Positions 1-64,000 of a DNA stretch of 64,000 bases are shown here, in pieces. The stretch comes from a virus (taxonomy: Duplodnaviria; Caudoviricetes), in the IMG/VR virus record IMGVR_UViG_2930666980_000001, positions 1 to 64,000 of that record; one strand, given 5' to 3'. The notes under the pieces are model-generated. The model was not told the DNA's origin. It ran no database searches and saw only the letters and a program-made list of their open reading frames with translations. A program made the translations under genes and the position numbers. Position 1 is the stretch's first letter. Every line of letters starts with the position of its first letter.

Positions 1-303
1 TCAGGTGTTCGTCGTCCCCCAGTCGTCGCTGCCGTTCTGGCCGCTGCGGTCCCGCAGCGAGCGCACCCGTTCGGAGACGGACACGGGAACCCTGTCCCCG
101 ACCTTCTCGCTCACCGAGTGGTACGCCTTGCCGGCGAAGTCCCGGCCGCCGTGCGCGGCGGACTCCGCCGCGTTCCGCACGGCGGGATTCTCGGCCAGCT
201 GCTGCGCGGCCTTCTTCAGCTGCTCGTAACGCTCGCGCCCGGCTCGCGTGCCGAGCACGTAACCGAGCGCCACTCCGGCGATGAACGTGAGCCGGTACCG
301 CAT
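1..303 (-). CDS. Small conserved host membrane-anchored protein (YtxH-like)
   Basis: MRYRLTFIAGVALGYVLGTRAGRERYEQLKK N-terminus typical of this actinobacterial family; divergent from the tRNA cluster. Confidence 0.75.
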   Translation of the reverse strand: MRYRLTFIAGVALGYVLGTRAGRERYEQLKKAAQQLAENPAVRNAAESAAHGGRDFAGKAYHSVSEKVGDRVPVSVSERVRSLRDRSGQNGSDDWGTTNT

Positions 304-484
304 GGGTGCCACCCTTCCTTCGCTCCGTACGACGTGTCCTGCCCGCCTACCCGCGGACACCCGAGATCACCCCGGGGGATACCGATTGGCGGAGCACCCC
401 CCTGCTTGCGCTAATGTATGTGTCGCAGCGAACGCGCGCCGCTCGGCAGCAGCCAGGCAGGTACGATTCGAGGCACCGCAGCAA

Positions 485-557
485 TCCCCTGTAGCTCAAT
501 TGGCAGAGCAGCCGGCTGTTAACCGGCAGGTTACTGGTTCGAGTCCAGTCGGGGGAG
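485..557 (+). tRNA. tRNA-Asn (GTT)
   Basis: Cloverleaf: acceptor tcccctg/cggggga, anticodon stem gccgg-ctGTTaa-ccggc, T-loop ttcgagt. Confidence 0.97.
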
Positions 558-562
558 CGCGA

Positions 563-635
563 TCCCCTGTAGCTCAATTGGCAGAGCATTCGGCTGTTAA
601 CCGGAGGGTTACTGGTTCGAGTCCAGTCGGGGGAG
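563..635 (+). tRNA. tRNA-Asn (GTT), second copy
   Basis: Near-identical tandem copy with anticodon loop ctGTTaa. Confidence 0.97.
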
Positions 636-646
636 CGAGACGGAAG

Positions 647-668
647 AGGACCCTTCGGGGTCCTTTTT
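647..668 (+). terminator. Intrinsic terminator after the tRNA-Asn pair
   Basis: aggaccc-ttcg-gggtcct hairpin followed by a T-run. Confidence 0.85.
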
Positions 669-846
669 CGTGTGCCCGCACAGGGGTGTCCGTGACTCTT
701 TCGGGGTGTTTCCGTACCGGCGGGAACCGGGCAGCACGCAGCGAGGTCTTCATGGTCACGCGAAGCCGGGCATCCGCAGCAGGAGATCGTATGACCGGCT
801 ATGCTGCGGCAGACGGCGCGCACACGTGTACGCGCCACGCCGATAC

Positions 847-920
847 GGGGCGGTAGCTCAGCCGGTTAGAGCAGCGGACTCATAATCCGTCGGCCGTGGG
901 TTCGAGTCCCACCCGCCCCA
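847..920 (+). tRNA. tRNA with CAT anticodon (probably tRNA-Ile2, otherwise elongator Met); probable prophage integration site
   Basis: Cloverleaf ggggcgg...ccgcccc-a, anticodon loop ctCATaa; G1-C72 pair excludes initiator tRNA. Confidence 0.92.
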
Positions 921-966
921 CCGTGGAGCCGTAACGGTTCACCTAATTGACCTGCGAAAACAGGTA

Positions 967-994
967 GGCCCCCGCAATAGCGGGGGCCTTTTTT
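967..994 (+). terminator. Intrinsic terminator downstream of the tRNA
   Basis: ggcccccgc-aata-gcgggggcc followed by tttttt. Confidence 0.85.
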
Positions 995-1011
995 GTTGCT
1001 CCAAGATCGTC

Positions 1012-1031
1012 TGCTCGCCCAATGCTCGCCC
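1012..1031. repeat. Tandem 9-bp direct repeat, possible integrase arm-type sites
   Basis: TGCTCGCCC-aa-TGCTCGCCC about 90 bp from the tRNA end. Confidence 0.5.
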
Positions 1032-1106
1032 GAAGTGTCGGAGGAGCCTCACGGGCCAACAGGCGATGCGCTTCGTACGGGCGCTCGACGCACGGGGATG
1101 GTCGAG

Positions 1107-1925
1107 CTATCGCACGCAGAGGTCCAGGAGCGGGGTGTCGACGCCGAGGAAACACTCCTCCGGCGAGGCCTGGGAAGGGGGCGCCGCGGTTGGGGTGGTA
1201 GGCGGCTGGGTCGGAGTCGCCTCGCCTGGCTTGGTGGGTGCGCTGGGGGCGTTGGTCTCCGGGGCTGGGTCGCTCGCAGGAGGCGCGGGTACCGCACCGG
1301 CCTCGTCCTTGATGCCGTCGTCCGTGACCGGGTCAGGGGCCGGGCTGCTGCTGGGTGTGGGGATCTTGTCTCGATCGATGCTCTTGAGGAGACGGTCGGT
1401 GAGATTGTCCGGCAGAAGTTGGCTGAGAGGGCTTGCCGCAGCGGCCCGGCGCCTCGCGGCGTCGGCGCTACGTGACGGGACGTCGGGAGTGGCCGTCTCG
1501 CTGGGCTCGTCGGCTGCGCCCGAAGAGGAGGGGGGAGCGAGCTGGAGGGCGTCGCCGCCGGAGGTGAGGGCGAAGGCCCCGACCGCAGCCACGGAGGCCG
1601 CGGCGACAGTGACTGTAGTGGTGGCGACGCGGTGGCCCCGCCAGATGTCGCGAAGCCGGTCGCCCCAGCTGGTGAGGACGGCGACAACGCCGCCGCCGAT
1701 GTAGAGGCTCAGGTGCCTCTTGCTGCGGACAGGTGCGGATTGCTCGGCTCCGGCGGTCGGCGATGACGCGCCGAGGGCGAGGGCCTTGAGCTGATGTACC
1801 GCAAGCTCCGCACTCAGCTGGGTGATACGGGCGCGATCTCGCCGGTGCGCCCGGGAGAGGAGGATCACCGCCAAGGTGGCGGCTCCGAGGACACCGGACA
1901 ACAGCACGACGAGCATGTCTGCCAC
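1107..1925 (-). CDS. Membrane protein with Pro/Thr-rich tail, downstream of the repressor (lysogeny or exclusion candidate)
   Basis: 272-aa ORF with 2-3 hydrophobic segments, same strand as the repressor. Confidence 0.65.
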   Translation of the reverse strand: MADMLVVLLSGVLGAATLAVILLSRAHRRDRARITQLSAELAVHQLKALALGASSPTAGAEQSAPVRSKRHLSLYIGGGVVAVLTSWGDRLRDIWRGHRVATTTVTVAAASVAAVGAFALTSGGDALQLAPPSSSGAADEPSETATPDVPSRSADAARRRAAAASPLSQLLPDNLTDRLLKSIDRDKIPTPSSSPAPDPVTDDGIKDEAGAVPAPPASDPAPETNAPSAPTKPGEATPTQPPTTPTAAPPSQASPEECFLGVDTPLLDLCVR

Positions 1926-2026
1926 ATCAGCCCCTTTTCACAGGATTGTTACTTGATGTGGATGATTGTTTGCCTGAGGTGACTATGGTGCGGTTAGTTC
2001 AACCCGTGACGTATCCGTGACATGGG

Positions 2027-2506
2027 TCACCCGGTCCGTCGGTGCTGGTGTTCGGGCGTTACCCCTTTGGGGGCGTGAGCGGGCGTCATGTACCCGAGAC
2101 GCCGGATGACTTCCTCCTGCGCCTCTGGTGAGAGCGCCGCCATGATGGCGGTCACTGCTTCAAGGGGCGGCGCGTATCCGCCTGCCGGCATGGGTGCGGA
2201 AGGCTGCTCCGCCTGCTGGAGCTCCTCGAGCTCACGTGCTGCGTCCTCGCGCTGCGCCTCGCGGAGCTCTGTCGGCGTGACGCCGACCACCTGCGCCATG
2301 CGGGCGAGCGTGTCGGCCGGGGCGCGTACTGGGGCGGGGGACCCGCTCACTGACTGGTAGCCACTGACGATCTGCCTCCAGCGGGCATCGCTGAGGTCTG
2401 CCTGACGGGCTGCTTTGCGGGCGGACAGGCCGGATTTCTTGAGTGCTGAGGCGATCATCACGGCCTCCGGTGGGGGGCCAGGGCGCGACGACGAGTTCAT
2501 GCGCAC
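2027..2506 (-). CDS. XRE-family HTH protein, probable immunity repressor
   Basis: GLSARKAARQADLSDARWRQIVSG...TLARMAQVVGV; divergent from a Cro-like gene. Confidence 0.8.
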   Translation of the reverse strand: MRMNSSSRPGPPPEAVMIASALKKSGLSARKAARQADLSDARWRQIVSGYQSVSGSPAPVRAPADTLARMAQVVGVTPTELREAQREDAARELEELQQAEQPSAPMPAGGYAPPLEAVTAIMAALSPEAQEEVIRRLGYMTPAHAPKGVTPEHQHRRTG

Positions 2507-2673
2507 AGGTTCGCATGACTACGCGCTACTGCGCTACAGCACCTAGGCGCATGGCGCATTTGAAGCGTTTGAGTGCGTAGTTCTGCGCCCTATGTACGCC
2601 CCTGTCCCGCTCTGCTGCGCACTGGCGCGCTAGTTCCTTGCACTACGCACTACTACGCGCTAGCGTTTCAATC
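2507..2673. promoter_or_regulatory. Lysis/lysogeny switch region with repeated ACTACGC-like operators and a rightward promoter
   Basis: actacgc at ~2518, ~2642, ~2652 and inverted gcgtagt at ~2575; TTGCAC-17 bp-TAGCGT ends 7 nt before ATG 2674 (leaderless). Confidence 0.7.
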
Positions 2674-3027
2674 ATGAACGTCCCGCAAAGGCGGCGCCCT
2701 CGTGGCGCCCCGTTTCACCATGCGCCGGAGGCCGTCACGTACGCCCGGGAACAAGCGGGCTTCACGAAGACGCATCTGGCCGCGACCTGCGGATTCAGCC
2801 TTCAACTGCTCTGCGACATCGAGGCCGGGCGGCGCAATGCCACCCCCGAGAAGTTGGAGCTGCTCGCCACGGCGCTCAAGTGCCCCGTGGTCGTCCTGGA
2901 GGCGAAGCGCGTACTTCCGGCCGATCGTGCCGGCACTCGCGTCGAGCAGGGCTCTGCGGTCACTGCCTCCGCGCCTTCACCCGGGGCCTCTGAGCCTGCC
3001 CCCGGGGAGATACGCGCCGCCTCCTGA
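2674..3027 (+). CDS. Cro-like XRE HTH regulator
   Basis: AREQAGFTKTHLAATCGFSLQLLCDIEAGRRNAT..LATALKC. Confidence 0.85.
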   Translation: MNVPQRRRPRGAPFHHAPEAVTYAREQAGFTKTHLAATCGFSLQLLCDIEAGRRNATPEKLELLATALKCPVVVLEAKRVLPADRAGTRVEQGSAVTASAPSPGASEPAPGEIRAAS

Positions 3028-3118
3028 CGGCGCCGGGGCTGCCCGGACCCTGCTCCGGTCCTTGGACAGCCCCGCTCACCAGGCAACACCTCAACCACAG
3101 CGAATCGAGGTCATTACC

Positions 3119-3457
3119 TTGGCAAGCAACTGTAGTGCTCAGCTCGGCGCGGCGCGTGCGCTCGTCGACCTGATGCGTGATCACCAGCAGCTCGGTGTAC
3201 TGGAGTGGACTCTCACCCCGGTCGGCGTGCTGCTCGGGCAGCAGACGGCGGTGGAGGGGCGCGGCGAGATCATCGCCGAGTGCGCCCGTGTCCTCGGCGG
3301 TACGCCCGTGAGCGTGAGGGCCGACGTTGACGGCTCCGGCTTCGCGGAGCTCGTGACCGTGTGGCGCGGCGTGAACGTCAAGGTCTGGGTCACGTACTCC
3401 GTCCCGGCCCCGCCCCGTGCGCTGGGCACCGTCGTCCCTGCGGGCGGTGGGCGCTGA
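3119..3457 (+). CDS. Hypothetical phage protein
   Basis: TTG start after gagg; stop coupled to the next gene. Confidence 0.55.
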   Translation: MASNCSAQLGAARALVDLMRDHQQLGVLEWTLTPVGVLLGQQTAVEGRGEIIAECARVLGGTPVSVRADVDGSGFAELVTVWRGVNVKVWVTYSVPAPPRALGTVVPAGGGR

Positions 3458-3898
3458 TGAGCTCCCTGATCCTCGCCGCCATGGCGGCCTGCGTCTTCCT
3501 GCTCCCGCTGTCGATCCTGGCCTACCGCCGGGCGACGGCTCCGGCGGAGGAGGCCCACGAGATCGACGGGTGCCGTCACTGCTCCGAGGTCCTGCGGCAC
3601 CCCAAGCACAGGGAGACCCGGGCGGCCCTCGCGGCGATGATCCCGGCCCAGGCGAAGGGCGGCCGGTGATGGCACACGACGCCACGATCACGCCCCGCCA
3701 CCCGGATCGCTCCCTGTGCGGCGACGACCTCACGAAGGCCTCTGCTGTAGAGCACGGGTGCCCGGGTCAGGCGGACCGCCTCATGACGTGCTCGTGCGGT
3801 TGGGAGAGGGCAGGCCGCTCCTCCGGTCGCCTCGTCGCTCAGCACCGTGTGCACAGCGTCCGGGCGTCCGTCCTGGTTCAGACGAAGGGCGGCCGGTC

Positions 3899-4669
3899 GT
3901 GACCCGTCGGTCTGACTGGGCGTCGCACGACCACGCCGCTGTCGCGGAGAACGCCCGTGCTGAGCGCGGGACTTGGCTGATGGCTGGTGTCTACGGGACG
4001 AAGGGGTCGGCGGCGTCTGCGGCCAAGAAGGCCCCGATGGCCCAGGACATGCCGGCATACGCACCGGCCGGGTCATTCGAGGCGTACGCCGTCATGCACC
4101 CCGACGGCTGGGCCCTGTGGGTTCGGTACGTCGCCGGAGACGAGCCGGTCCCGGAGCTCCCGGAGCGCATGACCGTCCGGGTCTGCGACTGGCTGAGCGA
4201 CGAGGAGGCCGACGGCGTCGGCGTCGTGACCGTCACAGTGGCGGCCCGCTGCTCGACGTGCGGCGGTCCCCGCGGGCACGACACCCTCGCCGCGCAGGAG
4301 TTCACCGACGGCGGTGTCGAGTTCACCGTCGACCGGTGGACGAACCCGTGCGGTCACCTCGACACGTACGACGCGATCCTCCATGAGGCCCGGTTCCGGC
4401 CTCTCCCGGAGCCGTCGAGCGGTCCGGCTGGCCTGGTGCTTGAGGACGTGCCGGAGCCCCCAGCGCCGGACAGCCCGGCCGGGGTCGTCCTGGCCGCTGC
4501 CGACGCCTGGCGCGGGATGCGGGCAAAGGCAGCCATCGAGGTTCTCGACAAGCACGGCTTTGCCGAGGACGCCGACCGGGTCGCCCTCATGCTCCGCAAG
4601 GCCCGGACCCATGGGCACATCTCGGCCCGGCAGATCGCGCACTGGCTGCACGTGGGCGGTGACGCCTGA
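3899..4669 (+). CDS. Hypothetical phage protein with CxxC and CGH motifs
   Basis: GTGA overlap with upstream ORF; RCSTCGGPRG...WTNPCGH. Confidence 0.65.
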   Translation: MTRRSDWASHDHAAVAENARAERGTWLMAGVYGTKGSAASAAKKAPMAQDMPAYAPAGSFEAYAVMHPDGWALWVRYVAGDEPVPELPERMTVRVCDWLSDEEADGVGVVTVTVAARCSTCGGPRGHDTLAAQEFTDGGVEFTVDRWTNPCGHLDTYDAILHEARFRPLPEPSSGPAGLVLEDVPEPPAPDSPAGVVLAAADAWRGMRAKAAIEVLDKHGFAEDADRVALMLRKARTHGHISARQIAHWLHVGGDA

Positions 4670-4964
4670 TGGCCGGCATCCCCACCGTCGCCACGGTGGC
4701 CGCGCTGCGCGTCGAGTCGTCGCACGACCCGGAGCGGTTCCGTTGGCTGGTCCGCGACATCGAGCGCGGCCTCCGTGACGGTCACCGCCTGCTCGACCTG
4801 GCGACGTCCGCATGGACGGACCGCGACGTGGTCCTCCTCGCCGCGCAGATCGAGGCCATGGCCGGGATGCGCCGGGTCGACTCCCTCTCTCACCCCTACC
4901 GCTGCAAGTGCGGGCCCTGTCGGGTCCGCACTCAGCTCATGAAGTCCAGGAAGGACGACGACGC

Positions 4965-6029
4965 ATGACGATCACCACCGAGCTGGCCGGGGCCCTGGCC
5001 CCGGCCGCCGGTCGGCCCGAAGCGCCGACCGCCCGTCTCCTTCTGCCCGCGACCGCGTCCGCCGAGGAGTGGCACGCCACTCGCGCGGCCGGCATCGGCG
5101 GCTCCGACATCGCCGCCATCCTCGGCCTCGACAAGTACAAGAGCCCTCGCCATGTGTACGAGGCCAAGCACGGCCGCGGCGACAAGGTCACCAGCGAGGC
5201 CGCCGAGATCGGTGTCGAGATCGAAGACTTCATCGCGACCCTCTTCGGGAAGCGGGCGGAGGTCCCGATCGGTACGCCGTCCGGGACGCTCGTGAACCTC
5301 GAGCGGTCGTGGATGCTCGCCAACGTCGACCGGTACGCCCTCGACCCGGAGACCGGCGCGGTCGTCGCTCCGATCGAGTGCAAGAACCGGTCGGAGTACC
5401 AGCTCGACGACTGGGAGGACGGCGTCCCTGACGCGCCTGCCCTGCAAGCGCACTGGTACATGGCCGTCGGCGGCTGGTCGTACGCGTGGGTCGTCGCCCT
5501 CGTCGGCGGCAACAAGCTCAAGTACCACCGGCTGGAGCGGGATGAGGACCTGATCGGTGAGCTCGTCGCTCACTGCGGGGGCTGGTTCCAGCGGCACATC
5601 GTGGAGGGCCACCCGCCTCCGGCTGACGGCCTCGCCGCGACGAAGGAGCTCCTCGGCCGCCTGTGGCAGGTGAAGCCGGAGGAGGTCGCGACCGTCGACC
5701 TGGCCAAGGCGAAGGACCTGCGCGCCCGTCGCGCGGAGCTCAGGGCCCAGGCGAAGGACGTCGAGACCCAGCTCAACGAGGTTGAGAACGAGATGCGACT
5801 CCTCACGGAGGACGCCGCCGTGGCCAAGGTCGGCACGGCAATCGCCTGGACGTGGAAGCAAAACGGCGCCTTCGCCTCGAAGCGCTTCCGCGAGGCCATG
5901 CCGGAGCTCGCCGCCCGGTACACCCGGATGCTCCCGGCCCTCGACATGGACGCCCTCAAGGAGGAGCAGCCCGACGTCTACGGCCAGTTCCGCGCCCGTG
6001 TCCTGAACGTTCCCAAGAAGGAGATCTGA
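4965..6029 (+). CDS. YqaJ-like viral recombination exonuclease
   Basis: W..TR..GIGGSDIAAILG, WMLANVDR, IECKN, QAHWYMAV motifs; adjacent to recT. Confidence 0.93.
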   Translation: MTITTELAGALAPAAGRPEAPTARLLLPATASAEEWHATRAAGIGGSDIAAILGLDKYKSPRHVYEAKHGRGDKVTSEAAEIGVEIEDFIATLFGKRAEVPIGTPSGTLVNLERSWMLANVDRYALDPETGAVVAPIECKNRSEYQLDDWEDGVPDAPALQAHWYMAVGGWSYAWVVALVGGNKLKYHRLERDEDLIGELVAHCGGWFQRHIVEGHPPPADGLAATKELLGRLWQVKPEEVATVDLAKAKDLRARRAELRAQAKDVETQLNEVENEMRLLTEDAAVAKVGTAIAWTWKQNGAFASKRFREAMPELAARYTRMLPALDMDALKEEQPDVYGQFRARVLNVPKKEI

Positions 6030-6030
6030 C

Positions 6031-7053
6031 ATGGCTGCCTCCAGCCTCATGGACCGGGTGAAGGTCGCGACGTCGGCCCCCGTCCCGGCCGCCCGCCGCT
6101 CCGCGCGTGCGGACGGCTCCCAGCACGACCAGGCGGCCGACACCGCTCCCGCTGCCGGCACGGAGTCGGCTGACGCAGCGCTCGTCTGGCTGCGCCGGTA
6201 CGAGTCGCATTTCGTCGACGCCCTTCCGGCCTGCGTGGACAGCGGCCAGTTCTTCGCCGCCGTGCGGGCCCTGCTCCCGGACCTGATCCGGCGGGAGTGC
6301 TCCCCGGCGAGCATGTTGCAGAGCCTGCTTACCTGCGCCCGGTTCGGGCTGATCCCGGACGGTCGGCACGCCGCTATCAGCGTGGAGTCCAGGCAGGCCG
6401 TATTCATCCCGATGTACCAGGGCTACATCGACCTGATGTACCGGTCCGGGCGGGTCGAGTCGGTACGGGTCGGGCTGGTCCACCAGGCCGACGACTGGAG
6501 TTACGAGCCGAGCGCGCCGTCCCCGGACGACTTCACGCACAGGGCGCGCGTCGAGCTGCCGAAGGCGGAGCGCGGGCCGGTCGTCCTGGCCTACGCGTTC
6601 TGCTGGCTCGCCGGGGGTGCCCGGTCGCAGGTGATCGTCCTGTCCCGGGAGGACGCCGAGGAGATCCGCGACGAGCACAGCACGGCGTACCAGCGGGCGG
6701 AGGAGTCGGGTAAGCGGGATTCGTTCTGGCACCTGCGCTTTGACCACATGTGGGCGAAGTCCGCGATCCGTCGCCTGGCGCCGCTCGTCCCGACGTCGGC
6801 GGAGCTCCGGGCGCTGGTCGCGGTCGAGGACGCGGGCGACGCGGGGAAGCCGCAGATCCTCCTCGCGCCGCTGACGGACGCTGAGACGGCCGCGCTGGTC
6901 GCTGACGCCGAGCAGGCCGCCGAGCACGCGGAAGGGTCGCAGGAGGCGGCGCTCCGGCCGCTGCCGGTCAAGGCTTCCGCTGCTCGCCGGGGCCGCTCGA
7001 AGCCCAAGAAGGACCGGGCGGCCGGCAGGGCCTCGAGGAGGCGCGCGGCATGA
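6031..7053 (+). CDS. recT: RecT-family single-strand annealing protein
   Basis: CSPASM..SL..CA.FGL.P, FIPMYQGYIDLMYRSG, FW...FDHMWAKSAIRRL...PTS motifs. Confidence 0.93.
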   Translation: MAASSLMDRVKVATSAPVPAARRSARADGSQHDQAADTAPAAGTESADAALVWLRRYESHFVDALPACVDSGQFFAAVRALLPDLIRRECSPASMLQSLLTCARFGLIPDGRHAAISVESRQAVFIPMYQGYIDLMYRSGRVESVRVGLVHQADDWSYEPSAPSPDDFTHRARVELPKAERGPVVLAYAFCWLAGGARSQVIVLSREDAEEIRDEHSTAYQRAEESGKRDSFWHLRFDHMWAKSAIRRLAPLVPTSAELRALVAVEDAGDAGKPQILLAPLTDAETAALVADAEQAAEHAEGSQEAALRPLPVKASAARRGRSKPKKDRAAGRASRRRAA

Positions 7054-7799
7054 ACCTGTGGCACCGCCGCCCGCTGATCGGGCTCGACCTGGAGACGACC
7101 GGGGTGGACCCGGAGACCGACCGCATCGTGACCGGCAGCGTCGTCCACTTCGGTGGCGGCGCGCCGACCGAGGGCCAGTCCTGGCTGTCGGACGCGGGCG
7201 GCGTCGAGATCCCGGCCGGGGCCACGGCGGTGCACGGCATCACCACGGAGGCGGCCCGCGGTGCGGGCCGCCCCGCGGGGGTCGTCGTCGCCGAGATGAT
7301 CGACGCCGTTGTGGCGTCGGTCGCGGACGGCCTCCCCCTGGTCGCGATGAACGCGACCTTCGACCTGACGATGCTCGACCGCGAGGCGCGCCGGCATGGT
7401 GTCGTTCCGCTGGTCGACCGGGCGACGCCGTACGTCCTCGACCCGAAGGTCTTGGACAAGAGGGCCGACCGGTTCCGCAAGGGCGGCCGGACGCTGACGG
7501 ACCTGTGCCGTCACTACGTCGTCCCCCTCGACGGGGCGCATACCTCCGACGCTGACGCGGTCGCCGCCTGTGCGGTGACGTGGAAGCTGACGAACCGGTA
7601 CCGGTGGCTGGCCCGTATGTCGCTCTCCGAGCTCCACAGCGCTCAGGTGCTGTGGGCCGCCGAGCAGGCGGCCGAGCTCCGCGCGTACTTCGAGCGGACG
7701 CCCGGCAAAGAGGACTGGGTCAGTGGGGTCCGCCTCGAGTGGCCGATCCTCCCGGCGCCGAGGGCAGGTGACGAGGCGTGTCCGAGCTCTCGGCCCTGA
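7050..7799 (+). CDS. DEDDh 3'-5' exonuclease (DnaQ-like)
   Basis: LDLETTG, VHGIT, NATFD, AHTSDADA motifs. Confidence 0.93.
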   Translation: MNLWHRRPLIGLDLETTGVDPETDRIVTGSVVHFGGGAPTEGQSWLSDAGGVEIPAGATAVHGITTEAARGAGRPAGVVVAEMIDAVVASVADGLPLVAMNATFDLTMLDREARRHGVVPLVDRATPYVLDPKVLDKRADRFRKGGRTLTDLCRHYVVPLDGAHTSDADAVAACAVTWKLTNRYRWLARMSLSELHSAQVLWAAEQAAELRAYFERTPGKEDWVSGVRLEWPILPAPRAGDEACPSSRP

Positions 7800-8145
7800 C
7801 CGGCGCCCTCCTCGGCGTGTGCGCTGCCGGCATCAGCTGGGCGGTGGTCCGGCTGCTGGTCGACGCGGCGCGCTGCCTCCGCCAGGCGCGCCCGGCGGCC
7901 CCTGCTCCCCGTACGGCGGCCGTCCCTTCGGGGGCGGCCGTCGCCCCTCCTCCCGCGTCGGTCGTGGACGACGTCGCGGTCCAGGAGGGCCAGGAGGGCG
8001 CCCTCGCCGCGCGCATCGCGGCCGGTGAAGTCGACGCCCTCGACTACGCCATCTGTCCGGCTGAGAGCCGGACGACTCCTCACGCACTGCACGCCGACGG
8101 CTCCCGTCGCTGCTGGCAGTGCCACCACACCACGGCAGGTAGCTG

Positions 8146-8847
8146 ATGAGTGACGTGATCGAACCGTTTGAGCCGGAGTACGTCCGGCCCGCACAGGCGC
8201 CGTGTCCCAACTGTTTTTGCTGCTCCGGCGACTTGTGCGAGCGCGGCCGGGCGAGCGCGAAGCAGTGTCATGGGCTGACGTCCGACGAGTGCCGGGAGAC
8301 CGTGCACGGCTGCCCGTGCTCGGCCGCGACGACCCGGGGGACGTACGCCTACAAGGTGGCGCTGATCCGGGTGACGCGGCTGGCGACGGAGATGCCTCTC
8401 CTGCCGCCCGTCGAGAGTCTGCTCCGGACCCTCGTCGACGGTGAGGAGGTCGACGTCGAGGCGGAGGGCCTGGCGCTGCTCAAGGTCCGGGGCCTGGCGG
8501 ACGTCCTTGACGGCCGTGTCGTCCTGACGTCGCTCGGCCGCCGGTACCTGGTCGCCCGCGGTGAGCACCGGTACAGGACGCCGGTCGAGGTGCTGTCCGT
8601 GGACGTGAAGGCCCGGACCGTTGAGGCGGTCGTCGTGGGCTGGCACACGACGGAGCCGGTGACGCTGCTCCTCGACCAGGTCGCCGCGGAAAGCAAGGTG
8701 CCACCGGTCGAGCTGGTTGCCGGCATGTTCTTCGAGGCTGAGGCGAACTGCCGGACGGAGGACGTCGAGGAGCTCGTCCTCACCGACATCCGTGTCGCTC
8801 CGCCGCTCCCCAAGGGCTGGATGAACGGCGGCGGCCCCGATGCCTGA
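8146..8847 (+). CDS. Cys-rich hypothetical phage protein
   Basis: CPNCFCCSGDLC...C...CPC N-terminus; translationally coupled. Confidence 0.65.
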   Translation: MSDVIEPFEPEYVRPAQAPCPNCFCCSGDLCERGRASAKQCHGLTSDECRETVHGCPCSAATTRGTYAYKVALIRVTRLATEMPLLPPVESLLRTLVDGEEVDVEAEGLALLKVRGLADVLDGRVVLTSLGRRYLVARGEHRYRTPVEVLSVDVKARTVEAVVVGWHTTEPVTLLLDQVAAESKVPPVELVAGMFFEAEANCRTEDVEELVLTDIRVAPPLPKGWMNGGGPDA

Positions 8848-9439
8848 ACGCAAGTCGCCGAAGCTCGCCCTGTTCGGTAGCTGGTCCGAGGAGGCTGTCC
8901 GGCCGGGGCCTCGAGTCGTCGGCGTGGACACGAGTCTGTCCGCCACCGGCCTCGCGAGCTCCGAGGGCTGGTGCCGGGTCATCGGCTACGTGGACAAGAA
9001 GCACCCGATCACCAAGCTCCCGCACCTGGTGCGGCTGGCCGAGATGCGGCGCGTCCTGGTCGAGGTGACGGAGACGATCGGCCGCCCGGACCTCGCGGTG
9101 ATGGAACTGCCCGCGCTGTCCCGTGCCGGCGGTGGTGCGCACGAACGCGGCTGGCTCTGGTGGCGCGTGTACGAGCACCTCGCCGACATCGGTGTCCCGG
9201 TCGGCCTGATGGCGCCGAACCTCCGGATCCACTACGCGACCGGCAAGGGGACCGGGCAGAAGACGGCCGTGGTCGACGCGGTCGCCCGGCGCTGGCCGGA
9301 CTGGCAGACCGGTGGCGAGGACAACGCGGTGGACGCCGTGGTGTTGATGGCGGCTGGTCGGGACTGGTTGCTGAGCCCGGTCGGGGACGTCCCGAAGGCG
9401 CACCGGACCGCCGTGGAAAAAGCCGTGTGGCCGGAGTGA
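8840..9439 (+). CDS. RuvC-like Holliday junction resolvase
   Basis: VVGVDTSLSATGLA, AVME, YATGKG..K, DNAVDA motifs. Confidence 0.85.
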   Translation: MPERKSPKLALFGSWSEEAVRPGPRVVGVDTSLSATGLASSEGWCRVIGYVDKKHPITKLPHLVRLAEMRRVLVEVTETIGRPDLAVMELPALSRAGGGAHERGWLWWRVYEHLADIGVPVGLMAPNLRIHYATGKGTGQKTAVVDAVARRWPDWQTGGEDNAVDAVVLMAAGRDWLLSPVGDVPKAHRTAVEKAVWPE

Positions 9440-10044
9440 GTACCGCGGTCGAGACTGCTGCAGCGCTGGACGCCGCCGGGGCCGTGTGCCCCGGCGGCGC
9501 CCGGGCGCTCAGCGCTGCCCCGGCCGCCGCAGGGCCGGGGCGCTTCCCCCCGTCGACGACGTGGGCGCAGGCCTTCGCTCTGCGGACGGTCGCCGTCGAG
9601 GACGAGCACGTGCACTGGACCGGGTCGGTGTCGGAGCACGGGACGCCCGTGCTCCGGCTGCGGAACGACCAGATGTCGGCGTACCGGTACGCGTTCCGCC
9701 TCGAGTACGGCCGGGAGCCGGAGGGGCGGTTGTCGTCGACGTGCGCATACGAGGTGTGCGTGGCCGGCATCCACCTCGAGGACCGGCACATGCGTGACGT
9801 CGGGCTGCACCGGATCCCCGTGGGGGCGACGTGGCACGCCGGTATGGACCTGGTGGCTGTGCGCCGGGCGCTGAGCGGTGTGCCGCCGCGGCCGACGCTC
9901 CGCGAGGAAGAGGAGCGGTACGCGGTCGTCGTGGGGACGGGGCGCGGCCTGTCCGCGGAGGAGCTCGCCCAGCGGCTTGGGATCGCGCCGAGGACGGTCG
10001 TCCGGTGGCGGACGGAGGCAGGGATCGGTGAGACCGGTGCTTGA
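9436..10044 (+). CDS. Degenerate HNH-like domain with C-terminal HTH
   Basis: WTG...AYRYAF...CAYEVCVAGIHLED; GLSAEELAQRLGIAPRTVVRWR. Confidence 0.65.
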   Translation: MSTAVETAAALDAAGAVCPGGARALSAAPAAAGPGRFPPSTTWAQAFALRTVAVEDEHVHWTGSVSEHGTPVLRLRNDQMSAYRYAFRLEYGREPEGRLSSTCAYEVCVAGIHLEDRHMRDVGLHRIPVGATWHAGMDLVAVRRALSGVPPRPTLREEEERYAVVVGTGRGLSAEELAQRLGIAPRTVVRWRTEAGIGETGA

Positions 10045-10341
10045 CGTCCTCCTCTTCATCTTCCTCGGCGGCGTGGTGCTCGTCTCGACGGCGCCCGTCT
10101 GGGGGCCGGTCCTCCTGGCGGTCGTCCTGCCCTTCGCCGTCCGCGCGGTCTGGCGTCGGCTGCGGCCGACCGGCCGGCATCGCGGCCCGGGGACACCTGC
10201 CCGGACATGTGCCCGGACGTCTGCGGACACCGGTCCGGACCCGGCCGCCGACCACTCCCTGATCTGCGCGGACACGTATCCGGACGTGTCCGCGGACACC
10301 GATCCGGACCTCTCCGGACACGACGACGCAGGAGAACGCTG

Positions 10342-10686
10342 ATGCCTCGTCCCGGCCGCTACTGGCCCGACACCCGACACGACGCCCTGCCGCGCCCCGT
10401 CCACTGGGACAGGGAAGCGGTATGCCGAGACATCGACCCCGGCGTGTTCTTCCCGGAGGGGGAGGGCGGGGGGACCGCGCTCGTCATCGAGGAGGCCAAG
10501 GCGTACTGCCGTACCTGCCCGGTCATGCACGAGTGCCAGCGCGACGCCCTCGAGCGGGGCGAGGCCTTCGGCGTCTGGGGCGGCCTCGACGAGGAGGACC
10601 GCAAGGCGCTGCTCCGGCTGTCCGCGAAGCACGCGATCACTGCGGCGGCCGAGGACTCGAGCGATGCCCGCGCCCCCGCGTCGTAG
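10342..10686 (+). CDS. WhiB-family Fe-S transcription factor
   Basis: Four conserved Cys including CRTCPV, plus FGVWGG. Confidence 0.93.
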   Translation: MPRPGRYWPDTRHDALPRPVHWDREAVCRDIDPGVFFPEGEGGGTALVIEEAKAYCRTCPVMHECQRDALERGEAFGVWGGLDEEDRKALLRLSAKHAITAAAEDSSDARAPAS

Positions 10687-10926
10687 GCGCAGGCGGCCGG
10701 AGCTGCCTGCCACGGGACTCCTCGACTGGAGCGACCGCGCGCACTGGTCGCCCCGTGAACTCCCGTGCCGGTACTGCACGCGGCTCACGAACCTGCGGGA
10801 CAGCTCGAGGAAGCCCGCTCACAAGGTGTGCGCGGAGGGCGCCCTCCGGCAGCAGAGCGCCGACGCTGCCGCCGCCTATGAGAACGAACGACTCCCCTGA
10901 CAACTCCCCGATGAACGGAGCCCGTT

Positions 10927-11214
10927 ATGGCCATTACTCCGCGTGAGATCGCGATCCGGTTCGCGCCGCCGAAGACGGACGCGGACCGTCTCGCGATAAA
11001 GGCCCGGATCAGCAGAGCGGGCGAGGAGTTCGCCCTCCTGGTGCACGAGCTGGTCCCCGGAAGCCGCGAGGAGTCGCAGGCCATCAAGGCCTGCGAGCAC
11101 GCGGTGTCATGGGCGCACGCAGGGATCGACCGCCGGTACGTCGCCGCCGGGGAACGGAAGCCGGGGTTCCTGCCGGACGACGACGCCGCGGACGACCGTA
11201 CGGATTCGACGTGA
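10927..11214 (+). CDS. Acb2/Tad1-like helical hairpin protein (putative immune-signal sponge)
   Basis: VPGSREESQAIKACEHAVSWAHAGIDRR resembles the family pattern P.SRE.S.A.T..E.A..WA...I.R. Confidence 0.6.
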   Translation: MAITPREIAIRFAPPKTDADRLAIKARISRAGEEFALLVHELVPGSREESQAIKACEHAVSWAHAGIDRRYVAAGERKPGFLPDDDAADDRTDST

Positions 11215-11657
11215 CGAGCCTCCAGCGGCATGGGGCCCTCGTCGAGGCGATCCTCGGCGCCGTCATCGAGGGCGACGCCATGCGCGCAGGCGCGGAGTTC
11301 GACGAGCTCGCCGGGGCCGGGGCGGCAGACCTGTACGGGCTGAGCGTCGCCGCGGCGACGGTCGGACGGGTCGCACTCCTCACCCGGTACGGCGGTCCGG
11401 CCGGGGCTCAGGCCGAGAGCCTGCGGGCCGTCAGCCGGGCGACGACCACCGGTGACGTGCATGACCAGTTCGCCGCCCGGTTCCTCGGCGCGGCCGTCCG
11501 CCGCGACGAGGACATGGCCATGGCCCTGTTCGCTGCGGCCGACGCTGCCGGCAGGCGGGCCCGGACCGAATCGGCGGCGGCGCTCCTCGCGCTCGTCGCT
11601 TCCCTTTACCGCGCCGACCCGGCGCCCCCCACCCAGCAGGGAGAGACCCGCTCATGA
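11211..11657 (+). CDS. Hypothetical Ala-rich protein
   Basis: GTGA/ATGA coupling at both ends. Confidence 0.55.
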   Translation: MTSLQRHGALVEAILGAVIEGDAMRAGAEFDELAGAGAADLYGLSVAAATVGRVALLTRYGGPAGAQAESLRAVSRATTTGDVHDQFAARFLGAAVRRDEDMAMALFAAADAAGRRARTESAAALLALVASLYRADPAPPTQQGETRS

Positions 11658-11884
11658 TCACCGACGAGACCGCGCACATCCACGGCCGCCGCAAGTACGC
11701 CAAGCGGCTCGCCGGAGACGAGCGGACGGCGAAGGCCCGTGTGCTCGCCGACTCGTACACGGCCGGGGCGTCGCTCCGTGCTCTCGCCGAGGTGCACGCC
11801 ATGTCGTACGGCACCGTCCGCCAGCTTCTGCTCGACGCCAAGGTGCAGCTCCGCCCGCGAGGCGGCGCGCGACCGCCGAAGTGA
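11654..11884 (+). CDS. Small HTH protein
   Basis: YTAGASLRALAEVHAMSYGTVRQLLLDAKVQLRPRG. Confidence 0.8.
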   Translation: MITDETAHIHGRRKYAKRLAGDERTAKARVLADSYTAGASLRALAEVHAMSYGTVRQLLLDAKVQLRPRGGARPPK

Positions 11885-11994
11885 CCTGCCGGACACATGC
11901 CGGCCGGTGTCCGGACACGTCTCCGGACATCGGCCGACCAGCACGTTCCCCCACGGACACACCGCCCCGGGCGCGCCCGCCAAGGAGACGACCG

Positions 11995-12300
11995 ATGCCC
12001 CGACCCTCGCACTGTGCGGCCTGCGGTGCCGCGATCCGCTGGACCATCACGGAGGCCGGTAGGCGGCTGGCCGTCGATGTCGCCCCGCACCCGGAGGGCA
12101 ACACGGCTGTGGCCCGTGACGGGCGCGGCACGTGGCTTTCCCGGCGGCCGACGGACGAGCTCCCTCTCATGGGCTGGGAGCGCCTTCACCGGCCGCACGT
12201 GGCGACGTGCGAGGGCGAGGAGCTGGAGCCGCGGACGCGGTGCCTGGGCCTGCTGGATATCAGCGAGGTGCGCCGTCGACGCGAGGGCCGGGCGCAGTGA
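11995..12300 (+). CDS. Small Zn-binding phage protein
   Basis: CAACGAAIRWTIT...VD..P...GN...HVATC. Confidence 0.65.
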   Translation: MPRPSHCAACGAAIRWTITEAGRRLAVDVAPHPEGNTAVARDGRGTWLSRRPTDELPLMGWERLHRPHVATCEGEELEPRTRCLGLLDISEVRRRREGRAQ

Positions 12301-12368
12301 CGTCCGGCTGCGCCCGCTAGCTCGGCGCCCGCACGGGGCGAGCAGGCAAAACGCCACGCCCATACAAC

Positions 12369-12407
12369 TTGGACAAGTTGCGTTGGCCAAGTTCATCTGT
12401 GTAATCT
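12369..12407 (+). promoter_or_regulatory. Promoter with TTGnnCAA operator array upstream of rep
   Basis: TTGGACAA (12369), TTGGCCAA (12383), CTGTGTAA (12397); TTGCGT-18 bp-TAATCT. Confidence 0.75.
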
Positions 12408-12490
12408 CCGAGAGGTCCGGCCACGGGGGCCCGAACCCCCAACTGGCCTGGCTTCCCCATTCGTTCAGTTCGATCCGAGAGAGAGCGCTC

Positions 12491-13519
12491 GTGAGCAGTG
12501 ACGAGCAGGACCGCCGCCAGACGGGCGCCGTGCCGCACGCCTTCGGCAACGCGCTCGCCTGGAAGTGGACGCGGGTCATGCCGGCCACCTGCAAAAGCGG
12601 CTTCCTGACGATGCTGTACGCGCTCCGTCAGATGGCCGCGCCCTCCGGTGAGCTCCGGTTCAACACGGGCCGGCACGCGCCGCTCAAGCTCCCCGACCTG
12701 GCCAAGGCCGCCGGGTGCCGCGAGAAGGACGCACGCCGCTACGTGGACGCCGCCATCGCGGCCGGGGTCGTCGTCATCGTCGGAGAGCGCAGGCGAGGCA
12801 AGGCGACCCTCTATCAGATCGTCGTCTCGCCCTGGCCCGACTGGGAGAAGGCGGCGGCGCACCTCAAGTCGACCGCCCGCAACCCTGACAAGAAGTGGAA
12901 GGACGACGAGACCGACGAGAGTTCGGGCCACGGTGGCCCCAACATCGAGGCGTCTGAGTTCGGGCCACGGGGGCCCGAGGATGCCCCGGACGAGCTCGAG
13001 GGAGTTCGGGCCACGGGGGCCCGACGGAGTTCGGGCCACGGGGGCCCGTTGAGTTCGGGCCACGGGGGCCCGAATATTCCATGCGGTACCCAGGAGTCTT
13101 ACCAGGAGAGGGCTGAGGTAGTACCTCCTCTGCGGACCCCCGCGAGCGCGCGAGATGACAAAGATCAATTTCCCGGTCAGCTGAGAGACGACAAGCCGGG
13201 GCCCCGTCACTGCGGCTGCGGTGTTCGCCTGCTGCGCGACAGCACCGAGATGTGTCACGGGTGTCGGCTGAGGGCGGAGGGGGCTCAGGAAGATCACCGG
13301 CTGCCCGTCCAGGGCGTTTTCCTGGCCCCCGTACCGTCCGGGCCCGCCCCTGACCTGCTGGGCGCTTCTGGCCCCCTTCCAGCGCCTCGAGAGAATCCGG
13401 GCGATCCGCTGAGGGTCTGCGGCTGCGGCCGGGACTACCGGGCGGAGAAGCCCGGCCGGTGCCGTGACTGCGTCCTCGCCGAGCTCGAGGACCAGCAGCG
13501 GGCGGTGGGCAGCGCATGA
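12491..13519 (+). CDS. Phage replication initiator-like protein (N-terminal winged HTH, internal iterons)
   Basis: LPDLAKAAGCREKDARRYVDAAIAAG...Y; internal DNA repeats; position in the early module. Confidence 0.75.
   Translation: MSSDEQDRRQTGAVPHAFGNALAWKWTRVMPATCKSGFLTMLYALRQMAAPSGELRFNTGRHAPLKLPDLAKAAGCREKDARRYVDAAIAAGVVVIVGERRRGKATLYQIVVSPWPDWEKAAAHLKSTARNPDKKWKDDETDESSGHGGPNIEASEFGPRGPEDAPDELEGVRATGARRSSGHGGPLSSGHGGPNIPCGTQESYQERAEVVPPLRTPASARDDKDQFPGQLRDDKPGPRHCGCGVRLLRDSTEMCHGCRLRAEGAQEDHRLPVQGVFLAPVPSGPAPDLLGASGPLPAPRENPGDPLRVCGCGRDYRAEKPGRCRDCVLAELEDQQRAVGSA
12919..13073 (+). repeat. Five ~23-bp iterons GAGTTCGGGCCACGGGGGCCCGA (putative origin)
   Basis: Copies at 12919, 12956, 13002, 13027, 13051; a variant sixth copy at ~12412. 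Confidence 0.85.
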
Positions 13520-13950
13520 ACCGCACCCCGCTCCCGGAGCTCGTCCGCGTGCTGCTCGACCTCGGCAGCTACGGGGACCGCCTCGACCCGGCGACCGCGA
13601 CGGACGAGCAGCTCGACATCGTCGCCCGCGCCGTCGACGAGGCCCGCCGCCTGACCCGCACCGCCCAGGGCCCCGCCTCCGGCTGCACCCGGCACCCCAA
13701 CGGCCCGACCGACCCGACCCGTGGCGGCGTCTGCCTGTTCTGCTCCGGCCGCCGCCGAACACCACCGCCCGACGGCCCGCCCCTCGAGGACGTCCTCCGC
13801 GACGTCGCCGAGCTCGGCCACGACGAGGCCGCCCGACGCCACACCGGCCGCCTCGTGACCCGCGCCCTCGCCGCTGCCGGCAGAGGAACCCACACCTACG
13901 CATACGCCGACCGCCCCCGCACGGGCGATCAGGAAGAGAGCCACGCATGA
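13516..13950 (+). CDS. Hypothetical protein with a Cys/His motif
   Basis: ATGA-coupled to rep; CTRHP...CLFC. Confidence 0.65.
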   Translation: MNRTPLPELVRVLLDLGSYGDRLDPATATDEQLDIVARAVDEARRLTRTAQGPASGCTRHPNGPTDPTRGGVCLFCSGRRRTPPPDGPPLEDVLRDVAELGHDEAARRHTGRLVTRALAAAGRGTHTYAYADRPRTGDQEESHA

Positions 13951-14402
13951 ACAACCGCACACGCCCCCGCTGGTCGCCAGCCTTCGTGTCCGTCGACCTC
14001 ATGACCGGCGTGCGCCGGGGCCCCATCCGGTGGCCCGACGGCACACCGCCCCCGCCCTTCGGCTGCCGCTGGTGCGGCCACGACCCGGCCGTGCACGGCA
14101 TCGGAGCGCACGACTGGGAGCAGCCGACCAACGCTCAGATTCTCGCCCGCATGAAGGCCCGGCAGACCACCCGCCAGGTGGCCCGCAGCCCGCTCGCCGC
14201 GGTCCTCGACCAGGGCGAGGTCGCCGCCCACCAGCTGGCCCAGGCCCTCGGCCTGGACCTCAGCATCGCCGAGACCGCCCAGCCGGAACGGTGCGAGGCC
14301 ATGAACCACAACAGCGTCGGCGGCGAAATCTTCTGCGAACTCGACTTCGGCCACGACGAGGACCACGACTGCGACGGCTTCACCTGGTCGGGCGAGGACT
14401 GA
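13947..14402 (+). CDS. Hypothetical Zn-binding protein
   Basis: PFGCRWCG...WEQPTNAQILARMKAR; CELDFGHDEDH. Confidence 0.65.
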   Translation: MNNRTRPRWSPAFVSVDLMTGVRRGPIRWPDGTPPPPFGCRWCGHDPAVHGIGAHDWEQPTNAQILARMKARQTTRQVARSPLAAVLDQGEVAAHQLAQALGLDLSIAETAQPERCEAMNHNSVGGEIFCELDFGHDEDHDCDGFTWSGED

Positions 14403-14407
14403 GCGCC

Positions 14408-14671
14408 ATGGCATCCACCCGACGGCGCCCCCGCCGCCTGACCGTCCGCGACGCCTCGATCACCGGAGCCGACGGCAAGACGTACCGCCCGATCCTCAGG
14501 GGCGAAGCACGTCGAGCGCTCCTCGACGACCTCGCCGCCAGCTACGAAATCGGCTCGTCCATCCGCGACCTCGTCGAGGACCGCGGCCTGCCCTTCGGCA
14601 CGGTCCGGCTGTACCTCGCCGAAGCGGGCGTCACCATGCGCCCCCGCGGCGACCGATACCGGAACGCCTGA
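14408..14671 (+). CDS. Small HTH protein, paralogous to 11654-11884
   Basis: YEIGSSIRDLVEDRGLPFGTVRLYLAEAGVTMRPRG. Confidence 0.75.
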   Translation: MASTRRRPRRLTVRDASITGADGKTYRPILRGEARRALLDDLAASYEIGSSIRDLVEDRGLPFGTVRLYLAEAGVTMRPRGDRYRNA

Positions 14672-14894
14672 TGGCGGGTCACGAGCTCGAGCCGCCGCGC
14701 CTCGAGGAGATCCGCGACCTCCTCGCCGAGCTGGTCGCCCGACAGCACCGCCCGCCCACCGACGTCACCGAGCTGGCTGCCCTCCTCGGCCGCTGCCGGC
14801 ACGCCCTGACCGACGTCCTCAACGACCGCGATCACCTCGCCGCCATCTTCGCGGAGACGGCCGAGGAGCTCACCCTCTGGACTGGAACCCTCTG

Positions 14895-15452
14895 ATGACG
14901 TCCCACCTCCAAACCCCCGACGACGTACGCGCCTTCCTCCGCCTGTGCCTCGCCCCGCGCGCTGACTTCCCCGGCCGCACCGTCAAGGAGCTGGCCCGGA
15001 TCATGCCGGCCGAGCTCGTCGAGAAGGTCGCCGTCCACGCCCCCCGTATCGGGGCGCTCCGCGAGGTCGCCGACCTCGCCCACGCCGCCTACCTGACCGC
15101 CCTCGGCGACTGGATCACCGCCGAGACCACGGCGGCCCCCGCCGCCGAGCAGCCGACCGCCCCCCAGGTAGCGCCATCGAAGTGCACACAGAACCTCGTC
15201 GGCCAGCGCGCGGTCCCCGGCGACCACCACCGCCCCGACCCCACCGGCCCCTGCACCTTCTGCCAGAGCGGCCGGACGTACGTCTTCAACGCCCGTTCCG
15301 TGAACCGGCACATGAAGCACGCCCACGACGGCGACGGCCGCACCGTCTGCCCGTCCCGCCTCGAGGCCACCGACCCCATGCCCGACGACCAGGCCGCACG
15401 CCTGCCCCTGTGCCCCCAGTGCCGCCAGACCCTCACCACCGACGACAACTAG
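14895..15452 (+). CDS. Hypothetical protein with C-terminal Zn-finger-like motif
   Basis: TGATG coupling; CTFC...H...C...CPQC. Confidence 0.6.
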   Translation: MTSHLQTPDDVRAFLRLCLAPRADFPGRTVKELARIMPAELVEKVAVHAPRIGALREVADLAHAAYLTALGDWITAETTAAPAAEQPTAPQVAPSKCTQNLVGQRAVPGDHHRPDPTGPCTFCQSGRTYVFNARSVNRHMKHAHDGDGRTVCPSRLEATDPMPDDQAARLPLCPQCRQTLTTDDN

Positions 15453-15494
15453 CCCATGCCGGCAGGCCGCCCCCGCCCGACACGGGGGCGGCCC
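15450..15494 (+). repeat. 45-bp intergenic element (copy 1) containing TGCCGGCA and a hairpin
   Basis: tagcccatgccggcaggccgcccccgcccgacacgggggcggccc; identical copy at 16279. Confidence 0.9.
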
Positions 15495-15517
15495 ACCCCG
15501 CGAGAACGGACCACCTG

Positions 15518-16033
15518 ATGACGCTCGACGAGCTCCTCATCGCTCTCGGCAAGGCCAACCCCGACCTCGTCCTCCCGAACGGCTTCAACTCCCCGCACAG
15601 CTACCGCGGCTTCTACGACGAGCTGGCATTCGAGCCCGCGTCCAACGTCACCGTCGGCTCGATCATCTCCGCCGCCTGGTCCGCCCACGGCGAGACCTAC
15701 ACCGGCTACAAGGGCGGCGACTACACCATGGGCCGACACACCCCGTGCTGGCTCGCCTTCGAAGGATCGTCCGGCGGCGAGGAGATCACCCCGGCCCTCC
15801 TGGACAACCTCCTCGCTGCCGGCAGCGTCCCGGTCCCACGGGGCTGGACCGACGAGCAGGAGAAGACGATCCGGGCAGCGGTCCGCATGGTCGTCAAGTC
15901 GCCGTCCCCGCACCCCGCCATGGCGGGCGCCTCGCTGATCCTCACCATGCGCCCGCTCCTCACCGACCTCCTCGGCCAGGTCGACCACCTCACCCACCGC
16001 CTTGCCGAGCTCGAGCAGAACGGCCAGCGATGA
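15518..16033 (+). CDS. Conserved phage protein of unknown function
   Basis: PHSYRGFYDELAFEP...GYKGGDYTM...TPCWLA. Confidence 0.7.
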   Translation: MTLDELLIALGKANPDLVLPNGFNSPHSYRGFYDELAFEPASNVTVGSIISAAWSAHGETYTGYKGGDYTMGRHTPCWLAFEGSSGGEEITPALLDNLLAAGSVPVPRGWTDEQEKTIRAAVRMVVKSPSPHPAMAGASLILTMRPLLTDLLGQVDHLTHRLAELEQNGQR

Positions 16034-16278
16034 ACGGGCTCCTGCTGCTCGCAGTCGTCGCCGCTGCCGGCACCGCCGGGTACACCGTCGGCCGGACCCG
16101 CCCCGGTCCCTGGCTCGTCGACTGGGCCGAGGACCAGATCACCCTGCGCCCCGCACGGTCGCCCCGCTACTGGGTGGCCGTCCCGCTGATCCTCTGCGCA
16201 GCCGCGGCGTACTGGACGCTCCACCCCCGACGCTCCGCCGCCAACGTCCGCGCGGCGCGCGCCGAGCACCTCACCAAG

Positions 16279-16323
16279 TAGCCCATGCCGGCAGGCCGCC
16301 CCCGCCCGACACGGGGGCGGCCC
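16279..16323 (+). repeat. 45-bp intergenic element (copy 2)
   Basis: Identical to 15450-15494. Confidence 0.9.
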
Positions 16324-16356
16324 CGCCGACCAGCAAACCACCAGGAGCACCCACCC

Positions 16357-16842
16357 ATGCAGACCGACCTCGACGCCCCCGCACCCCCGGCCCTCACCCC
16401 GACCGGCGACCCGTTCCCCGTGGAGCTCGCCGTCATCGACAGCATCGCTTCCGGCCACGAACCGGAGACGCTCCTCCGGGTCGTCTTCTACCGCCCCGAC
16501 GGCGGCGCCAGCATCCGGTACGCCTGGACCGCCGGAGGACCGGAGCTCGGCGACCGCATCGACCGGCTCGCCCTCGCCGCTGGCCTTGACTTCGCGGACT
16601 GGCTCGACCTCACCGAAGCGCACTGCGACGTCACCACCCGTGGCCGCATCGAAATCCAGGCCTACGCCCTGCGCCCGATCCTCGCCGACGTCACCAGCGG
16701 CTGCCGCGCACCCGACGAGCGCCGCGAGGGCCTCCAGCGCATCCTCCGCTGCGCCGCCGAGACCACCGGCCAGACCCCCCGCCCCGGCTTCCCCCGCTGG
16801 TACGGCGTCGGCCCCACCCTCCTCACCTCCTACCTGCACTGA
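16357..16842 (+). CDS. Hypothetical protein
   Basis: RBS aggag before ATG; typical codon usage. Confidence 0.65.
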   Translation: MQTDLDAPAPPALTPTGDPFPVELAVIDSIASGHEPETLLRVVFYRPDGGASIRYAWTAGGPELGDRIDRLALAAGLDFADWLDLTEAHCDVTTRGRIEIQAYALRPILADVTSGCRAPDERREGLQRILRCAAETTGQTPRPGFPRWYGVGPTLLTSYLH

Positions 16843-16865
16843 CCACCCAGAAAGCGAGCACCACC

Positions 16866-17297
16866 ATGAACACCACCCGCATGCCGGCCGCCCTGATCGC
16901 AGCCGCCGCCCTCCTCGCCCTCACCGGCTGCACCACGACGACGAAGGCCACCCCGGCCCGCAGCACACCGACGTGCCACGCCGTCCACACCGCCGGGGGC
17001 GACCTCGTCCACGGCGGCCCGCGCCCGTGCCTGCTCACCCGCACCCCGGCGGCCCCCCGCCCCACCGTCACCGTCACGGCGACGCCCCGCCCCACCGGGA
17101 CGGCGATGCCTTCGAGGCCTCCGGCAGCGCACGGGCAGGACCACGCGACGACGGCCCCGACGGGGAAGCCGACCGTCCCCCTGCAGGAGGACCCGGCGAA
17201 GAAGCCGACCGCACCGCTCCGGAAGGACCCGGCCCCCGCGGCGAAGGCCCCGGCCCCGGTGGCGAAGGCCCCCGCCCCGGCACGGCGCGGCCAGTGA
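16866..17297 (+). CDS. Putative lipoprotein, Pro/Thr-rich
   Basis: Signal peptide with lipobox LTGC. Confidence 0.65.
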   Translation: MNTTRMPAALIAAAALLALTGCTTTTKATPARSTPTCHAVHTAGGDLVHGGPRPCLLTRTPAAPRPTVTVTATPRPTGTAMPSRPPAAHGQDHATTAPTGKPTVPLQEDPAKKPTAPLRKDPAPAAKAPAPVAKAPAPARRGQ

Positions 17298-17505
17298 GCC
17301 GCCCCAGCGACTGGCCGCTGATCCTCCCGGCCGGGCCGCCGCCTGGCCCGCGCCTCGCCTACGTCTCGAGCATCAGCCCCGACGGCTCCGTCCTCACGAC
17401 CCACGCCATCGACCACACACCGATCGAGGACCCGCGCGAACGCGCCATCTGCCGCGCCCTCCTCCTGCACGCCCTCGCCCTCCTCGACGACCGGGAGCCC
17501 CGACC

Positions 17506-18009
17506 ATGACCGCCCCGTCCACCCCTGCCGCTGACGGCGAGCAGCTCCCCCCGTTCAGCGGAGACGACCCGCTGTGCGCGAAGTGCAGCCACGTCGACGC
17601 CTTCACCGACTACCGCGCTGCCGGCGAATACGGCAGCGACGAACCGCGGAGGGCGATGCCTTCACGCAAAGGCGAGCGACTCGAGCGCCGCTGTGGCCGG
17701 TGCAGTTTCACCTGGGACGAGGCCCTCGTCCCCCCGACGCCCATGCAGCTCGAGGCCCGGCTCTCCGCCTGGCTCACCGAACAGCTCGACACCGCCCTGC
17801 GCACGACGCCGACCAGCGGCCACGTCCACAAGCCGGGCGAAGAGCGCTTCGACCACCACCCCGCCCCGGGCGAGAAGGGCCACCACTTCACGATCGGCTG
17901 CGCCCTCTGCACCAGCGACGTCACCGCACTCACCACAGCGGTGCTCGACGTCATCAGCCGCGCCGTGTTCACGCTGCCGGCACACCTCAAGTCAGGAGCA
18001 GAGTCGTGA
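17506..18009 (+). CDS. Hypothetical Zn-binding protein
   Basis: CAKC...RCGRCSFTWDE. Confidence 0.6.
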   Translation: MTAPSTPAADGEQLPPFSGDDPLCAKCSHVDAFTDYRAAGEYGSDEPRRAMPSRKGERLERRCGRCSFTWDEALVPPTPMQLEARLSAWLTEQLDTALRTTPTSGHVHKPGEERFDHHPAPGEKGHHFTIGCALCTSDVTALTTAVLDVISRAVFTLPAHLKSGAES

Positions 18010-18656
18010 CCCAGCACCCCCGTCCGGACACGCCCGCGGTCAATGCCCGGACACGTCCGGACACGGACACCGACGTCGGTGTCCGCCTGGAGTACCGCGC
18101 CCGCGTCCCCCGCCACCTCCTCGGCGCCGCTGTCGCCGACGCCCTCGGCTTCATCGCCGCCGAGACCAGCCAGGCGGACACGGCGGACACTGTCCGGACA
18201 GGCCCCGACCACAGTGTCCGCCGCGCCCGGACGTCCGCCGCGATCAGCGCCGCCTTCGACGTCCCAGACCGCCCCGGCCCCCGCCGCCCGGCCACTGTCC
18301 GGACACAGGAGCCGACCAGCATCCTCGGCCACATGGCACAGGCCATGACGCCCATCCTGCAGCAGCGCGTCGACGACCAGGTCGAGGCCAGCGCCGCCGA
18401 ACACTGCGCCGCCCTCGCCGCGGCAGCCCTCGGCTACACCGCCGACATCCTCCCGCCCACCGGGTACGCCCACGTCTCCGGCCGCTGCCCCGCCTGCAAC
18501 CGCACCGCCCTCTTCCTCGCCGACGGCGGATACGTCACCTGCTCGCACCTCGAGTGCCCTCTCCCCGACGCCGCCGCCGACCTCCTCGACCATCCGCCGT
18601 TCCGCACGAGGACCGGCTGCAACGACTGCCCCACCGAAGGGACCACGACGTCATGA
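18006..18656 (+). CDS. Hypothetical protein with C-terminal Zn ribbon; overlaps a CGGACA repeat cluster
   Basis: GRCPACNRTALFLADGGYVTCSHLECPLP. Confidence 0.6.
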   Translation: MTQHPRPDTPAVNARTRPDTDTDVGVRLEYRARVPRHLLGAAVADALGFIAAETSQADTADTVRTGPDHSVRRARTSAAISAAFDVPDRPGPRRPATVRTQEPTSILGHMAQAMTPILQQRVDDQVEASAAEHCAALAAAALGYTADILPPTGYAHVSGRCPACNRTALFLADGGYVTCSHLECPLPDAAADLLDHPPFRTRTGCNDCPTEGTTTS

Positions 18657-19105
18657 CACCCGAGCAGGCGCAGGCCGCCGCCGCCCTGATCCTCATCCGC
18701 CGTCTCGTCCGCAACCGCCAGCTCACCGTCGAGGAGGCCGTGACCGCCGTCGCCCAGCAGCAGCGCCAGGAGACCGGCCCCCACACGCACCTCGTCGTCC
18801 AGGAGGCCACCGCCGTCATCAGCGAGGTCGCCGGTCCGCTCCGCGCCCTCGCCGCCGCGATGCTCCCCGCAGTCCGGGACGCCACCGCCGCGATGGCCAA
18901 GCTCCTCGCCGCGTTCCGGACCTCCCCGGCCGCCGCGGCGACGAAGGGGAGAAAGGACCGGCCCGCCTGGGTCAGCCCGTACGGCCCGCCGCCCCGCCGC
19001 TGACCACGAGAGCCAGAACACAGCCGGAGTGCCCAGCCGTGGGCGCTCCGGCTGCCGTCTGCCCGACAGCCTGATCCCAGCACCAACGACGACCAGGAGC
19101 ACCCC

Positions 19106-19567
19106 ATGCCCAGCAGCGCCGCACGCTTCGCCGCCGCATACGCAGCACTCACCGCCGCCCACGAGGTAGGCGACTACATCGTCCAGCGCAACGAGGACGC
19201 CCTCCACAAGGGAAAGCCCGGCCATGCCGGCCGAGCCGCCTGCGCCCGACACGTCACCAGCTACACCCTCACCCAGGCCGCCGCCCTCGCCGCGGCCAAC
19301 CAGGCCTTCGGCCTCCGCCTCACCTGGTCGCGCGCCGCCGCAGGCCTCGCCCTCTCCGCCGTCACCCACTACGCCGCCGACCGCTGCAACGGCCACTGGA
19401 CCGACACCACCGACCAGGCCCCCGCCCTCGTCCGCGCCGCCCACCGCATCGGCAAGACCGGCTGGCTCACCCACGACCACCGTGCCGGCGCACTTCTCGA
19501 CCAGGCATGGCACAAGGGATGGATCGTCCTCGCCGCCGCCGTCGCCGCGACCGGCCCCGCCCGCTAG
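19106..19567 (+). CDS. DUF3307-like His-rich membrane protein
   Basis: AHEVGDYIVQ, RHVTSY, THYAADR, LDQAWH motifs. Confidence 0.75.
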   Translation: MPSSAARFAAAYAALTAAHEVGDYIVQRNEDALHKGKPGHAGRAACARHVTSYTLTQAAALAAANQAFGLRLTWSRAAAGLALSAVTHYAADRCNGHWTDTTDQAPALVRAAHRIGKTGWLTHDHRAGALLDQAWHKGWIVLAAAVAATGPAR

Positions 19568-19776
19568 GCCGCATCCCACTCGTGCGCCCGCCCGCCACGC
19601 CACTCGACCCACCGGGGATCGTCGAGGATGAGCTCCGGGTCGAGGATGCCGGCACCCTCGAGGAACACCACCAGGTCCTGATCGCTGTACGCCAGGCCCA
19701 GGATCCGCCCGCGCGCCGTCACCCTCCGGCCGCCCGTCGCAGACGGCCGGTGCACGACGATCGGCGCACCGTCCAT
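19564..19776 (-). CDS. Small conserved hypothetical protein
   Basis: PIVVHRPSATGGRRVT..G.ILGLAY...VEWRGG. Confidence 0.7.
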   Translation of the reverse strand: MDGAPIVVHRPSATGGRRVTARGRILGLAYSDQDLVVFLEGAGILDPELILDDPRWVEWRGGRAHEWDAA

Positions 19777-19871
19777 GAACCCCATCGTGGGGCTACCCGG
19801 CCAGCCCGGCACCCGGAGACGACGGAGGCCCCGCCCATCGGGCGAGGCCTCCGTGCGGACCGACCAGCCCA

Positions 19872-20330
19872 TCAGGTCCGGTCGACCCCCGACACCCGCA
19901 CACTCTTGATCGCGGACATCGGGCCGTTGCTGATCTCCGACTCCAGCGGAGCCGTGTCGCCCTTGTGTGTCTTGCCCGGGCCGAGCTTGTCCGCCGTCAC
20001 ACCCGTCGACCCCAACACGTCACCATCAGCGTCGAGGAACTCCAGCCCCACGAAGTAGTCCGCAGCCGCAGCCCCGGAGTTCGTGATCTCATACCGCACC
20101 ACGTACGCCCCGGCACCCCACGTCTCGTGATCCTCGACCCCGGACCCCACGATCCTCGCGTCCTTCAACGCCCCCGCTGCCGGCGCATCCTCCGCACCTG
20201 CTGCGGCCGTCGACGAGCTCGACGCCACAGCGTCACCCTTCGCCGACCCCTCGCCACCCTCGGCGCCCCCACACGCCGTCAACACTCCTGCAGCAGCGAC
20301 GGCCACAGCCACCAGCCAAACCTTGCGCAT
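19872..20330 (-). CDS. Lipoprotein (FxLYD-like)
   Basis: Lipobox LTAC; ITNSG...YFVGLEFLDADG..LG...LGPG. Confidence 0.75.
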   Translation of the reverse strand: MRKVWLVAVAVAAAGVLTACGGAEGGEGSAKGDAVASSSSTAAAGAEDAPAAGALKDARIVGSGVEDHETWGAGAYVVRYEITNSGAAAADYFVGLEFLDADGDVLGSTGVTADKLGPGKTHKGDTAPLESEISNGPMSAIKSVRVSGVDRT

Positions 20331-20480
20331 GTCGTCCTCTCACAGTCACGGACCGCAGACCGTACGACGGCCAGCGACGACCCGCCCGAACAACTCTGCA
20401 CAACCCCCCGGACGAGGCACTCCTCGATCACCAGACCAGCAGTGTTCAGGGTTGTGCAGACTGAACGCTGAACCCCCGCC

Positions 20481-20705
20481 CTACCCGCACCACCCGACGT
20501 CACGCACCTCGAGCCCGCCCACGTACGCAACCATCACCACCCAGCACCGGCCCCCGAACACGTCCACCGCTTCCTCGCCACCCGGTGCCGGCCACTCCTC
20601 CGGCCGCCGCACCACGTCGTCGAGCAGGAGCCGCACCTCCTCACGCCCCACGGGCGGCAACCCAGCGACGACTTCAGCCGCCAACCACTCCAACTCGACA
20701 CGCAC
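20481..20705 (-). CDS. Small hypothetical protein, weakly RelE-like
   Basis: 74-aa ORF from GTG; size and pattern only. Confidence 0.4.
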   Translation of the reverse strand: MRVELEWLAAEVVAGLPPVGREEVRLLLDDVVRRPEEWPAPGGEEAVDVFGGRCWVVMVAYVGGLEVRDVGWCG

Positions 20706-20902
20706 CAGCGCCCCCCAACCTCGACAGGCCAGCACCGTACGACCGACTCCCGCGATCCCGCTCAGCCTGTGGATAACCACCCCGACCCCACAACGAACAG
20801 CCCCCGGCCGCTCCAGCGGAAGGGGGCTGCTGCTTGCTGTACTCTCTGCCGGTCCAGTGCGTGAGATCAGGCCGGGCGGACGTCCACGCCGCCCGGCCGC
20901 AC

Positions 20903-21205
20903 TCATTCCGTGACCGGCTTCTTCCGGGGCTTCGTGCCCCATGCGCTTCCGTGACCGCGCTCGATGTTCTGGACGGCACCCAGGGACATGCCGAGCTGCG
21001 CAGCGATCTGCCGGTATGAAACGTCCTGAGCGCGCAGAAGGTCGATGGCGACCCGTTGCATCTCGCGCAGCTGCGGCGCGCGCTCCTTGAAGTCCTTCAG
21101 GACCTGGCTAACTGCCACGGCGCGCGCAACGGGATCCTCAATTTCCTCGACCCGGTTCAAGGCGTCGACCACCTTCCGCGCCTCCTCAGGGACAACTTCC
21201 GCCAT
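20903..21205 (-). CDS. Small HTH regulator divergent from the membrane cassette
   Basis: LRAQDVSYRQIAAQLGMSLGAVQNIERG. Confidence 0.8.
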   Translation of the reverse strand: MAEVVPEEARKVVDALNRVEEIEDPVARAVAVSQVLKDFKERAPQLREMQRVAIDLLRAQDVSYRQIAAQLGMSLGAVQNIERGHGSAWGTKPRKKPVTE

Positions 21206-21243
21206 GCCCGCGTCCTTCCTTCGGCGGGCCGCCTTGCCGTGAG

Positions 21244-21261
21244 TGTATGCCATGGCATACA
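21244..21261. promoter_or_regulatory. Perfect 18-bp palindrome, putative operator
   Basis: TGTATGCCATGGCATACA between the HTH gene and the divergent operon. Confidence 0.75.
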
Positions 21262-21442
21262 TTCAGGCGCAGCAACCCAGGTTGCTCAGCAGAAAGCCCC
21301 GGCCTCGAGGTCGCACTCGTGAGGTCGGGGCTGGTGGAAGCGGCGGTGCCCGGAGGTCGCAATTCCGGGCACCGCCTCACCCCGGCCGTGATCGCAACAC
21401 GGGTCGGGACACGACAGACCTGCCGTTAACAGGAGCTGACGC

Positions 21443-21973
21443 ATGACGAACTGTACTGATCAGAAGTCCCCGGGCATCTGGGACCTCGCGGAAACGGCCG
21501 GCACGCTCGCCGTCTTCGCCGTCCTGCCCGACGCGCCCCGTGCATGGGACGGCGACGACGACCCCAACGGGCCGTGGCTGCCGAAGATCCCCCGCCCGCG
21601 CATCTCGCCGGTGACAGCGCCGATCCGGATCCCCCGTCAGCCGGAGGGCGTCGCCCCTCTGGTCGCGGAGGACGCCAAGAAGCCGACCATCCCCGGGCAG
21701 CGGATCCCGGCGAAGGTGCCGACGCAGCCGGTCCGGCAGCAGGCGGGTGCGCTCACCTGCTGCGGGCGGAAGCTCCGGCGGTCCGGGAGCCAGCTGGTGT
21801 GTGACAGCTGCGGCGCCTGGACGACCGCGGTCGCCACGCTCCTGCCGGTCGTCGCCGGACAGTGCGGCACCTGCCAGGGGAAGGGCGGCCGGGAGGTCGA
21901 CACCTCGTCGGGCGGGGTGACCCGCAAGAACTGGCGGAGCTGCACGGCGTGCAACGGGTCGGGGGTCCGCTAA
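21443..21973 (+). CDS. Zn-finger protein with DnaJ-like CxxCxGxG repeats
   Basis: CGTCQGKGG...CTACNGSG; RBS aggag. Confidence 0.7.
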   Translation: MTNCTDQKSPGIWDLAETAGTLAVFAVLPDAPRAWDGDDDPNGPWLPKIPRPRISPVTAPIRIPRQPEGVAPLVAEDAKKPTIPGQRIPAKVPTQPVRQQAGALTCCGRKLRRSGSQLVCDSCGAWTTAVATLLPVVAGQCGTCQGKGGREVDTSSGGVTRKNWRSCTACNGSGVR

Positions 21974-22521
21974 TGAGCACGGAGCAGCAGAAGGCCGCGG
22001 CGGCCTACAAGAACGCCGCGCCTCAGCGCGACCCGAAGGCCGTGGCGGCTGCGACCGCCAAGGCCACCAGCAACGCGAAGGCGTCGGCGAAGGCGGGGCG
22101 GTCCTGATGCCGAAGACCACCCCGGTTACTGCGGACGCGACGGCGACCGCCGCGCAGCTCCTCGCCCGGGCGAGGGTGGACCGCGCGGTGCAGGTCGAGA
22201 AGGAGCGGGCTCGCAGGCAGCGGGACGGGGGCCGGTCATGAGCTTCCTCGACCGCGTCCTCGCCAACGACCGCGTACGTGCCTCCTCCATGCGGCAGGCC
22301 GCGAAGGAGTCGGGCGGCACGTACGAGTCGGCCTCTCAGAAGGCCACGCGCCTCCGGCAGCAGCGGCACAAGACGGCCGTGTCCCAGAAGGGCGACGGTG
22401 CCGGCATCAAGCCGAGCAGGCGTCGCTTCGACTGGACGTAACCCCTGACCGGGACCGGGCCGCCTCTCCCCTCGAGGCGGCCCAGTCCTGTGTCTGTCCC
22501 ACGAGCGCGAAGGACGCGACG

Positions 22522-23727
22522 ATGACCCACCCCACCCCCGACGAGCACCAGCCCCGGATCCCCGGAGTGAAGTACCGGCCCGTCACCCGGTACCGCTGGG
22601 AGACGACGACGATCAACGGCATCCCGGAGGATCGGGAGGTCGAGTACACCGTCGACGAGCCGGTCCCCCCGCGTGACTGGGATGCCCTGGTCGTCCGTGG
22701 CGTCATCTCGTTCACGGTCGTCGCCGTGGTCCTCGCCGCGTGCGCGACGACCGCGAGCGTCGGCGGCCTGCTCGACAAGACCATGCCCGCCGTCTTCGCG
22801 TACGGCGGTGGTGTCCTGTTCACCGGGGCCTGGCTGATCTGCCTGGGCGTCGAGTGGCTCGAGCGCCGTGACCCCAAGCGCGCCATGCCGGCACGTGTCG
22901 CGGGATGGGGAGCGCTCGTGATCGCGATGCTCGCCGTCATCGCGTTCGGCGACTCCAAGCACGAGCCGCTGGCCGGTGCCGCCGGGGCGTGCCTGGACCT
23001 CCTCGCCAAGGGCGCCTGTGCGCTGGTCATCCGGTACCACGCGACGCCGCTGTCGGAGCCGGTCGCTTTCTGGCTGCGCCGTCGCCGGGAGAAGCTCGCC
23101 GCAGAGTCGGCGGTCGCCGCGGACATCCAGCGCCTCGACCGGTTCGCCGCCTACAACCACGCGGTCTACGGGCCGACGGCCGTGACCGCGGCGGCTGTCA
23201 CCACGGCGGCCGAGCCGTCGCGCCCTCTCCCGGCCGCGGACGCGTCCGGACAGACCCCGGCCGTGTCCGCCCCGCTGCCCGCACCGGTGGTGACGGTGCA
23301 GCAGCAGCCGAGCCCGGCCGCCGCTCCCGCTCCCGTCGCGCCCGCCCCGGTCGTCCCTGCTCCGGTGTCCGCACCGGCCGCCGTGCCGGCCGTGGCGGTC
23401 GCGCAGCAGCCGAACCCGGCCGTCGCGCCCGCCTCGACTCTTCAGCCCACCCCGGAGCCGGAGGCCACCCCGGCCGTCCAAGAGCCGCCGAAGGCCGAGG
23501 AGCCTGCGGCCGTCGAGGAGCCGGAGCCCGTCGCGGCGACCCTCCGCACCGTCGGCGACCCGCCCGGCATCGCGGCGACCATGCGCGCCGTGCTGCAGAA
23601 GACCCCTGACATCAGCGACGCCGACCTCGTCACCGAGGTCCGCGCAGTCGTCGGCGACCGCCCCAACCTCGCCGACACCATCGCGCGCACCCGCCGTCGC
23701 AAGCCGAAGAAGAAGGCAGCCTCATGA
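22522..23727 (+). CDS. Four-TM membrane protein with Pro/Ala linker and basic C-terminal domain (plasmid spread-protein-like architecture)
   Basis: Four hydrophobic segments, low-complexity linker, tail ending TRRRKPKKKAAS. Confidence 0.7.
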   Translation: MTHPTPDEHQPRIPGVKYRPVTRYRWETTTINGIPEDREVEYTVDEPVPPRDWDALVVRGVISFTVVAVVLAACATTASVGGLLDKTMPAVFAYGGGVLFTGAWLICLGVEWLERRDPKRAMPARVAGWGALVIAMLAVIAFGDSKHEPLAGAAGACLDLLAKGACALVIRYHATPLSEPVAFWLRRRREKLAAESAVAADIQRLDRFAAYNHAVYGPTAVTAAAVTTAAEPSRPLPAADASGQTPAVSAPLPAPVVTVQQQPSPAAAPAPVAPAPVVPAPVSAPAAVPAVAVAQQPNPAVAPASTLQPTPEPEATPAVQEPPKAEEPAAVEEPEPVAATLRTVGDPPGIAATMRAVLQKTPDISDADLVTEVRAVVGDRPNLADTIARTRRRKPKKKAAS

Positions 23728-23860
23728 TCTACTCCGACCTTGCCGTGGGCCTGATCGGCTGGCTCGTCGCCATCTACGGGCGGACCAGCTACTACCGAGC
23801 CGTGGGCGCCTGCACCGCTGGTGTTGCCCTCGTCCTTGCCCTGCTGTCCCCGATGGCGTG

Positions 23861-25012
23861 GTGACCCCGATGACCGCCGTCCCCGGGGCCGACGAGCTCC
23901 GCATGAAAAGTCTCCTGGTCCAGCGCGGGGTGCACCCCGCTGCGGACGGGCCCGCCGCGGCCGTCCCGCCCATGCCGGCCCAGCCCCCGACCGTCCACGA
24001 GACGGCTACCGCCGACGAGCAGATGCTCGCCGAGATGTTCCGGGGCGCGACCGCGCCGAGCCGCCAGACGGAGCTCACGCCCGGCCGCACGGTCGTGGTG
24101 AGCGGCAACTCCGGCCGCCTTCCCGACTGGCGCCGGGGCCCCCTCGACCTCTCCAAGCTCAACGCGCCCGACGAGGAGGAGGAGAAGGAGGAGCCCGCCG
24201 TCGAGCCGGAAGACGACGAGGACCAGGAGGAGGAGCAGGCACCGCCGGGCAGCGGCAGCCGCGACCTGATCGCGAGGCTCTTCGGCACGAACGAGGCGGC
24301 TCACGCCAGGTACGACGCCTTGGCCGCCAAGACTGCCGCCAGGGCCGCCGCCGCCCGGACGGCCGAGGACAAGGGCGACGAGGTCGAGAAGGAGGAGGAC
24401 GACGACCCGGCGGCCGAGGAGGCCGCCCCCGCCGTGGCCGTGGCCGCTCCCGCCACGGCGGCCCCCGCCGCGGTCGCGCCCAAGAAGCCCGCGACCTCGA
24501 AGGTCAAGGCCGTCACCGGCAACAGCCGTCTGCGCTCCCTGGCGTTCAACGGTGCGGCTGCCGGCATCGGGTGGAAGTTCGGCCTGGTCGACGTCCTCGG
24601 CCGATACCTCCCGTACGCCGAGCAGGCCGCCACCGGCATGGTCGGCCTCGCCCTCGCCATCGTCGGAGGGGCGGCCACCTACCGCGGCGCCGGGTACATC
24701 ACCCGCCACCCGGCCGTCACCCTCGTCCTGCCGTTCGCCCCCGTCGTACGGATCGGCGTCGCACTCGGCGCCGCCGCCTACGGCCACAAATCGGCCGCCC
24801 ACATCGTCGCCTGGATCAACCGGTACGGCCAGGAGTGGGGGCTCGGCGCCGACGCCGCCTCTCTCCTGCTGACCGCCGGAGCCATGTGCGGCGGCCTCTA
24901 CTGGGCGATCGACCGGCGCCTCCGTTACCTGCCCTGGCCCGCCCGCCTCCTCGTCCGCATCCCCCTCGCCTCCGCCCTGCTCGCCACCGCGCTGTACGGC
25001 CCCGGGAACTGA
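23861..25012 (+). CDS. Membrane protein with acidic N-half and multi-TM C-half
   Basis: Glu/Asp-rich region followed by 4-5 hydrophobic segments. Confidence 0.7.
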   Translation: MTPMTAVPGADELRMKSLLVQRGVHPAADGPAAAVPPMPAQPPTVHETATADEQMLAEMFRGATAPSRQTELTPGRTVVVSGNSGRLPDWRRGPLDLSKLNAPDEEEEKEEPAVEPEDDEDQEEEQAPPGSGSRDLIARLFGTNEAAHARYDALAAKTAARAAAARTAEDKGDEVEKEEDDDPAAEEAAPAVAVAAPATAAPAAVAPKKPATSKVKAVTGNSRLRSLAFNGAAAGIGWKFGLVDVLGRYLPYAEQAATGMVGLALAIVGGAATYRGAGYITRHPAVTLVLPFAPVVRIGVALGAAAYGHKSAAHIVAWINRYGQEWGLGADAASLLLTAGAMCGGLYWAIDRRLRYLPWPARLLVRIPLASALLATALYGPGN

Positions 25013-25022
25013 AAGGCCTCTC

Positions 25023-25493
25023 GTGCTCACCACCGTTACCACCCTCGCCGCCCCCGCGGGCATCAGCGGCATGCAAATCTTCGGAGCCGTCACCCTCTCC
25101 GGGCTGGCCCTGACCTCCGGTCTCTGCCTCCTCGCAGGACTCCGCGGCTCCAAGAAGATCAAGATCGACAGCCCCGACAAAGCCGCGTGGTGGGGGATCA
25201 TCACCGGCACCCTGTGGGAGGTTGCGGGCGGCACGTGGGCCGACCTTGCCAACGGCCTCGGCGGCATCTCGAAGGGTGCCCTTGGCGGAGACGGCTTCGG
25301 AGACCCGGGCCTGGGCGGCACCGCCCTCGCCCTCACTGCGATCGCCTTCGCCTTCGACTGGAAGCGGCTGGTCGTCCCCGCCCTCCTCGGCCTCTCCGCA
25401 GCCGTCGTCTACGGGGAGGCCGGAGGCATCTGGGGCATCGGCGTCAACATCATCCGCATGATCGCCGGGAAGCTCACCGGTGGTGCCGGATGA
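25023..25493 (+). CDS. Gly-rich hydrophobic membrane protein
   Basis: 156 aa, about four TM segments. Confidence 0.75.
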   Translation: MLTTVTTLAAPAGISGMQIFGAVTLSGLALTSGLCLLAGLRGSKKIKIDSPDKAAWWGIITGTLWEVAGGTWADLANGLGGISKGALGGDGFGDPGLGGTALALTAIAFAFDWKRLVVPALLGLSAAVVYGEAGGIWGIGVNIIRMIAGKLTGGAG

Positions 25494-26680
25494 GCGTCCG
25501 CGATGAGGTCATGGCCTGGCTGCGAGGACCCCACCCGCGCGCGGTGGGCGTCCGTGACGAGGTCATGGCCCCGCTGCGAGGACTCCACCCGCGCAACCTC
25601 ATCGCCGGGTCGTGGGTGCTGGCCGGTCTGCTGCTCCAGCTCCTTGCTCGAGCCATCCGGGCCGGGCTGGCCCTGTACCGGAGCGGCGGCCAGGAGGAGC
25701 CGGAAGCGAAGCCCGTGCCGGCACGCAAGAAGGTGCCGGCATCGCTCCGGAAGAAGAAGGGCAAGGGCGCGGCGAAGGCGCAGGCCGCGCCGGAGGGCGA
25801 GGACCAGGAGGACGCCGACGCCGAGGGCGAGGAGCAGACCGACGAGGCCGAGGACGCCGAGAAGGCCAAGCCCAAGCCGAAGCCGAAGGGCAAGGCGACG
25901 ACCGCGGCCGACAGCTTGGAGAAGCTGGCCATCAACGGGCTCGGCATCGTGGTCGCGCTCGTCGTCCTGGCCACGGCCGCCGGACCGCTCCGCGACGCCA
26001 CCGCCCGCCTCATCGGCCCGTACCTCCCGATCATCACGGCCGTGCTCGTCGTGGCCTGGATCATCGCCGCCGCGATGCTTGCCCCCGACCCGAAAGCCAT
26101 CCCGGAGGAGCGTGAGCATGACAAAAATATTTCGGTGGGGGAGTGGTCCGAACTGACGCCGGAGCAGGAAGCCGCCGCCCGCGACGCCGCCGCCGGACGC
26201 GCGCTCCTGCGCTACGTCATCACCTGCGTACGCGCCGCCGTCCAGGAAGGCCGCAAGGGCATCCACATCGCCACCATGCTCGAGGGCATGCCCGGCAATG
26301 CCGACGTCAGCCTCTTCCGCGCGGAGTGCGACCGGTACAAGATCCCCACCCGCAAGCTCCAGATCCGCAACGTCGGCAACACCTGGGGCGTCCGCGCCGA
26401 CGACCTCGAGGCCGCCCTCGGCGCGTCGCTGGACGACGCCCTTGAGGCTCTCACCAGCGGCCCCGATTCCCTCGTCGACGAGGGTCAGCAGGGGGCCCCC
26501 GTCGAGGCCCCCGTCGAGGGCCCTGCCTACCCCTCTGTCGGCACCCCCGTCCCGGTGCCGACCGGCCCCCCGCCTCACCCTCCGGTCGAGGCCCCCGCCC
26601 AGCCCCCCAGCGAGGCCCCCGACGAGGAGGCAGGAGGGGCCGCCCCCCGGGCCCCGCTCGCCCGCCTCATCGAGGCCTGA
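25490..26680 (+). CDS. Membrane protein with cytoplasmic C-terminal domain
   Basis: ATGA coupling; three TM segments, then KGIHIATML...GVRADDL. Confidence 0.7.
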   Translation: MSVRDEVMAWLRGPHPRAVGVRDEVMAPLRGLHPRNLIAGSWVLAGLLLQLLARAIRAGLALYRSGGQEEPEAKPVPARKKVPASLRKKKGKGAAKAQAAPEGEDQEDADAEGEEQTDEAEDAEKAKPKPKPKGKATTAADSLEKLAINGLGIVVALVVLATAAGPLRDATARLIGPYLPIITAVLVVAWIIAAAMLAPDPKAIPEEREHDKNISVGEWSELTPEQEAAARDAAAGRALLRYVITCVRAAVQEGRKGIHIATMLEGMPGNADVSLFRAECDRYKIPTRKLQIRNVGNTWGVRADDLEAALGASLDDALEALTSGPDSLVDEGQQGAPVEAPVEGPAYPSVGTPVPVPTGPPPHPPVEAPAQPPSEAPDEEAGGAAPRAPLARLIEA

Positions 26681-26725
26681 CGGCCCCCTCCCCGGCCCCC
26701 GCCGCGAGACGACCCGCGCCCCCAT

Positions 26726-26815
26726 CAACCACCCCCGCAACCACCCGCTGACCTGCGCATCTACCACCCCGGCAACCGGCCAGCAACCACCCATGAACCA
26801 CCCCGGCAACCATCG
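26726..26815 (+). repeat. Phased non-coding array of CAACCACCC-like 9-mers
   Basis: Copies at 26726, 26738, 26761, 26773, 26784, 26795, 26807. Confidence 0.7.
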
Positions 26816-26950
26816 CCCGGCCCCCTTCCGAGGAGGCCGGGCGATGGTGTTGCGCGTCACAACCCACCCCGCCCGGGCGTCGCCACCGCTACCGTATGGA
26901 GCGTCGCCATTACCCTGCGCCACGAGGCCGCTACCCCGGAGGAGACCGCC

Positions 26951-27181
26951 GTGCACCGCTACCGCTGCCCGCTGTGCGGCATCACGTCCACCGCGTACAT
27001 GACCATCGCCGGGGCCAACCGGCACGGCGCCGTCCATCGGGACAAGCGCCACGGCGGCGACCATCCCGACGGCGAGCACATCGTCCACGGCGCCGCCTAC
27101 CGCGCCCCTCAGGGCGGCGAGTGGATGGCCGTAGCCATCGTCCTGGTCCTCCTCGCGGTCGGCCTCCTCGGCAAGCTCTGA
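26951..27181 (+). CDS. Small Zn-finger membrane-anchored protein
   Basis: YRCPLCG...H...H plus C-terminal TM; RBS ggagg. Confidence 0.65.
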   Translation: MHRYRCPLCGITSTAYMTIAGANRHGAVHRDKRHGGDHPDGEHIVHGAAYRAPQGGEWMAVAIVLVLLAVGLLGKL

Positions 27182-27479
27182 CCCCCGGCCACCTCGAGCC
27201 GAGCATGCCGAAGGGGGCCGCACCTGACCCGGTGCAGCCCCCTTCGGCGTCCTCCGCCGACATGTCGGAATCCTCGCCACCGCTTCCCGGTTGTCCGGGA
27301 CAGGATCCGACCCGGAGGTTGCGGTGGCAGGTACGACAGCGTTCGTGATGGTGCTCCTCGGCGTGTGTCTCGTCGGCCTGGTCGCGGTGATCGCGAAGGC
27401 CCGCGTGGAGATCGCACGCATCCATGCACGCGGCAGCGCGCAGGAGGTCAGGCGCCGGTAACCGCGAGCGGCACACAGA

Positions 27480-27508
27480 GAAGCCCCGGCCGGCAGCCGG
27501 GGCTTTCT
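27480..27508. terminator. Hairpin between convergent transcription units
   Basis: gaagccccggc-cggca-gccggggctttc. Confidence 0.65.
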
Positions 27509-27521
27509 CGTTCTCGCTGGC

Positions 27522-27812
27522 TCATGATCCTCCGAACAGACCGCTCCCGCCGGTGCGCTTCGCCGCCTTGATGGCCTTAACGGTCGGCTTCCGCTTGCGC
27601 GGCACGTCGAACCTCCGCGCGATGACGCGGACGGTCTCCTGCGTGAACGGCAGCTTCTCCGCGGCGGCTGCATTGGTCAGCTCCGGGTTGGCCTTGAGGT
27701 CCTCGGCCACGGCTGCGTACAGCCTTTCCCGGGACTCCTTCAAGGCGTTCTCGGCGTCGTCGACGTCCTTGATCGCGGCCTGCACTTCGGCGCTGGGGGT
27801 GTACTCACTCAT
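27522..27812 (-). CDS. Small HTH protein, candidate repressor of the TTGnnCAA regulon
   Basis: TNAAAAEKLPFTQETVRVIARR; operator pair at 27824 and 27838 just upstream of its start. Confidence 0.75.
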   Translation of the reverse strand: MSEYTPSAEVQAAIKDVDDAENALKESRERLYAAVAEDLKANPELTNAAAAEKLPFTQETVRVIARRFDVPRKRKPTVKAIKAAKRTGGSGLFGGS

Positions 27813-27887
27813 GACAGGCAGTGTTGCACAAGCCGACTTGGACAGGGAAGCCGACCCGGCGTGTTCTCGCGGGCCCCTGCGACACAC

Positions 27888-27940
27888 TTAGACATGCATG
27901 CTTGGACAACTTGACTTGTGCAAGTTCACTTGGATACGGT
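27888..27940 (+). promoter_or_regulatory. Promoter/operator array P1
   Basis: TTGACT-18 bp-TACGGT; boxes at 27888, 27902, 27916, 27930. Confidence 0.85.
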
Positions 27941-27989
27941 GAGGTCTCCAGTCGGGCGCACCGCCCGGCGACGAGCAAGGGAGCTCCTC

Positions 27990-30758
27990 ATGGCCACGAC
28001 CATCCCCACCGCCGCCGCCCAGGTCGGCGAGGGCCGCACCCCCCACAAGGTCCGGATCGACGGCTTCCACGCAAACGCCCTCTGCGGTCGCCGCGTCTCC
28101 CGCCAGTACGACGAGCGGGAAGCCGCCAAGGTCACGAGCTTCTGCAAGGGCTGCGAGAAGGCGGAGGCCGTCCTCCTCGCCGAGACCGCCGTCGAGGAGG
28201 CCCCCGCGGTCGAGGTCGTCGAGGCCACCGCCACCCCGGCCCCCGTGGTCGACGAGGAGACGCCGGCACGCACCCCGGCCGTCCACCGCTTCGAGACCAG
28301 CAGCGACGCGTACGACGCGACGCAGGCCCTCGACGGGATCAGCGACGGCGACGTGATCGTGGTCGAGTCGGAGAAGGTCGTCGGCTTCCTCGTGCGAGCC
28401 TGGCCCGCCGCCATCACCGTCGCTCGCGGCAGCCTGCACATGGTGAGCGCCCCCGACCGGGAGCACGAGGACGGCGCATACGCCGCCAGCGTCGACCTCG
28501 CCGAGCAGCTCGCCAACGAACTCGGTTTCGACGTCGACCCGCTCCACGCCACCCCGGCCCCCGTGGCCGAGCAGGAGGCGCCCGCCCAGGACGAGCACGC
28601 CGAGGACCTGCCGGCAGGTGCCGAGTGCGTGCACGGCAACACGGAGCGCCCCGGCGACCCGACCCGCCCGGCCGCCACCTGCGCCGCCAAGGGCTCCGCC
28701 GCCAGCGTCGGCATCTTCGGCGACGAGGGCTGTGTCGACCGCAGCGACTGCGCCGTGCAGGCCTCCGAGACCGTCCACCGCCTGAACGCCGAGCACGACG
28801 CCGAATGCTGGTGGGCCGTCACCTGCCCCGCCCACGAGGAGGAGCCCGCCACCTGCTGCGAGGAATGCGCCACCGACGAGGACGACGAGCCCGGCGACGA
28901 CGTTCAGGACGACGTCTATGGCGACGAGCCGGACGACGCCGACCAGGGCGAGCAGGCGCCCGCCGACGCCGCCCCGGAGCAGCCCGCCCAGGAGGCCGAG
29001 CGCTTCTACGCTGAGGTCTCCCGCGTCCTGGCCTACCCCGGCCACTACGAGGACCGGATCAGGATCTCCGAGGCCCGCACCGCTGAGACCGTGGAACGGG
29101 TCGCGCTTCCGGCCGTCGCGACCCGCAGCGCCCGGTCCGTCCTCGCCGCCCTCGGCTGGGAGCTCGTCGAAGACCTCGAGTACATCGCCGCGTCCAACCT
29201 CGAGAGCGGACTGGTCCGGCGTGTCGAGCCTGCCCAGACGCCGGAGGCCGTCGAGCTCCGCGCCGCCATCCTCCGCGAGACCACGGCCCGCACGGTCGCC
29301 CTCGCCGACAACGCACGGGGCGCACACTTCCGGGCCGTCATGCCGGCAGACGGAGGCCTGTACCCCATCGGCTGGACCTACCGGAACACAGGCTTCGGCG
29401 AGAACTCCCAGTACGCATGGGTGACCGCACAGGGGCGCGGCACCGACCGGGTCGGCGTCCCGACCCGCGAGGCCGCCGAGGAGATCGTCCGCGACTGGCA
29501 CGCCACCGGTAAGGACGCCCCCACGGACACGGCCCTCGTCGACGTCATCGCCGACCTCCCGGCCGACGAGCTCGCCAAGGCAGGCGCCTTCCTGCACCAG
29601 CACACCGAGGACATGCCGGCCACCTTCGCCGAAGGTGACCGCGTGCTGTGCGTCGACGGCCTCGTGCGCACCGCCAGGTACACCGAGACCAAGGACGGCA
29701 AGGTCTGGATCGTCATGAAGGACCGCAGCGCGTGGCCCGTCAAGAGCAGCGAGCTCATCGACACGAGCCGCGTCGAGACGGCCACCGCCGACGCCCTGCG
29801 CGCCGCCGAGACCCTGCGCGCCACCGCAGCCGCCCCGGACCCGGCCGCCCTCGCCGAGCTCGGCGACGCCCTCCGCTACCTCCGCCACGCCGACCCGGCC
29901 GCCCACGCCGCCCTGATCGAGGGCGCCGACCGCATCGCCGTCCGCATCCCGCGCGCCGACCTCGCCCCCGGCGACGTCCTCCACGACCAGGGCCCCCACG
30001 ACGTCCTCGACGTCTGCACCGTCGCCCCGGAGGCCGACGCGCCCGGCTGGTGGGCGCAGATCCTCGGCCACACCAAGGAGGTCCGCGCGTACACCGGCCG
30101 CAAGCCGTGGTCCACGGCGCTCAGGCTCGACCTCGCCCGCACCGACGAGGTCAGCGTGGACCGCCCCCTGCCCGGCATCAGCCCCATGCCGGCACCGTTC
30201 GCCGAAGGTGACCGCATCGTCTGCGCCGACGGCACCGCCCACACCGTCCGCGCCATGTCGCCGATCGTCCGCGACGAGCCCGCCCGCGTCGTCGTCGAGG
30301 ACGGCACCGAGTGGATCGCGGAGAACTGCCGCCGCGCGAACAGCGACGACGTCGACGCTGCCCGGGCCGCCAGCGCCCGCGCCGCCGTCCGCGTCCGGAC
30401 CAACCCGAACCCGGCTGACCCGGAGTGGGAGGCTGCCCTCGACGAGCTCGCCACCGCCCTCGACTTCCTCAAGATCGTCGACCCGGTCACCCGGGCCGCG
30501 CTGATCAAGGACGAGGCGGTGGCTGCGGTCCACGCCATCCACGCGGAGGCTCACGACTTCCAGCCCTTCGCCCGGCCTGGTCACCCGGCCACGGTCGGCT
30601 GGTCCTTCCGCACCGGACACGGGGTCAGCGCCCGGTACGGGATCGTCACGACCGACGTGAAGGTCTCGCCCGTGGGCCTGTACGAGTACCGCACCACCGC
30701 CGAGCGCGCCTACCTCTACGCAGACCGCCGCTTCACCGCGGCCCCCGTCACCGGCTGA
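27990..30758 (+). CDS. Large multi-domain (polyvalent-type) protein with internal repeats
   Basis: Duplicated MPAxFAEGDRxxCxDG and ALxELxxALxxLxxxDPxxxAALI segments; acidic linkers. Confidence 0.8.
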   Translation: MATTIPTAAAQVGEGRTPHKVRIDGFHANALCGRRVSRQYDEREAAKVTSFCKGCEKAEAVLLAETAVEEAPAVEVVEATATPAPVVDEETPARTPAVHRFETSSDAYDATQALDGISDGDVIVVESEKVVGFLVRAWPAAITVARGSLHMVSAPDREHEDGAYAASVDLAEQLANELGFDVDPLHATPAPVAEQEAPAQDEHAEDLPAGAECVHGNTERPGDPTRPAATCAAKGSAASVGIFGDEGCVDRSDCAVQASETVHRLNAEHDAECWWAVTCPAHEEEPATCCEECATDEDDEPGDDVQDDVYGDEPDDADQGEQAPADAAPEQPAQEAERFYAEVSRVLAYPGHYEDRIRISEARTAETVERVALPAVATRSARSVLAALGWELVEDLEYIAASNLESGLVRRVEPAQTPEAVELRAAILRETTARTVALADNARGAHFRAVMPADGGLYPIGWTYRNTGFGENSQYAWVTAQGRGTDRVGVPTREAAEEIVRDWHATGKDAPTDTALVDVIADLPADELAKAGAFLHQHTEDMPATFAEGDRVLCVDGLVRTARYTETKDGKVWIVMKDRSAWPVKSSELIDTSRVETATADALRAAETLRATAAAPDPAALAELGDALRYLRHADPAAHAALIEGADRIAVRIPRADLAPGDVLHDQGPHDVLDVCTVAPEADAPGWWAQILGHTKEVRAYTGRKPWSTALRLDLARTDEVSVDRPLPGISPMPAPFAEGDRIVCADGTAHTVRAMSPIVRDEPARVVVEDGTEWIAENCRRANSDDVDAARAASARAAVRVRTNPNPADPEWEAALDELATALDFLKIVDPVTRAALIKDEAVAAVHAIHAEAHDFQPFARPGHPATVGWSFRTGHGVSARYGIVTTDVKVSPVGLYEYRTTAERAYLYADRRFTAAPVTG

Positions 30759-30870
30759 CCGTCTCCCCGGTGCTCCAGGACGCCCCCGCCTGCTCGACGT
30801 GGGGGCGTCCGGGCGTGCCGGCAGGGACGTGCCGGCAGGCCGCAGGGTGCTGGCCTCCAGACAACACGAG

Positions 30871-30909
30871 TTAGCCAAGTTGACTTGTCCAAGCGCACTT
30901 GTGTAAGGT
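30871..30909 (+). promoter_or_regulatory. Promoter/operator array P2
   Basis: TTGACT-18 bp-TAAGGT; boxes at 30871, 30885, 30899. Confidence 0.85.
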
Positions 30910-30959
30910 GTCCTCACCGGTCGGGCGCACAGCCCGGCCACCGGACGACGGAGCACTCC

Positions 30960-31253
30960 ATGACGCAGGCCACCACCACCCTCGCCGCTTCCGCCCCCGC
31001 TGCCGGCATCGCCCCGGCGCAGCCCGGCCGCTTCTACGTCGAGGTCGAGACGGTCGGCGACACGGACCGCTTCACGGTCTACCGCCTGGGCGCCTCCGCT
31101 CCGCACGAGCTCGCGGAGCTCCCGCACGACGCCGCCCGCGACCGCCGGGCCACCCTCGACACCCTCGGCTGGACCCTCGTCCGCGACCTGACGTACTTCC
31201 CGGAGACCGGCGAATGGATCGCCCGCGTCACGCCGGCAGGACCCTCCGCCTGA
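30960..31253 (+). CDS. Small hypothetical protein under P2
   Basis: RBS ggag; followed by a hairpin at ~31277-31310. Confidence 0.7.
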   Translation: MTQATTTLAASAPAAGIAPAQPGRFYVEVETVGDTDRFTVYRLGASAPHELAELPHDAARDRRATLDTLGWTLVRDLTYFPETGEWIARVTPAGPSA

Positions 31254-31370
31254 CCAGCCGACCACCCGCACCACCCGACGCCCCCGCTTCCATCCGAGGT
31301 GGGGGCGTCGCGCATGCCCGGACATGCAAACACGCAGGTCACAGGGTGCGGCGCGACACGCCCACACGAC

Positions 31371-31409
31371 TTGCACAAGTTGACTTGTGCAAGCTCGGTT
31401 GGTTAACGT
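31371..31409 (+). promoter_or_regulatory. Promoter/operator array P3
   Basis: TTGACT-18 bp-TAACGT; boxes at 31371, 31385, 31399. Confidence 0.85.
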
Positions 31410-31458
31410 ACTCATATCAGGACGGGCGAGGGGCCCGGACGGTACGGAGGGAAACGCC

Positions 31459-32229
31459 ATGAGCACCACCACCAAGGTCGCCGCCCGCCTGATGGCCCAG
31501 CTCCTCGACGCCGAGGGCGCTCTCACCGCCGCCCGCCGCGAAGAGGCCCGCACCGCCGGCATGGCCACCCGCGCCGCTGCCCGCGCCAAGGCCGCCCGCA
31601 CCGCCGCCGCCACCGCCCGCCGCGACCTCGCCAAGGTCGAGGCCGCCGCGGTCGCCACCAACGGCCGGGGCCTCCTCGCCGCGACCCGCAAGGCCGACAC
31701 CCGCACCGCGAAGGCCGAGCAGCTCACCGCCACCGCCCGCGAGGCCAAGGCCACCGCGACCCTCGCCCGCCGCGCCGCCCGCGCCGCCGCCCGCCGCGTC
31801 GACCGTCTCGGCCGCCGCGCCGCCGTCGCCGCCAGCCGCAGCGTCGAGAAGATCGCCGCCCGCCTGGGCGAGACCACCCTCACGCCGGCAGCGGAGGCCG
31901 ACCGCACCCTGACCGCCGACGAGCTCCCCCCGGTCGAGGAGATCGAGACGCACGCCGCCCGCTACGCCGACTTCGACCAGCGCGCCAAGGACCTCGCCAA
32001 GCTCGCCGACGCCGAAAAGGTCTGGCTGCGCACCCTCCCGGTCGGCATCTACGGCGGCGTGGTCATCACCCGCACCCCCGGCCGCTCCGTCCTCGACGGC
32101 ACCCAGGTCGCCCTCGACTACACCAACCGGTTCGGCCAGCTCCCGCCCCGCAAGGCGACCCGGATGACCTTCAAGGTCGACGCCTCCGCGCTCCTCTCCC
32201 GCACCGCCGCGCAGGCCCTTGCGGCCTGA
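31459..32229 (+). CDS. Ala/Arg-rich coiled-coil basic protein
   Basis: RBS ggagg; low-complexity basic N-half, globular C-terminus. Confidence 0.75.
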   Translation: MSTTTKVAARLMAQLLDAEGALTAARREEARTAGMATRAAARAKAARTAAATARRDLAKVEAAAVATNGRGLLAATRKADTRTAKAEQLTATAREAKATATLARRAARAAARRVDRLGRRAAVAASRSVEKIAARLGETTLTPAAEADRTLTADELPPVEEIETHAARYADFDQRAKDLAKLADAEKVWLRTLPVGIYGGVVITRTPGRSVLDGTQVALDYTNRFGQLPPRKATRMTFKVDASALLSRTAAQALAA

Positions 32230-32290
32230 CCCGCCCGGCCGGGCGCCGTACGGTGCCCGGCCCCCACACCACCGGAACGGAGCACAACGC

Positions 32291-32728
32291 ATGTCGGGCA
32301 GTGAACTCCTCCCGCAAGCACTGTTCGAGGCACTGAAGACGTGCAGCAAGTGCCGCGAGACGAAGCCTGACACCGCCTTCCATCAGAACGGCGAGGGCGG
32401 TCGCAGAAGCAAGTGCCGCGATTGCCGAGCCAAGACCGAGAAGCGTCGGCCGCGTACGGCTCTGGAGCGCAGGGGGCCGGACCTCCTCCGCAAGTACGGG
32501 ATCACCGTCGAGCAGTACGACGCCATGCATGACGCCCAGGGAGGCCGCTGTGCGATCTGCGGTGACGTTCCGGCGGCTGGCCTGGCACTCGACCACTGCC
32601 ACAACACCGGGAAGCCCCGCGGACTCCTCTGCAAGCTCTGCAACTTGGGCATCGGCCACTTCCGCGACCGGGCCGACCTGCTGACGGCTGCCGCTGCCTA
32701 CCTGTCGCACCACGCGCCCACCGCCTGA
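32291..32728 (+). CDS. Endonuclease VII-family protein
   Basis: KYGITVEQY..M...QGGRCAIC...LDHCH.TG..RGLLCKLCNLGIG. Confidence 0.93.
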   Translation: MSGSELLPQALFEALKTCSKCRETKPDTAFHQNGEGGRRSKCRDCRAKTEKRRPRTALERRGPDLLRKYGITVEQYDAMHDAQGGRCAICGDVPAAGLALDHCHNTGKPRGLLCKLCNLGIGHFRDRADLLTAAAAYLSHHAPTA

Positions 32729-33001
32729 CCTCTATCCCGCTTCGCCCCACAGAAGGACAGCCCCCATGCAGCTCCTCGCCCCCCATGGCGTATCCGCCCT
32801 CCGCGTCACCGACGACCAGGAGCCGGAGCTCCTCCGCTACAGCACGGCCGCCGACCTCGACCAGCTCGCCGAGCTCCTCGCCGAGCTCCGCGACGCCTAC
32901 GCCGACCAGCCCAACGTCCGCATCGACGTCACCAGCTGACACCGCCCCGGCCCGGCCGGCATGACCGGCCGGGCCCCCACCCACCAGGAAGGGCCCACCC
33001 C

Positions 33002-34981
33002 ATGACGTACATCGACACCCGCCACGTCTCCGCCCTGCTCAAGCGCGAGCTCATCGCCGCCTTCCCGGGCGTCAAGTTCTCCGTCCGCAAGGGCGCCCTG
33101 TCCCTCTCCGTGAGCTGGACCGACGGCCCCGCATCCGACGCCGTCGAGGACATCGCCCGGGCCATGAAGGGATCCACCTGGAGCCCCATGGACAGCTGCT
33201 ACAAGAAGACCGGCAACCTGGTCACCGTCGTCATCGACGGCCAGGAGGTCACCGGGGAGCCGCTCGTCGACCACGTCAGCACCCACCGCACCGTGTCGGA
33301 CGACGCCCGCGCGGAGGCCGTCGCCCTCTGGTCCGCAGAGCATGGCGGCGCGGAACCGACCGGCATGAAGGCCTCGTTCGTGTGCGGCGGCCTCGCGATC
33401 CGTGACGGCGTGGCGGACACGCAGGTCACGCAGATCGCGAACGACGTCGTCCTCCCGCGCCGCTGGGCCGCCCACCAGAAGGCCGCTGCCGCCAAGGCCC
33501 CGGCCAAGAAGGCCGCCCCGGCCCGCGCGAAGGCCTCGCCCGCCGCCGCGCCAACCTCCGCCGCCGCCCCGGCCCCGGCCGCTCCCACGGTCCACGTCAT
33601 CGCGCACAGCGACGAGCGTGGTATCCACGTCACCGGCACCCGCCGCCGCGACGGCTTCGCCCGCACCCTGCGAGACCTCGGCTTCGACTGGCACCGCAAG
33701 CCCAAGTTCTGGTTCATCCCCGGCACCGAGGGCCCTGACGGAGCCGCCTGCCTCGACGAGGTGCGCACCGCCCTGCAGCAGGCCGGCATGACCTTCGCCG
33801 ACGACCAGCCCGCCCCGGCCGCTGAGGAGCCCGCTGCCGTCGTCGAGGTCGCCGAGCTCGTCGACGAGCTGCCCGCCGTCGTGCCGCCCGCCCAGGCCCC
33901 CGCCGCCCGCCGCCTGCGCTCCGTGCCCCGGCCCACCTCGTACGAGGACACCGTCATGGGTGACCTCCGCGAGTACATCAGCGACGCCCCCGGCATCGGT
34001 GTCCGCACGGCCGCCGCGTCCACCGCCGTGATCGGGCGGAAGGTCCGGACCGGCGTCATCCGCGAGGACCACCTGACCGGCACCCTGGCTGCCGCCACGG
34101 CCGCCGTCACCGCCAAGGCGGTACGCGAGATGCGCGCCCAGGGCCTGACGCACGAGCAGATCAAGCAGCGGCTCGAGCGGAAGCGAGCGGAAGCCCAGCA
34201 CGCCCGCAGCGTCGCCCGCGTCGCCGTCGCCGATGCCATGATCGCCGCCCATGCCGGCATCGTCGCCGACGAGGAAGCGGCAGCGCTCGCCGCGGTCGCC
34301 GACCAGGCGCCCCCGCCCGCCCTCGCACCGGTCAAGAACGCCCCGCAGCTCGAGCCGCCGATGCTCGCGGGCCCCGGCATCGAGGCGGGCCCCCACCGGA
34401 TCGTGAACACGGGGGAGTACGTCGACGGCCCGGGCAGCGCGTACGCCTTCGCCTGCCTCAACGACTGCGGTGTCCGGGCCCGGCTGGTCGAGTTCGACGG
34501 CCTCCGCTGCACCGGCCCGGCCATGCTCACCTACGCCGCCGAGCGCGCCACGGGCCTCCTCGACGACGTGACCCTCCGGGACGCCGAGCGCTTCGGCGTC
34601 GAGCTCCGGCCCGCCGCCCTCGCCCTGCCCGGCTTCCCCGACGACGCACCGCGCGAGACCGGCGAGGGCGGCGTCACCGACTGGTGCGACCGGCAGCAGG
34701 CACGGCGCCGCCTGACCACCCTCCTGCGGACGGACGCCACACACCGCTGGTACCGGGGCGAGCTCCGGCTCCTGCTCGACGGCGCCCACCTCGCCAGCTT
34801 CCGGCCGGTCGCCGCGGAGGCCCCGGCCGAGGAGGACACCCCGGCCGCGCCCGCGGACTACCGCAGCGTGCCCGTGCCGGCAGACATCGCCGAAGCCTGG
34901 GAGCAGCCGACCGGAGCGGCCTGGCGTGCGGGCGTCGACGGCGCCCTGGCTGCCCCGCTGACGAGGGCGCGCACCCTCTGA
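33002..34981 (+). CDS. Polyvalent protein with N-terminal LPD29-like domain
   Basis: LKRELIAAFPGVKFSVR...VSWTDGP..DAVE; second domain LRDLGFDWHRKPKFWF. Confidence 0.8.
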   Translation: MTYIDTRHVSALLKRELIAAFPGVKFSVRKGALSLSVSWTDGPASDAVEDIARAMKGSTWSPMDSCYKKTGNLVTVVIDGQEVTGEPLVDHVSTHRTVSDDARAEAVALWSAEHGGAEPTGMKASFVCGGLAIRDGVADTQVTQIANDVVLPRRWAAHQKAAAAKAPAKKAAPARAKASPAAAPTSAAAPAPAAPTVHVIAHSDERGIHVTGTRRRDGFARTLRDLGFDWHRKPKFWFIPGTEGPDGAACLDEVRTALQQAGMTFADDQPAPAAEEPAAVVEVAELVDELPAVVPPAQAPAARRLRSVPRPTSYEDTVMGDLREYISDAPGIGVRTAAASTAVIGRKVRTGVIREDHLTGTLAAATAAVTAKAVREMRAQGLTHEQIKQRLERKRAEAQHARSVARVAVADAMIAAHAGIVADEEAAALAAVADQAPPPALAPVKNAPQLEPPMLAGPGIEAGPHRIVNTGEYVDGPGSAYAFACLNDCGVRARLVEFDGLRCTGPAMLTYAAERATGLLDDVTLRDAERFGVELRPAALALPGFPDDAPRETGEGGVTDWCDRQQARRRLTTLLRTDATHRWYRGELRLLLDGAHLASFRPVAAEAPAEEDTPAAPADYRSVPVPADIAEAWEQPTGAAWRAGVDGALAAPLTRARTL

Positions 34982-35007
34982 CCTGCGACGCGACACACCG
35001 AACCAGC

Positions 35008-35046
35008 TTGCACAAGTTGACTTGTGCAAGCTGGCTTGGATAAGGT
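35008..35046 (+). promoter_or_regulatory. Promoter/operator array P4
   Basis: TTGACT-18 bp-TAAGGT; boxes at 35008, 35022, 35036. Confidence 0.85.
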
Positions 35047-35100
35047 CTGTCTCAGGAGGTCGGGGGAACAGCCCCCCGGCCCCGGATTCCGGAGGACCTC

Positions 35101-37410
35101 ATGGCCCGTCGCCTCGCACCCTTCACCCCGAAGGCCTACGGGCGCGGCGCCTGGATCGTCTGGACCGACGCCGACGGCGTCACCCGCAACGGCCAGATCA
35201 TCGACGAGGGACCGCAGGCCGGTACCTGGTGGATCACCTCGCTGACGCCCGACACCGACCAGCTCGAGACCTACCTCCTGAACCGCCTGCTCATCCGCAC
35301 CAAGTACGACCGCATGCTGCGCGACCAGCGCGTCGCGGCTGGCGGCGACTCGCACCTCTACCAGGTCAACGCCGCCGCCTACGCCCTGGACGAGCGCGGC
35401 GACATGCGCGCCGTCATCGGCGACGCCATCGCCCCGGCCGTCTCCTGCGACGAGCCGCAGGCCGAAGCCCTGGCCCGCAACGGCCAGACCCTCATCCCCC
35501 TCGACGACGCACCGGCCGAAACGGCCGGCACCGCCGAGACCCTCACCGAAGGAGCTGCTCCCATGGCTACCGTTTCCGCCCCCCGCACCCCGTCCGTCGC
35601 CGTCGCCCGTGAACTCCGCCGCCTCGGCCTGGTGCAGGGCCCCGGTAAGGACTTCCGTGTCGTCGGAGCGATCGTCAAGGGCGAGCGCGACCACACGTAC
35701 GTCGAGCTCCTGAACGCCGACGCCCGGCAGCTCGTCGCCGACCGCGCCGACGACATCGAGGCCTCGCTCGCCGCCGGACCCTTCCCCTTCAAGGTGTCCG
35801 TCCGGTACCACGGCAGCGACCGCCCGATGCCGTCCATCCACAACGGCGCCGCCGAGCGCATCCGCGACGAGCGGCCCACCGCCGAGGAGGCCGCCCCGGT
35901 CGAGGACGTCGAGGAGCTCGCCCCCGTCGAGGAGGTCGCCCCGGCCGCCCCCGTCGAGGAGGATGCCCCGGCTGCCGTGGACGCCCCCACCGCCCCGGAG
36001 GTCGAGGAGCCCGCCGAGGACGTCGACACCCTGCAGGAGTCCGCTCAGCCGGTCATCGACCACAACGAGCAGTACAAGCAGCAGTGCCAGGCCGCCGCCC
36101 TGTGCTGGTCGACCAAGCAGGCCGCCCACGTCCGCGCCGCCGCCGCCGGTCACCTCTTCCGCGATGACTTCGCCGACGCCTTCCGCTGGAGCACCGACCG
36201 GGCGAAGACCGGCCGCCGCGTCTCCGGCAGCTTCCTCGCCCCCCTCCAGGCCGCCGGGTTCCTCGCCCTCACGGAGGCCGGAGCCGACGGCCGCCGCGTC
36301 GTCGAGGCCACCGCCGACGGCCGCCGCGGCATCCAGGTCTGGGACCTGCAGCAGCCCGAGCCGACCGTCCGCAACCACAAGCAGGAGCGCATGCCGCTCA
36401 CCCCGCTGATGTGGGGCGAGGAGGCCGCCCGCCGCACCCGCGAGTTCAACGCCCAGGAGGAGGAGCGCCGCATCAAGCGTGACGCCTGGTGGGCCGGACA
36501 CCAGGAGGCCACCGCCGCCGAGGAGCAGGAGGACAAGCTCCGCGCCGCCTGGGCCGAGGCCGAAGGGATCCGCAACAAGTTCGCCCGCCGCCCGAAGGGC
36601 TGGACCCCCACCGCCGAGCAGATCGCCGAGCATCGGCTGGACCCGACCGTCGTCGCCGCGCTCCTCGTCGAGGCCGCCGACATCGTCGCCACCGCGGCGG
36701 AGGCCGCTGCCGCCGAACCTGCCGGCAGCGACGAGCCCACCACCGACACCGACCCGTGGGGCGACCGCCAGCCCGGCGACATCGTCGCCATCGACGGCCG
36801 CCCCGGCGACTGGGAGCTCATGGCCCGCGCCGACCGGGTCGGCGTCTGGGAGGTCGAGCCCGCCCAGGCCAGCGACCGCGAGCGGACCACCGCCGAGACC
36901 GCAGCCCTGCTCACCCTCGACGACGCCCCCCACGTCCGCCGCGGTGACCTCGTCCTCCAGCACTACCCGGAGCAGACGCAGGCCTCGACCGTCGGCGACG
37001 TCTACCGGCTCGGCCGCTGGGTCGCCGTGAAGGAGGCCATCACCCCGGACGGCGAGACCCACACGATGCGCGACGACGTCGACACGCTCGAGGTCGTCAC
37101 CCGGGAGCAGCTCGACCGCGCCGTGCGCCTGCCCGTCGAGGCCGGAGACCACCACGGCCTGATCGTCGAGGTGATCGTCAGCCGCCATGCCGGCAGCTTC
37201 CGCGTGATCTGCCAGTGCCTCGAAGGGCTCGAGGTCTGCCGCGCCGGGCGGAAGGTCGGCTACTCCAGCAGCGTCGAGGCCGCCCGCGCCCTGTGGGAGT
37301 GGCACGCCGCCGGACAGGTCGGCACCGCCCCGGAGGACTTCGCCACCCCGGCCCCGGCCCCGCTGCCCGCACCGCGAGCGGCCCGCCTCGACTGGTGCAC
37401 CGCCGCCTAA
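35101..37410 (+). CDS. Large multi-domain hypothetical protein
   Basis: 769 aa, RBS ggagg; domains separated by acidic Pro/Glu linkers. Confidence 0.8.
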   Translation: MARRLAPFTPKAYGRGAWIVWTDADGVTRNGQIIDEGPQAGTWWITSLTPDTDQLETYLLNRLLIRTKYDRMLRDQRVAAGGDSHLYQVNAAAYALDERGDMRAVIGDAIAPAVSCDEPQAEALARNGQTLIPLDDAPAETAGTAETLTEGAAPMATVSAPRTPSVAVARELRRLGLVQGPGKDFRVVGAIVKGERDHTYVELLNADARQLVADRADDIEASLAAGPFPFKVSVRYHGSDRPMPSIHNGAAERIRDERPTAEEAAPVEDVEELAPVEEVAPAAPVEEDAPAAVDAPTAPEVEEPAEDVDTLQESAQPVIDHNEQYKQQCQAAALCWSTKQAAHVRAAAAGHLFRDDFADAFRWSTDRAKTGRRVSGSFLAPLQAAGFLALTEAGADGRRVVEATADGRRGIQVWDLQQPEPTVRNHKQERMPLTPLMWGEEAARRTREFNAQEEERRIKRDAWWAGHQEATAAEEQEDKLRAAWAEAEGIRNKFARRPKGWTPTAEQIAEHRLDPTVVAALLVEAADIVATAAEAAAAEPAGSDEPTTDTDPWGDRQPGDIVAIDGRPGDWELMARADRVGVWEVEPAQASDRERTTAETAALLTLDDAPHVRRGDLVLQHYPEQTQASTVGDVYRLGRWVAVKEAITPDGETHTMRDDVDTLEVVTREQLDRAVRLPVEAGDHHGLIVEVIVSRHAGSFRVICQCLEGLEVCRAGRKVGYSSSVEAARALWEWHAAGQVGTAPEDFATPAPAPLPAPRAARLDWCTAA

Positions 37411-37490
37411 CCTTCCACGCCCTCCGGGGCCGGGCGCACCAGGCGCCCGGCCCCCGCTCCCCACAGCAGCAGCACGCCGAGGAGGCACCC

Positions 37491-38180
37491 GTGTTCACCG
37501 AGACGATCGACCACGCCGGAGGCATCTCGACCGGCACCGCCAGCGAGGACCACGCCCGCTACCTGCTCCGTCGCGGCGTCCGGCGAGGCGCCGACGTCGA
37601 GGCCACCCCCACCGGCGGCGCCCGGATCTCCTGGACGGCCTCCAGCCTCACCGCGGGCGGCGGCCCGGTCCGGATCAGCCGCTCCATCGAGATCACCCCT
37701 CAGATGCCCGTGGGGATCCTCACGGAGACCATCCGAGCCGACCTGTCCTTCATCGAGTCCACGCCGGCATCCCGGTACCGCATTGAGCACGACCGCCGCG
37801 TGATCGAGGGCGACCTGTACCGCATCCCTCCCTTCGCGACCGCCCGCCTCCGCGCCCGCGGCCTCGTCGTCGAGGAGAAGGGCCGCGTGCGGCTGTCCCT
37901 CTCCGCGCAGCTCGGCCTGCTCGCCCACCGGCACCGCACGACGACCAGCCAGCCGTCTGCCTGGTACCGCTCCGTCGAGCCTTACGGCAGCGCCGGTCTG
38001 AACCGTCCCGGCCGCCGTGCCGGCCTGCTGTACAGCCCCGCCAGCACCGCCCTGTGCGCCTGCGGCGAGCTGTCCGCCTACGGGGGCGACCGGGGCGAGG
38101 CCCGGCGTCTGGCGACCGCCCACCGCCGCGCCGCTACTGCTGCCTTCGTGACCGCCGAGCTCGGCGCGCGCACGCCCTGA
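37491..38180 (+). CDS. Hypothetical protein
   Basis: RBS ggagg before GTG; C-terminal CACG...H. Confidence 0.7.
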   Translation: MFTETIDHAGGISTGTASEDHARYLLRRGVRRGADVEATPTGGARISWTASSLTAGGGPVRISRSIEITPQMPVGILTETIRADLSFIESTPASRYRIEHDRRVIEGDLYRIPPFATARLRARGLVVEEKGRVRLSLSAQLGLLAHRHRTTTSQPSAWYRSVEPYGSAGLNRPGRRAGLLYSPASTALCACGELSAYGGDRGEARRLATAHRRAATAAFVTAELGARTP

Positions 38181-38205
38181 CCTGCGAGGGTAGCGACACA
38201 CCCAC

Positions 38206-38244
38206 TTGGCCAAGTTGACTTGTCCAAGCATGGTTGGCTAGTGT
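38206..38244 (+). promoter_or_regulatory. Promoter/operator array P5
   Basis: TTGACT-18 bp-TAGTGT; boxes at 38206, 38220, 38234. Confidence 0.85.
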
Positions 38245-38289
38245 CTGTTGTGCAGGGAGGGCGTAGGGCCCGACCGCAGAGAGGCAGCC

Positions 38290-38826
38290 ATGACCGCGAC
38301 CATCCCCGCCACCGCCACCGCCGCCGCAGGCCGCGCCCGGGACCTCGCCGAGCTCATCACCGAGCGCGCCGCCCTCCACCCCGCCAGCGAGGCACTCCTC
38401 AAGATCGCGGACCTGCTGACCACCGCCGCCACGAGCCTCGAGACGACGGACGCCCCGGTCATGGACGGCATCACCGTCACCAACACCACCCCGGCAGAAG
38501 CCGTCTTCGCCCTGATGGACGCGCAGGCAGTCGCCCTGGGCAACCCGAACTCCGGCATCTCCGACCACGTCATGTGGTACGTCACCGCGCCGATCACCCG
38601 CCGCGTCCCGGAGCTCGAGCAGCTCAACCCCGTCAGCACCCAGCTCGTCCGGCAGGAGGCCAGCCTCCGCACCCGCATCGCCCTCGCCGCCGCCGAGCTC
38701 GAGACCACCGCCGACGCGGACACCCGCCGCGACGTGCTCGAGGCCCTCCTGAACCTGCACCGCATGTTCGACCGCCTCGCCGACTCCGTCGCCGTCGACA
38801 ACAACCGGCCCTGCAACCGCCGCTGA
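38290..38826 (+). CDS. Helical hypothetical protein
   Basis: RBS gagg; first gene after P5. Confidence 0.7.
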   Translation: MTATIPATATAAAGRARDLAELITERAALHPASEALLKIADLLTTAATSLETTDAPVMDGITVTNTTPAEAVFALMDAQAVALGNPNSGISDHVMWYVTAPITRRVPELEQLNPVSTQLVRQEASLRTRIALAAAELETTADADTRRDVLEALLNLHRMFDRLADSVAVDNNRPCNRR

Positions 38827-38904
38827 CGCCCCCCGGCGGGGCCGCCCACCCCGGGCGGCCCCGGCCCCTCCCAACATCCGCCACACGCGAACTGGAGCCC
38901 TGCC

Positions 38905-39654
38905 ATGCGCACCTACGCCACCGCCCAGCAGACCGGTACCGACCCCGTCCAGTGCGACGCCACCGCCGTGCACACCGCGCCGTCCGGCGCCCGGGCGTAC
39001 GTCCTGCTCGACGGCATCGGTCGCAGCCAGGGAATTCGCGAGTGGACCCGCACCGCTGCCCGCCAGGTCGCCCGGGCCGCCTCCCGTCGCGGCGACGCGG
39101 AGGCCGGTCTCCGCCACGTCTACAACCGCTACGCCGCCGAGCGCGCCGTACACGGCAGCGGCCCGAAGGCGGCGGCCGTCGTCGTCGTCACCGCCCCCGG
39201 CAAGCCCACGACGATCGCCTGGTGCGGCGACTCCCGCGCCTACTCGATCCGCCACGGAGTAGCCCACCAGCTCACCGCAGACCACAACCTGCGCCGCGTC
39301 TACCCGCCCTGCACCGTGTTCCCGGAGGGCGGCAACCGGAACCGGATCACCTCCTGCCTCGGCTCCACCGCCACCGACCAGGACGTCATGAACGTCTACG
39401 GACACCCGGCGATCGAGGCCACCACGTGCCACGCCGACACTCACCGCCTCGTCCTCGCCTCCGACGGCGCATACGAACCCCACGCCGATGCCGGCCGAGA
39501 CCTCGCCAGCGAGCTCGTAGGCCTGCCCGGCGAGGCCGCCCGCGCCTTCACCGCCAGCGCCGTACACCGGGCCGCCGCCACGACGAGGGCCCTCGACCCG
39601 AACCGGGCTTACGCGGACAACGCCACCGTCCTGGTCGCCGACATCCGCCCCTGA
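38905..39654 (+). CDS. PP2C/PPM-family protein phosphatase-like
   Basis: LLDGIG, AWCGDSRAY, QLTADH, LVLASDG, DNATV motifs. Confidence 0.88.
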   Translation: MRTYATAQQTGTDPVQCDATAVHTAPSGARAYVLLDGIGRSQGIREWTRTAARQVARAASRRGDAEAGLRHVYNRYAAERAVHGSGPKAAAVVVVTAPGKPTTIAWCGDSRAYSIRHGVAHQLTADHNLRRVYPPCTVFPEGGNRNRITSCLGSTATDQDVMNVYGHPAIEATTCHADTHRLVLASDGAYEPHADAGRDLASELVGLPGEAARAFTASAVHRAAATTRALDPNRAYADNATVLVADIRP

Positions 39655-39753
39655 TCTTGACCGGCCGGGTGTCCGGGCGTGTCCGCCCCCTCTCCGCGGA
39701 CACGTCCGGACACCCGGCCGACACCCGACCAGCACACGACGAAAGGCGCACCC

Positions 39754-40695
39754 ATGGCCACCATCGAAATCACGCACTCCGCCGCTGCCGGCACGCTCGT
39801 CGACGGCGACACCGAGAAGGGCGACGGCACCGGCGACATCCTCAAGCGCTACGGCTTCAAGTGGTTCCGCTCCCTCCAGCAGTACGGGCACCCCCACAGC
39901 CGAGACCGCGCCCCGCGCGTCGTCGCCATCGAGGCCGCCGCCGACGAGCTCCGCGAAGCCGGACACACCGTCACCACCCAGTACGACGACGAGGTCCGCG
40001 ACAACACCACCGTGAAGGCGGCGGCCCACGAGCGGCTCGAGGACCGGCGCGACCGGCTCGAGGCGAAGGGCGAGAAGCTGACCCGCGACGCCGAGAGCCT
40101 CCGCAGGTCGTCCGACGCCATGGTCGAACACCTCCCGCTGGGACAGCCCGTCTTCCCCGGCGCCCGCGGTCGCGCGCACCGCAACCTGCTCGAGCGGTCC
40201 GTGACCACCTCGATCAAGTCCGCGCTGACCGCGCAGGAAGCCGAGCGCATGCCGGCACGCGTCGCCGGGTCACGCCGCGCGGAGGCGTACAAGGAGCTCC
40301 CCGCCGTCGTCGCCCGCAGGGTGAAGCGGCTCGAGGCCGAGCTCCGCAGCCTCGACCGCCGCATGGCCGAGCTCGGCAAGTTCGAGAGCACGAAGTCCGG
40401 CCGTCTCCTGCGCCAGTACGAGGGAGAGCGCGCCGTCCTGGTCGAGCGCATCGAGGGCGACCGCAAGGTGCTCGAGCAGGCGAAGGCCGAAGGCCGCTTC
40501 GGCCGGTACTCGAAGGAGAACGTCCACAAGGGCGACCGGGTCCTGGTGCGCGGCCAGTGGCGGACCGTCGCCCGCGCCAACGCGAAGACCGTCAGCGTCA
40601 CCACCGGCTACTCGTGGACCGACGGCTACGGCTGGGAGGAGGTCACCGACCTCCGCTGTGCCCACGTCGACGACGCAGCGGACGCCAAGGGCTGA
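39754..40695 (+). CDS. DUF3560-like protein
   Basis: LK.YGFKWFRS, ERLEDRRDRLE.K, HLPLGQPV, RRVKRLEAELR; SH3-like C-terminus. Confidence 0.8.
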   Translation: MATIEITHSAAAGTLVDGDTEKGDGTGDILKRYGFKWFRSLQQYGHPHSRDRAPRVVAIEAAADELREAGHTVTTQYDDEVRDNTTVKAAAHERLEDRRDRLEAKGEKLTRDAESLRRSSDAMVEHLPLGQPVFPGARGRAHRNLLERSVTTSIKSALTAQEAERMPARVAGSRRAEAYKELPAVVARRVKRLEAELRSLDRRMAELGKFESTKSGRLLRQYEGERAVLVERIEGDRKVLEQAKAEGRFGRYSKENVHKGDRVLVRGQWRTVARANAKTVSVTTGYSWTDGYGWEEVTDLRCAHVDDAADAKG

Positions 40696-40856
40696 CCCAC
40701 CCTCGCGGACATGTCCGGGCCTCCTCGTCCGGACATGTCCGCACCGTGTCCCACCTGCATGGACACCACCCCGCCGGACACCGGCCCGGACGCCCCGGGC
40801 CGTGCACGGACACCCCTCCCCGGACACGTCCGGACACTCGAGAGGACACCCCCCCC

Positions 40857-41420
40857 ATGCCCGACATCCTCACCCCCGTGCCGGCCGTCGACCGATGCCC
40901 GCAGAACGCCCCCGACGGCGGCCACATGATGAAGCCGACCGCCCTCTCCGCGGTACGGTCCTGCGCCTACTGCGGCACCCCGGAGCAGCCGACCGGCCTC
41001 CTCGTCGTCATCCCCTGCGCCGCCCGCAAGCTCGACCGCCCGGCCCCGGCCGGAGAGCTTTACCAGGGCAGCTATCACCGCGCCTGCCGGCAGACCGCCG
41101 ACGCCCTGACCGCCGACGGCGGCACGACCGTCATCCTCTCCGGCCTCCACGGCATCCTGCCGCTGTACCGGACCGTCGAGCCGTACGAGATGCGCATGGG
41201 CGACCCCGGCAGCGTCACCGCCGACCAGCTCCGCGACCAGGCCCGCACGCTCGGCCTCGCCGACGCCCGCACGGTCGTCGTCCTCGCCGGAGCCCTCTAC
41301 GTCGACGCCGCACGGCAGGTCTGGCCCCACGCCTTCGCCCCGCTCACCGGCCGCGGTATCGGCCGTCAGCTCCGGCGCCTCGTCGAGCTCCGCGCCGAAC
41401 CCCTCTTCCCCCTGGTCTGA
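40857..41420 (+). CDS. DUF6884-like protein
   Basis: VIPCAARK...PAGELYQG, ILSGLHGI...EPYEMRM, LAGALY, GIGRQ. Confidence 0.8.
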   Translation: MPDILTPVPAVDRCPQNAPDGGHMMKPTALSAVRSCAYCGTPEQPTGLLVVIPCAARKLDRPAPAGELYQGSYHRACRQTADALTADGGTTVILSGLHGILPLYRTVEPYEMRMGDPGSVTADQLRDQARTLGLADARTVVVLAGALYVDAARQVWPHAFAPLTGRGIGRQLRRLVELRAEPLFPLV

Positions 41421-41468
41421 CCACCCCGGCCGGGCGACCGCCCGCCCCCGCACCCTCATGGAGAACCC

Positions 41469-42155
41469 GTGTCCCTGTTACTCCTCCTCGCCCTCGTCGG
41501 CGCCGCCGCATACGCCTGGCGCCGCTACAACGACCGCCCCGGCCCCGGTGCCTCCGCCGCCGCCCGCGCCCGCCAGCTCCGCACCCCCCTGGTCCGCCTC
41601 GCCGACCTCCTCGGCATCGACACCCAGGCCGGGCGCCTCGCCCGCCGCTACGACGCAGGCGCGGAGGGAGAGCGGCGAGCAGCCGCCCGCCTCGAGGACC
41701 TGATCCGCGACGGCTGGACGATCCTCTACGACCGCGCCCTCCCGCGCGGCCGGGCGAACGTCGACGCCCTCGCGATCAGCCCGACCGGCGCCGTGTTCCT
41801 CCTCGACCCCAAGAAGTGGACCGGCCGCTTCCCGCTCAGCGTCCGTGCCGGCCGACTCTGGCACGGCAAGGTCGACGTCACCGACCGGCTCGACGGCGTA
41901 CTCCACGAACGCGACACCGTCGCCCGCCTCCTGGACGTCAAGGTCACCACGATCGTCTCCATGGAGGGTCCCCAGCTCGTCGGCCCTCACGGGCGCCCCG
42001 CCACACAGCTCGAGTTCCGGGGCGTCCGGATCGTCCCGGCCGAACGGCTGCCCCACGTCCTCCGCGCCTCCGGCCGGATCCCCGGACAGCGCCGCGCCGC
42101 CGCCCTGGTCGCGACGGCGGAGCGCGTCCTCCCGCACTACCCGCGACGACGGTGA
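41469..42155 (+). CDS. NERD-domain nuclease-like protein with N-terminal TM
   Basis: GAEGE...GW.ILYDR.LP...NVDAL.I.P.G.VFLLDPKKW; TTA at codon 4. Confidence 0.88.
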   Translation: MSLLLLLALVGAAAYAWRRYNDRPGPGASAAARARQLRTPLVRLADLLGIDTQAGRLARRYDAGAEGERRAAARLEDLIRDGWTILYDRALPRGRANVDALAISPTGAVFLLDPKKWTGRFPLSVRAGRLWHGKVDVTDRLDGVLHERDTVARLLDVKVTTIVSMEGPQLVGPHGRPATQLEFRGVRIVPAERLPHVLRASGRIPGQRRAAALVATAERVLPHYPRRR

Positions 42156-42222
42156 AAAGGGACCGAAGGGACTCGACTCGCCGATAGCCTGACCCGACCG
42201 CACCCCCACCGAGGAGCACACG

Positions 42223-42705
42223 ATGGGCGCCTGCCTCACCCCTACTACCGACATGCAGCCCTGGTACAACGTCGAGATCAGCACGAGCCACGCCGAGCTC
42301 ACTGCGACGACCTACCTGCGCGGCTGGTACCGCATCCGTGAGGAAGGCGGCGCGAAGGACTGGCGCGAGATCGCCGACGGCGCCAGCTACACCGACGAGG
42401 AGCGCGCCGCCGCCTGGATCACGTACGGCCCTTCGACGTTCGCCACCCCGGCCGCCCCGGCCGCCGCTCTCCTGGCGACCCTCCAGCAGATCGCCGACCA
42501 CCCGGCCTACGACCGATGGCGGAAGGAGGGCGGCGAGCCGACACCGACCGGCGTCCGCGCCCAGCTCGGCGACGACGGCCGACTCACACTCGTCGGCGCG
42601 TTCATCCGGCACCCGTCCGCCAAGGACGGTGACCACCTGCACAGCGTCGAGGTGTTGTTCAGCGACATCGCGCCTCTGCTCGAGGCCGTCGCACCTCTCG
42701 CCTGA
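42223..42705 (+). CDS. Hypothetical protein
   Basis: RBS gaggag; C-terminus shared with 43342-43707. Confidence 0.7.
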   Translation: MGACLTPTTDMQPWYNVEISTSHAELTATTYLRGWYRIREEGGAKDWREIADGASYTDEERAAAWITYGPSTFATPAAPAAALLATLQQIADHPAYDRWRKEGGEPTPTGVRAQLGDDGRLTLVGAFIRHPSAKDGDHLHSVEVLFSDIAPLLEAVAPLA

Positions 42706-42892
42706 CCGCACCCCTCCCCGAAGGGCCTGCCGGGGAGGGGAGTCAGTCGCCGAGCAGGGCACGGCGGACGAACAGTGTTCCGCCGTCGGTGTGCTGCCCG
42801 TCCTGTTACGGTGATCTAAATCGCCGGTTCGCTGGCGCACCTCCACGCTGCTGGCTATGGGCCGGGCGAGAGGTGAACGCATAGGAGTCCCT

Positions 42893-43345
42893 ATGCCGCT
42901 CGACCTCCCCATGAACGACTCCCACCGCGCGTACGTCCACGCGGTCGCCGCAGCACTCAACGCGGCCGGAGTCCCCATCACTGATGTTGACTTCCTTGAC
43001 GACGTGTTCGATGACGGCGACCCGCTCCGGGGTGCCCTCACCGTCATCGACGCCGCCAGGACGGCCGCCGCTTACCCCGACCGGATGGTCTGGGCGGAAT
43101 GGGACGAGCGGGACGGCTGGGACCTCGCGGTCTACGACCCGAAAACGAAGCTGATCGTGTGCACGCACACCTTGTGCACCGAGGTCCTGCCGGCTCCCGC
43201 TGACGTGGCAGCGACCACCGTCGCCGTGCTCGCCGCGCACCCCTCCGCCTCGACCAAGTTGGAGCGCCCCATCCTCAGCACGTGGAACGAGGCCCTGGAA
43301 GAGGCCCTCGACTCCTACACCCGCACCTCGAAGGAGATGGGATGA
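42893..43345 (+). CDS. DUF6292-like protein
   Basis: HRAYVHAVAAAL...WDERDGW...VLPAPADVA. Confidence 0.6.
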   Translation: MPLDLPMNDSHRAYVHAVAAALNAAGVPITDVDFLDDVFDDGDPLRGALTVIDAARTAAAYPDRMVWAEWDERDGWDLAVYDPKTKLIVCTHTLCTEVLPAPADVAATTVAVLAAHPSASTKLERPILSTWNEALEEALDSYTRTSKEMG

Positions 43346-43707
43346 GCCTGCCCGACTACTTCAAGAATCAGCTGCCGGAGGGCATCCGGCAGATGGTTGA
43401 CCACCCTGACTTCAACCCGTGGGGCGAGATGGTGGACGCCTACACGCACTGGGCGCAGTACACCTATCCGATGGACACAGGGGACGGCGATCCGTCGGAC
43501 ACGATGCTGGCCACTGTCATGGGAGTCGAGCCCATGTCGGTCGAGGTGGGCCAGTCGGTTTGCCTGTACGGAGTGTGGGTTCAGGTGGCGTCTGTGAAAA
43601 CGGAGACAGAGAAGTCGGTCGACGACGGCCGTCTGATCACGTTCCACACGGTCGAGGTCCTGCTCAGCGACATCCCGCCCCTCGACGCCGTCGCACCCCC
43701 CGCCTGA
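43342..43707 (+). CDS. Hypothetical protein
   Basis: ATGA coupling; lower GC3 than neighbours. Confidence 0.65.
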   Translation: MSLPDYFKNQLPEGIRQMVDHPDFNPWGEMVDAYTHWAQYTYPMDTGDGDPSDTMLATVMGVEPMSVEVGQSVCLYGVWVQVASVKTETEKSVDDGRLITFHTVEVLLSDIPPLDAVAPPA

Positions 43708-43833
43708 CCGCACCCCCTCCGAAGGGCCTGCCGGCATCTGCCCGGTGGGCCCTTTCGCATGCCCCGGCCCGCCCGGCCGGCATGGGCTTATCCTTCTGCG
43801 CCGCAAACCGCCCGCAACCAGGGGATTTCGCTC

Positions 43834-44667
43834 ATGACCACAGCCACCTATGTCCGCACGGAGCCGCTCCAGCTCGGCGACCTCTCCCCGTACCCGGGCA
43901 ACGCGAAGAGGGGCGACGTCGGCGCGATCCTCGAATCCCTCTGCCGTAACGGCCAGTACCGCAGCTTGATCGTCCGCGAGGCCCCGCCGGGGGAGTACAC
44001 CGTCCTCGCGGGCAACCACACGCTCCAGGCCCTCGCCGCCCACGGCCCCGGCCCCTGCGGCCTCACCGTCAAGGTCGACGGCGAGGAACGCCCCTGCGCC
44101 GTCTGCCGCGGCGAGGAGTGGGAGCCGCAGGCCCGTTGCGAGATCGTCCACTGCGACGTCGACACCGCCCGCCGCGTGAACCTCGTCGACAACCGCACCG
44201 CCGAGCTCGGCGACTGGGACGAGGAGGCACTCGCCGAGCTCCTCGGCCAGCTCGGCGACGACATGGGCGGGACCGGCTACGACACCGGAGACCTCGAGGA
44301 CCTGCTCACCGCCCTCGAGGACGCGACCGACGCCCCCGACGACGAGGACGAGGACCAGGAGCAGCCCGGCGGCCCCGGCGCCGGTGACGGCGACCGCCCC
44401 GCATCGCCCGGCCCGAACGCGGACGGCACTTCGACGCTCCCGCCCGGCCAAGTGCAGATGGTGCTGACGTACACCGTCGCCGACCGCGACGAGGCCGCCC
44501 GGCTCATCTCCTCCGCCCGCGAGCAGGCATACGAGGCGGCCGGAGCACCGGAGGTCATCCTCAACGCGCTCCGCGGCCTCGCCGCCATCCTCCGCCACCG
44601 CGAACACCCGGACCGCGCCGTCACCGTGGCGCAGCTCCTGCGCGCTGCCGGCATCACCACCGAGTGA
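43834..44667 (+). CDS. ParB/Srx N-terminal domain protein (copy 1)
   Basis: L.PYPGNAKRGDV..I.ESL..NGQYR.L, VLAGNHT, LVDNRTAELGDWD. Confidence 0.88.
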   Translation: MTTATYVRTEPLQLGDLSPYPGNAKRGDVGAILESLCRNGQYRSLIVREAPPGEYTVLAGNHTLQALAAHGPGPCGLTVKVDGEERPCAVCRGEEWEPQARCEIVHCDVDTARRVNLVDNRTAELGDWDEEALAELLGQLGDDMGGTGYDTGDLEDLLTALEDATDAPDDEDEDQEQPGGPGAGDGDRPASPGPNADGTSTLPPGQVQMVLTYTVADRDEAARLISSAREQAYEAAGAPEVILNALRGLAAILRHREHPDRAVTVAQLLRAAGITTE

Positions 44668-44680
44668 AGGCGAGACGACC

Positions 44681-45457
44681 ATGACGACCGTCCTCCTGCC
44701 CCCGCCCACCACGACCCGCCCCGCCGTCCCACGGCCCCGTCGACCACGGCGGCCGAACAGGCTCCTCGGCCAGAACAGCGAGATGCGCGCCGACGGCGTA
44801 TGGAACTGGACGCTCCCGGCCCTCGCGACCCGCCTCCCAGACGGCCGGACCGTCAACACCTGCCCGGCCGCCGGAGTCTGCGCCCTCGCCTGTTACGCGA
44901 GGTCAGGGGCTTACCGCTTCCCCAACGTCGTCGCCCGCCACCAACAGAACCTGGAGTACGTCCTCGACGACCTCCCCGGCTGGCAACGGCAGATGGCGGC
45001 CGAGCTCGCCCACCCCCGATACCGCGGCGGCTGGATCCGCGTACACGACTCAGGGGACTTTTTCAGCGACCACTACCTCGCCGCCTGGCTCCGTCTGATG
45101 GCCTTCCGACCAGCCGTTTCCTACTACTGCTACACCAAGGAAGTCCGGCGGTTCCGCCGTCTCGTCGAGCCCGCTCCGCCCCGCAACTTCCGCTGGGTCT
45201 ACAGCAAGGGCGGCAAGGAGGACCACCTCCTGCGGCCGGGCGACCGCGTCGCCGACGTCTTCACCGACGACGCCGCGATCAGGGCAGCGGGCTACCACTC
45301 CCAGGACGCCAGCGACCTCCTCGCCGTCCTCGGCCCCGCCCCCGTCGGCATCCCGGCGAACAACATCCCCCAGTACCGGAAGCGCATGGCCGGCAGGAGC
45401 TTCGGCGAATGGCAGGCAGAGCGCGACGCCAAGCGCGCCAGCAGGCACCCCGGCTGA
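44681..45457 (+). CDS. Phage Gp88-family protein (Cys triad, radical-SAM-like)
   Basis: TCPAAGVCALACYA, IRVHDSGDFFS, YCYTK. Confidence 0.85.
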   Translation: MTTVLLPPPTTTRPAVPRPRRPRRPNRLLGQNSEMRADGVWNWTLPALATRLPDGRTVNTCPAAGVCALACYARSGAYRFPNVVARHQQNLEYVLDDLPGWQRQMAAELAHPRYRGGWIRVHDSGDFFSDHYLAAWLRLMAFRPAVSYYCYTKEVRRFRRLVEPAPPRNFRWVYSKGGKEDHLLRPGDRVADVFTDDAAIRAAGYHSQDASDLLAVLGPAPVGIPANNIPQYRKRMAGRSFGEWQAERDAKRASRHPG

Positions 45458-45536
45458 CCCTCCGTCTGCTCGCCGGGAGGGCCCGACGGGCCATGCCCTT
45501 ATCCTTCTGCGCCCCGCCCGCACCGAACCCGTGGAT

Positions 45537-46502
45537 ATGACCATGAGCCAGGCCACATACGTACGAACCGCCGAAGTCCCCATCGACCGACTCCAGCTCT
45601 TCCCCGGCAACGCGAAGAAGGGCGACATCCCGGCCATCCTCGACAGCCTCCGCCGCAACGCCCAGTACCGGTCGGTCGTCGCGCGGCAGCAGAAGAAGAC
45701 CCTCACGATCCTCGCGGGCAACAACACGCTCCTTGCCCTCCGCGAGCACGGCCCCGGCGACTGCGGCGTCACCTTCACCAGCGGAGGCGAGACCCTCCCG
45801 TGCGGCCTCTGCCGCAACACCGCGGCGTACAAGCCGACCCTCCGCACGGAGGTCTACGAGTGCGACGACGACACCGCCCGCCGCATCAACCTCGCCGACA
45901 ACAAGACCAGCGACGCCGGCACGTATGACGATGCTGCGCTGGCCGAGCTGCTCTCTGGCCTCGACGGCCTCGAGGGCACGGCGTACGACACCGACGAGCT
46001 CGACGAGCTCCTGAAAGCGACCGGCGCCCTCGGCGACGCCAGCAGCGAGTTCCTCAACTCCTTCATCGACCCGGACCCGCAGCCGACACCCACGCAGCCC
46101 GTGCCGGCAGGCGCCCCGGCCCTCAACCCGTTCTCAGCCGCTGACGTCCCGGCCGGGGCCCCGCAGACCGGCCCGGCCTCCTCGCTCCCGCAGACGGCCG
46201 CAGAAGGCGACCAGGAGCCCGCGACGGCGACCGCCCCGGCCCCGCACTCCCCGGGCGTCCACACCGGCCCGGAGGCCTACAGCGGCCCCGGCGCCCGCAT
46301 GCACCCCGGTGACCCCATCGCCCTCCCCGAGACGCCGCAGATGGTCCCGCTGCAATGGGTGTTCACCCTCGATCAGCGCGACACCGTCCGCGCCGCGATC
46401 AAGGCCGAGCAGGCAGCCGGAGGCCACGACACCGCCGCCCTCGCCCTCACCGCCATCTGCCGCGCCTACGTCGACGCCGCGACCCCCAGCGAGGACCAGT
46501 GA
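45537..46502 (+). CDS. ParB/Srx N-terminal domain protein (copy 2)
   Basis: FPGNAKKGDI..I.DSL..NAQYR, ILAGNNT, LADNKTSDAGTYD. Confidence 0.88.
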   Translation: MTMSQATYVRTAEVPIDRLQLFPGNAKKGDIPAILDSLRRNAQYRSVVARQQKKTLTILAGNNTLLALREHGPGDCGVTFTSGGETLPCGLCRNTAAYKPTLRTEVYECDDDTARRINLADNKTSDAGTYDDAALAELLSGLDGLEGTAYDTDELDELLKATGALGDASSEFLNSFIDPDPQPTPTQPVPAGAPALNPFSAADVPAGAPQTGPASSLPQTAAEGDQEPATATAPAPHSPGVHTGPEAYSGPGARMHPGDPIALPETPQMVPLQWVFTLDQRDTVRAAIKAEQAAGGHDTAALALTAICRAYVDAATPSEDQ

Positions 46503-47593
46503 CCGACCTCTCCCTGCTCCGCGGCCACCGCTGGCCCCCACACCCGACCCCCCAGGCCAACCACGCCGTCACGTCCGCCCTGTACTCCAGGGAGTGGACC
46601 GGCGGCCGGTACACCCGGGCCGCCGAGGACGCCCTCCGCGAACTGACCGGCGCCCCGCACGCCGTGGCGTTCCAGTCCTGCACCGCCGCGATCCACGCCG
46701 CGCTCCTCGCACACGGCGCCCGAGACGGCACCCCGCTCCACACCCCTGCCTTCGGCTTCGCCGGCACGCTCACCGGTGCCTCGCACATCGGGATGCGCCT
46801 GCTGTACCACGACGTCGACCCGGACACGGGCAACAGCATCGACCCGGCTGCAGCACCCGGCGCCCTCGTCCTCACCCCGGACCTGCACGGAGTGCCCCAC
46901 ACCCTGCCCCGCGCCGACGTCATCACCGACGCCTGCCAGGCCCTCGGCACGCTCGTCGACGGCCGGCACGTCGGAGCCGTCGGCACGCACTGCTGGTCGT
47001 TCTCGGCGACCAAGCTCGTCAGCGCCCCCGACGGCGGAGCCGTGACGACCGAAGACGAGGGCCTCGCCGACATCCTGCGGCAGCTCCGCGACTACGGAGC
47101 CGAGCCCGGGCCCGCCCGCGCCAACGCGAGGATCACCCGGCCCGGGCACAACTGGCGGCCCTCCGAACTGTCGATGGCGCTCGTCGCGGAGGAACTGACC
47201 TACCGCCTGCCCGACGCCGCCGCCCGCGCCCGCGAGGTCGGCGAGCAGGTACGCCAGACCCTCGCCGACGTCGGCCTCTGGCACCAGCAGGTCCCTGCCG
47301 GCACCGAACCGGCCTTCCACAAGCTCCGCACCGGCCTCCCCGGCCAGAGCACGACCGCCCTCCGCGCGGCCCTCGCCGGTCTGAACGTCCCCACCCACGA
47401 CTGGGGACGCCACCCGCTCCCCACGCACCCGCAGTTCTGGGAGCCCGGCCCGGAGCCGGACATCGCCGCGGCGGCCGAGCTCGCTGCCGGCACCTTCTGC
47501 CTGGGCACCGAAGCCTGCCCGCCCTGGACCTGGACGGCGGACGAGACAGACCTCGTCTGCATCACCATCGAAACGATCATGGAGTCCCTGTGA
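46499..47593 (+). CDS. DegT/DnrJ/EryC1/StrS PLP-dependent aminotransferase
   Basis: SCTAAIHAAL, DACQALG, SFSATKLVSAPDGGAV (PLP lysine), GHNWR. Confidence 0.92.
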   Translation: MTDLSLLRGHRWPPHPTPQANHAVTSALYSREWTGGRYTRAAEDALRELTGAPHAVAFQSCTAAIHAALLAHGARDGTPLHTPAFGFAGTLTGASHIGMRLLYHDVDPDTGNSIDPAAAPGALVLTPDLHGVPHTLPRADVITDACQALGTLVDGRHVGAVGTHCWSFSATKLVSAPDGGAVTTEDEGLADILRQLRDYGAEPGPARANARITRPGHNWRPSELSMALVAEELTYRLPDAAARAREVGEQVRQTLADVGLWHQQVPAGTEPAFHKLRTGLPGQSTTALRAALAGLNVPTHDWGRHPLPTHPQFWEPGPEPDIAAAAELAAGTFCLGTEACPPWTWTADETDLVCITIETIMESL

Positions 47594-48699
47594 ACCGCAC
47601 CGCCCGCATCGGCATCATCGGCGTCGGCAACTGCGCCCGCGCCCTCCTCGAGGGCATCGGCTACTACACCGCGCACCCGGAGGACGAGACCGGCCTCTCC
47701 CACCCGGTCATCGGCGGATACACCCCGGCCGACGTCGAGCCCGTCGCCGCCTGGGACGTCGACGCCGACAAGGTCGGCCGCAACCTCTGGGACGCCCGCA
47801 CCGCAGGACAGAACCTCGACGTCGGTATCCCGCAGGGCGACCTCAAGCCCGTCGGCCTGGACGTCACCGTGCAGCCTGCTCCCGCCCTCGACGGTGCCGG
47901 CATCAAGTACCGGGAGCGCATCACCACCGTCGAGGACACCGAGGAGCTCCCCGAGCAGGAAGCCGCCCGGATCCGCGCGGAGATCCTCGCGTCCGGCGTC
48001 CAGGTCCTCGTCAACTACCTGCCCGTCGGCTCGCAGAAGGCCACCGAGTGGTGGGCGCAGATCGCCCTCGACACCGGCGTCGCCTTCGTCAACAACATCC
48101 CCGTCTTCATCGCCCGCAACGAGGAGTGGCGCGCCCGCTTCCGTGACGCGAACCTTCCGCTGATCGGCGACGACATCAAGAGCCAACTCGGCGCGACGTA
48201 CGTGCACCGCGTCCTCGCCCGCGCGTTCTCCGACCGGGGCATCACCCTCGACCGGACGTACCAGCTGAACGTCGGCGGCAACATGGACTTCTACAACATG
48301 CTCGAGGCCGACCGCCTCGCCACGAAGCGCGTGTCCAAGTCGTCCGCCGTCACCGACGCCTACGCCGGAGACCTCGAGCCCGGCAACGTCCACATCGGCC
48401 CCTCCGACTACGTCGCCTTCCTCGGCGACACGAAGAAGGCGTTCATCCGCTGCGAGGGCCGCGGCTTCGCCGGAGCCCGCATCGACATGGAGATGCAGCT
48501 CACCGTCCCCGACTCCCCGAACAGTGCCGGCATCGTCATCGACGCCGTGCGCATCGCGAAGACCGCCCTCGACCGCGGCGAAGCCGGGGCCGACCAGTGG
48601 GCCTCAGCCTGGCTCTTCAAGGCCCCGCCGCGCACCGTCGCCGAGGACAGCGACGGCGAAGCCCGCCGCCGCCTCGACGCCTGGCTGAACGAGGCCTGA
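47590..48699 (+). CDS. ino1: Inositol-3-phosphate synthase (MIPS)
   Basis: GVGNCA, NYLPVGS, GDDIKSQLGAT, YQLNVGGNMDF, HIGPSDYV, DSPNSAG..IDAVR. Confidence 0.96.
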   Translation: MNRTARIGIIGVGNCARALLEGIGYYTAHPEDETGLSHPVIGGYTPADVEPVAAWDVDADKVGRNLWDARTAGQNLDVGIPQGDLKPVGLDVTVQPAPALDGAGIKYRERITTVEDTEELPEQEAARIRAEILASGVQVLVNYLPVGSQKATEWWAQIALDTGVAFVNNIPVFIARNEEWRARFRDANLPLIGDDIKSQLGATYVHRVLARAFSDRGITLDRTYQLNVGGNMDFYNMLEADRLATKRVSKSSAVTDAYAGDLEPGNVHIGPSDYVAFLGDTKKAFIRCEGRGFAGARIDMEMQLTVPDSPNSAGIVIDAVRIAKTALDRGEAGADQWASAWLFKAPPRTVAEDSDGEARRRLDAWLNEA

Positions 48700-48700
48700 C

Positions 48701-49501
48701 ATGCGACGAGTCCTCAAAGCCAAGTCCGCGTACAGCAACGACGACGTCCAGCGCGTATGGGAGTCGATCACCGACTACGTCACCGAGGAGGAGGCGGCCC
48801 AAGCCGTCGAGGAGGCGGCAGCGGAAACCCGCCTCGTCCTCGACGGCCGCACCGACGACGCCGTGTACGGCTGGTCAGGCGGCAAGGACTCGATCGCCCT
48901 CGAGGTCGTGATGGAGCGTGCCGGGGTCCGGCGCGCCCTCCTCGGCACGCTCCCGCACCTCGAGTTCACCGCCTACATGACGTGGGTCGACGAGCACCAG
49001 CCCGACGGCCTCACCCACCTCGGCAACAAGGCCATCACCCCGGCCTGGCTCGCCAAGCCGCAGAACGACCGCTACCTCTTCCCCACCTCCAGCACCGACG
49101 GCTACCGCTGGACGATGATCGGCACCCGCTGGTCCCAACACCTCTACCAGGAGCAGCACAAGCCCCGACTCCAGGTCTACGGACGCCGGACCGCCGACGG
49201 CAACAGCATCCCCGCCACCCCGTACGGCATCCACAAGACGAGCCGCCTCACCTCGTACTGCCCGATCCGCGCCTGGTCGCACGAGCTCGTCCTCGCCGTC
49301 ATCCACTACAACCGGCGTCCCCTGCCGCCCGTGTACGGCTTCCCGAACGGCTGGAAGACCGGCACAGGCTCCTGGCCCGGGCGCCGCGTCGGCGACCGCG
49401 ATGCCTCCTTCGCCGAGACGTACGCGATCGAGCCCGCCCTCCTGCAGAACGCCGCCCCGGACCTGCCGGCAGCGGCCGACTGGCTTCGCCGCAACACCTG
49501 A
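48701..49501 (+). CDS. PAPS-reductase-family PP-loop protein
   Basis: WSGGKDS, YGRRTADG, PIRAWS..LV. Confidence 0.85.
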   Translation: MRRVLKAKSAYSNDDVQRVWESITDYVTEEEAAQAVEEAAAETRLVLDGRTDDAVYGWSGGKDSIALEVVMERAGVRRALLGTLPHLEFTAYMTWVDEHQPDGLTHLGNKAITPAWLAKPQNDRYLFPTSSTDGYRWTMIGTRWSQHLYQEQHKPRLQVYGRRTADGNSIPATPYGIHKTSRLTSYCPIRAWSHELVLAVIHYNRRPLPPVYGFPNGWKTGTGSWPGRRVGDRDASFAETYAIEPALLQNAAPDLPAAADWLRRNT

Positions 49502-49532
49502 CACCACCACGTCCAGCGTGGGGAAGGACTAC

Positions 49533-50912
49533 ATGACCGATTGGCTCTCAGGCGGCTGGCTCCCGGAGGGGACGCCCATCGATGCCGAGCACGTCCGCGG
49601 CTACGTCGCCAAGTTCACCCTTCCCCGCCTCGCTGCCGGCAGCGACGTCTACACCCTCGCCTGCGAGCGCATGGCGTACGTCCTCGACCACCACGACCGG
49701 GCCTTCGTCGCGTTCTCCGGCGGGAAGGACTCGACGGCCGTCCTCAACGTCGCCCTCGAGGTCGCCAACCGGGAGCCCCGCCTACAGCGTCACCTCCCGC
49801 TGCGCGTCGTCTTCTTCGACGAGGAGGCGATCCCGCAGGAGACCGAGGACTACGTCCGGCGCGTCTTCGCCCGGCCCGACGTCGCCGGTGAATGGCTCTG
49901 CCTGCCCGTCCAGCACCGCAACGCCTGCTCCAGGACGTCCCCGTACTGGTGGCCCTGGGCGCCGGAGGACGAGCCGAAGTGGTGCCGCCCCCTCCCGCCG
50001 GAGGCGATCACGACCCTGCCCGGCTTCCCCGTCTGGCCCCCGGAGGAGCGCCTCACGATCCCGAACCTGAACGGCCTCCTCGCGCCGCCCCCGCACACCA
50101 CGGCCACGCTCATGGGGATCCGCGCGCAGGAGTCCCGGATCCGGGCCCTCGCCGTCCGCCGCCGCGCCGTCGACAACTACATCGTCAAGCACGCCCACGG
50201 CCGGGACCGGCAGGCCGCCGCCGTCGACAACGGCAACGTCTGGAAGGCCTACCCGATCTACGACTGGCGGACCGAAGACGTCTGGGCCGCCGCACGCGTC
50301 CACGGCTGGGACTACAACAAGGCCTACGACCTGATGGAGATGGCGGGGGTCACACCCGCCATGCAGCGCTGCTCACCCGCGTTCGGCGAGGAGCCCCTGC
50401 AGAAGATCCACATGTACGCCCAGTGCTTCCCCGACGTCTGGGCACGGATGTCCGAGCGCGTCCCCGGCGTCGGCGCCGCAGCCCGCTACGCGTCCACCGA
50501 GCTCTACGGCTTCGGCGCCAAGAAGCCCGAGAAGCCCGCCGGCATGCCCTGGCCGGAGTTCATCACCCGCTACCTCGCCAAGCACGGGCCGAAGGAGCAG
50601 CGCACCATCGCGGCCCGGATCAGCGAGGCCCTCACCCGGCACTACCGGATGACCACCGACCCGATCCTCCCGCGGTCGCCTCACCCGGTCACCGGCCTCA
50701 ACTGGAAGTACCTCCTCGTCCTCGCCATGCGCGGCGACTTCAAGCACCGCCGCCAGGAGGTCAAGCAGCTCATGGACGGTGACGCCGCCTCGTACTGGCG
50801 GAAGTACACCGCCGAGCTCGCCGAGCTCCTCGCCGCCGGGGTCACCGCCGACGAGCTCGGCCACCCCCGCCCGCTCCCCACCGACCCCCACGCGCTCACC
50901 CCGACCACCTGA
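49533..50912 (+). CDS. IbrA/YbdN-like PAPS-reductase-family protein (copy 1)
   Basis: VAFSGGKDS, FFDEE, WLCLP, MGIRAQES..R, YPIYDWRTEDVW, DYNKAYDLM. Confidence 0.92.
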   Translation: MTDWLSGGWLPEGTPIDAEHVRGYVAKFTLPRLAAGSDVYTLACERMAYVLDHHDRAFVAFSGGKDSTAVLNVALEVANREPRLQRHLPLRVVFFDEEAIPQETEDYVRRVFARPDVAGEWLCLPVQHRNACSRTSPYWWPWAPEDEPKWCRPLPPEAITTLPGFPVWPPEERLTIPNLNGLLAPPPHTTATLMGIRAQESRIRALAVRRRAVDNYIVKHAHGRDRQAAAVDNGNVWKAYPIYDWRTEDVWAAARVHGWDYNKAYDLMEMAGVTPAMQRCSPAFGEEPLQKIHMYAQCFPDVWARMSERVPGVGAAARYASTELYGFGAKKPEKPAGMPWPEFITRYLAKHGPKEQRTIAARISEALTRHYRMTTDPILPRSPHPVTGLNWKYLLVLAMRGDFKHRRQEVKQLMDGDAASYWRKYTAELAELLAAGVTADELGHPRPLPTDPHALTPTT

Positions 50913-50936
50913 ACCAGCAGGAAGGACATCGGCGAC

Positions 50937-52325
50937 ATGACCACCGACCAGCCGGACGGCTGGCTGCCCGAGGGACAGCGGCTCGACGTCTACGACACCG
51001 ACTACGTCCCCAAGCAGAACCGGCCCCGCCTCGCCGCACGGGCCGACGTCTGGACCATGGCGTGCGAGCGCATGGCCTACGTCCTCGACACCCATGACCG
51101 GGCCTTCGTCTCGTTCTCCGGCGGGAAGGACAGCACGGCCGTCCTGAACGTCGCCCTGCACGTCCTGAACCGTGAGCCGTCGCTGCGCCGGCATCTCCCG
51201 CTCAGGGTCGTCTTCTTCGACGAGGAGGCCATCCCGCAGGAGACCGAGGACTACGTTCGCCGCGTCGGGCAGCGCGACGACGTCAGCCTTGAGTGGTACT
51301 GCCTGCCCGTCCAGCACCGCAACGCCTGCTCGAGGCGGTCGCCGTACTGGTGGCCCTGGGCGCCGGAGGACGAAGCGAAGTGGTGCCGCCCCCTCCCACC
51401 GGAGGCCCTCACGTCCCTGCCCGGCTTCCCCCTCTGGCCCCCGGAGGCGCGCCTCACGATCCCGAACCTCAACGGGCTCCTCGGCCCGGCGCCGCACACC
51501 ACGGCCTGCCTCATGGGGATCCGCGCGCAGGAGTCCCTCATCCGCGCGCACGCCGTCCGGCTCCGCTCCGTCGACAACTACATCGTCAAGTACGACAACT
51601 CGAAGAACCGGCAGGCCGCTTCGGTCAACCACGGCAACATGTGGAAGGCCTACCCGATCTACGACTGGCGCACCGAAGACGTCTGGGCGGCGACCCGCCT
51701 GCACGGCTGGGACTACAACAAGGCCTATGACCTGATGGAGATGGCCGGCATCGGCCCGTCCGGTCAGCGCTGCTCACCGGCCTTCGGCGAGGAGCCCCTC
51801 CAGAAGATCCACATGTACGCGCAGTGCTTCCCCGACGTCTGGGGGCGTATGGCCGAGCGCGTCCCCGGCATCGGCGCCGCCTACCGCTACGCCCGCACCG
51901 AGCTCTACGGCTACGGAGGGAAGCCCCCCAAGCCTCCGGGGCAGACCTGGCCGGAGTTCATCGCCCACTACGTCCGGAAGCACGGCCCCGACGTCCAGCC
52001 GAAGGTGGCCGGCAGGATCGCCGACGTCATGGCCCGGCACTACCGGAAGACGGCGCACCCGATCCTCCCGAAGGCCCCGCACCCGGACACCGGCCTCAAC
52101 TGGTCCTTCCTCCTGACCCTCGCGATGCGCGGCGACTTCAAGCAGCGCCGGCAGGAGTCCAACCAGCTCATGTCCAAGAGCACGGCCGAGCACTGGACGC
52201 GGTACACCACCGAGCTCGCCCAGGTCCTCGCCGACGGCACCGGCCCGGAGCTCGGCCACCCCCGCCCCCTCCCGACGGACGCGTACGCGATCGTCCCCGA
52301 CCAGTACAAGGAGCCCACCCAGTGA
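50937..52325 (+). CDS. IbrA/YbdN-like PAPS-reductase-family protein (copy 2)
   Basis: Same motifs as copy 1; closely similar tandem paralog. Confidence 0.92.
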   Translation: MTTDQPDGWLPEGQRLDVYDTDYVPKQNRPRLAARADVWTMACERMAYVLDTHDRAFVSFSGGKDSTAVLNVALHVLNREPSLRRHLPLRVVFFDEEAIPQETEDYVRRVGQRDDVSLEWYCLPVQHRNACSRRSPYWWPWAPEDEAKWCRPLPPEALTSLPGFPLWPPEARLTIPNLNGLLGPAPHTTACLMGIRAQESLIRAHAVRLRSVDNYIVKYDNSKNRQAASVNHGNMWKAYPIYDWRTEDVWAATRLHGWDYNKAYDLMEMAGIGPSGQRCSPAFGEEPLQKIHMYAQCFPDVWGRMAERVPGIGAAYRYARTELYGYGGKPPKPPGQTWPEFIAHYVRKHGPDVQPKVAGRIADVMARHYRKTAHPILPKAPHPDTGLNWSFLLTLAMRGDFKQRRQESNQLMSKSTAEHWTRYTTELAQVLADGTGPELGHPRPLPTDAYAIVPDQYKEPTQ

Positions 52326-52867
52326 CCACCCCGGCCGCCCCGTTCCGCGCCCCTGTCGGCGCCGACCAGCAGCCCGTCAGCGCCGTCCAGTGGATGCCGC
52401 GCGAGCAGCTCACCGCGAATCAGTGGAACCCCAACGTCCAGGCGCCCCCGGAGCACCGCCTCTTGAAGACGTCACTCCTCGAGAACGGATGGACGCAGCC
52501 GATCGTCGCCCGCGACCAGGCCGACGGCACGTACGAGGTCGTCGACGGCTTCCACCGCTGGACGATCGCCGCAGACCCGGACGTCGCCGCCCTCTCCGCC
52601 GGGCTCGTCCCCGTCGTCGTCCTCCCGCCCACGGACGCCGCGACGGCCCGGATGGCGACCGTCCGGCACAACCGGGCCCGCGGTACCCACCACGTCCTCG
52701 GCATGGCGGAGATCGTCACTGACCTCCTCGAGCTCGGCGTCACCCCGGCCGACATCAGCGCCCGCCTCGAGATGGACCCGGAGGAGGTCGACCGCCTCGC
52801 CGACCGGGGCAACATGATCGCCCGTCACGCCCCGGAGACCTTCAACCAGGGCTGGACCGTCGGCTAA
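52322..52867 (+). CDS. IbrB/YbdM-like ParB-domain protein
   Basis: ANQWNPN, SLLENGWTQPIV, VVDGFHR, ATVRHNRARGTH. Confidence 0.92.
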   Translation: MTTPAAPFRAPVGADQQPVSAVQWMPREQLTANQWNPNVQAPPEHRLLKTSLLENGWTQPIVARDQADGTYEVVDGFHRWTIAADPDVAALSAGLVPVVVLPPTDAATARMATVRHNRARGTHHVLGMAEIVTDLLELGVTPADISARLEMDPEEVDRLADRGNMIARHAPETFNQGWTVG

Positions 52868-52928
52868 CCGCCGGCACGCCCCTACGGCCCCACCCAGCCC
52901 CCGCCCCGCTACCTACAGGAGCAGACGC

Positions 52929-53654
52929 ATGCCCAACACGATGAAGGTCGCCCCGGACGACGAGAACGAGGTCCACGACGTCCTCGCCTTCCGCGACCCC
53001 GGCAACTGTCACGTCACCCCGGTCCTCCAGCTCCCCCCGGACATCGCCCTCGCGATCACCGACCGCCTCCGGCACCTGGTGCAGTCCGCGCACCGCTCCC
53101 CGGCCGCGACGAGCCCCGACGCCGACGGGATCACACGGGCGCAGACCTTCGAGGAGGGCGACGTCTACATGCTCGCCGCCCCGTACGAGCAGTACGAGGC
53201 AGACCGGTACCTCATGGACTTCTACGACGTCATCGACCGCGACATCTGCTCACGGATGCACCTGCACACCGGTCTCCGCTTCGTACGGATGATGACTGGC
53301 CCCGACACCCGCATCCGCGTCAGCAGCCTCGCCCCGATCCGGGTAACCGACGTCGACGGCGTCACCACCTTCCGCCCGGAGACCTTCGAGGACGACCACC
53401 CCGACGTCCCCGCCGGACACCAGCGGACCCGCTACAACCTCGTCGTCCCCCCGAACTCCTGGGCCGACATGCAGGTCCCGCGCGGCGTCTCCCACCAGTT
53501 CAACGCCCACGGCCCCCACGCCGTCATCGACTCCGTCCACCCGGAGGAGTCCATCGAGACGTTCCGCGAGCGCATGAGCGGCTTCAAGATGATGGCGCAG
53601 ACGATCTTCCTCGCCGACGAGCAGCCCGCCGCCGACTCCTGCCGACTCACCTGA
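52929..53654 (+). CDS. Putative cupin-fold metalloprotein
   Basis: SRMHLHTG...VPRGVSHQF...SVHPEE His pattern; RBS aggag. Confidence 0.6.
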   Translation: MPNTMKVAPDDENEVHDVLAFRDPGNCHVTPVLQLPPDIALAITDRLRHLVQSAHRSPAATSPDADGITRAQTFEEGDVYMLAAPYEQYEADRYLMDFYDVIDRDICSRMHLHTGLRFVRMMTGPDTRIRVSSLAPIRVTDVDGVTTFRPETFEDDHPDVPAGHQRTRYNLVVPPNSWADMQVPRGVSHQFNAHGPHAVIDSVHPEESIETFRERMSGFKMMAQTIFLADEQPAADSCRLT

Positions 53655-54021
53655 CCCGTCCCACGCGGCCCCTCGACGACCGCGCCCCTACGGCCCGCCC
53701 CGGAGACCCCCGCGGCGGGCCGTCCCCGTCCACGGCCCTCTGACCAGGCCCGGGGCTATCCTCTCTCGCCGCCGACCACCCGCGACCAGGGGAGCCCCGC
53801 AATGACCCGCACCCCCCTACCGCACCCCTCGCCCACCCTCCACCGGGTACCCCCGCACCCTCCACACCCCTACGCCGACCCACCGCACCGACCCCGCGCA
53901 CGCCCCGACCCCCACCAAGATCAACACCGCCCGCCACATACACCCAGGTCAACAGCCCACGCCCGCTAGTTGAAACACAAACGTGGACACAAACCCGCCC
54001 CCACGAGACGAGGAGAGACCC

Positions 54022-54453
54022 ATGGGCGCCTCCCCCCGGCAACGACTGTCCGCCGTCGAGCGCCGCACCCAGGCCCTACAGCTGCACCTGGCGTGCGTCG
54101 ACCTCCGCACCATCGCGAAACAGGTCGGCTACGCCGACGCCTCCGCCGCCAAGAAGGCCATCGACCGCGCCATCGCGGACAGCATCGCCCGCGGCGAAGA
54201 GAAGATCGACGACATCCGGCGCGAGCAGATCATGCGGTACCACCGTCTCCAGGCCGCCCACTGGGGCAAGGCCATCAAGGGCGACACCAAGGCGAGCGAC
54301 ATCGTCCTCAAGTGCATGCAGGGCACCGAGCGCCTCCAGGACCTCGCCTCGCCCAAGCGCATCAGCATCGACGCCCAGAAGCTCGGCGACGAGATCCTCG
54401 CCATCCTCGGCGACGATGCCGGCAGCGACGACGAGGCCGGAGCAGCGCCGTGA
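54022..54453 (+). CDS. terS: Terminase small subunit-like HTH protein
   Basis: ERRTQALQL...LRTIAKQVGY; directly upstream of the large subunit. Confidence 0.75.
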   Translation: MGASPRQRLSAVERRTQALQLHLACVDLRTIAKQVGYADASAAKKAIDRAIADSIARGEEKIDDIRREQIMRYHRLQAAHWGKAIKGDTKASDIVLKCMQGTERLQDLASPKRISIDAQKLGDEILAILGDDAGSDDEAGAAP

Positions 54454-54495
54454 CCGACCAGTCCGGCCGGTCCCGGCCGGGGGAGGGGCGACAGG

Positions 54496-56118
54496 ATGCC
54501 GACCACCGAGGAGATTGAGCGCCAGGTCCTCGCGCTCGTCCGGGCGGGCGACGTCGCGACGCTCCGCCTGGTCCGGGACCGTCTCGCCTCGCGGCGTAGC
54601 AGCGCGTCCGCCCAGCGGGCCGTCAAGTACATGTACGACCCTGTCGGCTGGGTACGGGACGTCATCGACTGGCAGCCCGGGGAAGGGCTCGCCGCCTACC
54701 AGGAGGACGTCCTCAGCCTGCTCGCCAGGGAGCGCCGTGTCGCGGCCCGCGGACCGCACGGTCTGGGGAAGACCGGCATGGCCGCGCTCGGCGTCCTCTG
54801 GTTCGCGACGACCCGCGACGCTGCCGGCATCGACTGGAAGGTCCTGACGACCGCCTCCGCCTGGCGGCACCTCTCCGTCTACCTGTTCCCGGAGATCCAC
54901 AAGTGGGCGAGGCGCATCAAGTGGGAGATGCTCGGCCGCCCGCCGTTCCGGGAGAACGCCGAGCTCCTGGTCCACAACATCAAGCTCAGGTACGGGGCGG
55001 CGTCCGCGGTCGCCTCGACGAAGCCGGAGCTGATCGAGGGCGCGCACGCGGACAGCCTGCTCTACCTGATCGATGAGGCGAAGATCGTCCCCGATGGCAC
55101 CTGGGACGCCATTGAAGGGGCCTTCTCCGGCGGTAAGACGTCCGGGCTCCCGGAGGCCTTCGTCTTCGCTATCTCGACGCCTGGGCCCCCGTCAGGGCGC
55201 TTCTACGACATCCACAGCAGGAAGCCGGGGTTCGAGGACTGGTTCGTACGGCACGTCACCCTCGCTGAGGCGGTCGCTGCCGGCCGGATCTCCCCAGACT
55301 GGGCGGAGCAGCGCGCCCGCCAGTGGGGGCGAGACTCCGCGATCTACGCCAACCGTGTCCTCGGCGAGTTCCACGCGTCCGACGAGGACAGCGTCATCCC
55401 CCTGTCCTGGGTCGAGGCCGCCGTCGAGCGCTGGCACCTGTGGGACCAGGCCGGGCGGCCGGCACTCGAGGGGCGTCAGTTCCTCGGCGTCGACGTCGCA
55501 CGCGCCGGGGGAGACTCCACCGTCCTCGCGTACCGGACCGGCCTCGCGTACACCGAGCTCGAGACGCACGACCGCGAGGACACCATGGAGACGACCGCCC
55601 GCGTCCAGGCCGCCGTGGGCCGCCGCCCGGGCACCGTGCCGGTCGTCGACTCGATGGGCGTCGGCGGTGGCGTCGTCGACCGCCTCAGGGAGCTCGACGA
55701 GCCGGTCCTCGCCTACACCGGAGCAGCGAAGTCCCGCATGCGGTCGAGAGACGGAGAGTGGGGCTTCAACAACACCAGGAGCGCCGCCTACTGGCGCACC
55801 CGGGAGCTCCTCGACCCCGCTTTCGACCCGACGCTGATGCTCCCGCCGGATGACCTCCTGCTCGCCGACCTGACCGCCCCGACATGGGCGGTCAAGACCG
55901 GCCGCCCCCCGACGATCCAGATCGAGCCGAAGGACGACCTGATCAAGCGGCTCGGCCGCTCCCCCGACCGTGGGGACGCCGTCGTGATGGGCCTGTACGC
56001 CGAGCTGCTCGCCTCGACGACCGTGCAGAACCCGGCCAGGGCCGGCACGGGCAGCACGGCCGCAGCCAGCAAGTACGGGCGAACCATCGGCGGCACGTCG
56101 GCGGCACGAGGCCGGTGA
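54496..56118 (+). CDS. terL: Terminase large subunit
   Basis: Walker A GPHGLGKT, Walker B LIDEA, ISTP, LGVDVAR..GDST, SPDRGDA. Confidence 0.95.
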   Translation: MPTTEEIERQVLALVRAGDVATLRLVRDRLASRRSSASAQRAVKYMYDPVGWVRDVIDWQPGEGLAAYQEDVLSLLARERRVAARGPHGLGKTGMAALGVLWFATTRDAAGIDWKVLTTASAWRHLSVYLFPEIHKWARRIKWEMLGRPPFRENAELLVHNIKLRYGAASAVASTKPELIEGAHADSLLYLIDEAKIVPDGTWDAIEGAFSGGKTSGLPEAFVFAISTPGPPSGRFYDIHSRKPGFEDWFVRHVTLAEAVAAGRISPDWAEQRARQWGRDSAIYANRVLGEFHASDEDSVIPLSWVEAAVERWHLWDQAGRPALEGRQFLGVDVARAGGDSTVLAYRTGLAYTELETHDREDTMETTARVQAAVGRRPGTVPVVDSMGVGGGVVDRLRELDEPVLAYTGAAKSRMRSRDGEWGFNNTRSAAYWRTRELLDPAFDPTLMLPPDDLLLADLTAPTWAVKTGRPPTIQIEPKDDLIKRLGRSPDRGDAVVMGLYAELLASTTVQNPARAGTGSTAAASKYGRTIGGTSAARGR

Positions 56119-56389
56119 GTAGGCGCACGGCCCTCGCTACTGCTCGCCGTCTGGCCGGCAGTGGCAGGGGCCGCCATTGTGCAGATGGGCCAGGTCCTCC
56201 GGGTCGAGCACGTAAGGCGCTTCGGCGCTGCCGTCACCGATCAACCGAACACCGTCCACCTCGTGCACGATGTCGGCCAAGGCTTCGTCCAGGGGGTGTG
56301 ACATGTCGAGCTCCTCGCTGGGATGTCGTCCACGGGCCGACGCTAGCAATCGACGGTACAAGCTGGTGGCCGTCCGGCAGACTGGCACC

Positions 56390-56650
56390 GTGAAGCTTCC
56401 CCGCGTGGAGTGCCCGAAGTGCGAGCGGCCGACGGCTGTTGCTCCGATGGCCGGATCGCTGACGAAGGGCCGCCTGTGGCGGCACGACGACGCCAACGCG
56501 CGCCGGGACGCTGACGGAGACCTCGTGTCCTGTAGCGAGTCGCTGAGCACCGTCGACCTGCCGGAGATGGGCCGTCAGATGGAGCTCGACCTCGACGCGG
56601 AGAGCGCCGACCCCGCCACCGACGAGGAGCCCGCCCTCGCCCTGTTCTGA
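56390..56650 (+). CDS. Small Zn-binding protein
   Basis: PRVECPKC...WRHD...SCSES. Confidence 0.6.
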   Translation: MKLPRVECPKCERPTAVAPMAGSLTKGRLWRHDDANARRDADGDLVSCSESLSTVDLPEMGRQMELDLDAESADPATDEEPALALF

Positions 56651-57189
56651 CGCGCAGCTACCGGGGCGAGCCCTCGCCTCTCGTACGGCAGTGGTCGAGC
56701 ACGGGGCGAGGAACGAACATCGTTCCCTCGGCGACGATCTCGCCGCCGTCCGTGGTCCGGTAGACCTCCGTGTTGAGCCCGTCCCCCGTCTCGACCTGGA
56801 CGGCGCGGGCCGGGTGAGGCCGCGTGTCGGGGCGGAGGGCTGCGAGCAGTACGTCATGGTCCACGTGCCGACTGTAGGCCAACGAGTAGCGGGCCCCCAG
56901 GGGACGCGAATCCTGGGGGCCCGCGGGGCCCGGCCGCACTCCGGGCCGGAGGTGCCGGCAGCTGCAGGGTGTGTGCGCCTGCGCCGCCCGGGCACTGCAT
57001 CGGCATAGCTGCCCGGCACCTCGCGGCGAGGAGAGTACACGCCCCGGCATCCTGGGAATGATCAGAATTGCGGGGCCTCGACCCCCACCCTTGATCAGAT
57101 TCACGGCAGTTGACCTTGGGATCGACGGAACGCGGTTGCCTTATAGTGCTCCGCCGACCACCCACGAAGATCGTCACCAAGGGGCGAAC

Positions 57190-57528
57190 ATGATCACTGC
57201 CTGGGAGCTCGCCCTCCTCGCCTTCGCCGGATACCGCGGGACACAGCTCGCCGTCCACGACACCATCCTCGACCCCGCCCGCGACCGCATCCACGAGTGG
57301 CACGAAGCCCGACCGGAGTCCCGCACGCGGGAGTTCGTCGTCTCGCTGATTTCCTGCGTCTACTGCATGGGCTGGTGGATCTCCGGCGCCCTCCTCGCCA
57401 CGTACCTGGTCGCCACCGACCACTGGGCCGGCACGCCCCTCCTGGTCCACGGCATCGAGTGGCTCGCCGTCGCCGGGGCCGCCGTGATCCTCAACCGGGT
57501 GGACGACACCCTCGGACGCCTCGCGTGA
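57190..57528 (+). CDS. DUF1360-like membrane protein
   Basis: YRGTQL..HDTILDP.R...LISCVYCMGWW. Confidence 0.8.
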   Translation: MITAWELALLAFAGYRGTQLAVHDTILDPARDRIHEWHEARPESRTREFVVSLISCVYCMGWWISGALLATYLVATDHWAGTPLLVHGIEWLAVAGAAVILNRVDDTLGRLA

Positions 57529-59237
57529 CCCGCCGCCCGGAGATCGTCGCCGCGGCCTCGCGGTACACCCAGCGCAAGCTGCGCCCCCGCGCCGTCGACC
57601 AGAGTTGGCAGACGACCGCATGGGGCTTCTACAAGACGACCCCGGAAGTCCGCTTCGCCGCCCGCTGGACCGGCAACGCCATGTCAGGCGCCCTCCTGTA
57701 CGCAGGCTTCCGCAACGAGCAGGGCATCATCGAGCGGGCCCCCGACGGCCACCGGGCGACGGAGATCGTCAACCAGATCGCCGGAGGCCCCGACGGCCAG
57801 GCGCAGCTCCTCGGCCGCTTCGGCCCACACCTCACCGTCGCAGGAGAGGGCTGGATCGTCGTCCGCCCCGTCCTCGACGGCACCAAGACCGCCATCGGCG
57901 AGGACTGGCGCGTCCTCTCCGTCCGGGAGGTCCAGCAGCAGAGCAGCAAGCTCGTCGCCCAGATCGACGGCTTCCCCGTCGAGATCCCCGGCGACCCGGA
58001 GAACGGCACCCCCGACCCGAACAGCCCGGTCGCGATCCGCGTATGGGACGAGCACCCGGAGAACCACCAGGAGGCCGACAGCCCCGTCAGGTCGTCGCTC
58101 GGCACCCTCGAGGAGATGCACCTCCTCAACGCCGCCGTGAAGGCCATCGCACGGTCGCGGCTCACCGGCCGGGGGATCATCCTCGTTCCCAAGGGCACGA
58201 GGTTCCCCGGCACCCCGGTCCAGGGCAACGCGGAGGACGACCTGATCGACGTGTTCATGGAGGTCGCCGAGACGGCCTACAAGGAACCCGAGAGCGCCGC
58301 CGCCACCGTGCCGATCATCCTCGAGGTGCCGGCCGAGATGATCGGCGACATCAAGCGCCTCACCTTCGAGTCCGATTTCGACAGTCTCGCCAAGGAGCTC
58401 CGCGAGGAGTGCATCCGACGCTTCGCCACCGGCCTCGAGATGCCGGCCGAGATCCTCCTCGGCATGGGCAACGTCAACCACTGGGGCGTCTGGCAGTTGA
58501 GCCAGGAGGCCATCCGCCTCGCCATCGAGCCCCGGCTCGGCATCGTCGCCCACGCCTTCACCACCCAGTGGCTGCGCCCGATCCTCGAGGCCGAGCGCGT
58601 CCCGGACTGGCACCGCTGGATGTGCTGGTACGACACGGCGCCCCTCCGCGTCCGCACCAACCGGTCCGAGACAGCGATCAAGGTCTTCGAGCTTGGCGCG
58701 ATCAGCGGCAAGGCCCTGCGCCGAGAGACCGGCTTCGACGAGGACGACGCACCGACCGCCGCCGAACAGGCAGAGCGCGACCGCACCGACGACGACAACC
58801 CCGACGAGGAGGGCCTGCCCGTGGACGAGACGACCAGCGAACCCGACACCCTGCCCGCCTCCGCCCTCCCCCCGGTCAGCGACGGCCTCCTCGCCGCCAC
58901 CGACGGCCTGATCTGGGCCGCCCTCTCCGCCGCAGGCCGCAAGCTCGAGCGCACCCCCGCCTGCCCCCGCAGCGAGCGCGCCCGGGCCCGCGAGGTCGAC
59001 CCCGCCCAACTCCACACCCTGCTCAGCATCGAGGCGCCGCAGGTCGAGCAATGGCGGCTCCTCGACGGCGCATGGAACCGCGCCCCGGAGATCGCCAAGC
59101 GCTACGGCCTCGACCCGGACTGTCTCACCGAGACCCTCGACGCCTACGCCCGCGAGCTCATCGCGGCCGGGGTGCCGCACGTGTACGAGACCACTGCCGG
59201 CGTCCTCCGCTCCCCATGCCTCCTGGCCGCCGCATGA
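57525..59237 (+). CDS. Portal protein
   Basis: 570 aa between terminase and MuF; W..Y...PEVRF, GL.MP.EILLG....NHW. Confidence 0.85.
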   Translation: MTRRPEIVAAASRYTQRKLRPRAVDQSWQTTAWGFYKTTPEVRFAARWTGNAMSGALLYAGFRNEQGIIERAPDGHRATEIVNQIAGGPDGQAQLLGRFGPHLTVAGEGWIVVRPVLDGTKTAIGEDWRVLSVREVQQQSSKLVAQIDGFPVEIPGDPENGTPDPNSPVAIRVWDEHPENHQEADSPVRSSLGTLEEMHLLNAAVKAIARSRLTGRGIILVPKGTRFPGTPVQGNAEDDLIDVFMEVAETAYKEPESAAATVPIILEVPAEMIGDIKRLTFESDFDSLAKELREECIRRFATGLEMPAEILLGMGNVNHWGVWQLSQEAIRLAIEPRLGIVAHAFTTQWLRPILEAERVPDWHRWMCWYDTAPLRVRTNRSETAIKVFELGAISGKALRRETGFDEDDAPTAAEQAERDRTDDDNPDEEGLPVDETTSEPDTLPASALPPVSDGLLAATDGLIWAALSAAGRKLERTPACPRSERARAREVDPAQLHTLLSIEAPQVEQWRLLDGAWNRAPEIAKRYGLDPDCLTETLDAYARELIAAGVPHVYETTAGVLRSPCLLAAA

Positions 59238-59667
59238 GCCCCGACCCCGGTCGCGCCCCGGCCGTCGACGAGCAGCCCGCCCCCCTCGCCGCGGGCGACG
59301 TACACGCCGACTGGTGCCCGGTCTGCAAGGCCTGGACGGTCCTGGCCGGCATGACGCTCCTCCTCACCGCGGCCGGTGTCTCCCAGGTCGGGACCTTCTC
59401 CTGGTGCGAGGTCTGCGATGACCCCGCTTTCCAGGCCGACCAGGGAGGGCGCACCGATGGCCGCTGACGCCGCCGAGGAGTGGCCGCCCGCCCCGCAGCT
59501 GACTGCGACGCATGACCTCCTGTGTGCCGCCTGCAAGGAGCTGACGCTCAGCGTCGTCACCGTCACCGTCCCCACCGGCCAGGGTGCCAGGCCAATCGGA
59601 GGGTGGGCCTGCTGCATGAACGTGGAGTGCCGGGCCACCCCTCACCCAACGATGAAGGAGCCCGACC

Positions 59668-62600
59668 ATGGCGGTAGCTGACGAGCTCGAGGACCAGCTG
59701 CAGCGCGCAGAGGTCGATGTCGCCAAGGAGGTCGCGGCCGTCCTCGCGGAGGTCGCCCTCGAGTTCGCGGCCGAGCTCGAGGCCGCCGACGAGATCGTGG
59801 CCGCTCGGTTCTCCGTGTCCCGGATCGCCCGCATGTGGACGTCCCGCATGCCCCGGGTGGTGCGCCGCCTGCTGCGCGTCGCCGAGACGGCCGCGGAGAA
59901 CACCGCCGACACCGTCGAGCTCCCCCTCCCCGACGGGTGGGACGACCTCCCCGGCCGGTACGACGACGACCGGGAACTCCCCCTGGGCATCGGCCAGTAC
60001 GTCGAGACGACCGAACACCTCCTGCGCGCGGTGGGGGACCGGGTCTCTGACGCTGCGGTGCGGGAGCTCGCTGCCGGCATGGACGAGGGCGAGACCATCG
60101 ACCAGCTCCGCGCCCGCCTCCGGGCCGCCTTCCGGCGGGAAGGGGCGCAGCTCGGTACCGCCCGTGAGGACCGCATCGCGATCACGGAGGCCGGGCGCGC
60201 CTGGAACACGGCGACGCTCGCCGCCGCCCAGGCCCTCACCGGCCCGGACCGGCCGCTCGTCAAGCAGTGGCTCACCCGCCGTGACACCCGTGTCCGGGAC
60301 GCCCATGCCGACGTGAACGGGCAGCTCCGCCTCCTCGACGAGCCGTTCACCGTTGCCGGGGTCGAGATGGCGGCCCCCCTCGACCCGACCGCGCCGCCCG
60401 CCCTGGTCGTCAACTGCCGCTGTGTGCTGGCCGTCGCGACCGCAGACCGCACCGCCGCCTACGAATCTCAGACGCCCGCCCGAGACGCGGCTAAGAATCG
60501 ACGGAAGGATCCCGGTGTGCCCGACCTTGTGACGGCTGCGGCCGACGCCGACCACCACACGGGCGCCATGATCGCGCTCGTCCCCACCCAGGAGGACGCC
60601 GAACGCCTTGCGATCGACGGCGGCGAGGCGGCCGACGAGCTCCACCTGACCCTGTACTTCCTCGGCGAGGGCGCCGACTGGTCGACCGACCAGCGCAACG
60701 AGCTGATCGACCTCGTCCGGTCCCGCGCGGAGGACCTCGAGCCCATCACCGCCCGGGCGTTCGGGGCGAACCACTGGAACGCCGGCAGCGACTCGCCCAG
60801 CTGGGTGTGGGCCGTCGGCGACGACCGCGACCGCCCCCAGGACTCCCCGACGCTCGAGACCGCCCACTACGCGGCGACGTACGCCCTCGAGGACCGGCAC
60901 GGCCCGGACATCCCCGTACAGCACTCCCCATGGTCGCCCCACGTCTGCGCGGTCTACAGCGGCGAGACGTGGCCGCTCGAGCTCCTCCTCGAGCAGCTCG
61001 GCCCGATCACCTTCGACCGGATCCGCCTCGCCTTCGAGGGCGAGGTCACGGACATCCCCCTCGGCACCACGGAGGAATCCATGGACACCACCGACGACGA
61101 GAGGACGGCGGCCGGCATGCAGACACGAGCCTGGTCCACCCCTGATGAAACCGCCCTGGCCTTCGAGGACCAGGAGACCGGCGACGGCCGCGTGTTCGCC
61201 CCCGGTGCCCTGTTCTGGGAGGGCGGGCCCTGGCCGCTCCAGTACGCCGACGAGATGCTGATGGGCCACCAGGGCGCGGAGCTCGCCGGGGCCATCGAGA
61301 CCATCGACCGGCAGGGCGGCCGGATCGCCGGGAGCGGCGTCATCTACGCCGACCGCGCCGCCGGAGCCGACGCCATCCAGTTCCTCGACGAGAAGGCCCC
61401 CCTGGGCGTCTCCGTCGACCTCGACGACGTCGATATCGAGTTCGTCGACAAGACCATGTCGCCCGAGGACGCCGAGATGTACGGGCTGGTCGCCTCGCTG
61501 TCCTCGCTGAGCGTGCTGCGCCTCGAGGACGGGGCGCTCATGCTCACCGCGAGCAGCGCCCCGGTATGGACGGCCTCCGGGACGGCGATGGCCCGCAACC
61601 AGCACTCCGTGCAGTTCATCACCGGCCCCGGAGGCCGGATCAGCCGCGAGGCCCTGCGCACAGCGTTCGCCGGCACGACGTTCCTCACCGCCGCGGCCGG
61701 TGACCGCGACGACCCGGACAGCGGCGTCGTCGTCCACTCGGAGAGCGCGGGCGACCTCCTCGTCCGGATCACCCGGGCCCGGATGCGCGGCGCGACCCTC
61801 GTCGCCATGCCCGCCTACTCCAATGCCCGGATCGTCCTGGACCCGGTCGACGACGAGGGCCAGGAGGAGACGGCCGCCGCAGGGGTCCAGACGGCCGCAG
61901 GAGTCTCTGACACGCACCGCCGGGTCGTCGCGTACGTCCGGGCCTCCCCGATCGCCGTGGGGGCCCGTGAGGTCGGTAAGGCCCTCGGCCTGCGCACCGA
62001 CACCGTCCGCGGCCACCTGTCCCGCGCCGTCGCTGCCGGCACCCTCGTCCGCCTGGCACCCGGCCAGTTCGTGGGGGCGTCGACGATGCCGGAGGGCGCA
62101 CCGCTCGAGACCCTCGCCGAAGACGACACCGGTGAGCTCACGGAGCTCGAGGCCTCCGCCTGGACCGCGATGCGCGACACCGACCCGATGCCGGCAGGCT
62201 GGTTCCAGGAGCCGACCGACGAGGAACTCCCCCCAGGGAGCGGCGGCGTGCACTACAGCGGCGGCCGGATCTTCGGCTGGGTCGCCCAGGCAGGGGAGCC
62301 GCACGCCGGTTACCCGGGCAGGCAGCTGACGATCGAGTCGCTCGGCGACATCGACACCTCCCACTTCCTGCGCGCCCGCTTCCAGCTCGACGACGGCAGC
62401 ATGGTCAAGGCCGGTGCCTTCACCATGAACGCCCCTCACCACAGGGACGGCGCGGAGTGTGAGAGCGCGGCGTGCCAGTTCGATGACACGAGGACCGTGG
62501 CCGGCATCGTCACCGTCGGCATGAACGCCCGGGGCATGTGGTTCTCCGGCGCGGCGTCCCCGTGGCTCTCGGAGTGGGACCGCCGGGTGTTCTCCGCCTG

Positions 62601-63024
62601 CCAGCCCAGCTACCACATGAAGCAGGGCGCCGGGTCCCGCTGGCAGCTCCGCGCCGTCCTGTCCGTACCCGTGCCCGGACACTCGTCCCCGCTCCTCGCG
62701 ACGGCGGTCGCCGAGCGCTCCAACCTCGCACTGGCCGCGTCCGCGTCCGCCGTCCTGACCAGCCCGGACACCATGCCCGGATACCAGGCGGACACGTCCG
62801 GGCAGCCGGTGCCCGGACAGTCCGCGGACACGTCCGGACTCCTCGCCGCGCTCACCGCCGACCCGGCCACCCTGGACGCCCTCCTGACGCTCCTGCAGCA
62901 GCGGGAGAGCGACCAGCAGGCCGCCCGTAAGGCGGAGGTCGAGCAGCTCAGCGCAGCCGTCGCAGCCGCCGCCACCGTCCCCCCGCCGCTCGTCGCGGCA
63001 GCCCCTCAGAACGGAGACCAGTGA
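59668..63024 (+). CDS. MuF-like minor head protein fused to a 2H phosphoesterase and a probable capsid-maturation region
   Basis: MuF KQWLTRRDTRVRDAH...VNCRC; 2H motifs HLTL and HVCA; ETGDGRVF; internal winged HTH. Confidence 0.85.
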   Translation: MAVADELEDQLQRAEVDVAKEVAAVLAEVALEFAAELEAADEIVAARFSVSRIARMWTSRMPRVVRRLLRVAETAAENTADTVELPLPDGWDDLPGRYDDDRELPLGIGQYVETTEHLLRAVGDRVSDAAVRELAAGMDEGETIDQLRARLRAAFRREGAQLGTAREDRIAITEAGRAWNTATLAAAQALTGPDRPLVKQWLTRRDTRVRDAHADVNGQLRLLDEPFTVAGVEMAAPLDPTAPPALVVNCRCVLAVATADRTAAYESQTPARDAAKNRRKDPGVPDLVTAAADADHHTGAMIALVPTQEDAERLAIDGGEAADELHLTLYFLGEGADWSTDQRNELIDLVRSRAEDLEPITARAFGANHWNAGSDSPSWVWAVGDDRDRPQDSPTLETAHYAATYALEDRHGPDIPVQHSPWSPHVCAVYSGETWPLELLLEQLGPITFDRIRLAFEGEVTDIPLGTTEESMDTTDDERTAAGMQTRAWSTPDETALAFEDQETGDGRVFAPGALFWEGGPWPLQYADEMLMGHQGAELAGAIETIDRQGGRIAGSGVIYADRAAGADAIQFLDEKAPLGVSVDLDDVDIEFVDKTMSPEDAEMYGLVASLSSLSVLRLEDGALMLTASSAPVWTASGTAMARNQHSVQFITGPGGRISREALRTAFAGTTFLTAAAGDRDDPDSGVVVHSESAGDLLVRITRARMRGATLVAMPAYSNARIVLDPVDDEGQEETAAAGVQTAAGVSDTHRRVVAYVRASPIAVGAREVGKALGLRTDTVRGHLSRAVAAGTLVRLAPGQFVGASTMPEGAPLETLAEDDTGELTELEASAWTAMRDTDPMPAGWFQEPTDEELPPGSGGVHYSGGRIFGWVAQAGEPHAGYPGRQLTIESLGDIDTSHFLRARFQLDDGSMVKAGAFTMNAPHHRDGAECESAACQFDDTRTVAGIVTVGMNARGMWFSGAASPWLSEWDRRVFSACQPSYHMKQGAGSRWQLRAVLSVPVPGHSSPLLATAVAERSNLALAASASAVLTSPDTMPGYQADTSGQPVPGQSADTSGLLAALTADPATLDALLTLLQQRESDQQAARKAEVEQLSAAVAAAATVPPPLVAAAPQNGDQ

Positions 63025-63197
63025 TGCCCTGCTCCTGCCAGTCCAAGCGCCAGCAGTACGAGGTGGTGACCGCGGCCGGGAAGGTCGTGTTCACCTCCGC
63101 CAACAAGGCGACCGCCGACACCGTCGCCAAGCGCTACGAGAACAGCGAGGTCCGGGAGAAGGCCAAGACTGGAGCAGCGGCCAAGGCCGCCACCTGA
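63024..63197 (+). CDS. Small head-module protein
   Basis: TGATG coupling; 57-aa ORF beginning MPCSC. Confidence 0.7.
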   Translation: MPCSCQSKRQQYEVVTAAGKVVFTSANKATADTVAKRYENSEVREKAKTGAAAKAAT

Positions 63198-63334
63198 CCC
63201 CCCGGTAACGACACCGCACCGCCGCGGCGCCGACTAGCTATGCTGGTCGGCGTCGCTGCTGGTGTGCTAGGCCGGGCGACGTCGCCGCTGGTGCTAGGCC
63301 GGGCTCCAAGTTCTTTTCCGCTGGAGCGCCCACC

Positions 63335-64000
63335 ATGGCCGACTTCGAACTCCCCGAGAACATCGCCGCCCTGAACGACGACGAGCTCACCGAGCTCCTC
63401 GACGGCGCGACCAAAGAGTTCAACAGCAAGAGCACCAGCAGCGTCGTCACCCCCAAGGACATCGAGCAGCTCCGCGCGCTCGCCAAGGGCGTCGAGGACA
63501 TCCGCACCGAGCAGGCCGCCCGTGTCGAGGCCGCCACCCAGGCCGCTGCCGAGATCGACGCCCTCGCCGCCCAGGTCCGTGGCAACACCGCCGACGACCC
63601 GGCGGCCGAGCCGACCGGCGAAGAGACCACCGCCGCGGCGGAGACCGCCCCGGCCGCCGAGCCTGCCGAGCCCGCTCCCGTTCAGGAGCCGGAGCAGCAG
63701 GCGACCGCCTCCGCGATGGTCGCGACCCGCCCGGCCCTGAACCTCTCCGGTATCCGGCGCCGTCAGCCGAACGTCCTCCCGGCGGCCCCGGCCCCGGGCA
63801 CGACGATCACGGCGGCCGTCGACGTCCCCGGCTACGCCCCCGGCTCTCCGCTCGACTTCGGCGACATCACTGCCGGCATCATCAGCCGCGCCAACGCCCT
63901 CAAGACCGCGGGGGGCGGGGTCGGCCAGGTGATCAGCTACCGGCACCCGTACCCGGAAGACATGATCGTCACCGACTCCTCGTCGGCCCCGGAGGGGACC
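63335..64000 (+). CDS. Major capsid protein with scaffold-like N-terminus (runs off the window end)
   Basis: RBS ggag; helical N-terminus, ITAAVDVPGY; position after the MuF fusion. Confidence 0.8.
   Translation, partial: MADFELPENIAALNDDELTELLDGATKEFNSKSTSSVVTPKDIEQLRALAKGVEDIRTEQAARVEAATQAAAEIDALAAQVRGNTADDPAAEPTGEETTAAAETAPAAEPAEPAPVQEPEQQATASAMVATRPALNLSGIRRRQPNVLPAAPAPGTTITAAVDVPGYAPGSPLDFGDITAGIISRANALKTAGGGVGQVISYRHPYPEDMIVTDSSSAPEGT

What the first reader, a model, noticed from the sequence alone, without database searches (positions are those of the whole stretch)
2183..63878. Highly iterated palindrome TGCCGGCA across the whole prophage
By eye at least 48 exact copies, about one per 1.3 kb, e.g. 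2183, 2928, 4050, 6153, 7825, 8718, 11546, 14794, 15457, 15817, 16065, 16286, 17975, 19647, 22399, 22886, 24559, 25716, 25734, 28609, 29341, 30187, 30816, 30830, 31001, 34252, 34875, 36720, 37188, 39786, 40250, 41085, 43729, 44646, 46102, 47296, 47485, 47895, 48525, 49464, 49634, 54417, 54822, 56953, 60072, 62034, 62189, 63871. A base-composition estimate at ~72% GC gives only about 3. Most copies lie in genes, in more than one frame, and need codons that are rare here (GCT-GCC-GGC-A, NTG-CCG-GCA), which points to selection on the DNA. Phages usually avoid palindromes. It may be a loading site for the three ParB-like proteins, the target or mark of the modification cluster, a dispersed repressor site, or a HIP1-like element.
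Basis: partly seen in the sequence, partly recalled or inferred. Interest (0 to 1): 0.82.

Follow-up and report, generated by a model that had tools for sequence, protein, structure and literature searches.

The report
Iterated T-flanked GCCGGC palindrome in prophage
A Streptomyces-type prophage has removed the restriction-type word GCCGGC everywhere unless a T precedes it on at least one strand, and has multiplied the doubly T-flanked palindrome TGCCGGCA more than ten-fold, a virus-borne counterpart of the unexplained 'highly iterated palindromes' of cyanobacteria.

Summary
TGCCGGCA occurs 49 times in the window and 74 times in the 101.7-kb provirus. A codon-aware null expects about 5 copies in genes, and 64 are seen. 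The purge and the multiplication are separate processes. Outgroups show old unflanked cores broken by synonymous changes, and octamers created where no core stood. None of 401 Streptomyces or 301 wider-class chromosomes shares the density or the flank rule. A 94%-identical relative does, and so does a distant relative (G696), at different positions. Adjacent T does not rescue NotI sites, so the effect is specific to T+GCCGGC. The signature associates with a DegT/Ino1/PP-loop/ParB3 cassette, but one cassette-bearing phage has no purge. Best reading (about 0.4): GCCGGC-directed host restriction combined with a phage-borne, T-dependent, sequence-specific protection. Why the octamer multiplies remains inferred. 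Unchecked notes of this scan report the same word in other phages. I found no paper on it.

The parts
2183..2190 (.). TGCCGGCA copy, outside my gene calls
2928..2935 (.). TGCCGGCA copy, outside my gene calls
4050..4057 (.). TGCCGGCA copy, ATG-CCG-GCA (MPA)
6153..6160 (.). TGCCGGCA copy, GCT-GCC-GGC-ACG
7825..7832 (.). TGCCGGCA copy, outside my gene calls
8718..8725 (.). TGCCGGCA copy, GTT-GCC-GGC-ATG
11546..11553 (.). TGCCGGCA copy, GCT-GCC-GGC-AGG (rare Arg codon supplies the 3' A)
13875..13882 (.). GCT-GCC-GGC-AGA, where TurkishDelight has GCC-GCC-GGC-CGG for the same peptide AAGR
14794..14801 (.). TGCCGGCA copy, TGC-CGG-CAC
15457..15464 (.). TGCCGGCA copy, outside my gene calls
15817..15824 (.). 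TGCCGGCA copy, GCT-GCC-GGC-AGC
16065..16072 (.). TGCCGGCA copy, GCT-GCC-GGC-ACC
16286..16293 (.). TGCCGGCA copy, outside my gene calls
17975..17982 (.). TGCCGGCA copy, CTG-CCG-GCA
19647..19654 (.). TGCCGGCA copy in a minus-strand gene, GGT-GCC-GGC-ATC
22399..22406 (.). TGCCGGCA copy, GGT-GCC-GGC-ATC
22886..22893 (.). TGCCGGCA copy, ATG-CCG-GCA
24559..24566 (.). TGCCGGCA copy, GCT-GCC-GGC-ATC
25716..25723 (.). TGCCGGCA copy, GTG-CCG-GCA; first of a pair 18 bp apart
25734..25741 (.). TGCCGGCA copy, GTG-CCG-GCA; second of the pair
28609..28616 (.). TGCCGGCA copy, CTG-CCG-GCA
29341..29348 (.). TGCCGGCA copy, ATG-CCG-GCA
30187..30194 (.). TGCCGGCA copy, ATG-CCG-GCA
30816..30823 (.). TGCCGGCA copy outside gene calls; first of a pair 14 bp apart that could pair as an 8-bp stem
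30830..30837 (.). TGCCGGCA copy outside gene calls; second of the pair
31001..31008 (.). TGCCGGCA copy, GCT-GCC-GGC-ATC
34252..34259 (.). TGCCGGCA copy, CAT-GCC-GGC-ATC
34875..34882 (.). TGCCGGCA copy, GTG-CCG-GCA
36720..36727 (.). TGCCGGCA copy, CCT-GCC-GGC-AGC
37188..37195 (.). TGCCGGCA copy, CAT-GCC-GGC-AGC
39786..39793 (.). TGCCGGCA copy, GCT-GCC-GGC-ACG
40250..40257 (.). TGCCGGCA copy, ATG-CCG-GCA; the only one of 22 alignable copies that is also TGCCGGCA in G696
41085..41092 (.). TGCCGGCA copy, TGC-CGG-CAG
43729..43736 (.). TGCCGGCA copy, outside my gene calls
44646..44653 (.). TGCCGGCA copy, GCT-GCC-GGC-ATC (in ParB-like 1)
46102..46109 (.). TGCCGGCA copy, GTG-CCG-GCA (in ParB-like 2)
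47296..47303 (.). TGCCGGCA copy, CCT-GCC-GGC-ACC (in DegT)
47485..47492 (.). TGCCGGCA copy, GCT-GCC-GGC-ACC (in DegT)
47895..47902 (.). TGCCGGCA copy, GGT-GCC-GGC-ATC (in Ino1-like); G695 has GGC-GCC-GGC-AGC here
48525..48532 (.). TGCCGGCA copy, AGT-GCC-GGC-ATC (in Ino1-like); G695 has AGC-GCC-GGC-ATC, the same peptide
49464..49471 (.). TGCCGGCA copy, CTG-CCG-GCA; G695 and G696 have CTG-CCC-GCG (LPA kept), so the octamer was made by synonymous changes
49634..49641 (.). TGCCGGCA copy, GCT-GCC-GGC-AGC
54417..54424 (.). TGCCGGCA copy, GAT-GCC-GGC-AGC
54822..54829 (.). TGCCGGCA copy in the large terminase, GCT-GCC-GGC-ATC; relatives encode AAGI as GCC-GCG-GGG-ATC, GCC-GCC-GGG-ATC or GCC-GCG-GGC-ATC
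56953..56960 (.). TGCCGGCA copy, outside my gene calls
60072..60079 (.). TGCCGGCA copy, GCT-GCC-GGC-ATG; Met here where five relatives have Val or Leu, an amino-acid change that supplies the 3' A
62034..62041 (.). TGCCGGCA copy, GCT-GCC-GGC-ACC
62189..62196 (.). TGCCGGCA copy, ATG-CCG-GCA; MPA is kept in all relatives, three of which use ATG-CCC-GCC or ATG-CCC-GCG (no core)
63871..63878 (.). TGCCGGCA copy in the capsid gene, ACT-GCC-GGC-ATC; TurkishDelight has ACC-GCC-GGC-ATC (same peptide)
510..517 (.). AGCCGGCT, the only GCCGGC core of 168 on the contig with neither a 5' T nor a 3' A; it lies near the left prophage end
43834..44667 (+). ParB-like protein 1, shared with signature-negative relatives
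   Evidence: phrog_723 E 2.5e-47; homologues in TurkishDelight, L004 and L005
44681..45457 (+). GP88-family protein
   Evidence: PF17338 E 3.6e-55
45537..46502 (+). ParB-like protein 2, shared with signature-negative relatives
   Evidence: phrog_723 E 3.3e-39
46499..47593 (+). DegT-type aminotransferase; first gene of the lineage-restricted cassette (candidate writer)
   Evidence: PF01041 E 2.4e-43; absent from TurkishDelight, L004 and L005
47590..48699 (+). inositol-1-phosphate-synthase-like protein (cassette)
   Evidence: PF01658 E 2.2e-31; phrog_33138
48701..49501 (+). PAPS-reductase-like (PP-loop) protein 1 (cassette)
   Evidence: phrog_424 E 5.2e-9; no Pfam hit
49518..50912 (+). IbrA-like PAPS_reduct + DUF3440 protein (cassette)
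   Evidence: PF01507, PF11922; phrog_2302 E 2.5e-79
50937..52325 (+). second IbrA-like PAPS_reduct + DUF3440 protein (cassette)
   Evidence: phrog_2302 E 1.3e-76
52322..52867 (+). ParB_N (IbrB-like) protein 3; candidate DNA-reading part of the cassette
   Evidence: PF02195 E 4e-7; phrog_2159 E 1.9e-57; weak match to Spo0J/Noc N-terminal domain

Best explanation
SHOWN: the provirus genome follows a two-part rule at the hexamer GCCGGC. (1) Cores with no 5' T on either strand have been removed, mostly by synonymous changes. (2) The doubly T-flanked form, TGCCGGCA, has been created anew in many genes and spacers until it occurs about once per 1.4 kb. INFERRED MECHANISM: the lineage lives under GCCGGC-directed restriction. 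From memory, GCCGGC is the NaeI/NgoMIV-type site. Whole-hexamer depletion in some Streptomyces chromosomes shows that such pressure exists in the genus. A phage-borne, sequence-specific factor reads 5'-T-GCCGGC on each strand and modifies or occludes that half-site. One T therefore gives protection on one strand (the tolerated half-sites), two T's give full protection (the octamer), and no T gives none (purged). The best candidate is the lineage-restricted DegT / Ino1-like / three PP-loop / ParB3 cassette at 46,499-52,867. It sits in a slot that holds other DNA-modification cassettes in relatives. The multiplication of the octamer is the least explained step. I take it to reflect either a benefit of mark density (a self-mark, or poisoning of a restriction enzyme that needs two sites) or a modification-linked repair ratchet of the kind Elhai proposed for HIP1.
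For: Purge: unflanked cores in genes number 0 against 146.3 expected (smallest of 100 shuffles 121). CGCCGGCG, GGCCGGCC, CGCCGGCC and GGCCGGCG number 0 each against 37, 18.5, 29.6 and 25.1. On the whole contig 1 of 168 cores is unflanked. The route is synonymous: where outgroups have an unflanked core and the same peptide, the query has a broken core in 25 of 26 comparisons and TGCCGGCA in 1. Over all 99 aligned comparisons the split is 95 broken, 3 T..A, 1 half-site and 0 unflanked. Each flank is pushed on its own. In NNx-GCC-GGC-A, x is T in 40 of 72 cases (baseline 4.5%). In xTG-CCG-GCy, y is A in 20 of 35 (baseline 6%). Positive creation: Ala-Gly before an A-starting codon is GCC-GGC in 72 of 109 cases, against 18 of 62 and 18 of 50 in controls. 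Of 18 alignable octamers, 12 have no core in any outgroup. Outside genes there are 10 copies against 1.03 expected. The effect is specific to T+GCCGGC: 99% of GCCGGC cores are T-flanked, against 8-36% for the other seven GC-only hexamer palindromes. T-flanked NotI sites number 0 against 5.6 expected, and 0 of 200 shuffles give 0. The rule needs the full hexamer. It is a phage feature and not a host one. 401 Streptomyces genomes have 8-261 TGCCGGCA and 948-24,328 VGCCGGCB, and the GCCGGC-poor ones lose the T-flanked form equally (G015: 8 and 948). 301 genomes of the class reach at most 0.087 per kb. It is heritable and convergent. L099 (94.4% identical over 13.8 kb) has 13 T..A, 14 half-sites and 0 unflanked. 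G696 (58% mean protein identity) has 18, 13 and 0, with 1 of 22 positions shared. Cassette link: the slot between the ParB pair and the terminase holds methyltransferases in TurkishDelight and a radical-SAM plus GTP cyclohydrolase I set in L004 and L005. T-flank events per core, observed over null, are 4.2, 5.2, 1.9 and 1.5 in the four full-cassette lineages and 0.3-1.45 in seven others (exact rank test, one-sided p = 0.003). G695 has an excess of T-flanked cores without any purge (58 vs 35.6, 0 of 200 shuffles reach it). The close relative also carries the cassette (L148).
Against: No modification has been observed; it is inferred. The cassette is not sufficient: G695, whose cassette is the closest to the query's (69-85% identity), keeps 96 unflanked cores and has only 4 TGCCGGCA. 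G697 has 0 TGCCGGCA. L138, with a distant cassette, shows no T preference (0.78). With the gene-call-free metric, G695 (1.59) and G697 (1.84) overlap the cassette-less L004 (1.70, on 32 cores). The rank tests do not control for kinship or shared hosts, and n is 4-5 against 7-12. Viral contigs with excess TGCCGGCA but no detectable cassette exist (L096, L103, L080, all fragments). The IbrA-like protein gave 0 of 5 matches in other records, without a positive control. A restriction enzyme that is itself blocked by a 5' T or 3' A would explain the purge without any phage factor, and PspXI (VCTCGAGB) is such an enzyme. No thymidylate-synthase-type gene or canonical DNA methyltransferase is present. 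Conservation of the copies against the 94% relative is only suggestive (12 of 13 against 72% background, p = 0.09). The benefit that drives multiplication is not identified.
Confidence: 0.4

Rival explanations
1. A flank-sensitive host restriction enzyme plus a separate role for the octamer. The host enzyme recognises VGCCGGCB, that is GCCGGC unless a T precedes it or an A follows it, as PspXI does with VCTCGAGB. Any single T then makes a site safe, with no phage factor needed. TGCCGGCA is multiplied for another reason, for instance as an uncleavable decoy for an enzyme that needs two sites. From memory, the CCGG/GCCGGC-family enzymes NaeI, NgoMIV, Cfr10I and SgrAI act that way.
For: The pattern is exactly 'not T ... 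not A'. A-flanked cores are purged like C- and G-flanked ones (AGCCGGCC 0 vs 11.8, CGCCGGCT 0 vs 10.9), and half-sites stay near the null (83 vs 62). PspXI's site is printed as 5'VCTCGAGB (one table passage read in PMC12378416). Multiplication goes with the purge and not with the cassette: the query and G696 have both, while G695 has the cassette but no purge and only 4 octamers. TGCCGGCA excess also occurs in unrelated viral contigs with no detectable cassette (L096 13 vs 0.87, L103 7 vs 0.36, L080 5 vs 0.25). T does not rescue NotI sites.
Against: If one T were enough, nothing would push the second flank, yet T is chosen in 40 of 72 cases where the 3' A is already fixed. In G696 the half-sites are themselves depleted (11 vs 44.8). 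Streptomyces chromosomes that deplete GCCGGC deplete the T-flanked form equally, so the enzymes acting there are not flank-sensitive. It would be a coincidence for an independently selected word to share the restricted core. I know of no described VGCCGGCB enzyme (recall only; REBASE was not searchable here). G695 shows a T-flank excess without any purge.
Confidence: 0.25
2. A HIP-type by-product without function. A post-replicative mark on GCCGGC (host methylation or the phage's own modification) biases mismatch repair, so that mutations creating marked T-G-C... sites are fixed preferentially. This is the ratchet Elhai proposed for HIP1 and its alternates. The octamer would be an epiphenomenon.
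For: The formal likeness to HIP1 is close. It is a palindromic octamer at about 0.7 per kb. One-letter deviants are concentrated at the first and last positions (15-34 copies, against 0-6 for inner positions). Copies lie in all frames and in spacers. Elhai 2015 (PMC4390886; abstract and passages read) reports the same edge bias and densities near one per kb. He also reports an alternate HIP built on rCCGGy in Oscillatoria PCC 10802, whose top octamer CACCGGCA (reverse complement TGCCGGTG) shares the TGCCGG half. Independent accumulation at different positions in the query and in G696, and a T-flank excess without purge in G695, both fit a ratchet.
Against: No C5 or N4/N6 methyltransferase is found in the provirus, with working controls. 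No chromosome among 401 + 301 sampled shows the enrichment, although a prophage replicates with its host. A ratchet does not explain the total loss of unflanked cores, because independent flanks would leave about 15% of them (38% of convertible flanks are unconverted). From memory, actinobacteria lack the MutS/MutL system on which the model rests.
Confidence: 0.15
3. Loading or binding sites for the phage's ParB-like proteins (partition, condensation or nucleoid-occlusion-like coating), or dispersed operator sites for an HTH repressor.
For: Three ParB-like genes lie at 43,834-52,867, and ParB3 weakly resembles the Spo0J/Noc N-terminal domain. The word is a palindrome suited to a dimer, and copies number 74.
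Against: ParB1 and ParB2 homologues (52-67% identity) occur in TurkishDelight, L004 and L005, which have 1 TGCCGGCA each in the DNA examined. 64 of 74 copies lie inside genes and spacing is indistinguishable from random (CV 0.83, KS p = 0.57). From memory, parS and Noc sites are 14-16 bp and few or clustered. Binding alone does not explain the purge of unflanked cores.
Confidence: 0.07
4. A general thymine hypermodification shield. All thymines carry a bulky group, so any GC-only restriction site is safe only next to a T. This is the reading given in earlier unchecked notes of this scan for other phages.
For: It explains why a T, and not an A, is needed on the 5' side. The avoided words GCCGGC and GCGGCCGC contain no T. 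An Ino1-like gene and an aminotransferase are present, and an unchecked note links Ino1 to thymidine-hypermodification operons.
Against: T-flanking is confined to GCCGGC (99%, against 8-36% for seven other GC-only palindromes). T-flanked NotI sites are absent (0 vs 5.6 expected; 0 of 200 shuffles give 0). CTCGGG, which contains a T, is avoided (2 vs 45.2). No thymidylate-synthase-family gene is found, with a control ringing in 10 of 14 genomes. The element is a temperate provirus (integrase) that replicates as host DNA.
Confidence: 0.04
5. Chance, codon usage, a repeated peptide or mobile mini-element, host composition, or a base-calling artefact at modified sites.
For: An order-6 Markov model reproduces the count (86.1), but only because the 7-mers already carry the signal.
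Against: Codon-aware nulls give 5.2 and 2.0 against 64. Copies lie in 44 of 112 genes, in three frames and in spacers. There is no conserved sequence beyond the 8 bases. Host-type chromosomes lack the pattern. The flank bases that determine amino acids are genuine residues, for example MPA is kept in four homologues. Cores are broken by synonymous changes, which an artefact would not produce. An independent record shares 12 of 13 sites.
Confidence: 0.01

Closest known systems
HIP1 (GCGATCGC), the highly iterated palindrome of cyanobacteria (Elhai 2015, PMC4390886: abstract and passages read; Xu et al. 2018, PMC5861425: search listing only)
   Same: It is a palindromic octamer built as a hexamer restriction/methylation-type core plus one fixed base on each side. 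Density is about one per kb. Copies occur in all reading frames and in spacers. One-letter deviants are concentrated at the first and last positions (against the passage). The function is unresolved.
   Different: It sits in a provirus and not in a chromosome, and no sampled chromosome shares it. No cognate methyltransferase is found in the element. Spacing looks random. It is coupled to a complete purge of the same core when unflanked, which I did not see described for HIP1 in the passages read.
Alternate HIP rCCGGy of Oscillatoria PCC 10802, top octamer CACCGGCA / TGCCGGTG (Elhai 2015; tables and passages read)
   Same: It shares the CCGG-centred core, including GCCGGC, and the TGCCGG / CCGGCA half-word, with a T before the G of the core.
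   Different: There the word is not a palindrome, all of rCCGGy except ACCGGT is enriched, and an rCCGGy-specific m5C methyltransferase (DmtD) is present. Here only the full GCCGGC with T flanks is kept, and no methyltransferase is found.
Restriction-site (palindrome) avoidance in phage genomes
   Same: Unflanked GCCGGC, NotI (0 vs 24.2) and CTCGGG (2 vs 45.2) are depleted against a codon-aware null, by synonymous changes. The relative TurkishDelight avoids a different set (XhoI 4, SphI 0, PstI 4). Some Streptomyces chromosomes deplete GCCGGC up to about ten-fold.
   Different: Avoidance depends on one flanking base, and a subclass of the avoided core is enriched 12-fold instead of being merely tolerated.
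PspXI, VC^TCGAGB (site as printed in a table of PMC12378416)
   Same: It is a real enzyme whose hexamer core is not cut when a T precedes it or an A follows it. The purged class here, VGCCGGCB, has exactly that form.
   Different: The core is different. I know of no described enzyme with VGCCGGCB specificity (recall only). An enzyme of this kind would not by itself push the second flank to T or multiply the octamer.
Phage DNA-modification cassettes beside the packaging genes (7-deazaguanine-type sets; ParB-linked methyltransferases; IbrA/IbrB-like PP-loop plus ParB pairs)
   Same: The cassette occupies the same genomic slot, between a ParB pair and terS/terL. Relatives hold a radical-SAM plus GTP cyclohydrolase I set (L004, L005) or methyltransferases (TurkishDelight) there.
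   Different: The chemistry and the target of the DegT / Ino1-like / PP-loop / ParB3 cassette are unknown. A link between such a cassette and a genome-wide sequence word has not, to my knowledge, been reported (searches found nothing).

Membership tests
HIP1-type highly iterated palindrome | A palindromic octamer over-represented at least about 15-fold, at roughly one per kb | tested here: met
   74 copies in 101.7 kb (0.73 per kb). Enrichment is 26-fold over the dinucleotide shuffle, 12-fold over the synonymous shuffle, and about 40-fold over the density in Streptomyces chromosomes.
HIP1-type highly iterated palindrome | One-letter deviants concentrated at the first and last positions | tested here: met
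   Outer-position variants number 15-34 copies (0-1 when the base is A or T). All inner-position variants number 0-6. The criterion is taken from Elhai 2015.
HIP1-type highly iterated palindrome | A methyltransferase for the inner hexamer encoded in the same genome | tested here: not met
   PF00145 gives 0 matches (control 9 of 14 genomes) and PF01555 gives 0 (control 13 of 14) in the provirus. About 70 proteins scanned with Pfam show no methyltransferase. The host genome could not be examined.
HIP1-type highly iterated palindrome | A genome-wide property of a cellular lineage | tested here: not met
   0 of 401 Streptomyces genomes and 0 of 301 genomes of the class approach the density; the maxima are 261 copies per genome and 0.087 per kb. 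The property belongs to phage lineages (query, L099/L148, G696).
HIP1-type highly iterated palindrome | Copies conserved above background between relatives | tested here: inconclusive
   12 of 13 copies are identical in L099, against 72.5% of all 8-column windows (p = 0.09). All cores together give 22 of 24 (p = 0.02). Against G696, 1 of 22 positions is shared.
Restriction-site avoidance | Depletion against a codon-aware null, achieved by synonymous substitution | tested here: met
   Unflanked cores number 0 against 146.3 expected. 25 of 26 identical-peptide comparisons show a synonymously broken core. Ala-Gly before a non-A codon is GCC-GGC in 17 of 264 cases, against 93 of 258 in TurkishDelight.
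Restriction-site avoidance | A matching restriction enzyme in the host | not testable with these tools
Indirect support: GCCGGC is depleted up to about ten-fold in some Streptomyces chromosomes (G015 has 1,272 against 18,690 for the reversed word).
Restriction-site avoidance | All instances of the site are avoided, with no enriched subclass | tested here: not met
   T-flanked half-sites stay near the null (83 vs 62) and TGCCGGCA is 12-fold enriched.
ParB-parS type loading sites | A few clustered sites of about 16 bp near the partition genes, read by a cognate ParB | tested here: not met
   The word is 8 bp, with 74 dispersed copies, random spacing, and 64 copies inside genes. ParB1 and ParB2 homologues occur in relatives without the word. 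Binding itself was not testable.
Thymidine-hypermodified phage DNA (general shield) | A dUMP hydroxymethylase / thymidylate-synthase homologue or other thymine-modifying start enzyme | tested here: not met
   PF00303 gives 0 matches, with a control ringing in 10 of 14 genomes. The Tet_JBP search was uninformative because its control rang nowhere.
Thymidine-hypermodified phage DNA (general shield) | An adjacent T protects other avoided GC-only sites too | tested here: not met
   T-flanked NotI sites number 0 against 5.6 expected. The T-flanked fraction is 0.99 for GCCGGC and 0.08-0.36 for seven other palindromes.
Chi-like or uptake-type host recognition words | Over-represented in the host chromosome | tested here: not met
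   In Streptomyces chromosomes TGCCGGCA (8-261 per genome) is rarer than its reversed control word (253-1,219).

The most novel reading that the evidence does not exclude
TGCCGGCA is the recognition word of a phage-encoded, sequence-specific DNA hypermodification system. In this reading the DegT/Ino1-like enzymes make an aminocyclitol-type group, and the PP-loop/ParB3 proteins attach it at 5'-T-GCCGGC. The phage has written its own mark about 240 times (counting both strands) into its genome. The mark both shields the only GCCGGC cores the phage keeps and serves as a self-label whose density is under selection. This would be the first highly iterated palindrome in a virus with an identifiable candidate writer, arisen independently in at least two prophage lineages, and so a tractable model for how such palindromes arise.
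Probability: 0.27. Interest if true: 0.9.

Novelty: new variant of a known kind. Interest (0 to 1): 0.8.

Why it matters
Highly iterated palindromes have been known in cyanobacteria for three decades without an agreed cause. Here the same kind of pattern sits in a 100-kb inducible prophage of a culturable type of host. It shows an all-or-none flank rule, and relatives form a graded series: no purge, partial purge, full purge, and full purge that includes the half-sites. A candidate gene cassette can be deleted or moved. The question is therefore testable by ordinary digestion, nucleoside mass spectrometry, single-molecule sequencing and plating assays. If the T-dependent protection is real, it would define a new sequence-specific phage DNA modification and a function for the widespread, uncharacterised PP-loop/ParB (IbrA/IbrB-like) cassettes. 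If the cause is instead a flank-sensitive restriction enzyme, the data predict a new VGCCGGCB specificity and pose the question of why an uncleavable look-alike is multiplied. In practical terms, such k-mer rules can mark phage lineages and hint at the restriction systems of their hosts.

Tried and rejected
Codon usage and composition as the cause: rejected.

A repeated peptide or an element longer than 8 bp: rejected. Nothing is conserved beyond the octamer, and copies lie in 44 genes.

Sequencing artefact at modified bases: rejected.

Host chromosome with the same pattern: not found in 401 + 301 genomes. The true host could not be reached.

Regular spacing or clustering: none.

The rule applying to GCCGG half-cores or to RCCGGY in general: no, only to the full hexamer. 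SgrAI-type sites are reduced only through CGCCGGCG.

Close phage relatives in GenBank: none by DNA search.

The cupin-like gene at 52,929-53,654 as part of the cassette: dropped. Its one phage homologue lies in a head module of a 35%-GC phage with no GCCGGC.

The Ino1-like protein in GenBank phages hits only large Stenotrophomonas, Caulobacter and Ralstonia phages at about 40% identity, so it was not followed.

The viral contigs G404 and G405 looked enriched in short loci but are ordinary over their full length. G407 is marginal.

L096, L103 and L080: no shared gene with the query.

Solved-structure sequence searches: nothing for GP88 or the IbrA-like protein.

Literature: 'TGCCGGCA' occurs in 396 papers. 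The 25 listed were primers, cos ends and the like. With 'palindrom' there are 12 papers, none on an iterated palindrome. 'restriction site avoidance' plus 'Streptomyces phage' gives 0 papers. The IbrA/IbrB/ParB search returned mostly unrelated papers. Supplementary files were not consulted; Elhai's supplementary tables may hold flank data for rCCGGy.

Tools not used: the look-up of sequencing runs and read laying (I chose not to trace runs holding an unnamed record, and read-level support was not needed), structure prediction, fold search, complex prediction, the large protein searches, and the RNA tools.

Full report
WHAT IS THERE. The window is the first 64,000 bases of a single 101,757-bp virus record. 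IMG/VR classes the record as a provirus, and CheckV estimates it to be 100% complete. It carries RecE/RecT-type recombination genes, portal, MuF and capsid genes, an amidase endolysin and, cut by the right end, a tyrosine integrase. The nearest named relative is the temperate Streptomyces phage TurkishDelight, with 63% portal identity. Related prophages lie in two Streptomyces genomes. I therefore call the element a Streptomyces-type prophage. The host itself is not known.

THE OBSERVATION. Dinucleotide-preserving shuffles give 1.87 on average, and none of 100 reaches 49. The contig has 74 copies, spread evenly. I called 112 genes from third-position GC bias. Synonymous-codon shuffles within those genes give 5.17 +/- 1.82 copies against 64 observed, and a codon-order shuffle gives 2.02. 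Among all 65,536 octamers this one is the strongest outlier, z = 27. Forty copies stand as NNT-GCC-GGC-ANN, 20 as NTG-CCG-GCA, 4 as TGC-CGG-CAN, and 10 lie outside called genes. In the 16.7 kb outside genes the 10 copies compare with 1.03 expected, so the excess is not a codon effect. Spacing is indistinguishable from random.

THE PART THAT WAS MISSED. GCCGGC occurs 168 times on the contig. The flanks are T..A in 74 cases, G..A in 34, C..A in 20, T..C in 23, T..G in 15, T..T in 1 and A..T in 1, and nothing else. So 167 of 168 cores have a T before them on at least one strand. In genes the codon-aware null expects 146 cores without such a T, and none is present. The single exception lies at 510, near the prophage end. 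The rule holds only for the full hexamer. T precedes GCCGG-C 241 times on the two strands, against G 57, C 35 and A 3, while GCCGG followed by A, G or T shows little T preference. TurkishDelight has the same GC content and is ordinary: of its 181 cores, 1 is T..A and 155 are unflanked.

TWO PROCESSES. I used TurkishDelight and three prophage loci as outgroups (about 60% protein identity). I took every place where an outgroup has an unflanked core. The query has a broken core in 95 of 99 comparisons, TGCCGGCA in 3, a half-site in 1, and an unflanked core in none. Where the peptide is identical, 25 of 26 are broken by synonymous changes. Conversely, of 18 alignable octamers only 6 have a core in any outgroup. 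At 62189 the query has ATG-CCG-GCA where three relatives have ATG-CCC-GCC or ATG-CCC-GCG for the same MPA. At 13875 it has GCT-GCC-GGC-AGA where TurkishDelight has GCC-GCC-GGC-CGG for the same AAGR, using a very rare Arg codon. Some flanks are bought with amino-acid changes: Met for Val or Leu at 60072, and Leu for Ile at 66743.

The conditional tables agree. When the 3' A is fixed by the next codon, the free 5' base is T in 40 of 72 cases, against a 4.5% baseline. When the 5' T is fixed, the Ala codon is the rare GCA in 20 of 35 cases. GCC-GGC itself is used for 66% of Ala-Gly before an A-codon here, against 29% and 36% in controls, and for 6% before other codons, against 36% and 44%. Unflanked cores were therefore purged, and the octamer was multiplied separately. 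These comparisons also exclude a base-calling artefact.

NOT THE HOST'S COMPOSITION. In 401 Streptomyces genomes TGCCGGCA occurs 8 to 261 times per genome of 4.7-12.4 Mb, about one per 55 kb. In 301 genomes drawn across the class the densest has 0.087 per kb, against 0.73 per kb here. Unflanked cores number 948 to 24,328 per Streptomyces genome. Some species are strongly depleted in the whole hexamer. G015 has 1,272 copies against 18,690 of the reversed word. Pressure on GCCGGC therefore exists in the genus. In those genomes, however, the T-flanked form is lost in proportion (G015 has 8 and 948; the ratio is 1-2% everywhere). Sparing of T-flanked cores is thus a phage feature.

RELATIVES. It found L099, which is 94.4% identical to the query over 13.8 kb and carries the same rule: 13 T..A, 14 half-sites and 0 unflanked. 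Twelve of 13 octamers and 10 of 11 half-sites are identical in the two. Against an empirical background of 72.5% identical 8-column windows this is only suggestive (p = 0.09 and, for all cores together, 0.02). Three unrelated metagenomic contigs have TGCCGGCA as their top palindromic octamer: L096 with 13 against 0.87, L103 with 7 against 0.36, and L080 with 5 against 0.25. They were ascertained through one close pair each and keep some unflanked cores. G404 and G405 are ordinary and G407 is marginal.

WHAT READS THE T. A general shield by any adjacent thymine is not supported. The T-flanked fraction is 0.99 for GCCGGC and 0.08-0.36 for the other seven GC-only hexamer palindromes, as in TurkishDelight. 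NotI sites are wholly absent although 5.6 T-flanked ones are expected. No thymidylate-synthase-type gene and no C5 or N4/N6 methyltransferase is present, with working controls. The effect is specific to T plus GCCGGC.

Two readings remain. One is a host enzyme that is itself excluded by a 5' T or 3' A, as PspXI is at VCTCGAGB (site seen in a table of PMC12378416). The other is a phage factor that protects T-GCCGGC strand by strand.

THE CASSETTE. Between a pair of ParB-like genes and the terminase, the query has a run of cassette genes. They are a DegT aminotransferase, an inositol-phosphate-synthase-like gene, three PAPS-reductase-family (PP-loop) genes, two of them IbrA-like, and an IbrB-like ParB_N gene. 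TurkishDelight, L004 and L005 share the ParB pair (GP88 matched only L005) but not these genes. In the same slot TurkishDelight has two methyltransferases and an amidotransferase. L004 and L005 have a radical-SAM enzyme and GTP cyclohydrolase I, which from memory are hallmarks of 7-deazaguanine DNA modification. The slot thus holds exchangeable DNA-modification cassettes.

Searching IMG/VR with cassette proteins gave three further lineages with the full set, and many with only the IbrA/IbrB part. Whole-contig counts against each genome's own synonymous shuffle form a series:
- G695 (its cassette is the closest to the query's): T..A 4 vs 1.2, half-sites 50 vs 33, unflanked 86 vs 96.5.
- G697: 0 vs 0.7, 27 vs 36, 25 vs 97.
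- Query: 64 vs 5.0, 83 vs 62, 0 vs 146.
- G696: 14 vs 1.7, 11 vs 44.8, 0 vs 113.

The cassette is therefore not sufficient for the purge. Yet all four lineages prefer T-flanked cores. T-flank events per core, observed over null, are 1.5, 1.9, 4.2 and 5.2, against 0.3-1.45 in seven loci without the full cassette (exact one-sided rank test p = 0.003). G695 has an absolute excess of T-flanked cores with no purge (58 vs 35.6; 0 of 200 shuffles reach it). A metric free of gene calls is less clean: 5.6, 6.3, 1.8 and 1.6, and 0.8 for the distant L138, against 0.3-1.7 in twelve loci (p = 0.013). Kinship and shared hosts are not controlled. The 94% relative also carries the cassette (L148).

The query and G696 share 49 genes at 58% mean identity, but only 1 of 22 alignable octamer positions. 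The two lineages therefore accumulated the word independently.

READING. The purge is ordinary restriction avoidance in kind, with an unusual one-base exemption. The second flank is pushed to T even when one T is present. Half-sites are themselves depleted in G696. GCCGGC-poor chromosomes do not spare T-flanked cores. The preference follows the cassette. For these reasons I favour a phage-borne, T-dependent, strand-by-strand protection of GCCGGC over an enzyme with built-in flank exclusion (0.40 against 0.25).

Why the doubly flanked form is multiplied is not shown. It goes with the purge (query, G696) more than with the cassette alone (G695, G697). That suggests a benefit only under restriction, such as full against half protection, or interference with an enzyme that needs two sites. 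A HIP-type repair ratchet (Elhai 2015; passages read) remains possible, but it does not explain the total purge and lacks a methyltransferase here.

PRIOR KNOWLEDGE. I found no paper that treats TGCCGGCA as an iterated word. The closest in print are HIP1 and the rCCGGy alternate HIP of Oscillatoria PCC 10802, whose top octamer is CACCGGCA. Unchecked notes of this scan describe the same word and the same 'core only if T-flanked' rule in a lytic Streptomyces phage and two freshwater phages, and TGCCGGCA as an iterated palindrome in a Bacteroidota lineage. This is therefore not the first sighting in the scan. Those notes favour a general thymine shield, which my tests do not support for this phage.

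Enzyme specificities for NaeI, NgoMIV, MreI, FseI, NotI and SgrAI are recalled from memory and come from no call. The same holds for the behaviour of two-site and Type III enzymes, for the 7-deazaguanine pathway, and for the lack of MutS/MutL in actinobacteria.

Noticed in passing
whole window and contig: The NotI word GCGGCCGC is absent (0 against 24.2 expected in genes, and 0 on the contig), while TurkishDelight has 12 and G696 has 42. T-flanked NotI sites are absent too.
   Followed up: partly
window 3233; contig 91638; minus-strand copies at 360, 2093, 2845, 12974, 18659, 36355, 46326, 46719, 47950, 50526, 50967, 58287, 60479, 61462, 63353 and six more beyond the window: CTCGGG is strongly strand-biased and depleted: 2 copies on the + strand and 21 on the - strand, against 45 and 50 expected in genes, and 42 and 56 in TurkishDelight. 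From memory, one-orientation bias is how phages escape Type III enzymes that need inversely oriented sites.
   Followed up: partly
genes of the whole contig: GGGGGG is depleted (6 against 48.2 expected under the synonymous shuffle), as are several G-rich hexamers.
   Followed up: no
window 43834-56118; L001/L002 88490-93518; L004 950-5600; L005 780-5900: The slot between a conserved ParB pair and the terminase holds a different DNA-modification cassette in each relative. The query has DegT/Ino1-like/PP-loop/ParB3. TurkishDelight has methyltransferase-amidotransferase-methyltransferase. L004 and L005 have radical SAM plus GTP cyclohydrolase I.
   Followed up: partly
Streptomyces genomes G015, G327, G386, G381, G149, G208: A graded, flank-independent depletion of the whole GCCGGC hexamer exists among Streptomyces species. 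G015 has 1,272 copies in 8.5 Mb against 18,690 of the reversed word, while other species have up to 26,335.
   Followed up: partly
L001+L002 (TurkishDelight): TurkishDelight avoids a different set of sites: XhoI 4, SphI 0, PstI 4, PvuII 6, NruI 12 and SalI 36, against 115, 25, 23, 32, 50 and 157 in the query.
   Followed up: no
L165 (21 kb) and L166 (12 kb): Two roughly 60%-GC viral contigs with a distant Ino1-like gene have no GCCGGC at all. About 6 and 3 would be expected from the other GC-only palindromes.
   Followed up: no
L096 (8,630-bp IMG/VR contig): It has 13 dispersed TGCCGGCA and 11 TGCCGGCG but only 2 CGCCGGCA, so the bias is strand-specific. No phage family was recognised, and one protein has a PEP-CTERM motif, so it may not be viral.
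   Followed up: partly
window 30816-30837, 25716-25741; contig 93502-93530: Three close pairs of the octamer lie 14, 18 and 21 bp apart. The first pair lies between genes, after the 922-aa gene, and could form an 8-bp stem with a 6-base loop.
   Followed up: no
There it lies next to the portal gene, so it may belong to the head module.
   Followed up: partly
G696 (89.8-kb provirus, L152-L156): A second prophage lineage has a stricter form of the rule: 31 cores in 90 kb, of which 18 are TGCCGGCA, 13 are half-sites and none is unflanked. NotI (42) and CTCGGG (30 and 68) are not avoided there.
   Followed up: yes

Follow-up and report, generated by a model that had tools for sequence, protein, structure and literature searches.

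What do the ten tightly packed genes that precede the terminase genes of this phage encode, and do they form a single system? The window, that is, the whole stretch of 64,000 nucleotides analysed, comes from a Streptomyces-type prophage of 101 kb. An initial annotation had proposed that the ten genes make an amino-inositol or related cyclitol and attach it to DNA before packaging. The genes are indeed all present and co-oriented on the plus strand (43834-53654), each reading frame being backed by GC3 frame analysis. In order, they encode ParB-like protein 1 (ParB1), a GP88-family protein, ParB-like protein 2 (ParB2), a DegT aminotransferase, a myo-inositol-3-phosphate synthase (MIPS) homologue, a small PP-loop protein (PPs), two IbrA-like proteins, an IbrB-like protein and a cupin. 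The start/stop overlaps described earlier were found at three junctions (ParB2/DegT, DegT/MIPS and IbrA2/IbrB, 4 bp each), and MIPS and PPs are separated by 1 bp. The position 43781, from which the cluster had been said to start, reads CAT and is no start codon; the open reading frame starts at ATG 43759 or ATG 43834, of which the latter is the better-supported start of ParB1. Downstream lie terS (54022..54453, +; GC3 0.93) and terL (54496..56118, +), which shares 75.5% nucleotide identity with the terminase gene of Streptomyces phage TurkishDelight. The proposed order was therefore right, but "directly upstream" is slightly generous, because 367 bp separate the end of the cupin gene from the start of terS. 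In the relatives L005, L006, L007, L050 and L051, terS is likewise kept 3' of the cassette.

Three of the proteins carry the SGGKDS motif, as had been noticed. PPs (48701..49501, +; 266 aa) is an ATP-pyrophosphatase-like protein that matched phrog_424 (E 5e-9) and gave no match in Pfam or, by sequence, in the PDB. IbrA-like protein 1 (49518..50912, +; 464 aa) consists of PAPS_reduct (PF01507, E 1.4e-10) and DUF3440 (PF11922, E 4.2e-8) domains and also matches phrog_2302 (E 3e-79). IbrA-like protein 2 (50937..52325, +; 462 aa; PF01507 E 1.8e-12, PF11922 E 3.8e-7) is 74% identical to it. In hhalign, PPs resembled the N-terminal domain of IbrA (95.8% against the IbrA profile, E 7.6e-9), and we interpret PPs as a paralogue of this domain without DUF3440. 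Among 23 IbrA sequences, SGGKD, DEE, R196, E199, R203 and YDW are invariant; we argue that IbrA is an enzyme because its PP-loop and these acidic and basic residues do not vary. It has a single near-invariant cysteine, replaced by alanine in 2 of the 23 sequences. In the five PPs sequences compared, SGGKDS is invariant and no cysteine is. PAPS reductase proper (CysH) has a C-terminal catalytic cysteine; this identity was rejected, as the C-terminal half of IbrA contains no invariant cysteine in the 23 sequences. Since neither IbrA nor PPs has a conserved set of cysteines, sulfur chemistry resembling that of Dnd or TtuA appears unlikely for these proteins.

The IbrB-like protein (52322..52867, +; 181 aa) has a ParB/Srx domain (PF02195 E 5.6e-7; phrog_2159 E 2.4e-57), and its DGxHRW and NRARG motifs are invariant in 15 sequences. 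The two upstream proteins had also been called ParB-like. PHROGs uphold this for both ParB1 (43834..44667, +; 277 aa; phrog_723 E 2.3e-47; GC3 0.94) and ParB2 (45531..46502, +; 323 aa; phrog_723 E 2e-39), whereas Pfam ParB_N matched neither, and ParB1 gave no match to any Pfam family. Residues 18-203 of ParB1 align with the N-terminal part of phrog_498, a 'DNA methyltransferase' (E 4.8e-24), and the closest phage relatives of the ParB-like proteins include ParB-DNA-methyltransferase fusions. ParB2 is kept 5' of DegT in loci L005, L006, L007, L049 and L052.

Locus comparison showed that the ten genes do not make up a self-contained system but are one variant of a very widespread cassette whose core is the triad of PPs, IbrA (in two copies here) and IbrB. 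IbrA was found at 31 of the 33 PPs loci; at one of the other two the contig ends, and the remaining one has no IbrA or IbrB match within its flanks. MIPS and DegT are missing from 27 of the 33. Judged by this distribution, the triad is widespread, and the DegT-MIPS pair is an add-on of one actinomycete-phage subclade. Within that subclade the link between MIPS, DegT and the PP-loop/ParB genes that had been suggested was borne out, as they co-occur in all eight related loci with visible context. The order DegT-MIPS-(insert)-PPs-IbrA-IbrB was seen in 4/4 viral contigs with a MIPS relative and in 4/4 DegT-clade metagenome contigs with downstream sequence, a count that leaves aside four further contigs stopping at DegT. 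MIPS was present at none of 59 more distant DegT loci. The arrangement recurs in seven further independent elements and so is not due to chance. The insert between MIPS and PPs in relatives encodes a Methyltransf_24 protein (E 1e-21) and GT25. The PPs proteins of MIPS-type loci form one clade on a long stem (SH-aLRT 100). In the IbrA tree, the MIPS-less cassette L023 nests among the MIPS-type members, and a single IbrA clade of MIPS-type loci was not rejected by the AU test (p 0.074). The co-occurrence could reflect co-inheritance, because the MIPS-type cassettes may stem from one acquisition.

Other cassettes carry different genes in the equivalent slot, namely an SSF symporter (importer), NMT1/THI5, Ldh_2, Cupin_2 or GATase_6; the symporter forms a 13-locus cluster in which three of the five members tested matched PF00474. 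The cassette always stands before terS/terL, in phages and viral contigs of 37-72% GC, and every cassette has one to three ParB-like proteins. Matches to IbrA came from 223 phage records, where the gene often neighbours the terminase.

DegT (46499..47593, +; 364 aa; PF01041 E 4e-43, 148.5 bits) belongs to the DegT/DnrJ/EryC1/StrS family of PLP aminotransferases. The PLP-binding Lys172 (in SFSxxK) and Asp144 are invariant in 15 clade members. The clade comprises 69 cluster representatives of 41-96% identity, beyond which similarity falls sharply, and wherever context is visible it occurs only within the PPs-IbrA-IbrB cassette. The idea that DegT is an inosose-type aminotransferase was weakened: among solved structures its closest match is ArnB (1mdo, E 6.8e-22), so its sequence is nearer to the NDP-sugar aminotransferases than to glutamine--scyllo-inositol transaminase 7b0d (E 1.2e-12), both being distant. 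The MIPS homologue (47590..48699, +; 369 aa) contains the Inos-1-P_synth domain (PF01658 E 2.2e-31; 108.7 bits, cut-off 27) and its residues 5-354 align end to end with M. tuberculosis Ino1 (1gr0, E 1.9e-98), while Ari2 (6k96), which makes a five-membered cyclitol, gave only E 1.6e-48. The mycothiol_INO1 equivalog model TIGR03450 scored 369 bits, below its cut-off of 638, and we regard the phage protein, on its sequence, as a divergent family member and not the housekeeping orthologue. In phages Cr30 and RP13, MIPS stands by itself with no IbrAB, whereas in Stenotrophomonas phage Marzo a homologue lies within the 7-deazaguanine cluster (FolE/QueC/TGT), a setting that favours a link to DNA. Together, DegT and MIPS probably make an amino-inositol. 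An inositol dehydrogenase had been reported as absent, and indeed the whole 101-kb element encodes neither a GFO/IDH dehydrogenase (PF01408) nor a phosphatase (PF00459). A canonical radical SAM enzyme is also missing from it, and with all three lacking, the step from inositol phosphate to ketone is a gap.

The two remaining genes are only loosely attached to the cassette, although they had been counted among its parts. GP88 (44681..45457, +; 258 aa; PF17338 E 3.6e-55) is located elsewhere or absent in relatives, and in phage Gilgamesh it lies among the head genes. Its family has 2242 cluster representatives and the invariant residues C61, C67, C71, R120, H122, G125, D126 and K153. The structure model (pLDDT 93.3) had no PDB match at E<=1e-3 in Foldseek; in the wide VIA comparison, radical SAM enzymes made up 16 of the top 17 chains, at a Z of only 4.8-6.7. 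The cysteine pattern is CX5CX3C and not the canonical CX3CX2C, and Radical_SAM (PF04055) matched nothing in the 101-kb element, GP88 included. A divergent radical-SAM-like barrel is possible. The last protein (52929..53654, +; 241 aa; phrog_28683 E 3.6e-121) was correctly recognised as a cupin, though no Pfam model matched it, the cupin models included. Its AlphaFold model (pLDDT 86.9) has a predicted cupin fold, aligned with many cupins by VIA (Z 9-10, 112-137 residues), and the top Foldseek match was the sugar isomerase 3mpb (E 1.5e-5). H111, H113, H189 and H204 are invariant, and on the model we assign it as a metal-site cupin with an HxH...H motif. The family is highly conserved (472 homologues, the best 120 at least 67% identical). 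The cupin was found in just three MIPS-type elements, and in phage PJN03 it lies 3' of the portal gene; its membership of the cassette is uncertain.

We tentatively read the locus as a precursor-fed variant of the PPs, IbrA and IbrB (plus ParB) cassette that adducts an amine to nucleic acid, likely phage DNA; this is plausible, although we would not call it probable. By homology, MIPS would convert glucose-6-phosphate to myo-inositol-3-phosphate. Dephosphorylation and conversion of a hydroxyl to a ketone might, speculatively, be carried out by host enzymes or possibly by the cupin or GP88, no recognisable enzyme for these steps being encoded in the element. DegT would then turn the ketone into an amine, as its family and its strict pairing with MIPS suggest, to give an inosamine-type aminocyclitol. 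In TilS, QueC and GMP synthase the PP-loop domain adenylates a carbonyl or carboxylate oxygen and an amine displaces AMP. The PP-loop proteins of the cassette could likewise use ATP to adenylate an oxygen, that of a base's carbonyl group or of a carboxylate carried by a previously modified base, and the aminocyclitol would then displace AMP; we infer this type of chemistry because SGGKDS is conserved and a cysteine/Fe-S apparatus is absent. Of these proteins, PPs is probably the one fitted to the particular precursor. The ParB-like proteins may recruit these enzymes to nucleic acid, the likeliest being phage DNA that has been replicated but not yet packaged, in view of the cassette's position and the ParB-methyltransferase precedents, and by analogy we infer that DNA is the target. 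In relatives, the GT25 glycosyltransferases and the Methyltransf_24 enzyme may tailor the adduct. A more specific version is possible but doubtful: a base of the phage DNA would carry an inositol-derived amine (inosamine), installed after replication by PPs/IbrA adenylation under ParB guidance and glycosylated or methylated in relatives. To our knowledge, the substrates of all characterised base-modifying PP-loop enzymes are tRNA or free metabolites, with DndC as the one exception. Besides these precedents, several points speak against an amine adduct on nucleic acid: the missing phosphatase and dehydrogenase, the nearness of DegT to NDP-sugar enzymes, the lone MIPS of Cr30 and RP13, the possible single acquisition and the 367-bp gap to terS.

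It is rather unlikely that the product is instead a free small molecule (an aminocyclitol amide or glycoside) serving host takeover, signalling or competition, with PPs and IbrA ligating metabolites and the ParB/Srx-fold proteins acting as NTP-using enzymes. Most PP-loop enzymes do act on metabolites, MIPS and DegT with GT25 and Methyltransf_24 resemble natural-product logic, and many cassettes include an SSF importer or the solute-binding-type NMT1/THI5. Against it stand the constant place before terS/terL across such a range of GC contents, the unfailing ParB-like proteins with their methyltransferase-fused relatives, and the DNA-methyltransferase cassette that fills the equivalent slot in TurkishDelight. 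RNA, tRNA or other, or the nucleotide pool might also be the target, modified in a TilS- or QueC-like manner to aid late translation or block host defence. The precedents of TilS, QueC and GMP synthase point that way, and E. coli IbrAB have reportedly been described, from genetics, as activators of gene expression. Their SEED label is 'coactivators of prophage gene expression' (PMC5874904). We nevertheless consider such a target unlikely: no tRNA-related gene is found among the cassette's protein-family matches, and according to PMC12839542 the ParB-family proteins DpdB and DndB work as partners to the DNA-modifying enzymes of the Dpd and Dnd systems.

It is less likely again that the ParB-like proteins, IbrA and IbrB function in packaging or late regulation (recognition of the pac site, nicking or activation), with MIPS, DegT, GP88 and the cupin as metabolic morons that have no connection to them and might, for example, raise the inositol supply for mycothiol or phosphatidylinositol. 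The closeness of MIPS to host-type Ino1, with which it aligns in full, would fit, as would the lone MIPS genes and the GP88 and cupin positions in Gilgamesh and PJN03. Morons would not be expected to keep a translationally coupled DegT-MIPS-PPs order in eight of eight visible loci or to go together with a PPs clade of their own, and the invariant residues of IbrA point to an enzyme. Very improbable is a Dnd-like sulfur modification, either a phosphorothioate or a thio-base. The combination of a PAPS_reduct protein with a ParB-like partner recalls DndC/DndB, and there were weak NCBIfam matches to DndC and LarE; the DndC model TIGR03183, however, scored only 26.7 and 27.1 bits where its cut-off is 290.4, cysteine desulfurase and DndD/E are absent, and the cysteines are lacking as described above.

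Among the uncharacterised gene sets heading phage packaging operons, the PPs-IbrA-IbrB/ParB cassette is one of the most common, and our literature search found no paper on it, its biochemistry or its combination with MIPS/DegT. In most variants, such as those with only an importer, the substrate cannot be read from the sequence. Because this phage encodes its own precursor pathway, the origin of the adduct (glucose-6-phosphate via inositol) and its mass are predictable, and with culturable Streptomyces-type actinomycete hosts an old mystery cassette becomes directly testable. If an inosamine is attached to DNA, this hypermodification would belong to a chemical class not seen before, and the IbrA/IbrB cassette would gain its first biochemical function; the other variants of the cassette would then attach different amines, either imported or home-made. 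Such a base modification would have a bearing on how phages evade restriction, on artefacts in sequencing and on enzyme tools.

Among known systems, the IbrA/IbrB pair of the E. coli ECOR-9 island and of phages (phrog_2302 and phrog_2159, annotated 'PAPS reductase' and 'ParB-like') likewise couples a PAPS_reduct+DUF3440 protein to a ParB_N protein. The locus here has IbrA adjoining IbrB and PPs present, and it differs in the doubled IbrA, the DUF3440-less paralogue, the two extra ParB-like proteins, MIPS and DegT. TilS, QueC and GMP synthase are alike in the proposed chemistry only, being related just at the level of the PP-loop superfamily and acting on tRNA or nucleotides. DndC and DndB, a PP-loop ATPase of the PAPS-reductase superfamily and its ParB-superfamily partner, act on DNA (described in PMC12839542). 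The same pairing is seen here, but the analogy that had been drawn with DndC is weak, as the locus has no DndA/D/E and no conserved cysteine cluster. In the biosynthesis of streptomycin and hygromycin A, the aminocyclitol branches also place MIPS next to a DegT-family (StsC-type) aminotransferase; they include the phosphatase and inositol dehydrogenase that the phage element lacks, the phage DegT shows no particular closeness to the scyllo-inosose transaminase of solved structure, and its context is a phage late operon instead of a biosynthetic gene cluster. In the related phage TurkishDelight, the equivalent pre-terminase slot holds ParB-ParB-methyltransferase-GATase-methyltransferase, which, together with the match of the ParB domains to the phrog_498 N-terminus, bears out the view that ParB-like and DNA-modification genes are found near the terminase. 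Compared with this and other ParB-partnered hypermodification cassettes (DpdA/DpdB, ParB-methyltransferase fusions), the locus differs in its catalytic enzymes, with no TGT, methyltransferase or kinase, but shares with them the placement of ParB-like proteins beside putative base-modifying enzymes near the terminase.

The window comprises the first 64 kb of a parent record of 101,757 bp that is classed as a provirus by IMG/VR; its G+C content is 72% and nearly all genes lie on the + strand. Reading frames were chosen by GC3 frame plots, which gave one clear frame per gene, and gene identities were assigned from Pfam, PHROGs and NCBIfam. On the + strand we found, in this order, a ParB-like gene (43834-44667), GP88 (PF17338; 44681-45457), a second ParB-like gene (45531-46502), the PLP aminotransferase DegT (46499-47593), the myo-inositol-3-phosphate synthase homologue MIPS (47590-48699), the small PP-loop protein PPs (48701-49501), two PAPS_reduct+DUF3440 proteins, IbrA1 (49518-50912) and IbrA2 (50937-52325), and the ParB_N protein IbrB (52322-52867). 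A 241-aa protein encoded on the same strand (52929-53654) gave no Pfam hit and was recognised as a cupin from its predicted structure; it is followed, after a gap of 367 bp, by terS (54022-54453, +) and terL (54496-56118, +). Overlaps of 4 bp occur in three gene pairs, MIPS and PPs are spaced by 1 bp, and SGGKDS is found in all three PP-loop proteins. The frames, family matches, motifs, gene overlaps and cupin model thus confirm the ten-gene cluster of the initial annotation, with the exception of its beginning at 43781, where there is no start codon. A scan of 42000-57500 detected no promoter-like sites and six terminator-like sites against 3.7 expected, a number uninformative on operon boundaries. 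The closest database proteins to DegT and the cupin were 96% and 95% identical, respectively, and came from Streptomyces- and Kitasatospora-labelled genomes. One related element, L037, is located in Streptomyces sp. NRRL B-1347. The terminase shares 75.5% nucleotide identity with that of Streptomyces phage TurkishDelight, and nothing outside the terminase matched when phage records were searched with the cassette by megablast.

PPs is a paralogue of the N-terminal domain of IbrA (hhalign 95.8%, E 7.6e-9). A profile search with PPs yielded 33 loci (28 viral and 5 genome) with a G+C range of 37-72% and the usual gene order [variable gene]-PPs-ParB-IbrA-IbrB-terS-terL-portal. IbrA was present in 31 of them, nearly always accompanied by IbrB; one of the remaining two contigs ends too early, and the flanks of the other, L032, gave no IbrA or IbrB hit. 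IbrA alone matched 223 phage records. MIPS together with DegT occurred in only six of the 33 loci, which represent four distinct elements. As these two genes are found in few PPs loci whereas IbrA is near-universal, the cluster represents one form of a very widespread cassette and not a stand-alone system of ten genes.

The initial proposal that MIPS and DegT belong with the PP-loop and ParB genes was borne out by recurring synteny. Four viral contigs encode a close relative of MIPS (65-81% identity), and each of them keeps the order DegT-MIPS-...-PPs-IbrA-IbrB. For DegT, 69 relatives share 41-96% identity with it, and beyond these the scores drop abruptly. A DegT profile detected 67 loci in metagenomes, and eight of them were assigned to the clade by an identity of at least 40%. 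Four of these end at DegT, and all four with downstream sequence (L050, L051, L053 and L054) have DegT-MIPS-insert-PPs; L053 and the related locus L008 are one element, and L050 and L051 are near-identical. The clade members with readable surroundings, a minority of the 69, thus all lay in the phage cassette. The remaining 59 DegT loci are more distant, and MIPS was found near none of them. The same core is therefore present in about seven independent elements, the window included. The insert between MIPS and PPs encodes a Methyltransf_24 enzyme in L050 and L054 (E about 1e-21) and GT25 glycosyltransferases in L051 (E 2e-5) and, twice, in L008; the GT25 protein of L007 was recognised only by BLAST to the L051 and L008 copies, and L008 has an extra protein whose NTP_transf_3 hit was sub-threshold (E 0.016). 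The initial interpretation is partly supported: MIPS and DegT are an integral addition to the PPs-IbrA-IbrB/ParB cassette, one that would supply its precursor.

Other cassettes carry different small-molecule genes beside PPs. An SSF sodium:solute symporter formed a 13-locus cluster; PF00474 was confirmed in three of five members tested, and the two shorter ones gave no hit. In many cassettes such a symporter immediately precedes PPs, and phage-encoded symporters of this family (PF00474) were located at L012 7478-9196, L021 8483-9976 and L008 4983-6533. In L008 the symporter is upstream of DegT, so that symporter and MIPS/DegT co-occur. Elsewhere we found an Ldh_2 dehydrogenase (L035 10666-11670), NMT1/THI5-like proteins (L031 8795-9724; L036 6487-7476), a GATase_6-like protein with Cupin_2 (L025 10723-12449) and a small Cupin_2 protein translationally coupled between ParB and PPs (L023 8734-9165). 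This variety is consistent with a core whose enzymes would use a small molecule that is either imported or home-made. L023 also encodes a DUF7873 protein (5951-6682, E 2e-97), 1.3 kb upstream of its ParB-Cupin_2-PPs-IbrA-IbrA-IbrB genes. In the PPs tree the eight loci with both MIPS and DegT grouped as a single clade with a long stem (SH-aLRT 100, length 1.4), whereas the IbrA tree requires three changes, with the MIPS-less L023 among the MIPS-type IbrAs and L008 outside; a single MIPS-type clade was not rejected for IbrA by the AU test (p 0.074). From this difference between the trees, PPs may be a specificity component that moves with the supply genes, and few events lie behind it.

The two supply enzymes appear intact. 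MIPS could be aligned from end to end with Ino1 of M. tuberculosis (1gr0, E 1.9e-98), and its match to Ari2, the five-membered-ring synthase, was much poorer; its score against the NCBIfam equivalog was 369, below the cut-off of 638. All 15 members of the DegT alignment retain Asp144 and the PLP lysine, Lys172 of SFSxxK. Among solved structures, NDP-sugar aminotransferases are nearest to DegT (ArnB, E 7e-22) and outscore the glutamine--scyllo-inositol transaminase (E 1e-12), so the substrate class of DegT is unreadable from sequence. The source of the ketone was also considered. Inositol monophosphatase (PF00459), GFO/IDH/MocA dehydrogenase (PF01408) and Radical_SAM (PF04055) had no match in the 101-kb record, and in the control for each scan all 14 reference genomes were positive; the absence of an inositol dehydrogenase, remarked on initially, thus holds for the whole record. 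The ketone for DegT would then come from host enzymes or from an unrecognised activity, or the substrate is a different one, and within the cluster GP88 and the cupin are the two candidates for its supply.

GP88 belongs to a family of 2242 cluster representatives and has an invariant Cx5Cx3C plus further invariant polar residues. Its model was confident (pLDDT 93.3). At E<=1e-3 Foldseek returned no match among solved structures, sequence searches against these with the single sequence or a profile gave nothing usable, and an NCBIfam scan of 36 members returned only noise. In a structural comparison independent of Foldseek (VIA), radical SAM enzymes filled 16 of the 17 top places with Z values of 4.8-6.7, which sit under the level taken as safe; the matches included spore photoproduct lyase (6.7), viperin (6.4) and QueE (6.0), and the radical-SAM cyclitol dehydrogenase BtrN was at rank 19 (Z 4.8). 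As a lead, GP88 may be an unrecognised, non-canonical radical-SAM-like phage family. Its position varies: it follows terS in L050 and L051, is among the head genes in phage Gilgamesh, and was not found in the flanks of L007 and L008, and is thus not bound to the cassette. The L050 homologue downstream of terS consists of two matching pieces with overlapping coordinates (16225-16479 and 16464-16922), and this split may reflect a frameshift or an assembly error.

The model of the 241-aa protein has a cupin fold (pLDDT 86.9, Z 9-10 to many cupins), with the E. coli sugar isomerase Z5688 (3mpb) as Foldseek top hit (E 1.5e-5, TM about 0.37), and His111, His113, His189 and His204 are invariant. A sequence search of solved structures gave nothing usable, and Protein Atlas gave only weak leads (0.82, Asp_Arg_Hydrox), under the level counted as meaningful. 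The family is unusually conserved: there are 472 homologues, the best 120 of which are at least 67% identical and range from actinomycetes (Rhodococcus included) to Deinococcus. Two entries from Streptomyces have a greater length (332 and 344 aa), contain PF00550 and are named acyl carrier protein. Among MIPS-type elements this cupin is confined to the window, L005 and L006. In phage PJN03 it follows the portal gene, and in the same genome the terminase is preceded by ParB-ParB-PAPS reductase. In L023 and L025, small Cupin_2 proteins unrelated to this one are coupled to PPs, with ParB-Cupin_2-PPs of L023 joined by 4-bp overlaps, so cupins recur with the cassette.

Several observations favour DNA as the target. 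Phage ParB-DNA-methyltransferase fusions (phrog_498) have an N-terminal domain to which the ParB-like proteins are similar (E 5e-24, 8e-18 and 6e-13), and both the Dpd and the Dnd system pair ParB-family proteins with DNA-modifying enzymes (PMC12839542). TurkishDelight (NC_073473.1, L003) has a different modification-type cassette at the equivalent position, ParB-ParB-methyltransferase-GATase-methyltransferase (8491-13519), at the genome end abutting the terminase, and in unrelated phages the cassette heads the packaging operon. In Stenotrophomonas phage Marzo (MZ326868.1, L042), a MIPS homologue 40% identical to that of the window lies in the region 6086-11609, in the order GTP cyclohydrolase (FolE), hypothetical, MIPS, hypothetical, QueC-like, TGT, QueC-like; it is an independent homologue sited within a 7-deazaguanine DNA-modification cluster, and sixteen Stenotrophomonas phage records carry MIPS of this type. 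In Cr30 and RP13, two other phages with MIPS, its neighbours are hypothetical proteins throughout and thus uninformative. On these indirect, comparative grounds DNA is the likely, though unproven, target; RNA, nucleotides or a free metabolite, the last already raised as an alternative, are possible.

We counted 49 copies of the palindrome TGCCGGCA in the window (2183-63878), where 1.9 are expected, and 74 in the 101-kb record, where it accounts for 74 of the 168 GCCGGC sites. It was rejected as a target site of the cassette, the related loci L005, L006, L007 and L008 having 2, 5, 0 and 0 copies (0-5 per 21 kb). Separately, GCCGGC was strongly depleted in L006, L007 and L028 (8, 16 and 3 sites versus about 43, 43 and 29 expected from base composition), with no such depletion in the window's record (168 versus 210).

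We found no paper on the biochemistry of DUF3440/IbrAB, on phage MIPS in DNA modification or on PAPS reductase/ParB hypermodification; supplementary gene lists outside the search could mention such genes. The Ps15 paper does no more than list its MIPS gene, as probably of bacterial origin (PMC9025141). The ten-gene cluster is a variant of a known but uncharacterised cassette, and the variant with MIPS and DegT matters because it renders the chemistry of the cassette testable. Searches of solved structures with the PPs profile and IbrA2 gave nothing usable. The invariant motifs of 23 IbrA sequences are SGGKD, DEE, R196/E199/R203 and YDW. The PP-loop proteins would adenylate their substrate, which a nitrogen or oxygen nucleophile would then attack, and amine ligation by the cassette is plausible. 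Sulfur chemistry is unlikely: IbrA has a single near-invariant Cys, replaced by Ala in two of the 23 sequences, and the aligned PPs sequences have no invariant Cys. The lack of a conserved Cys set in IbrA and PPs argues against Fe-S or persulfide chemistry like that of DndC, TtuA and LarE.
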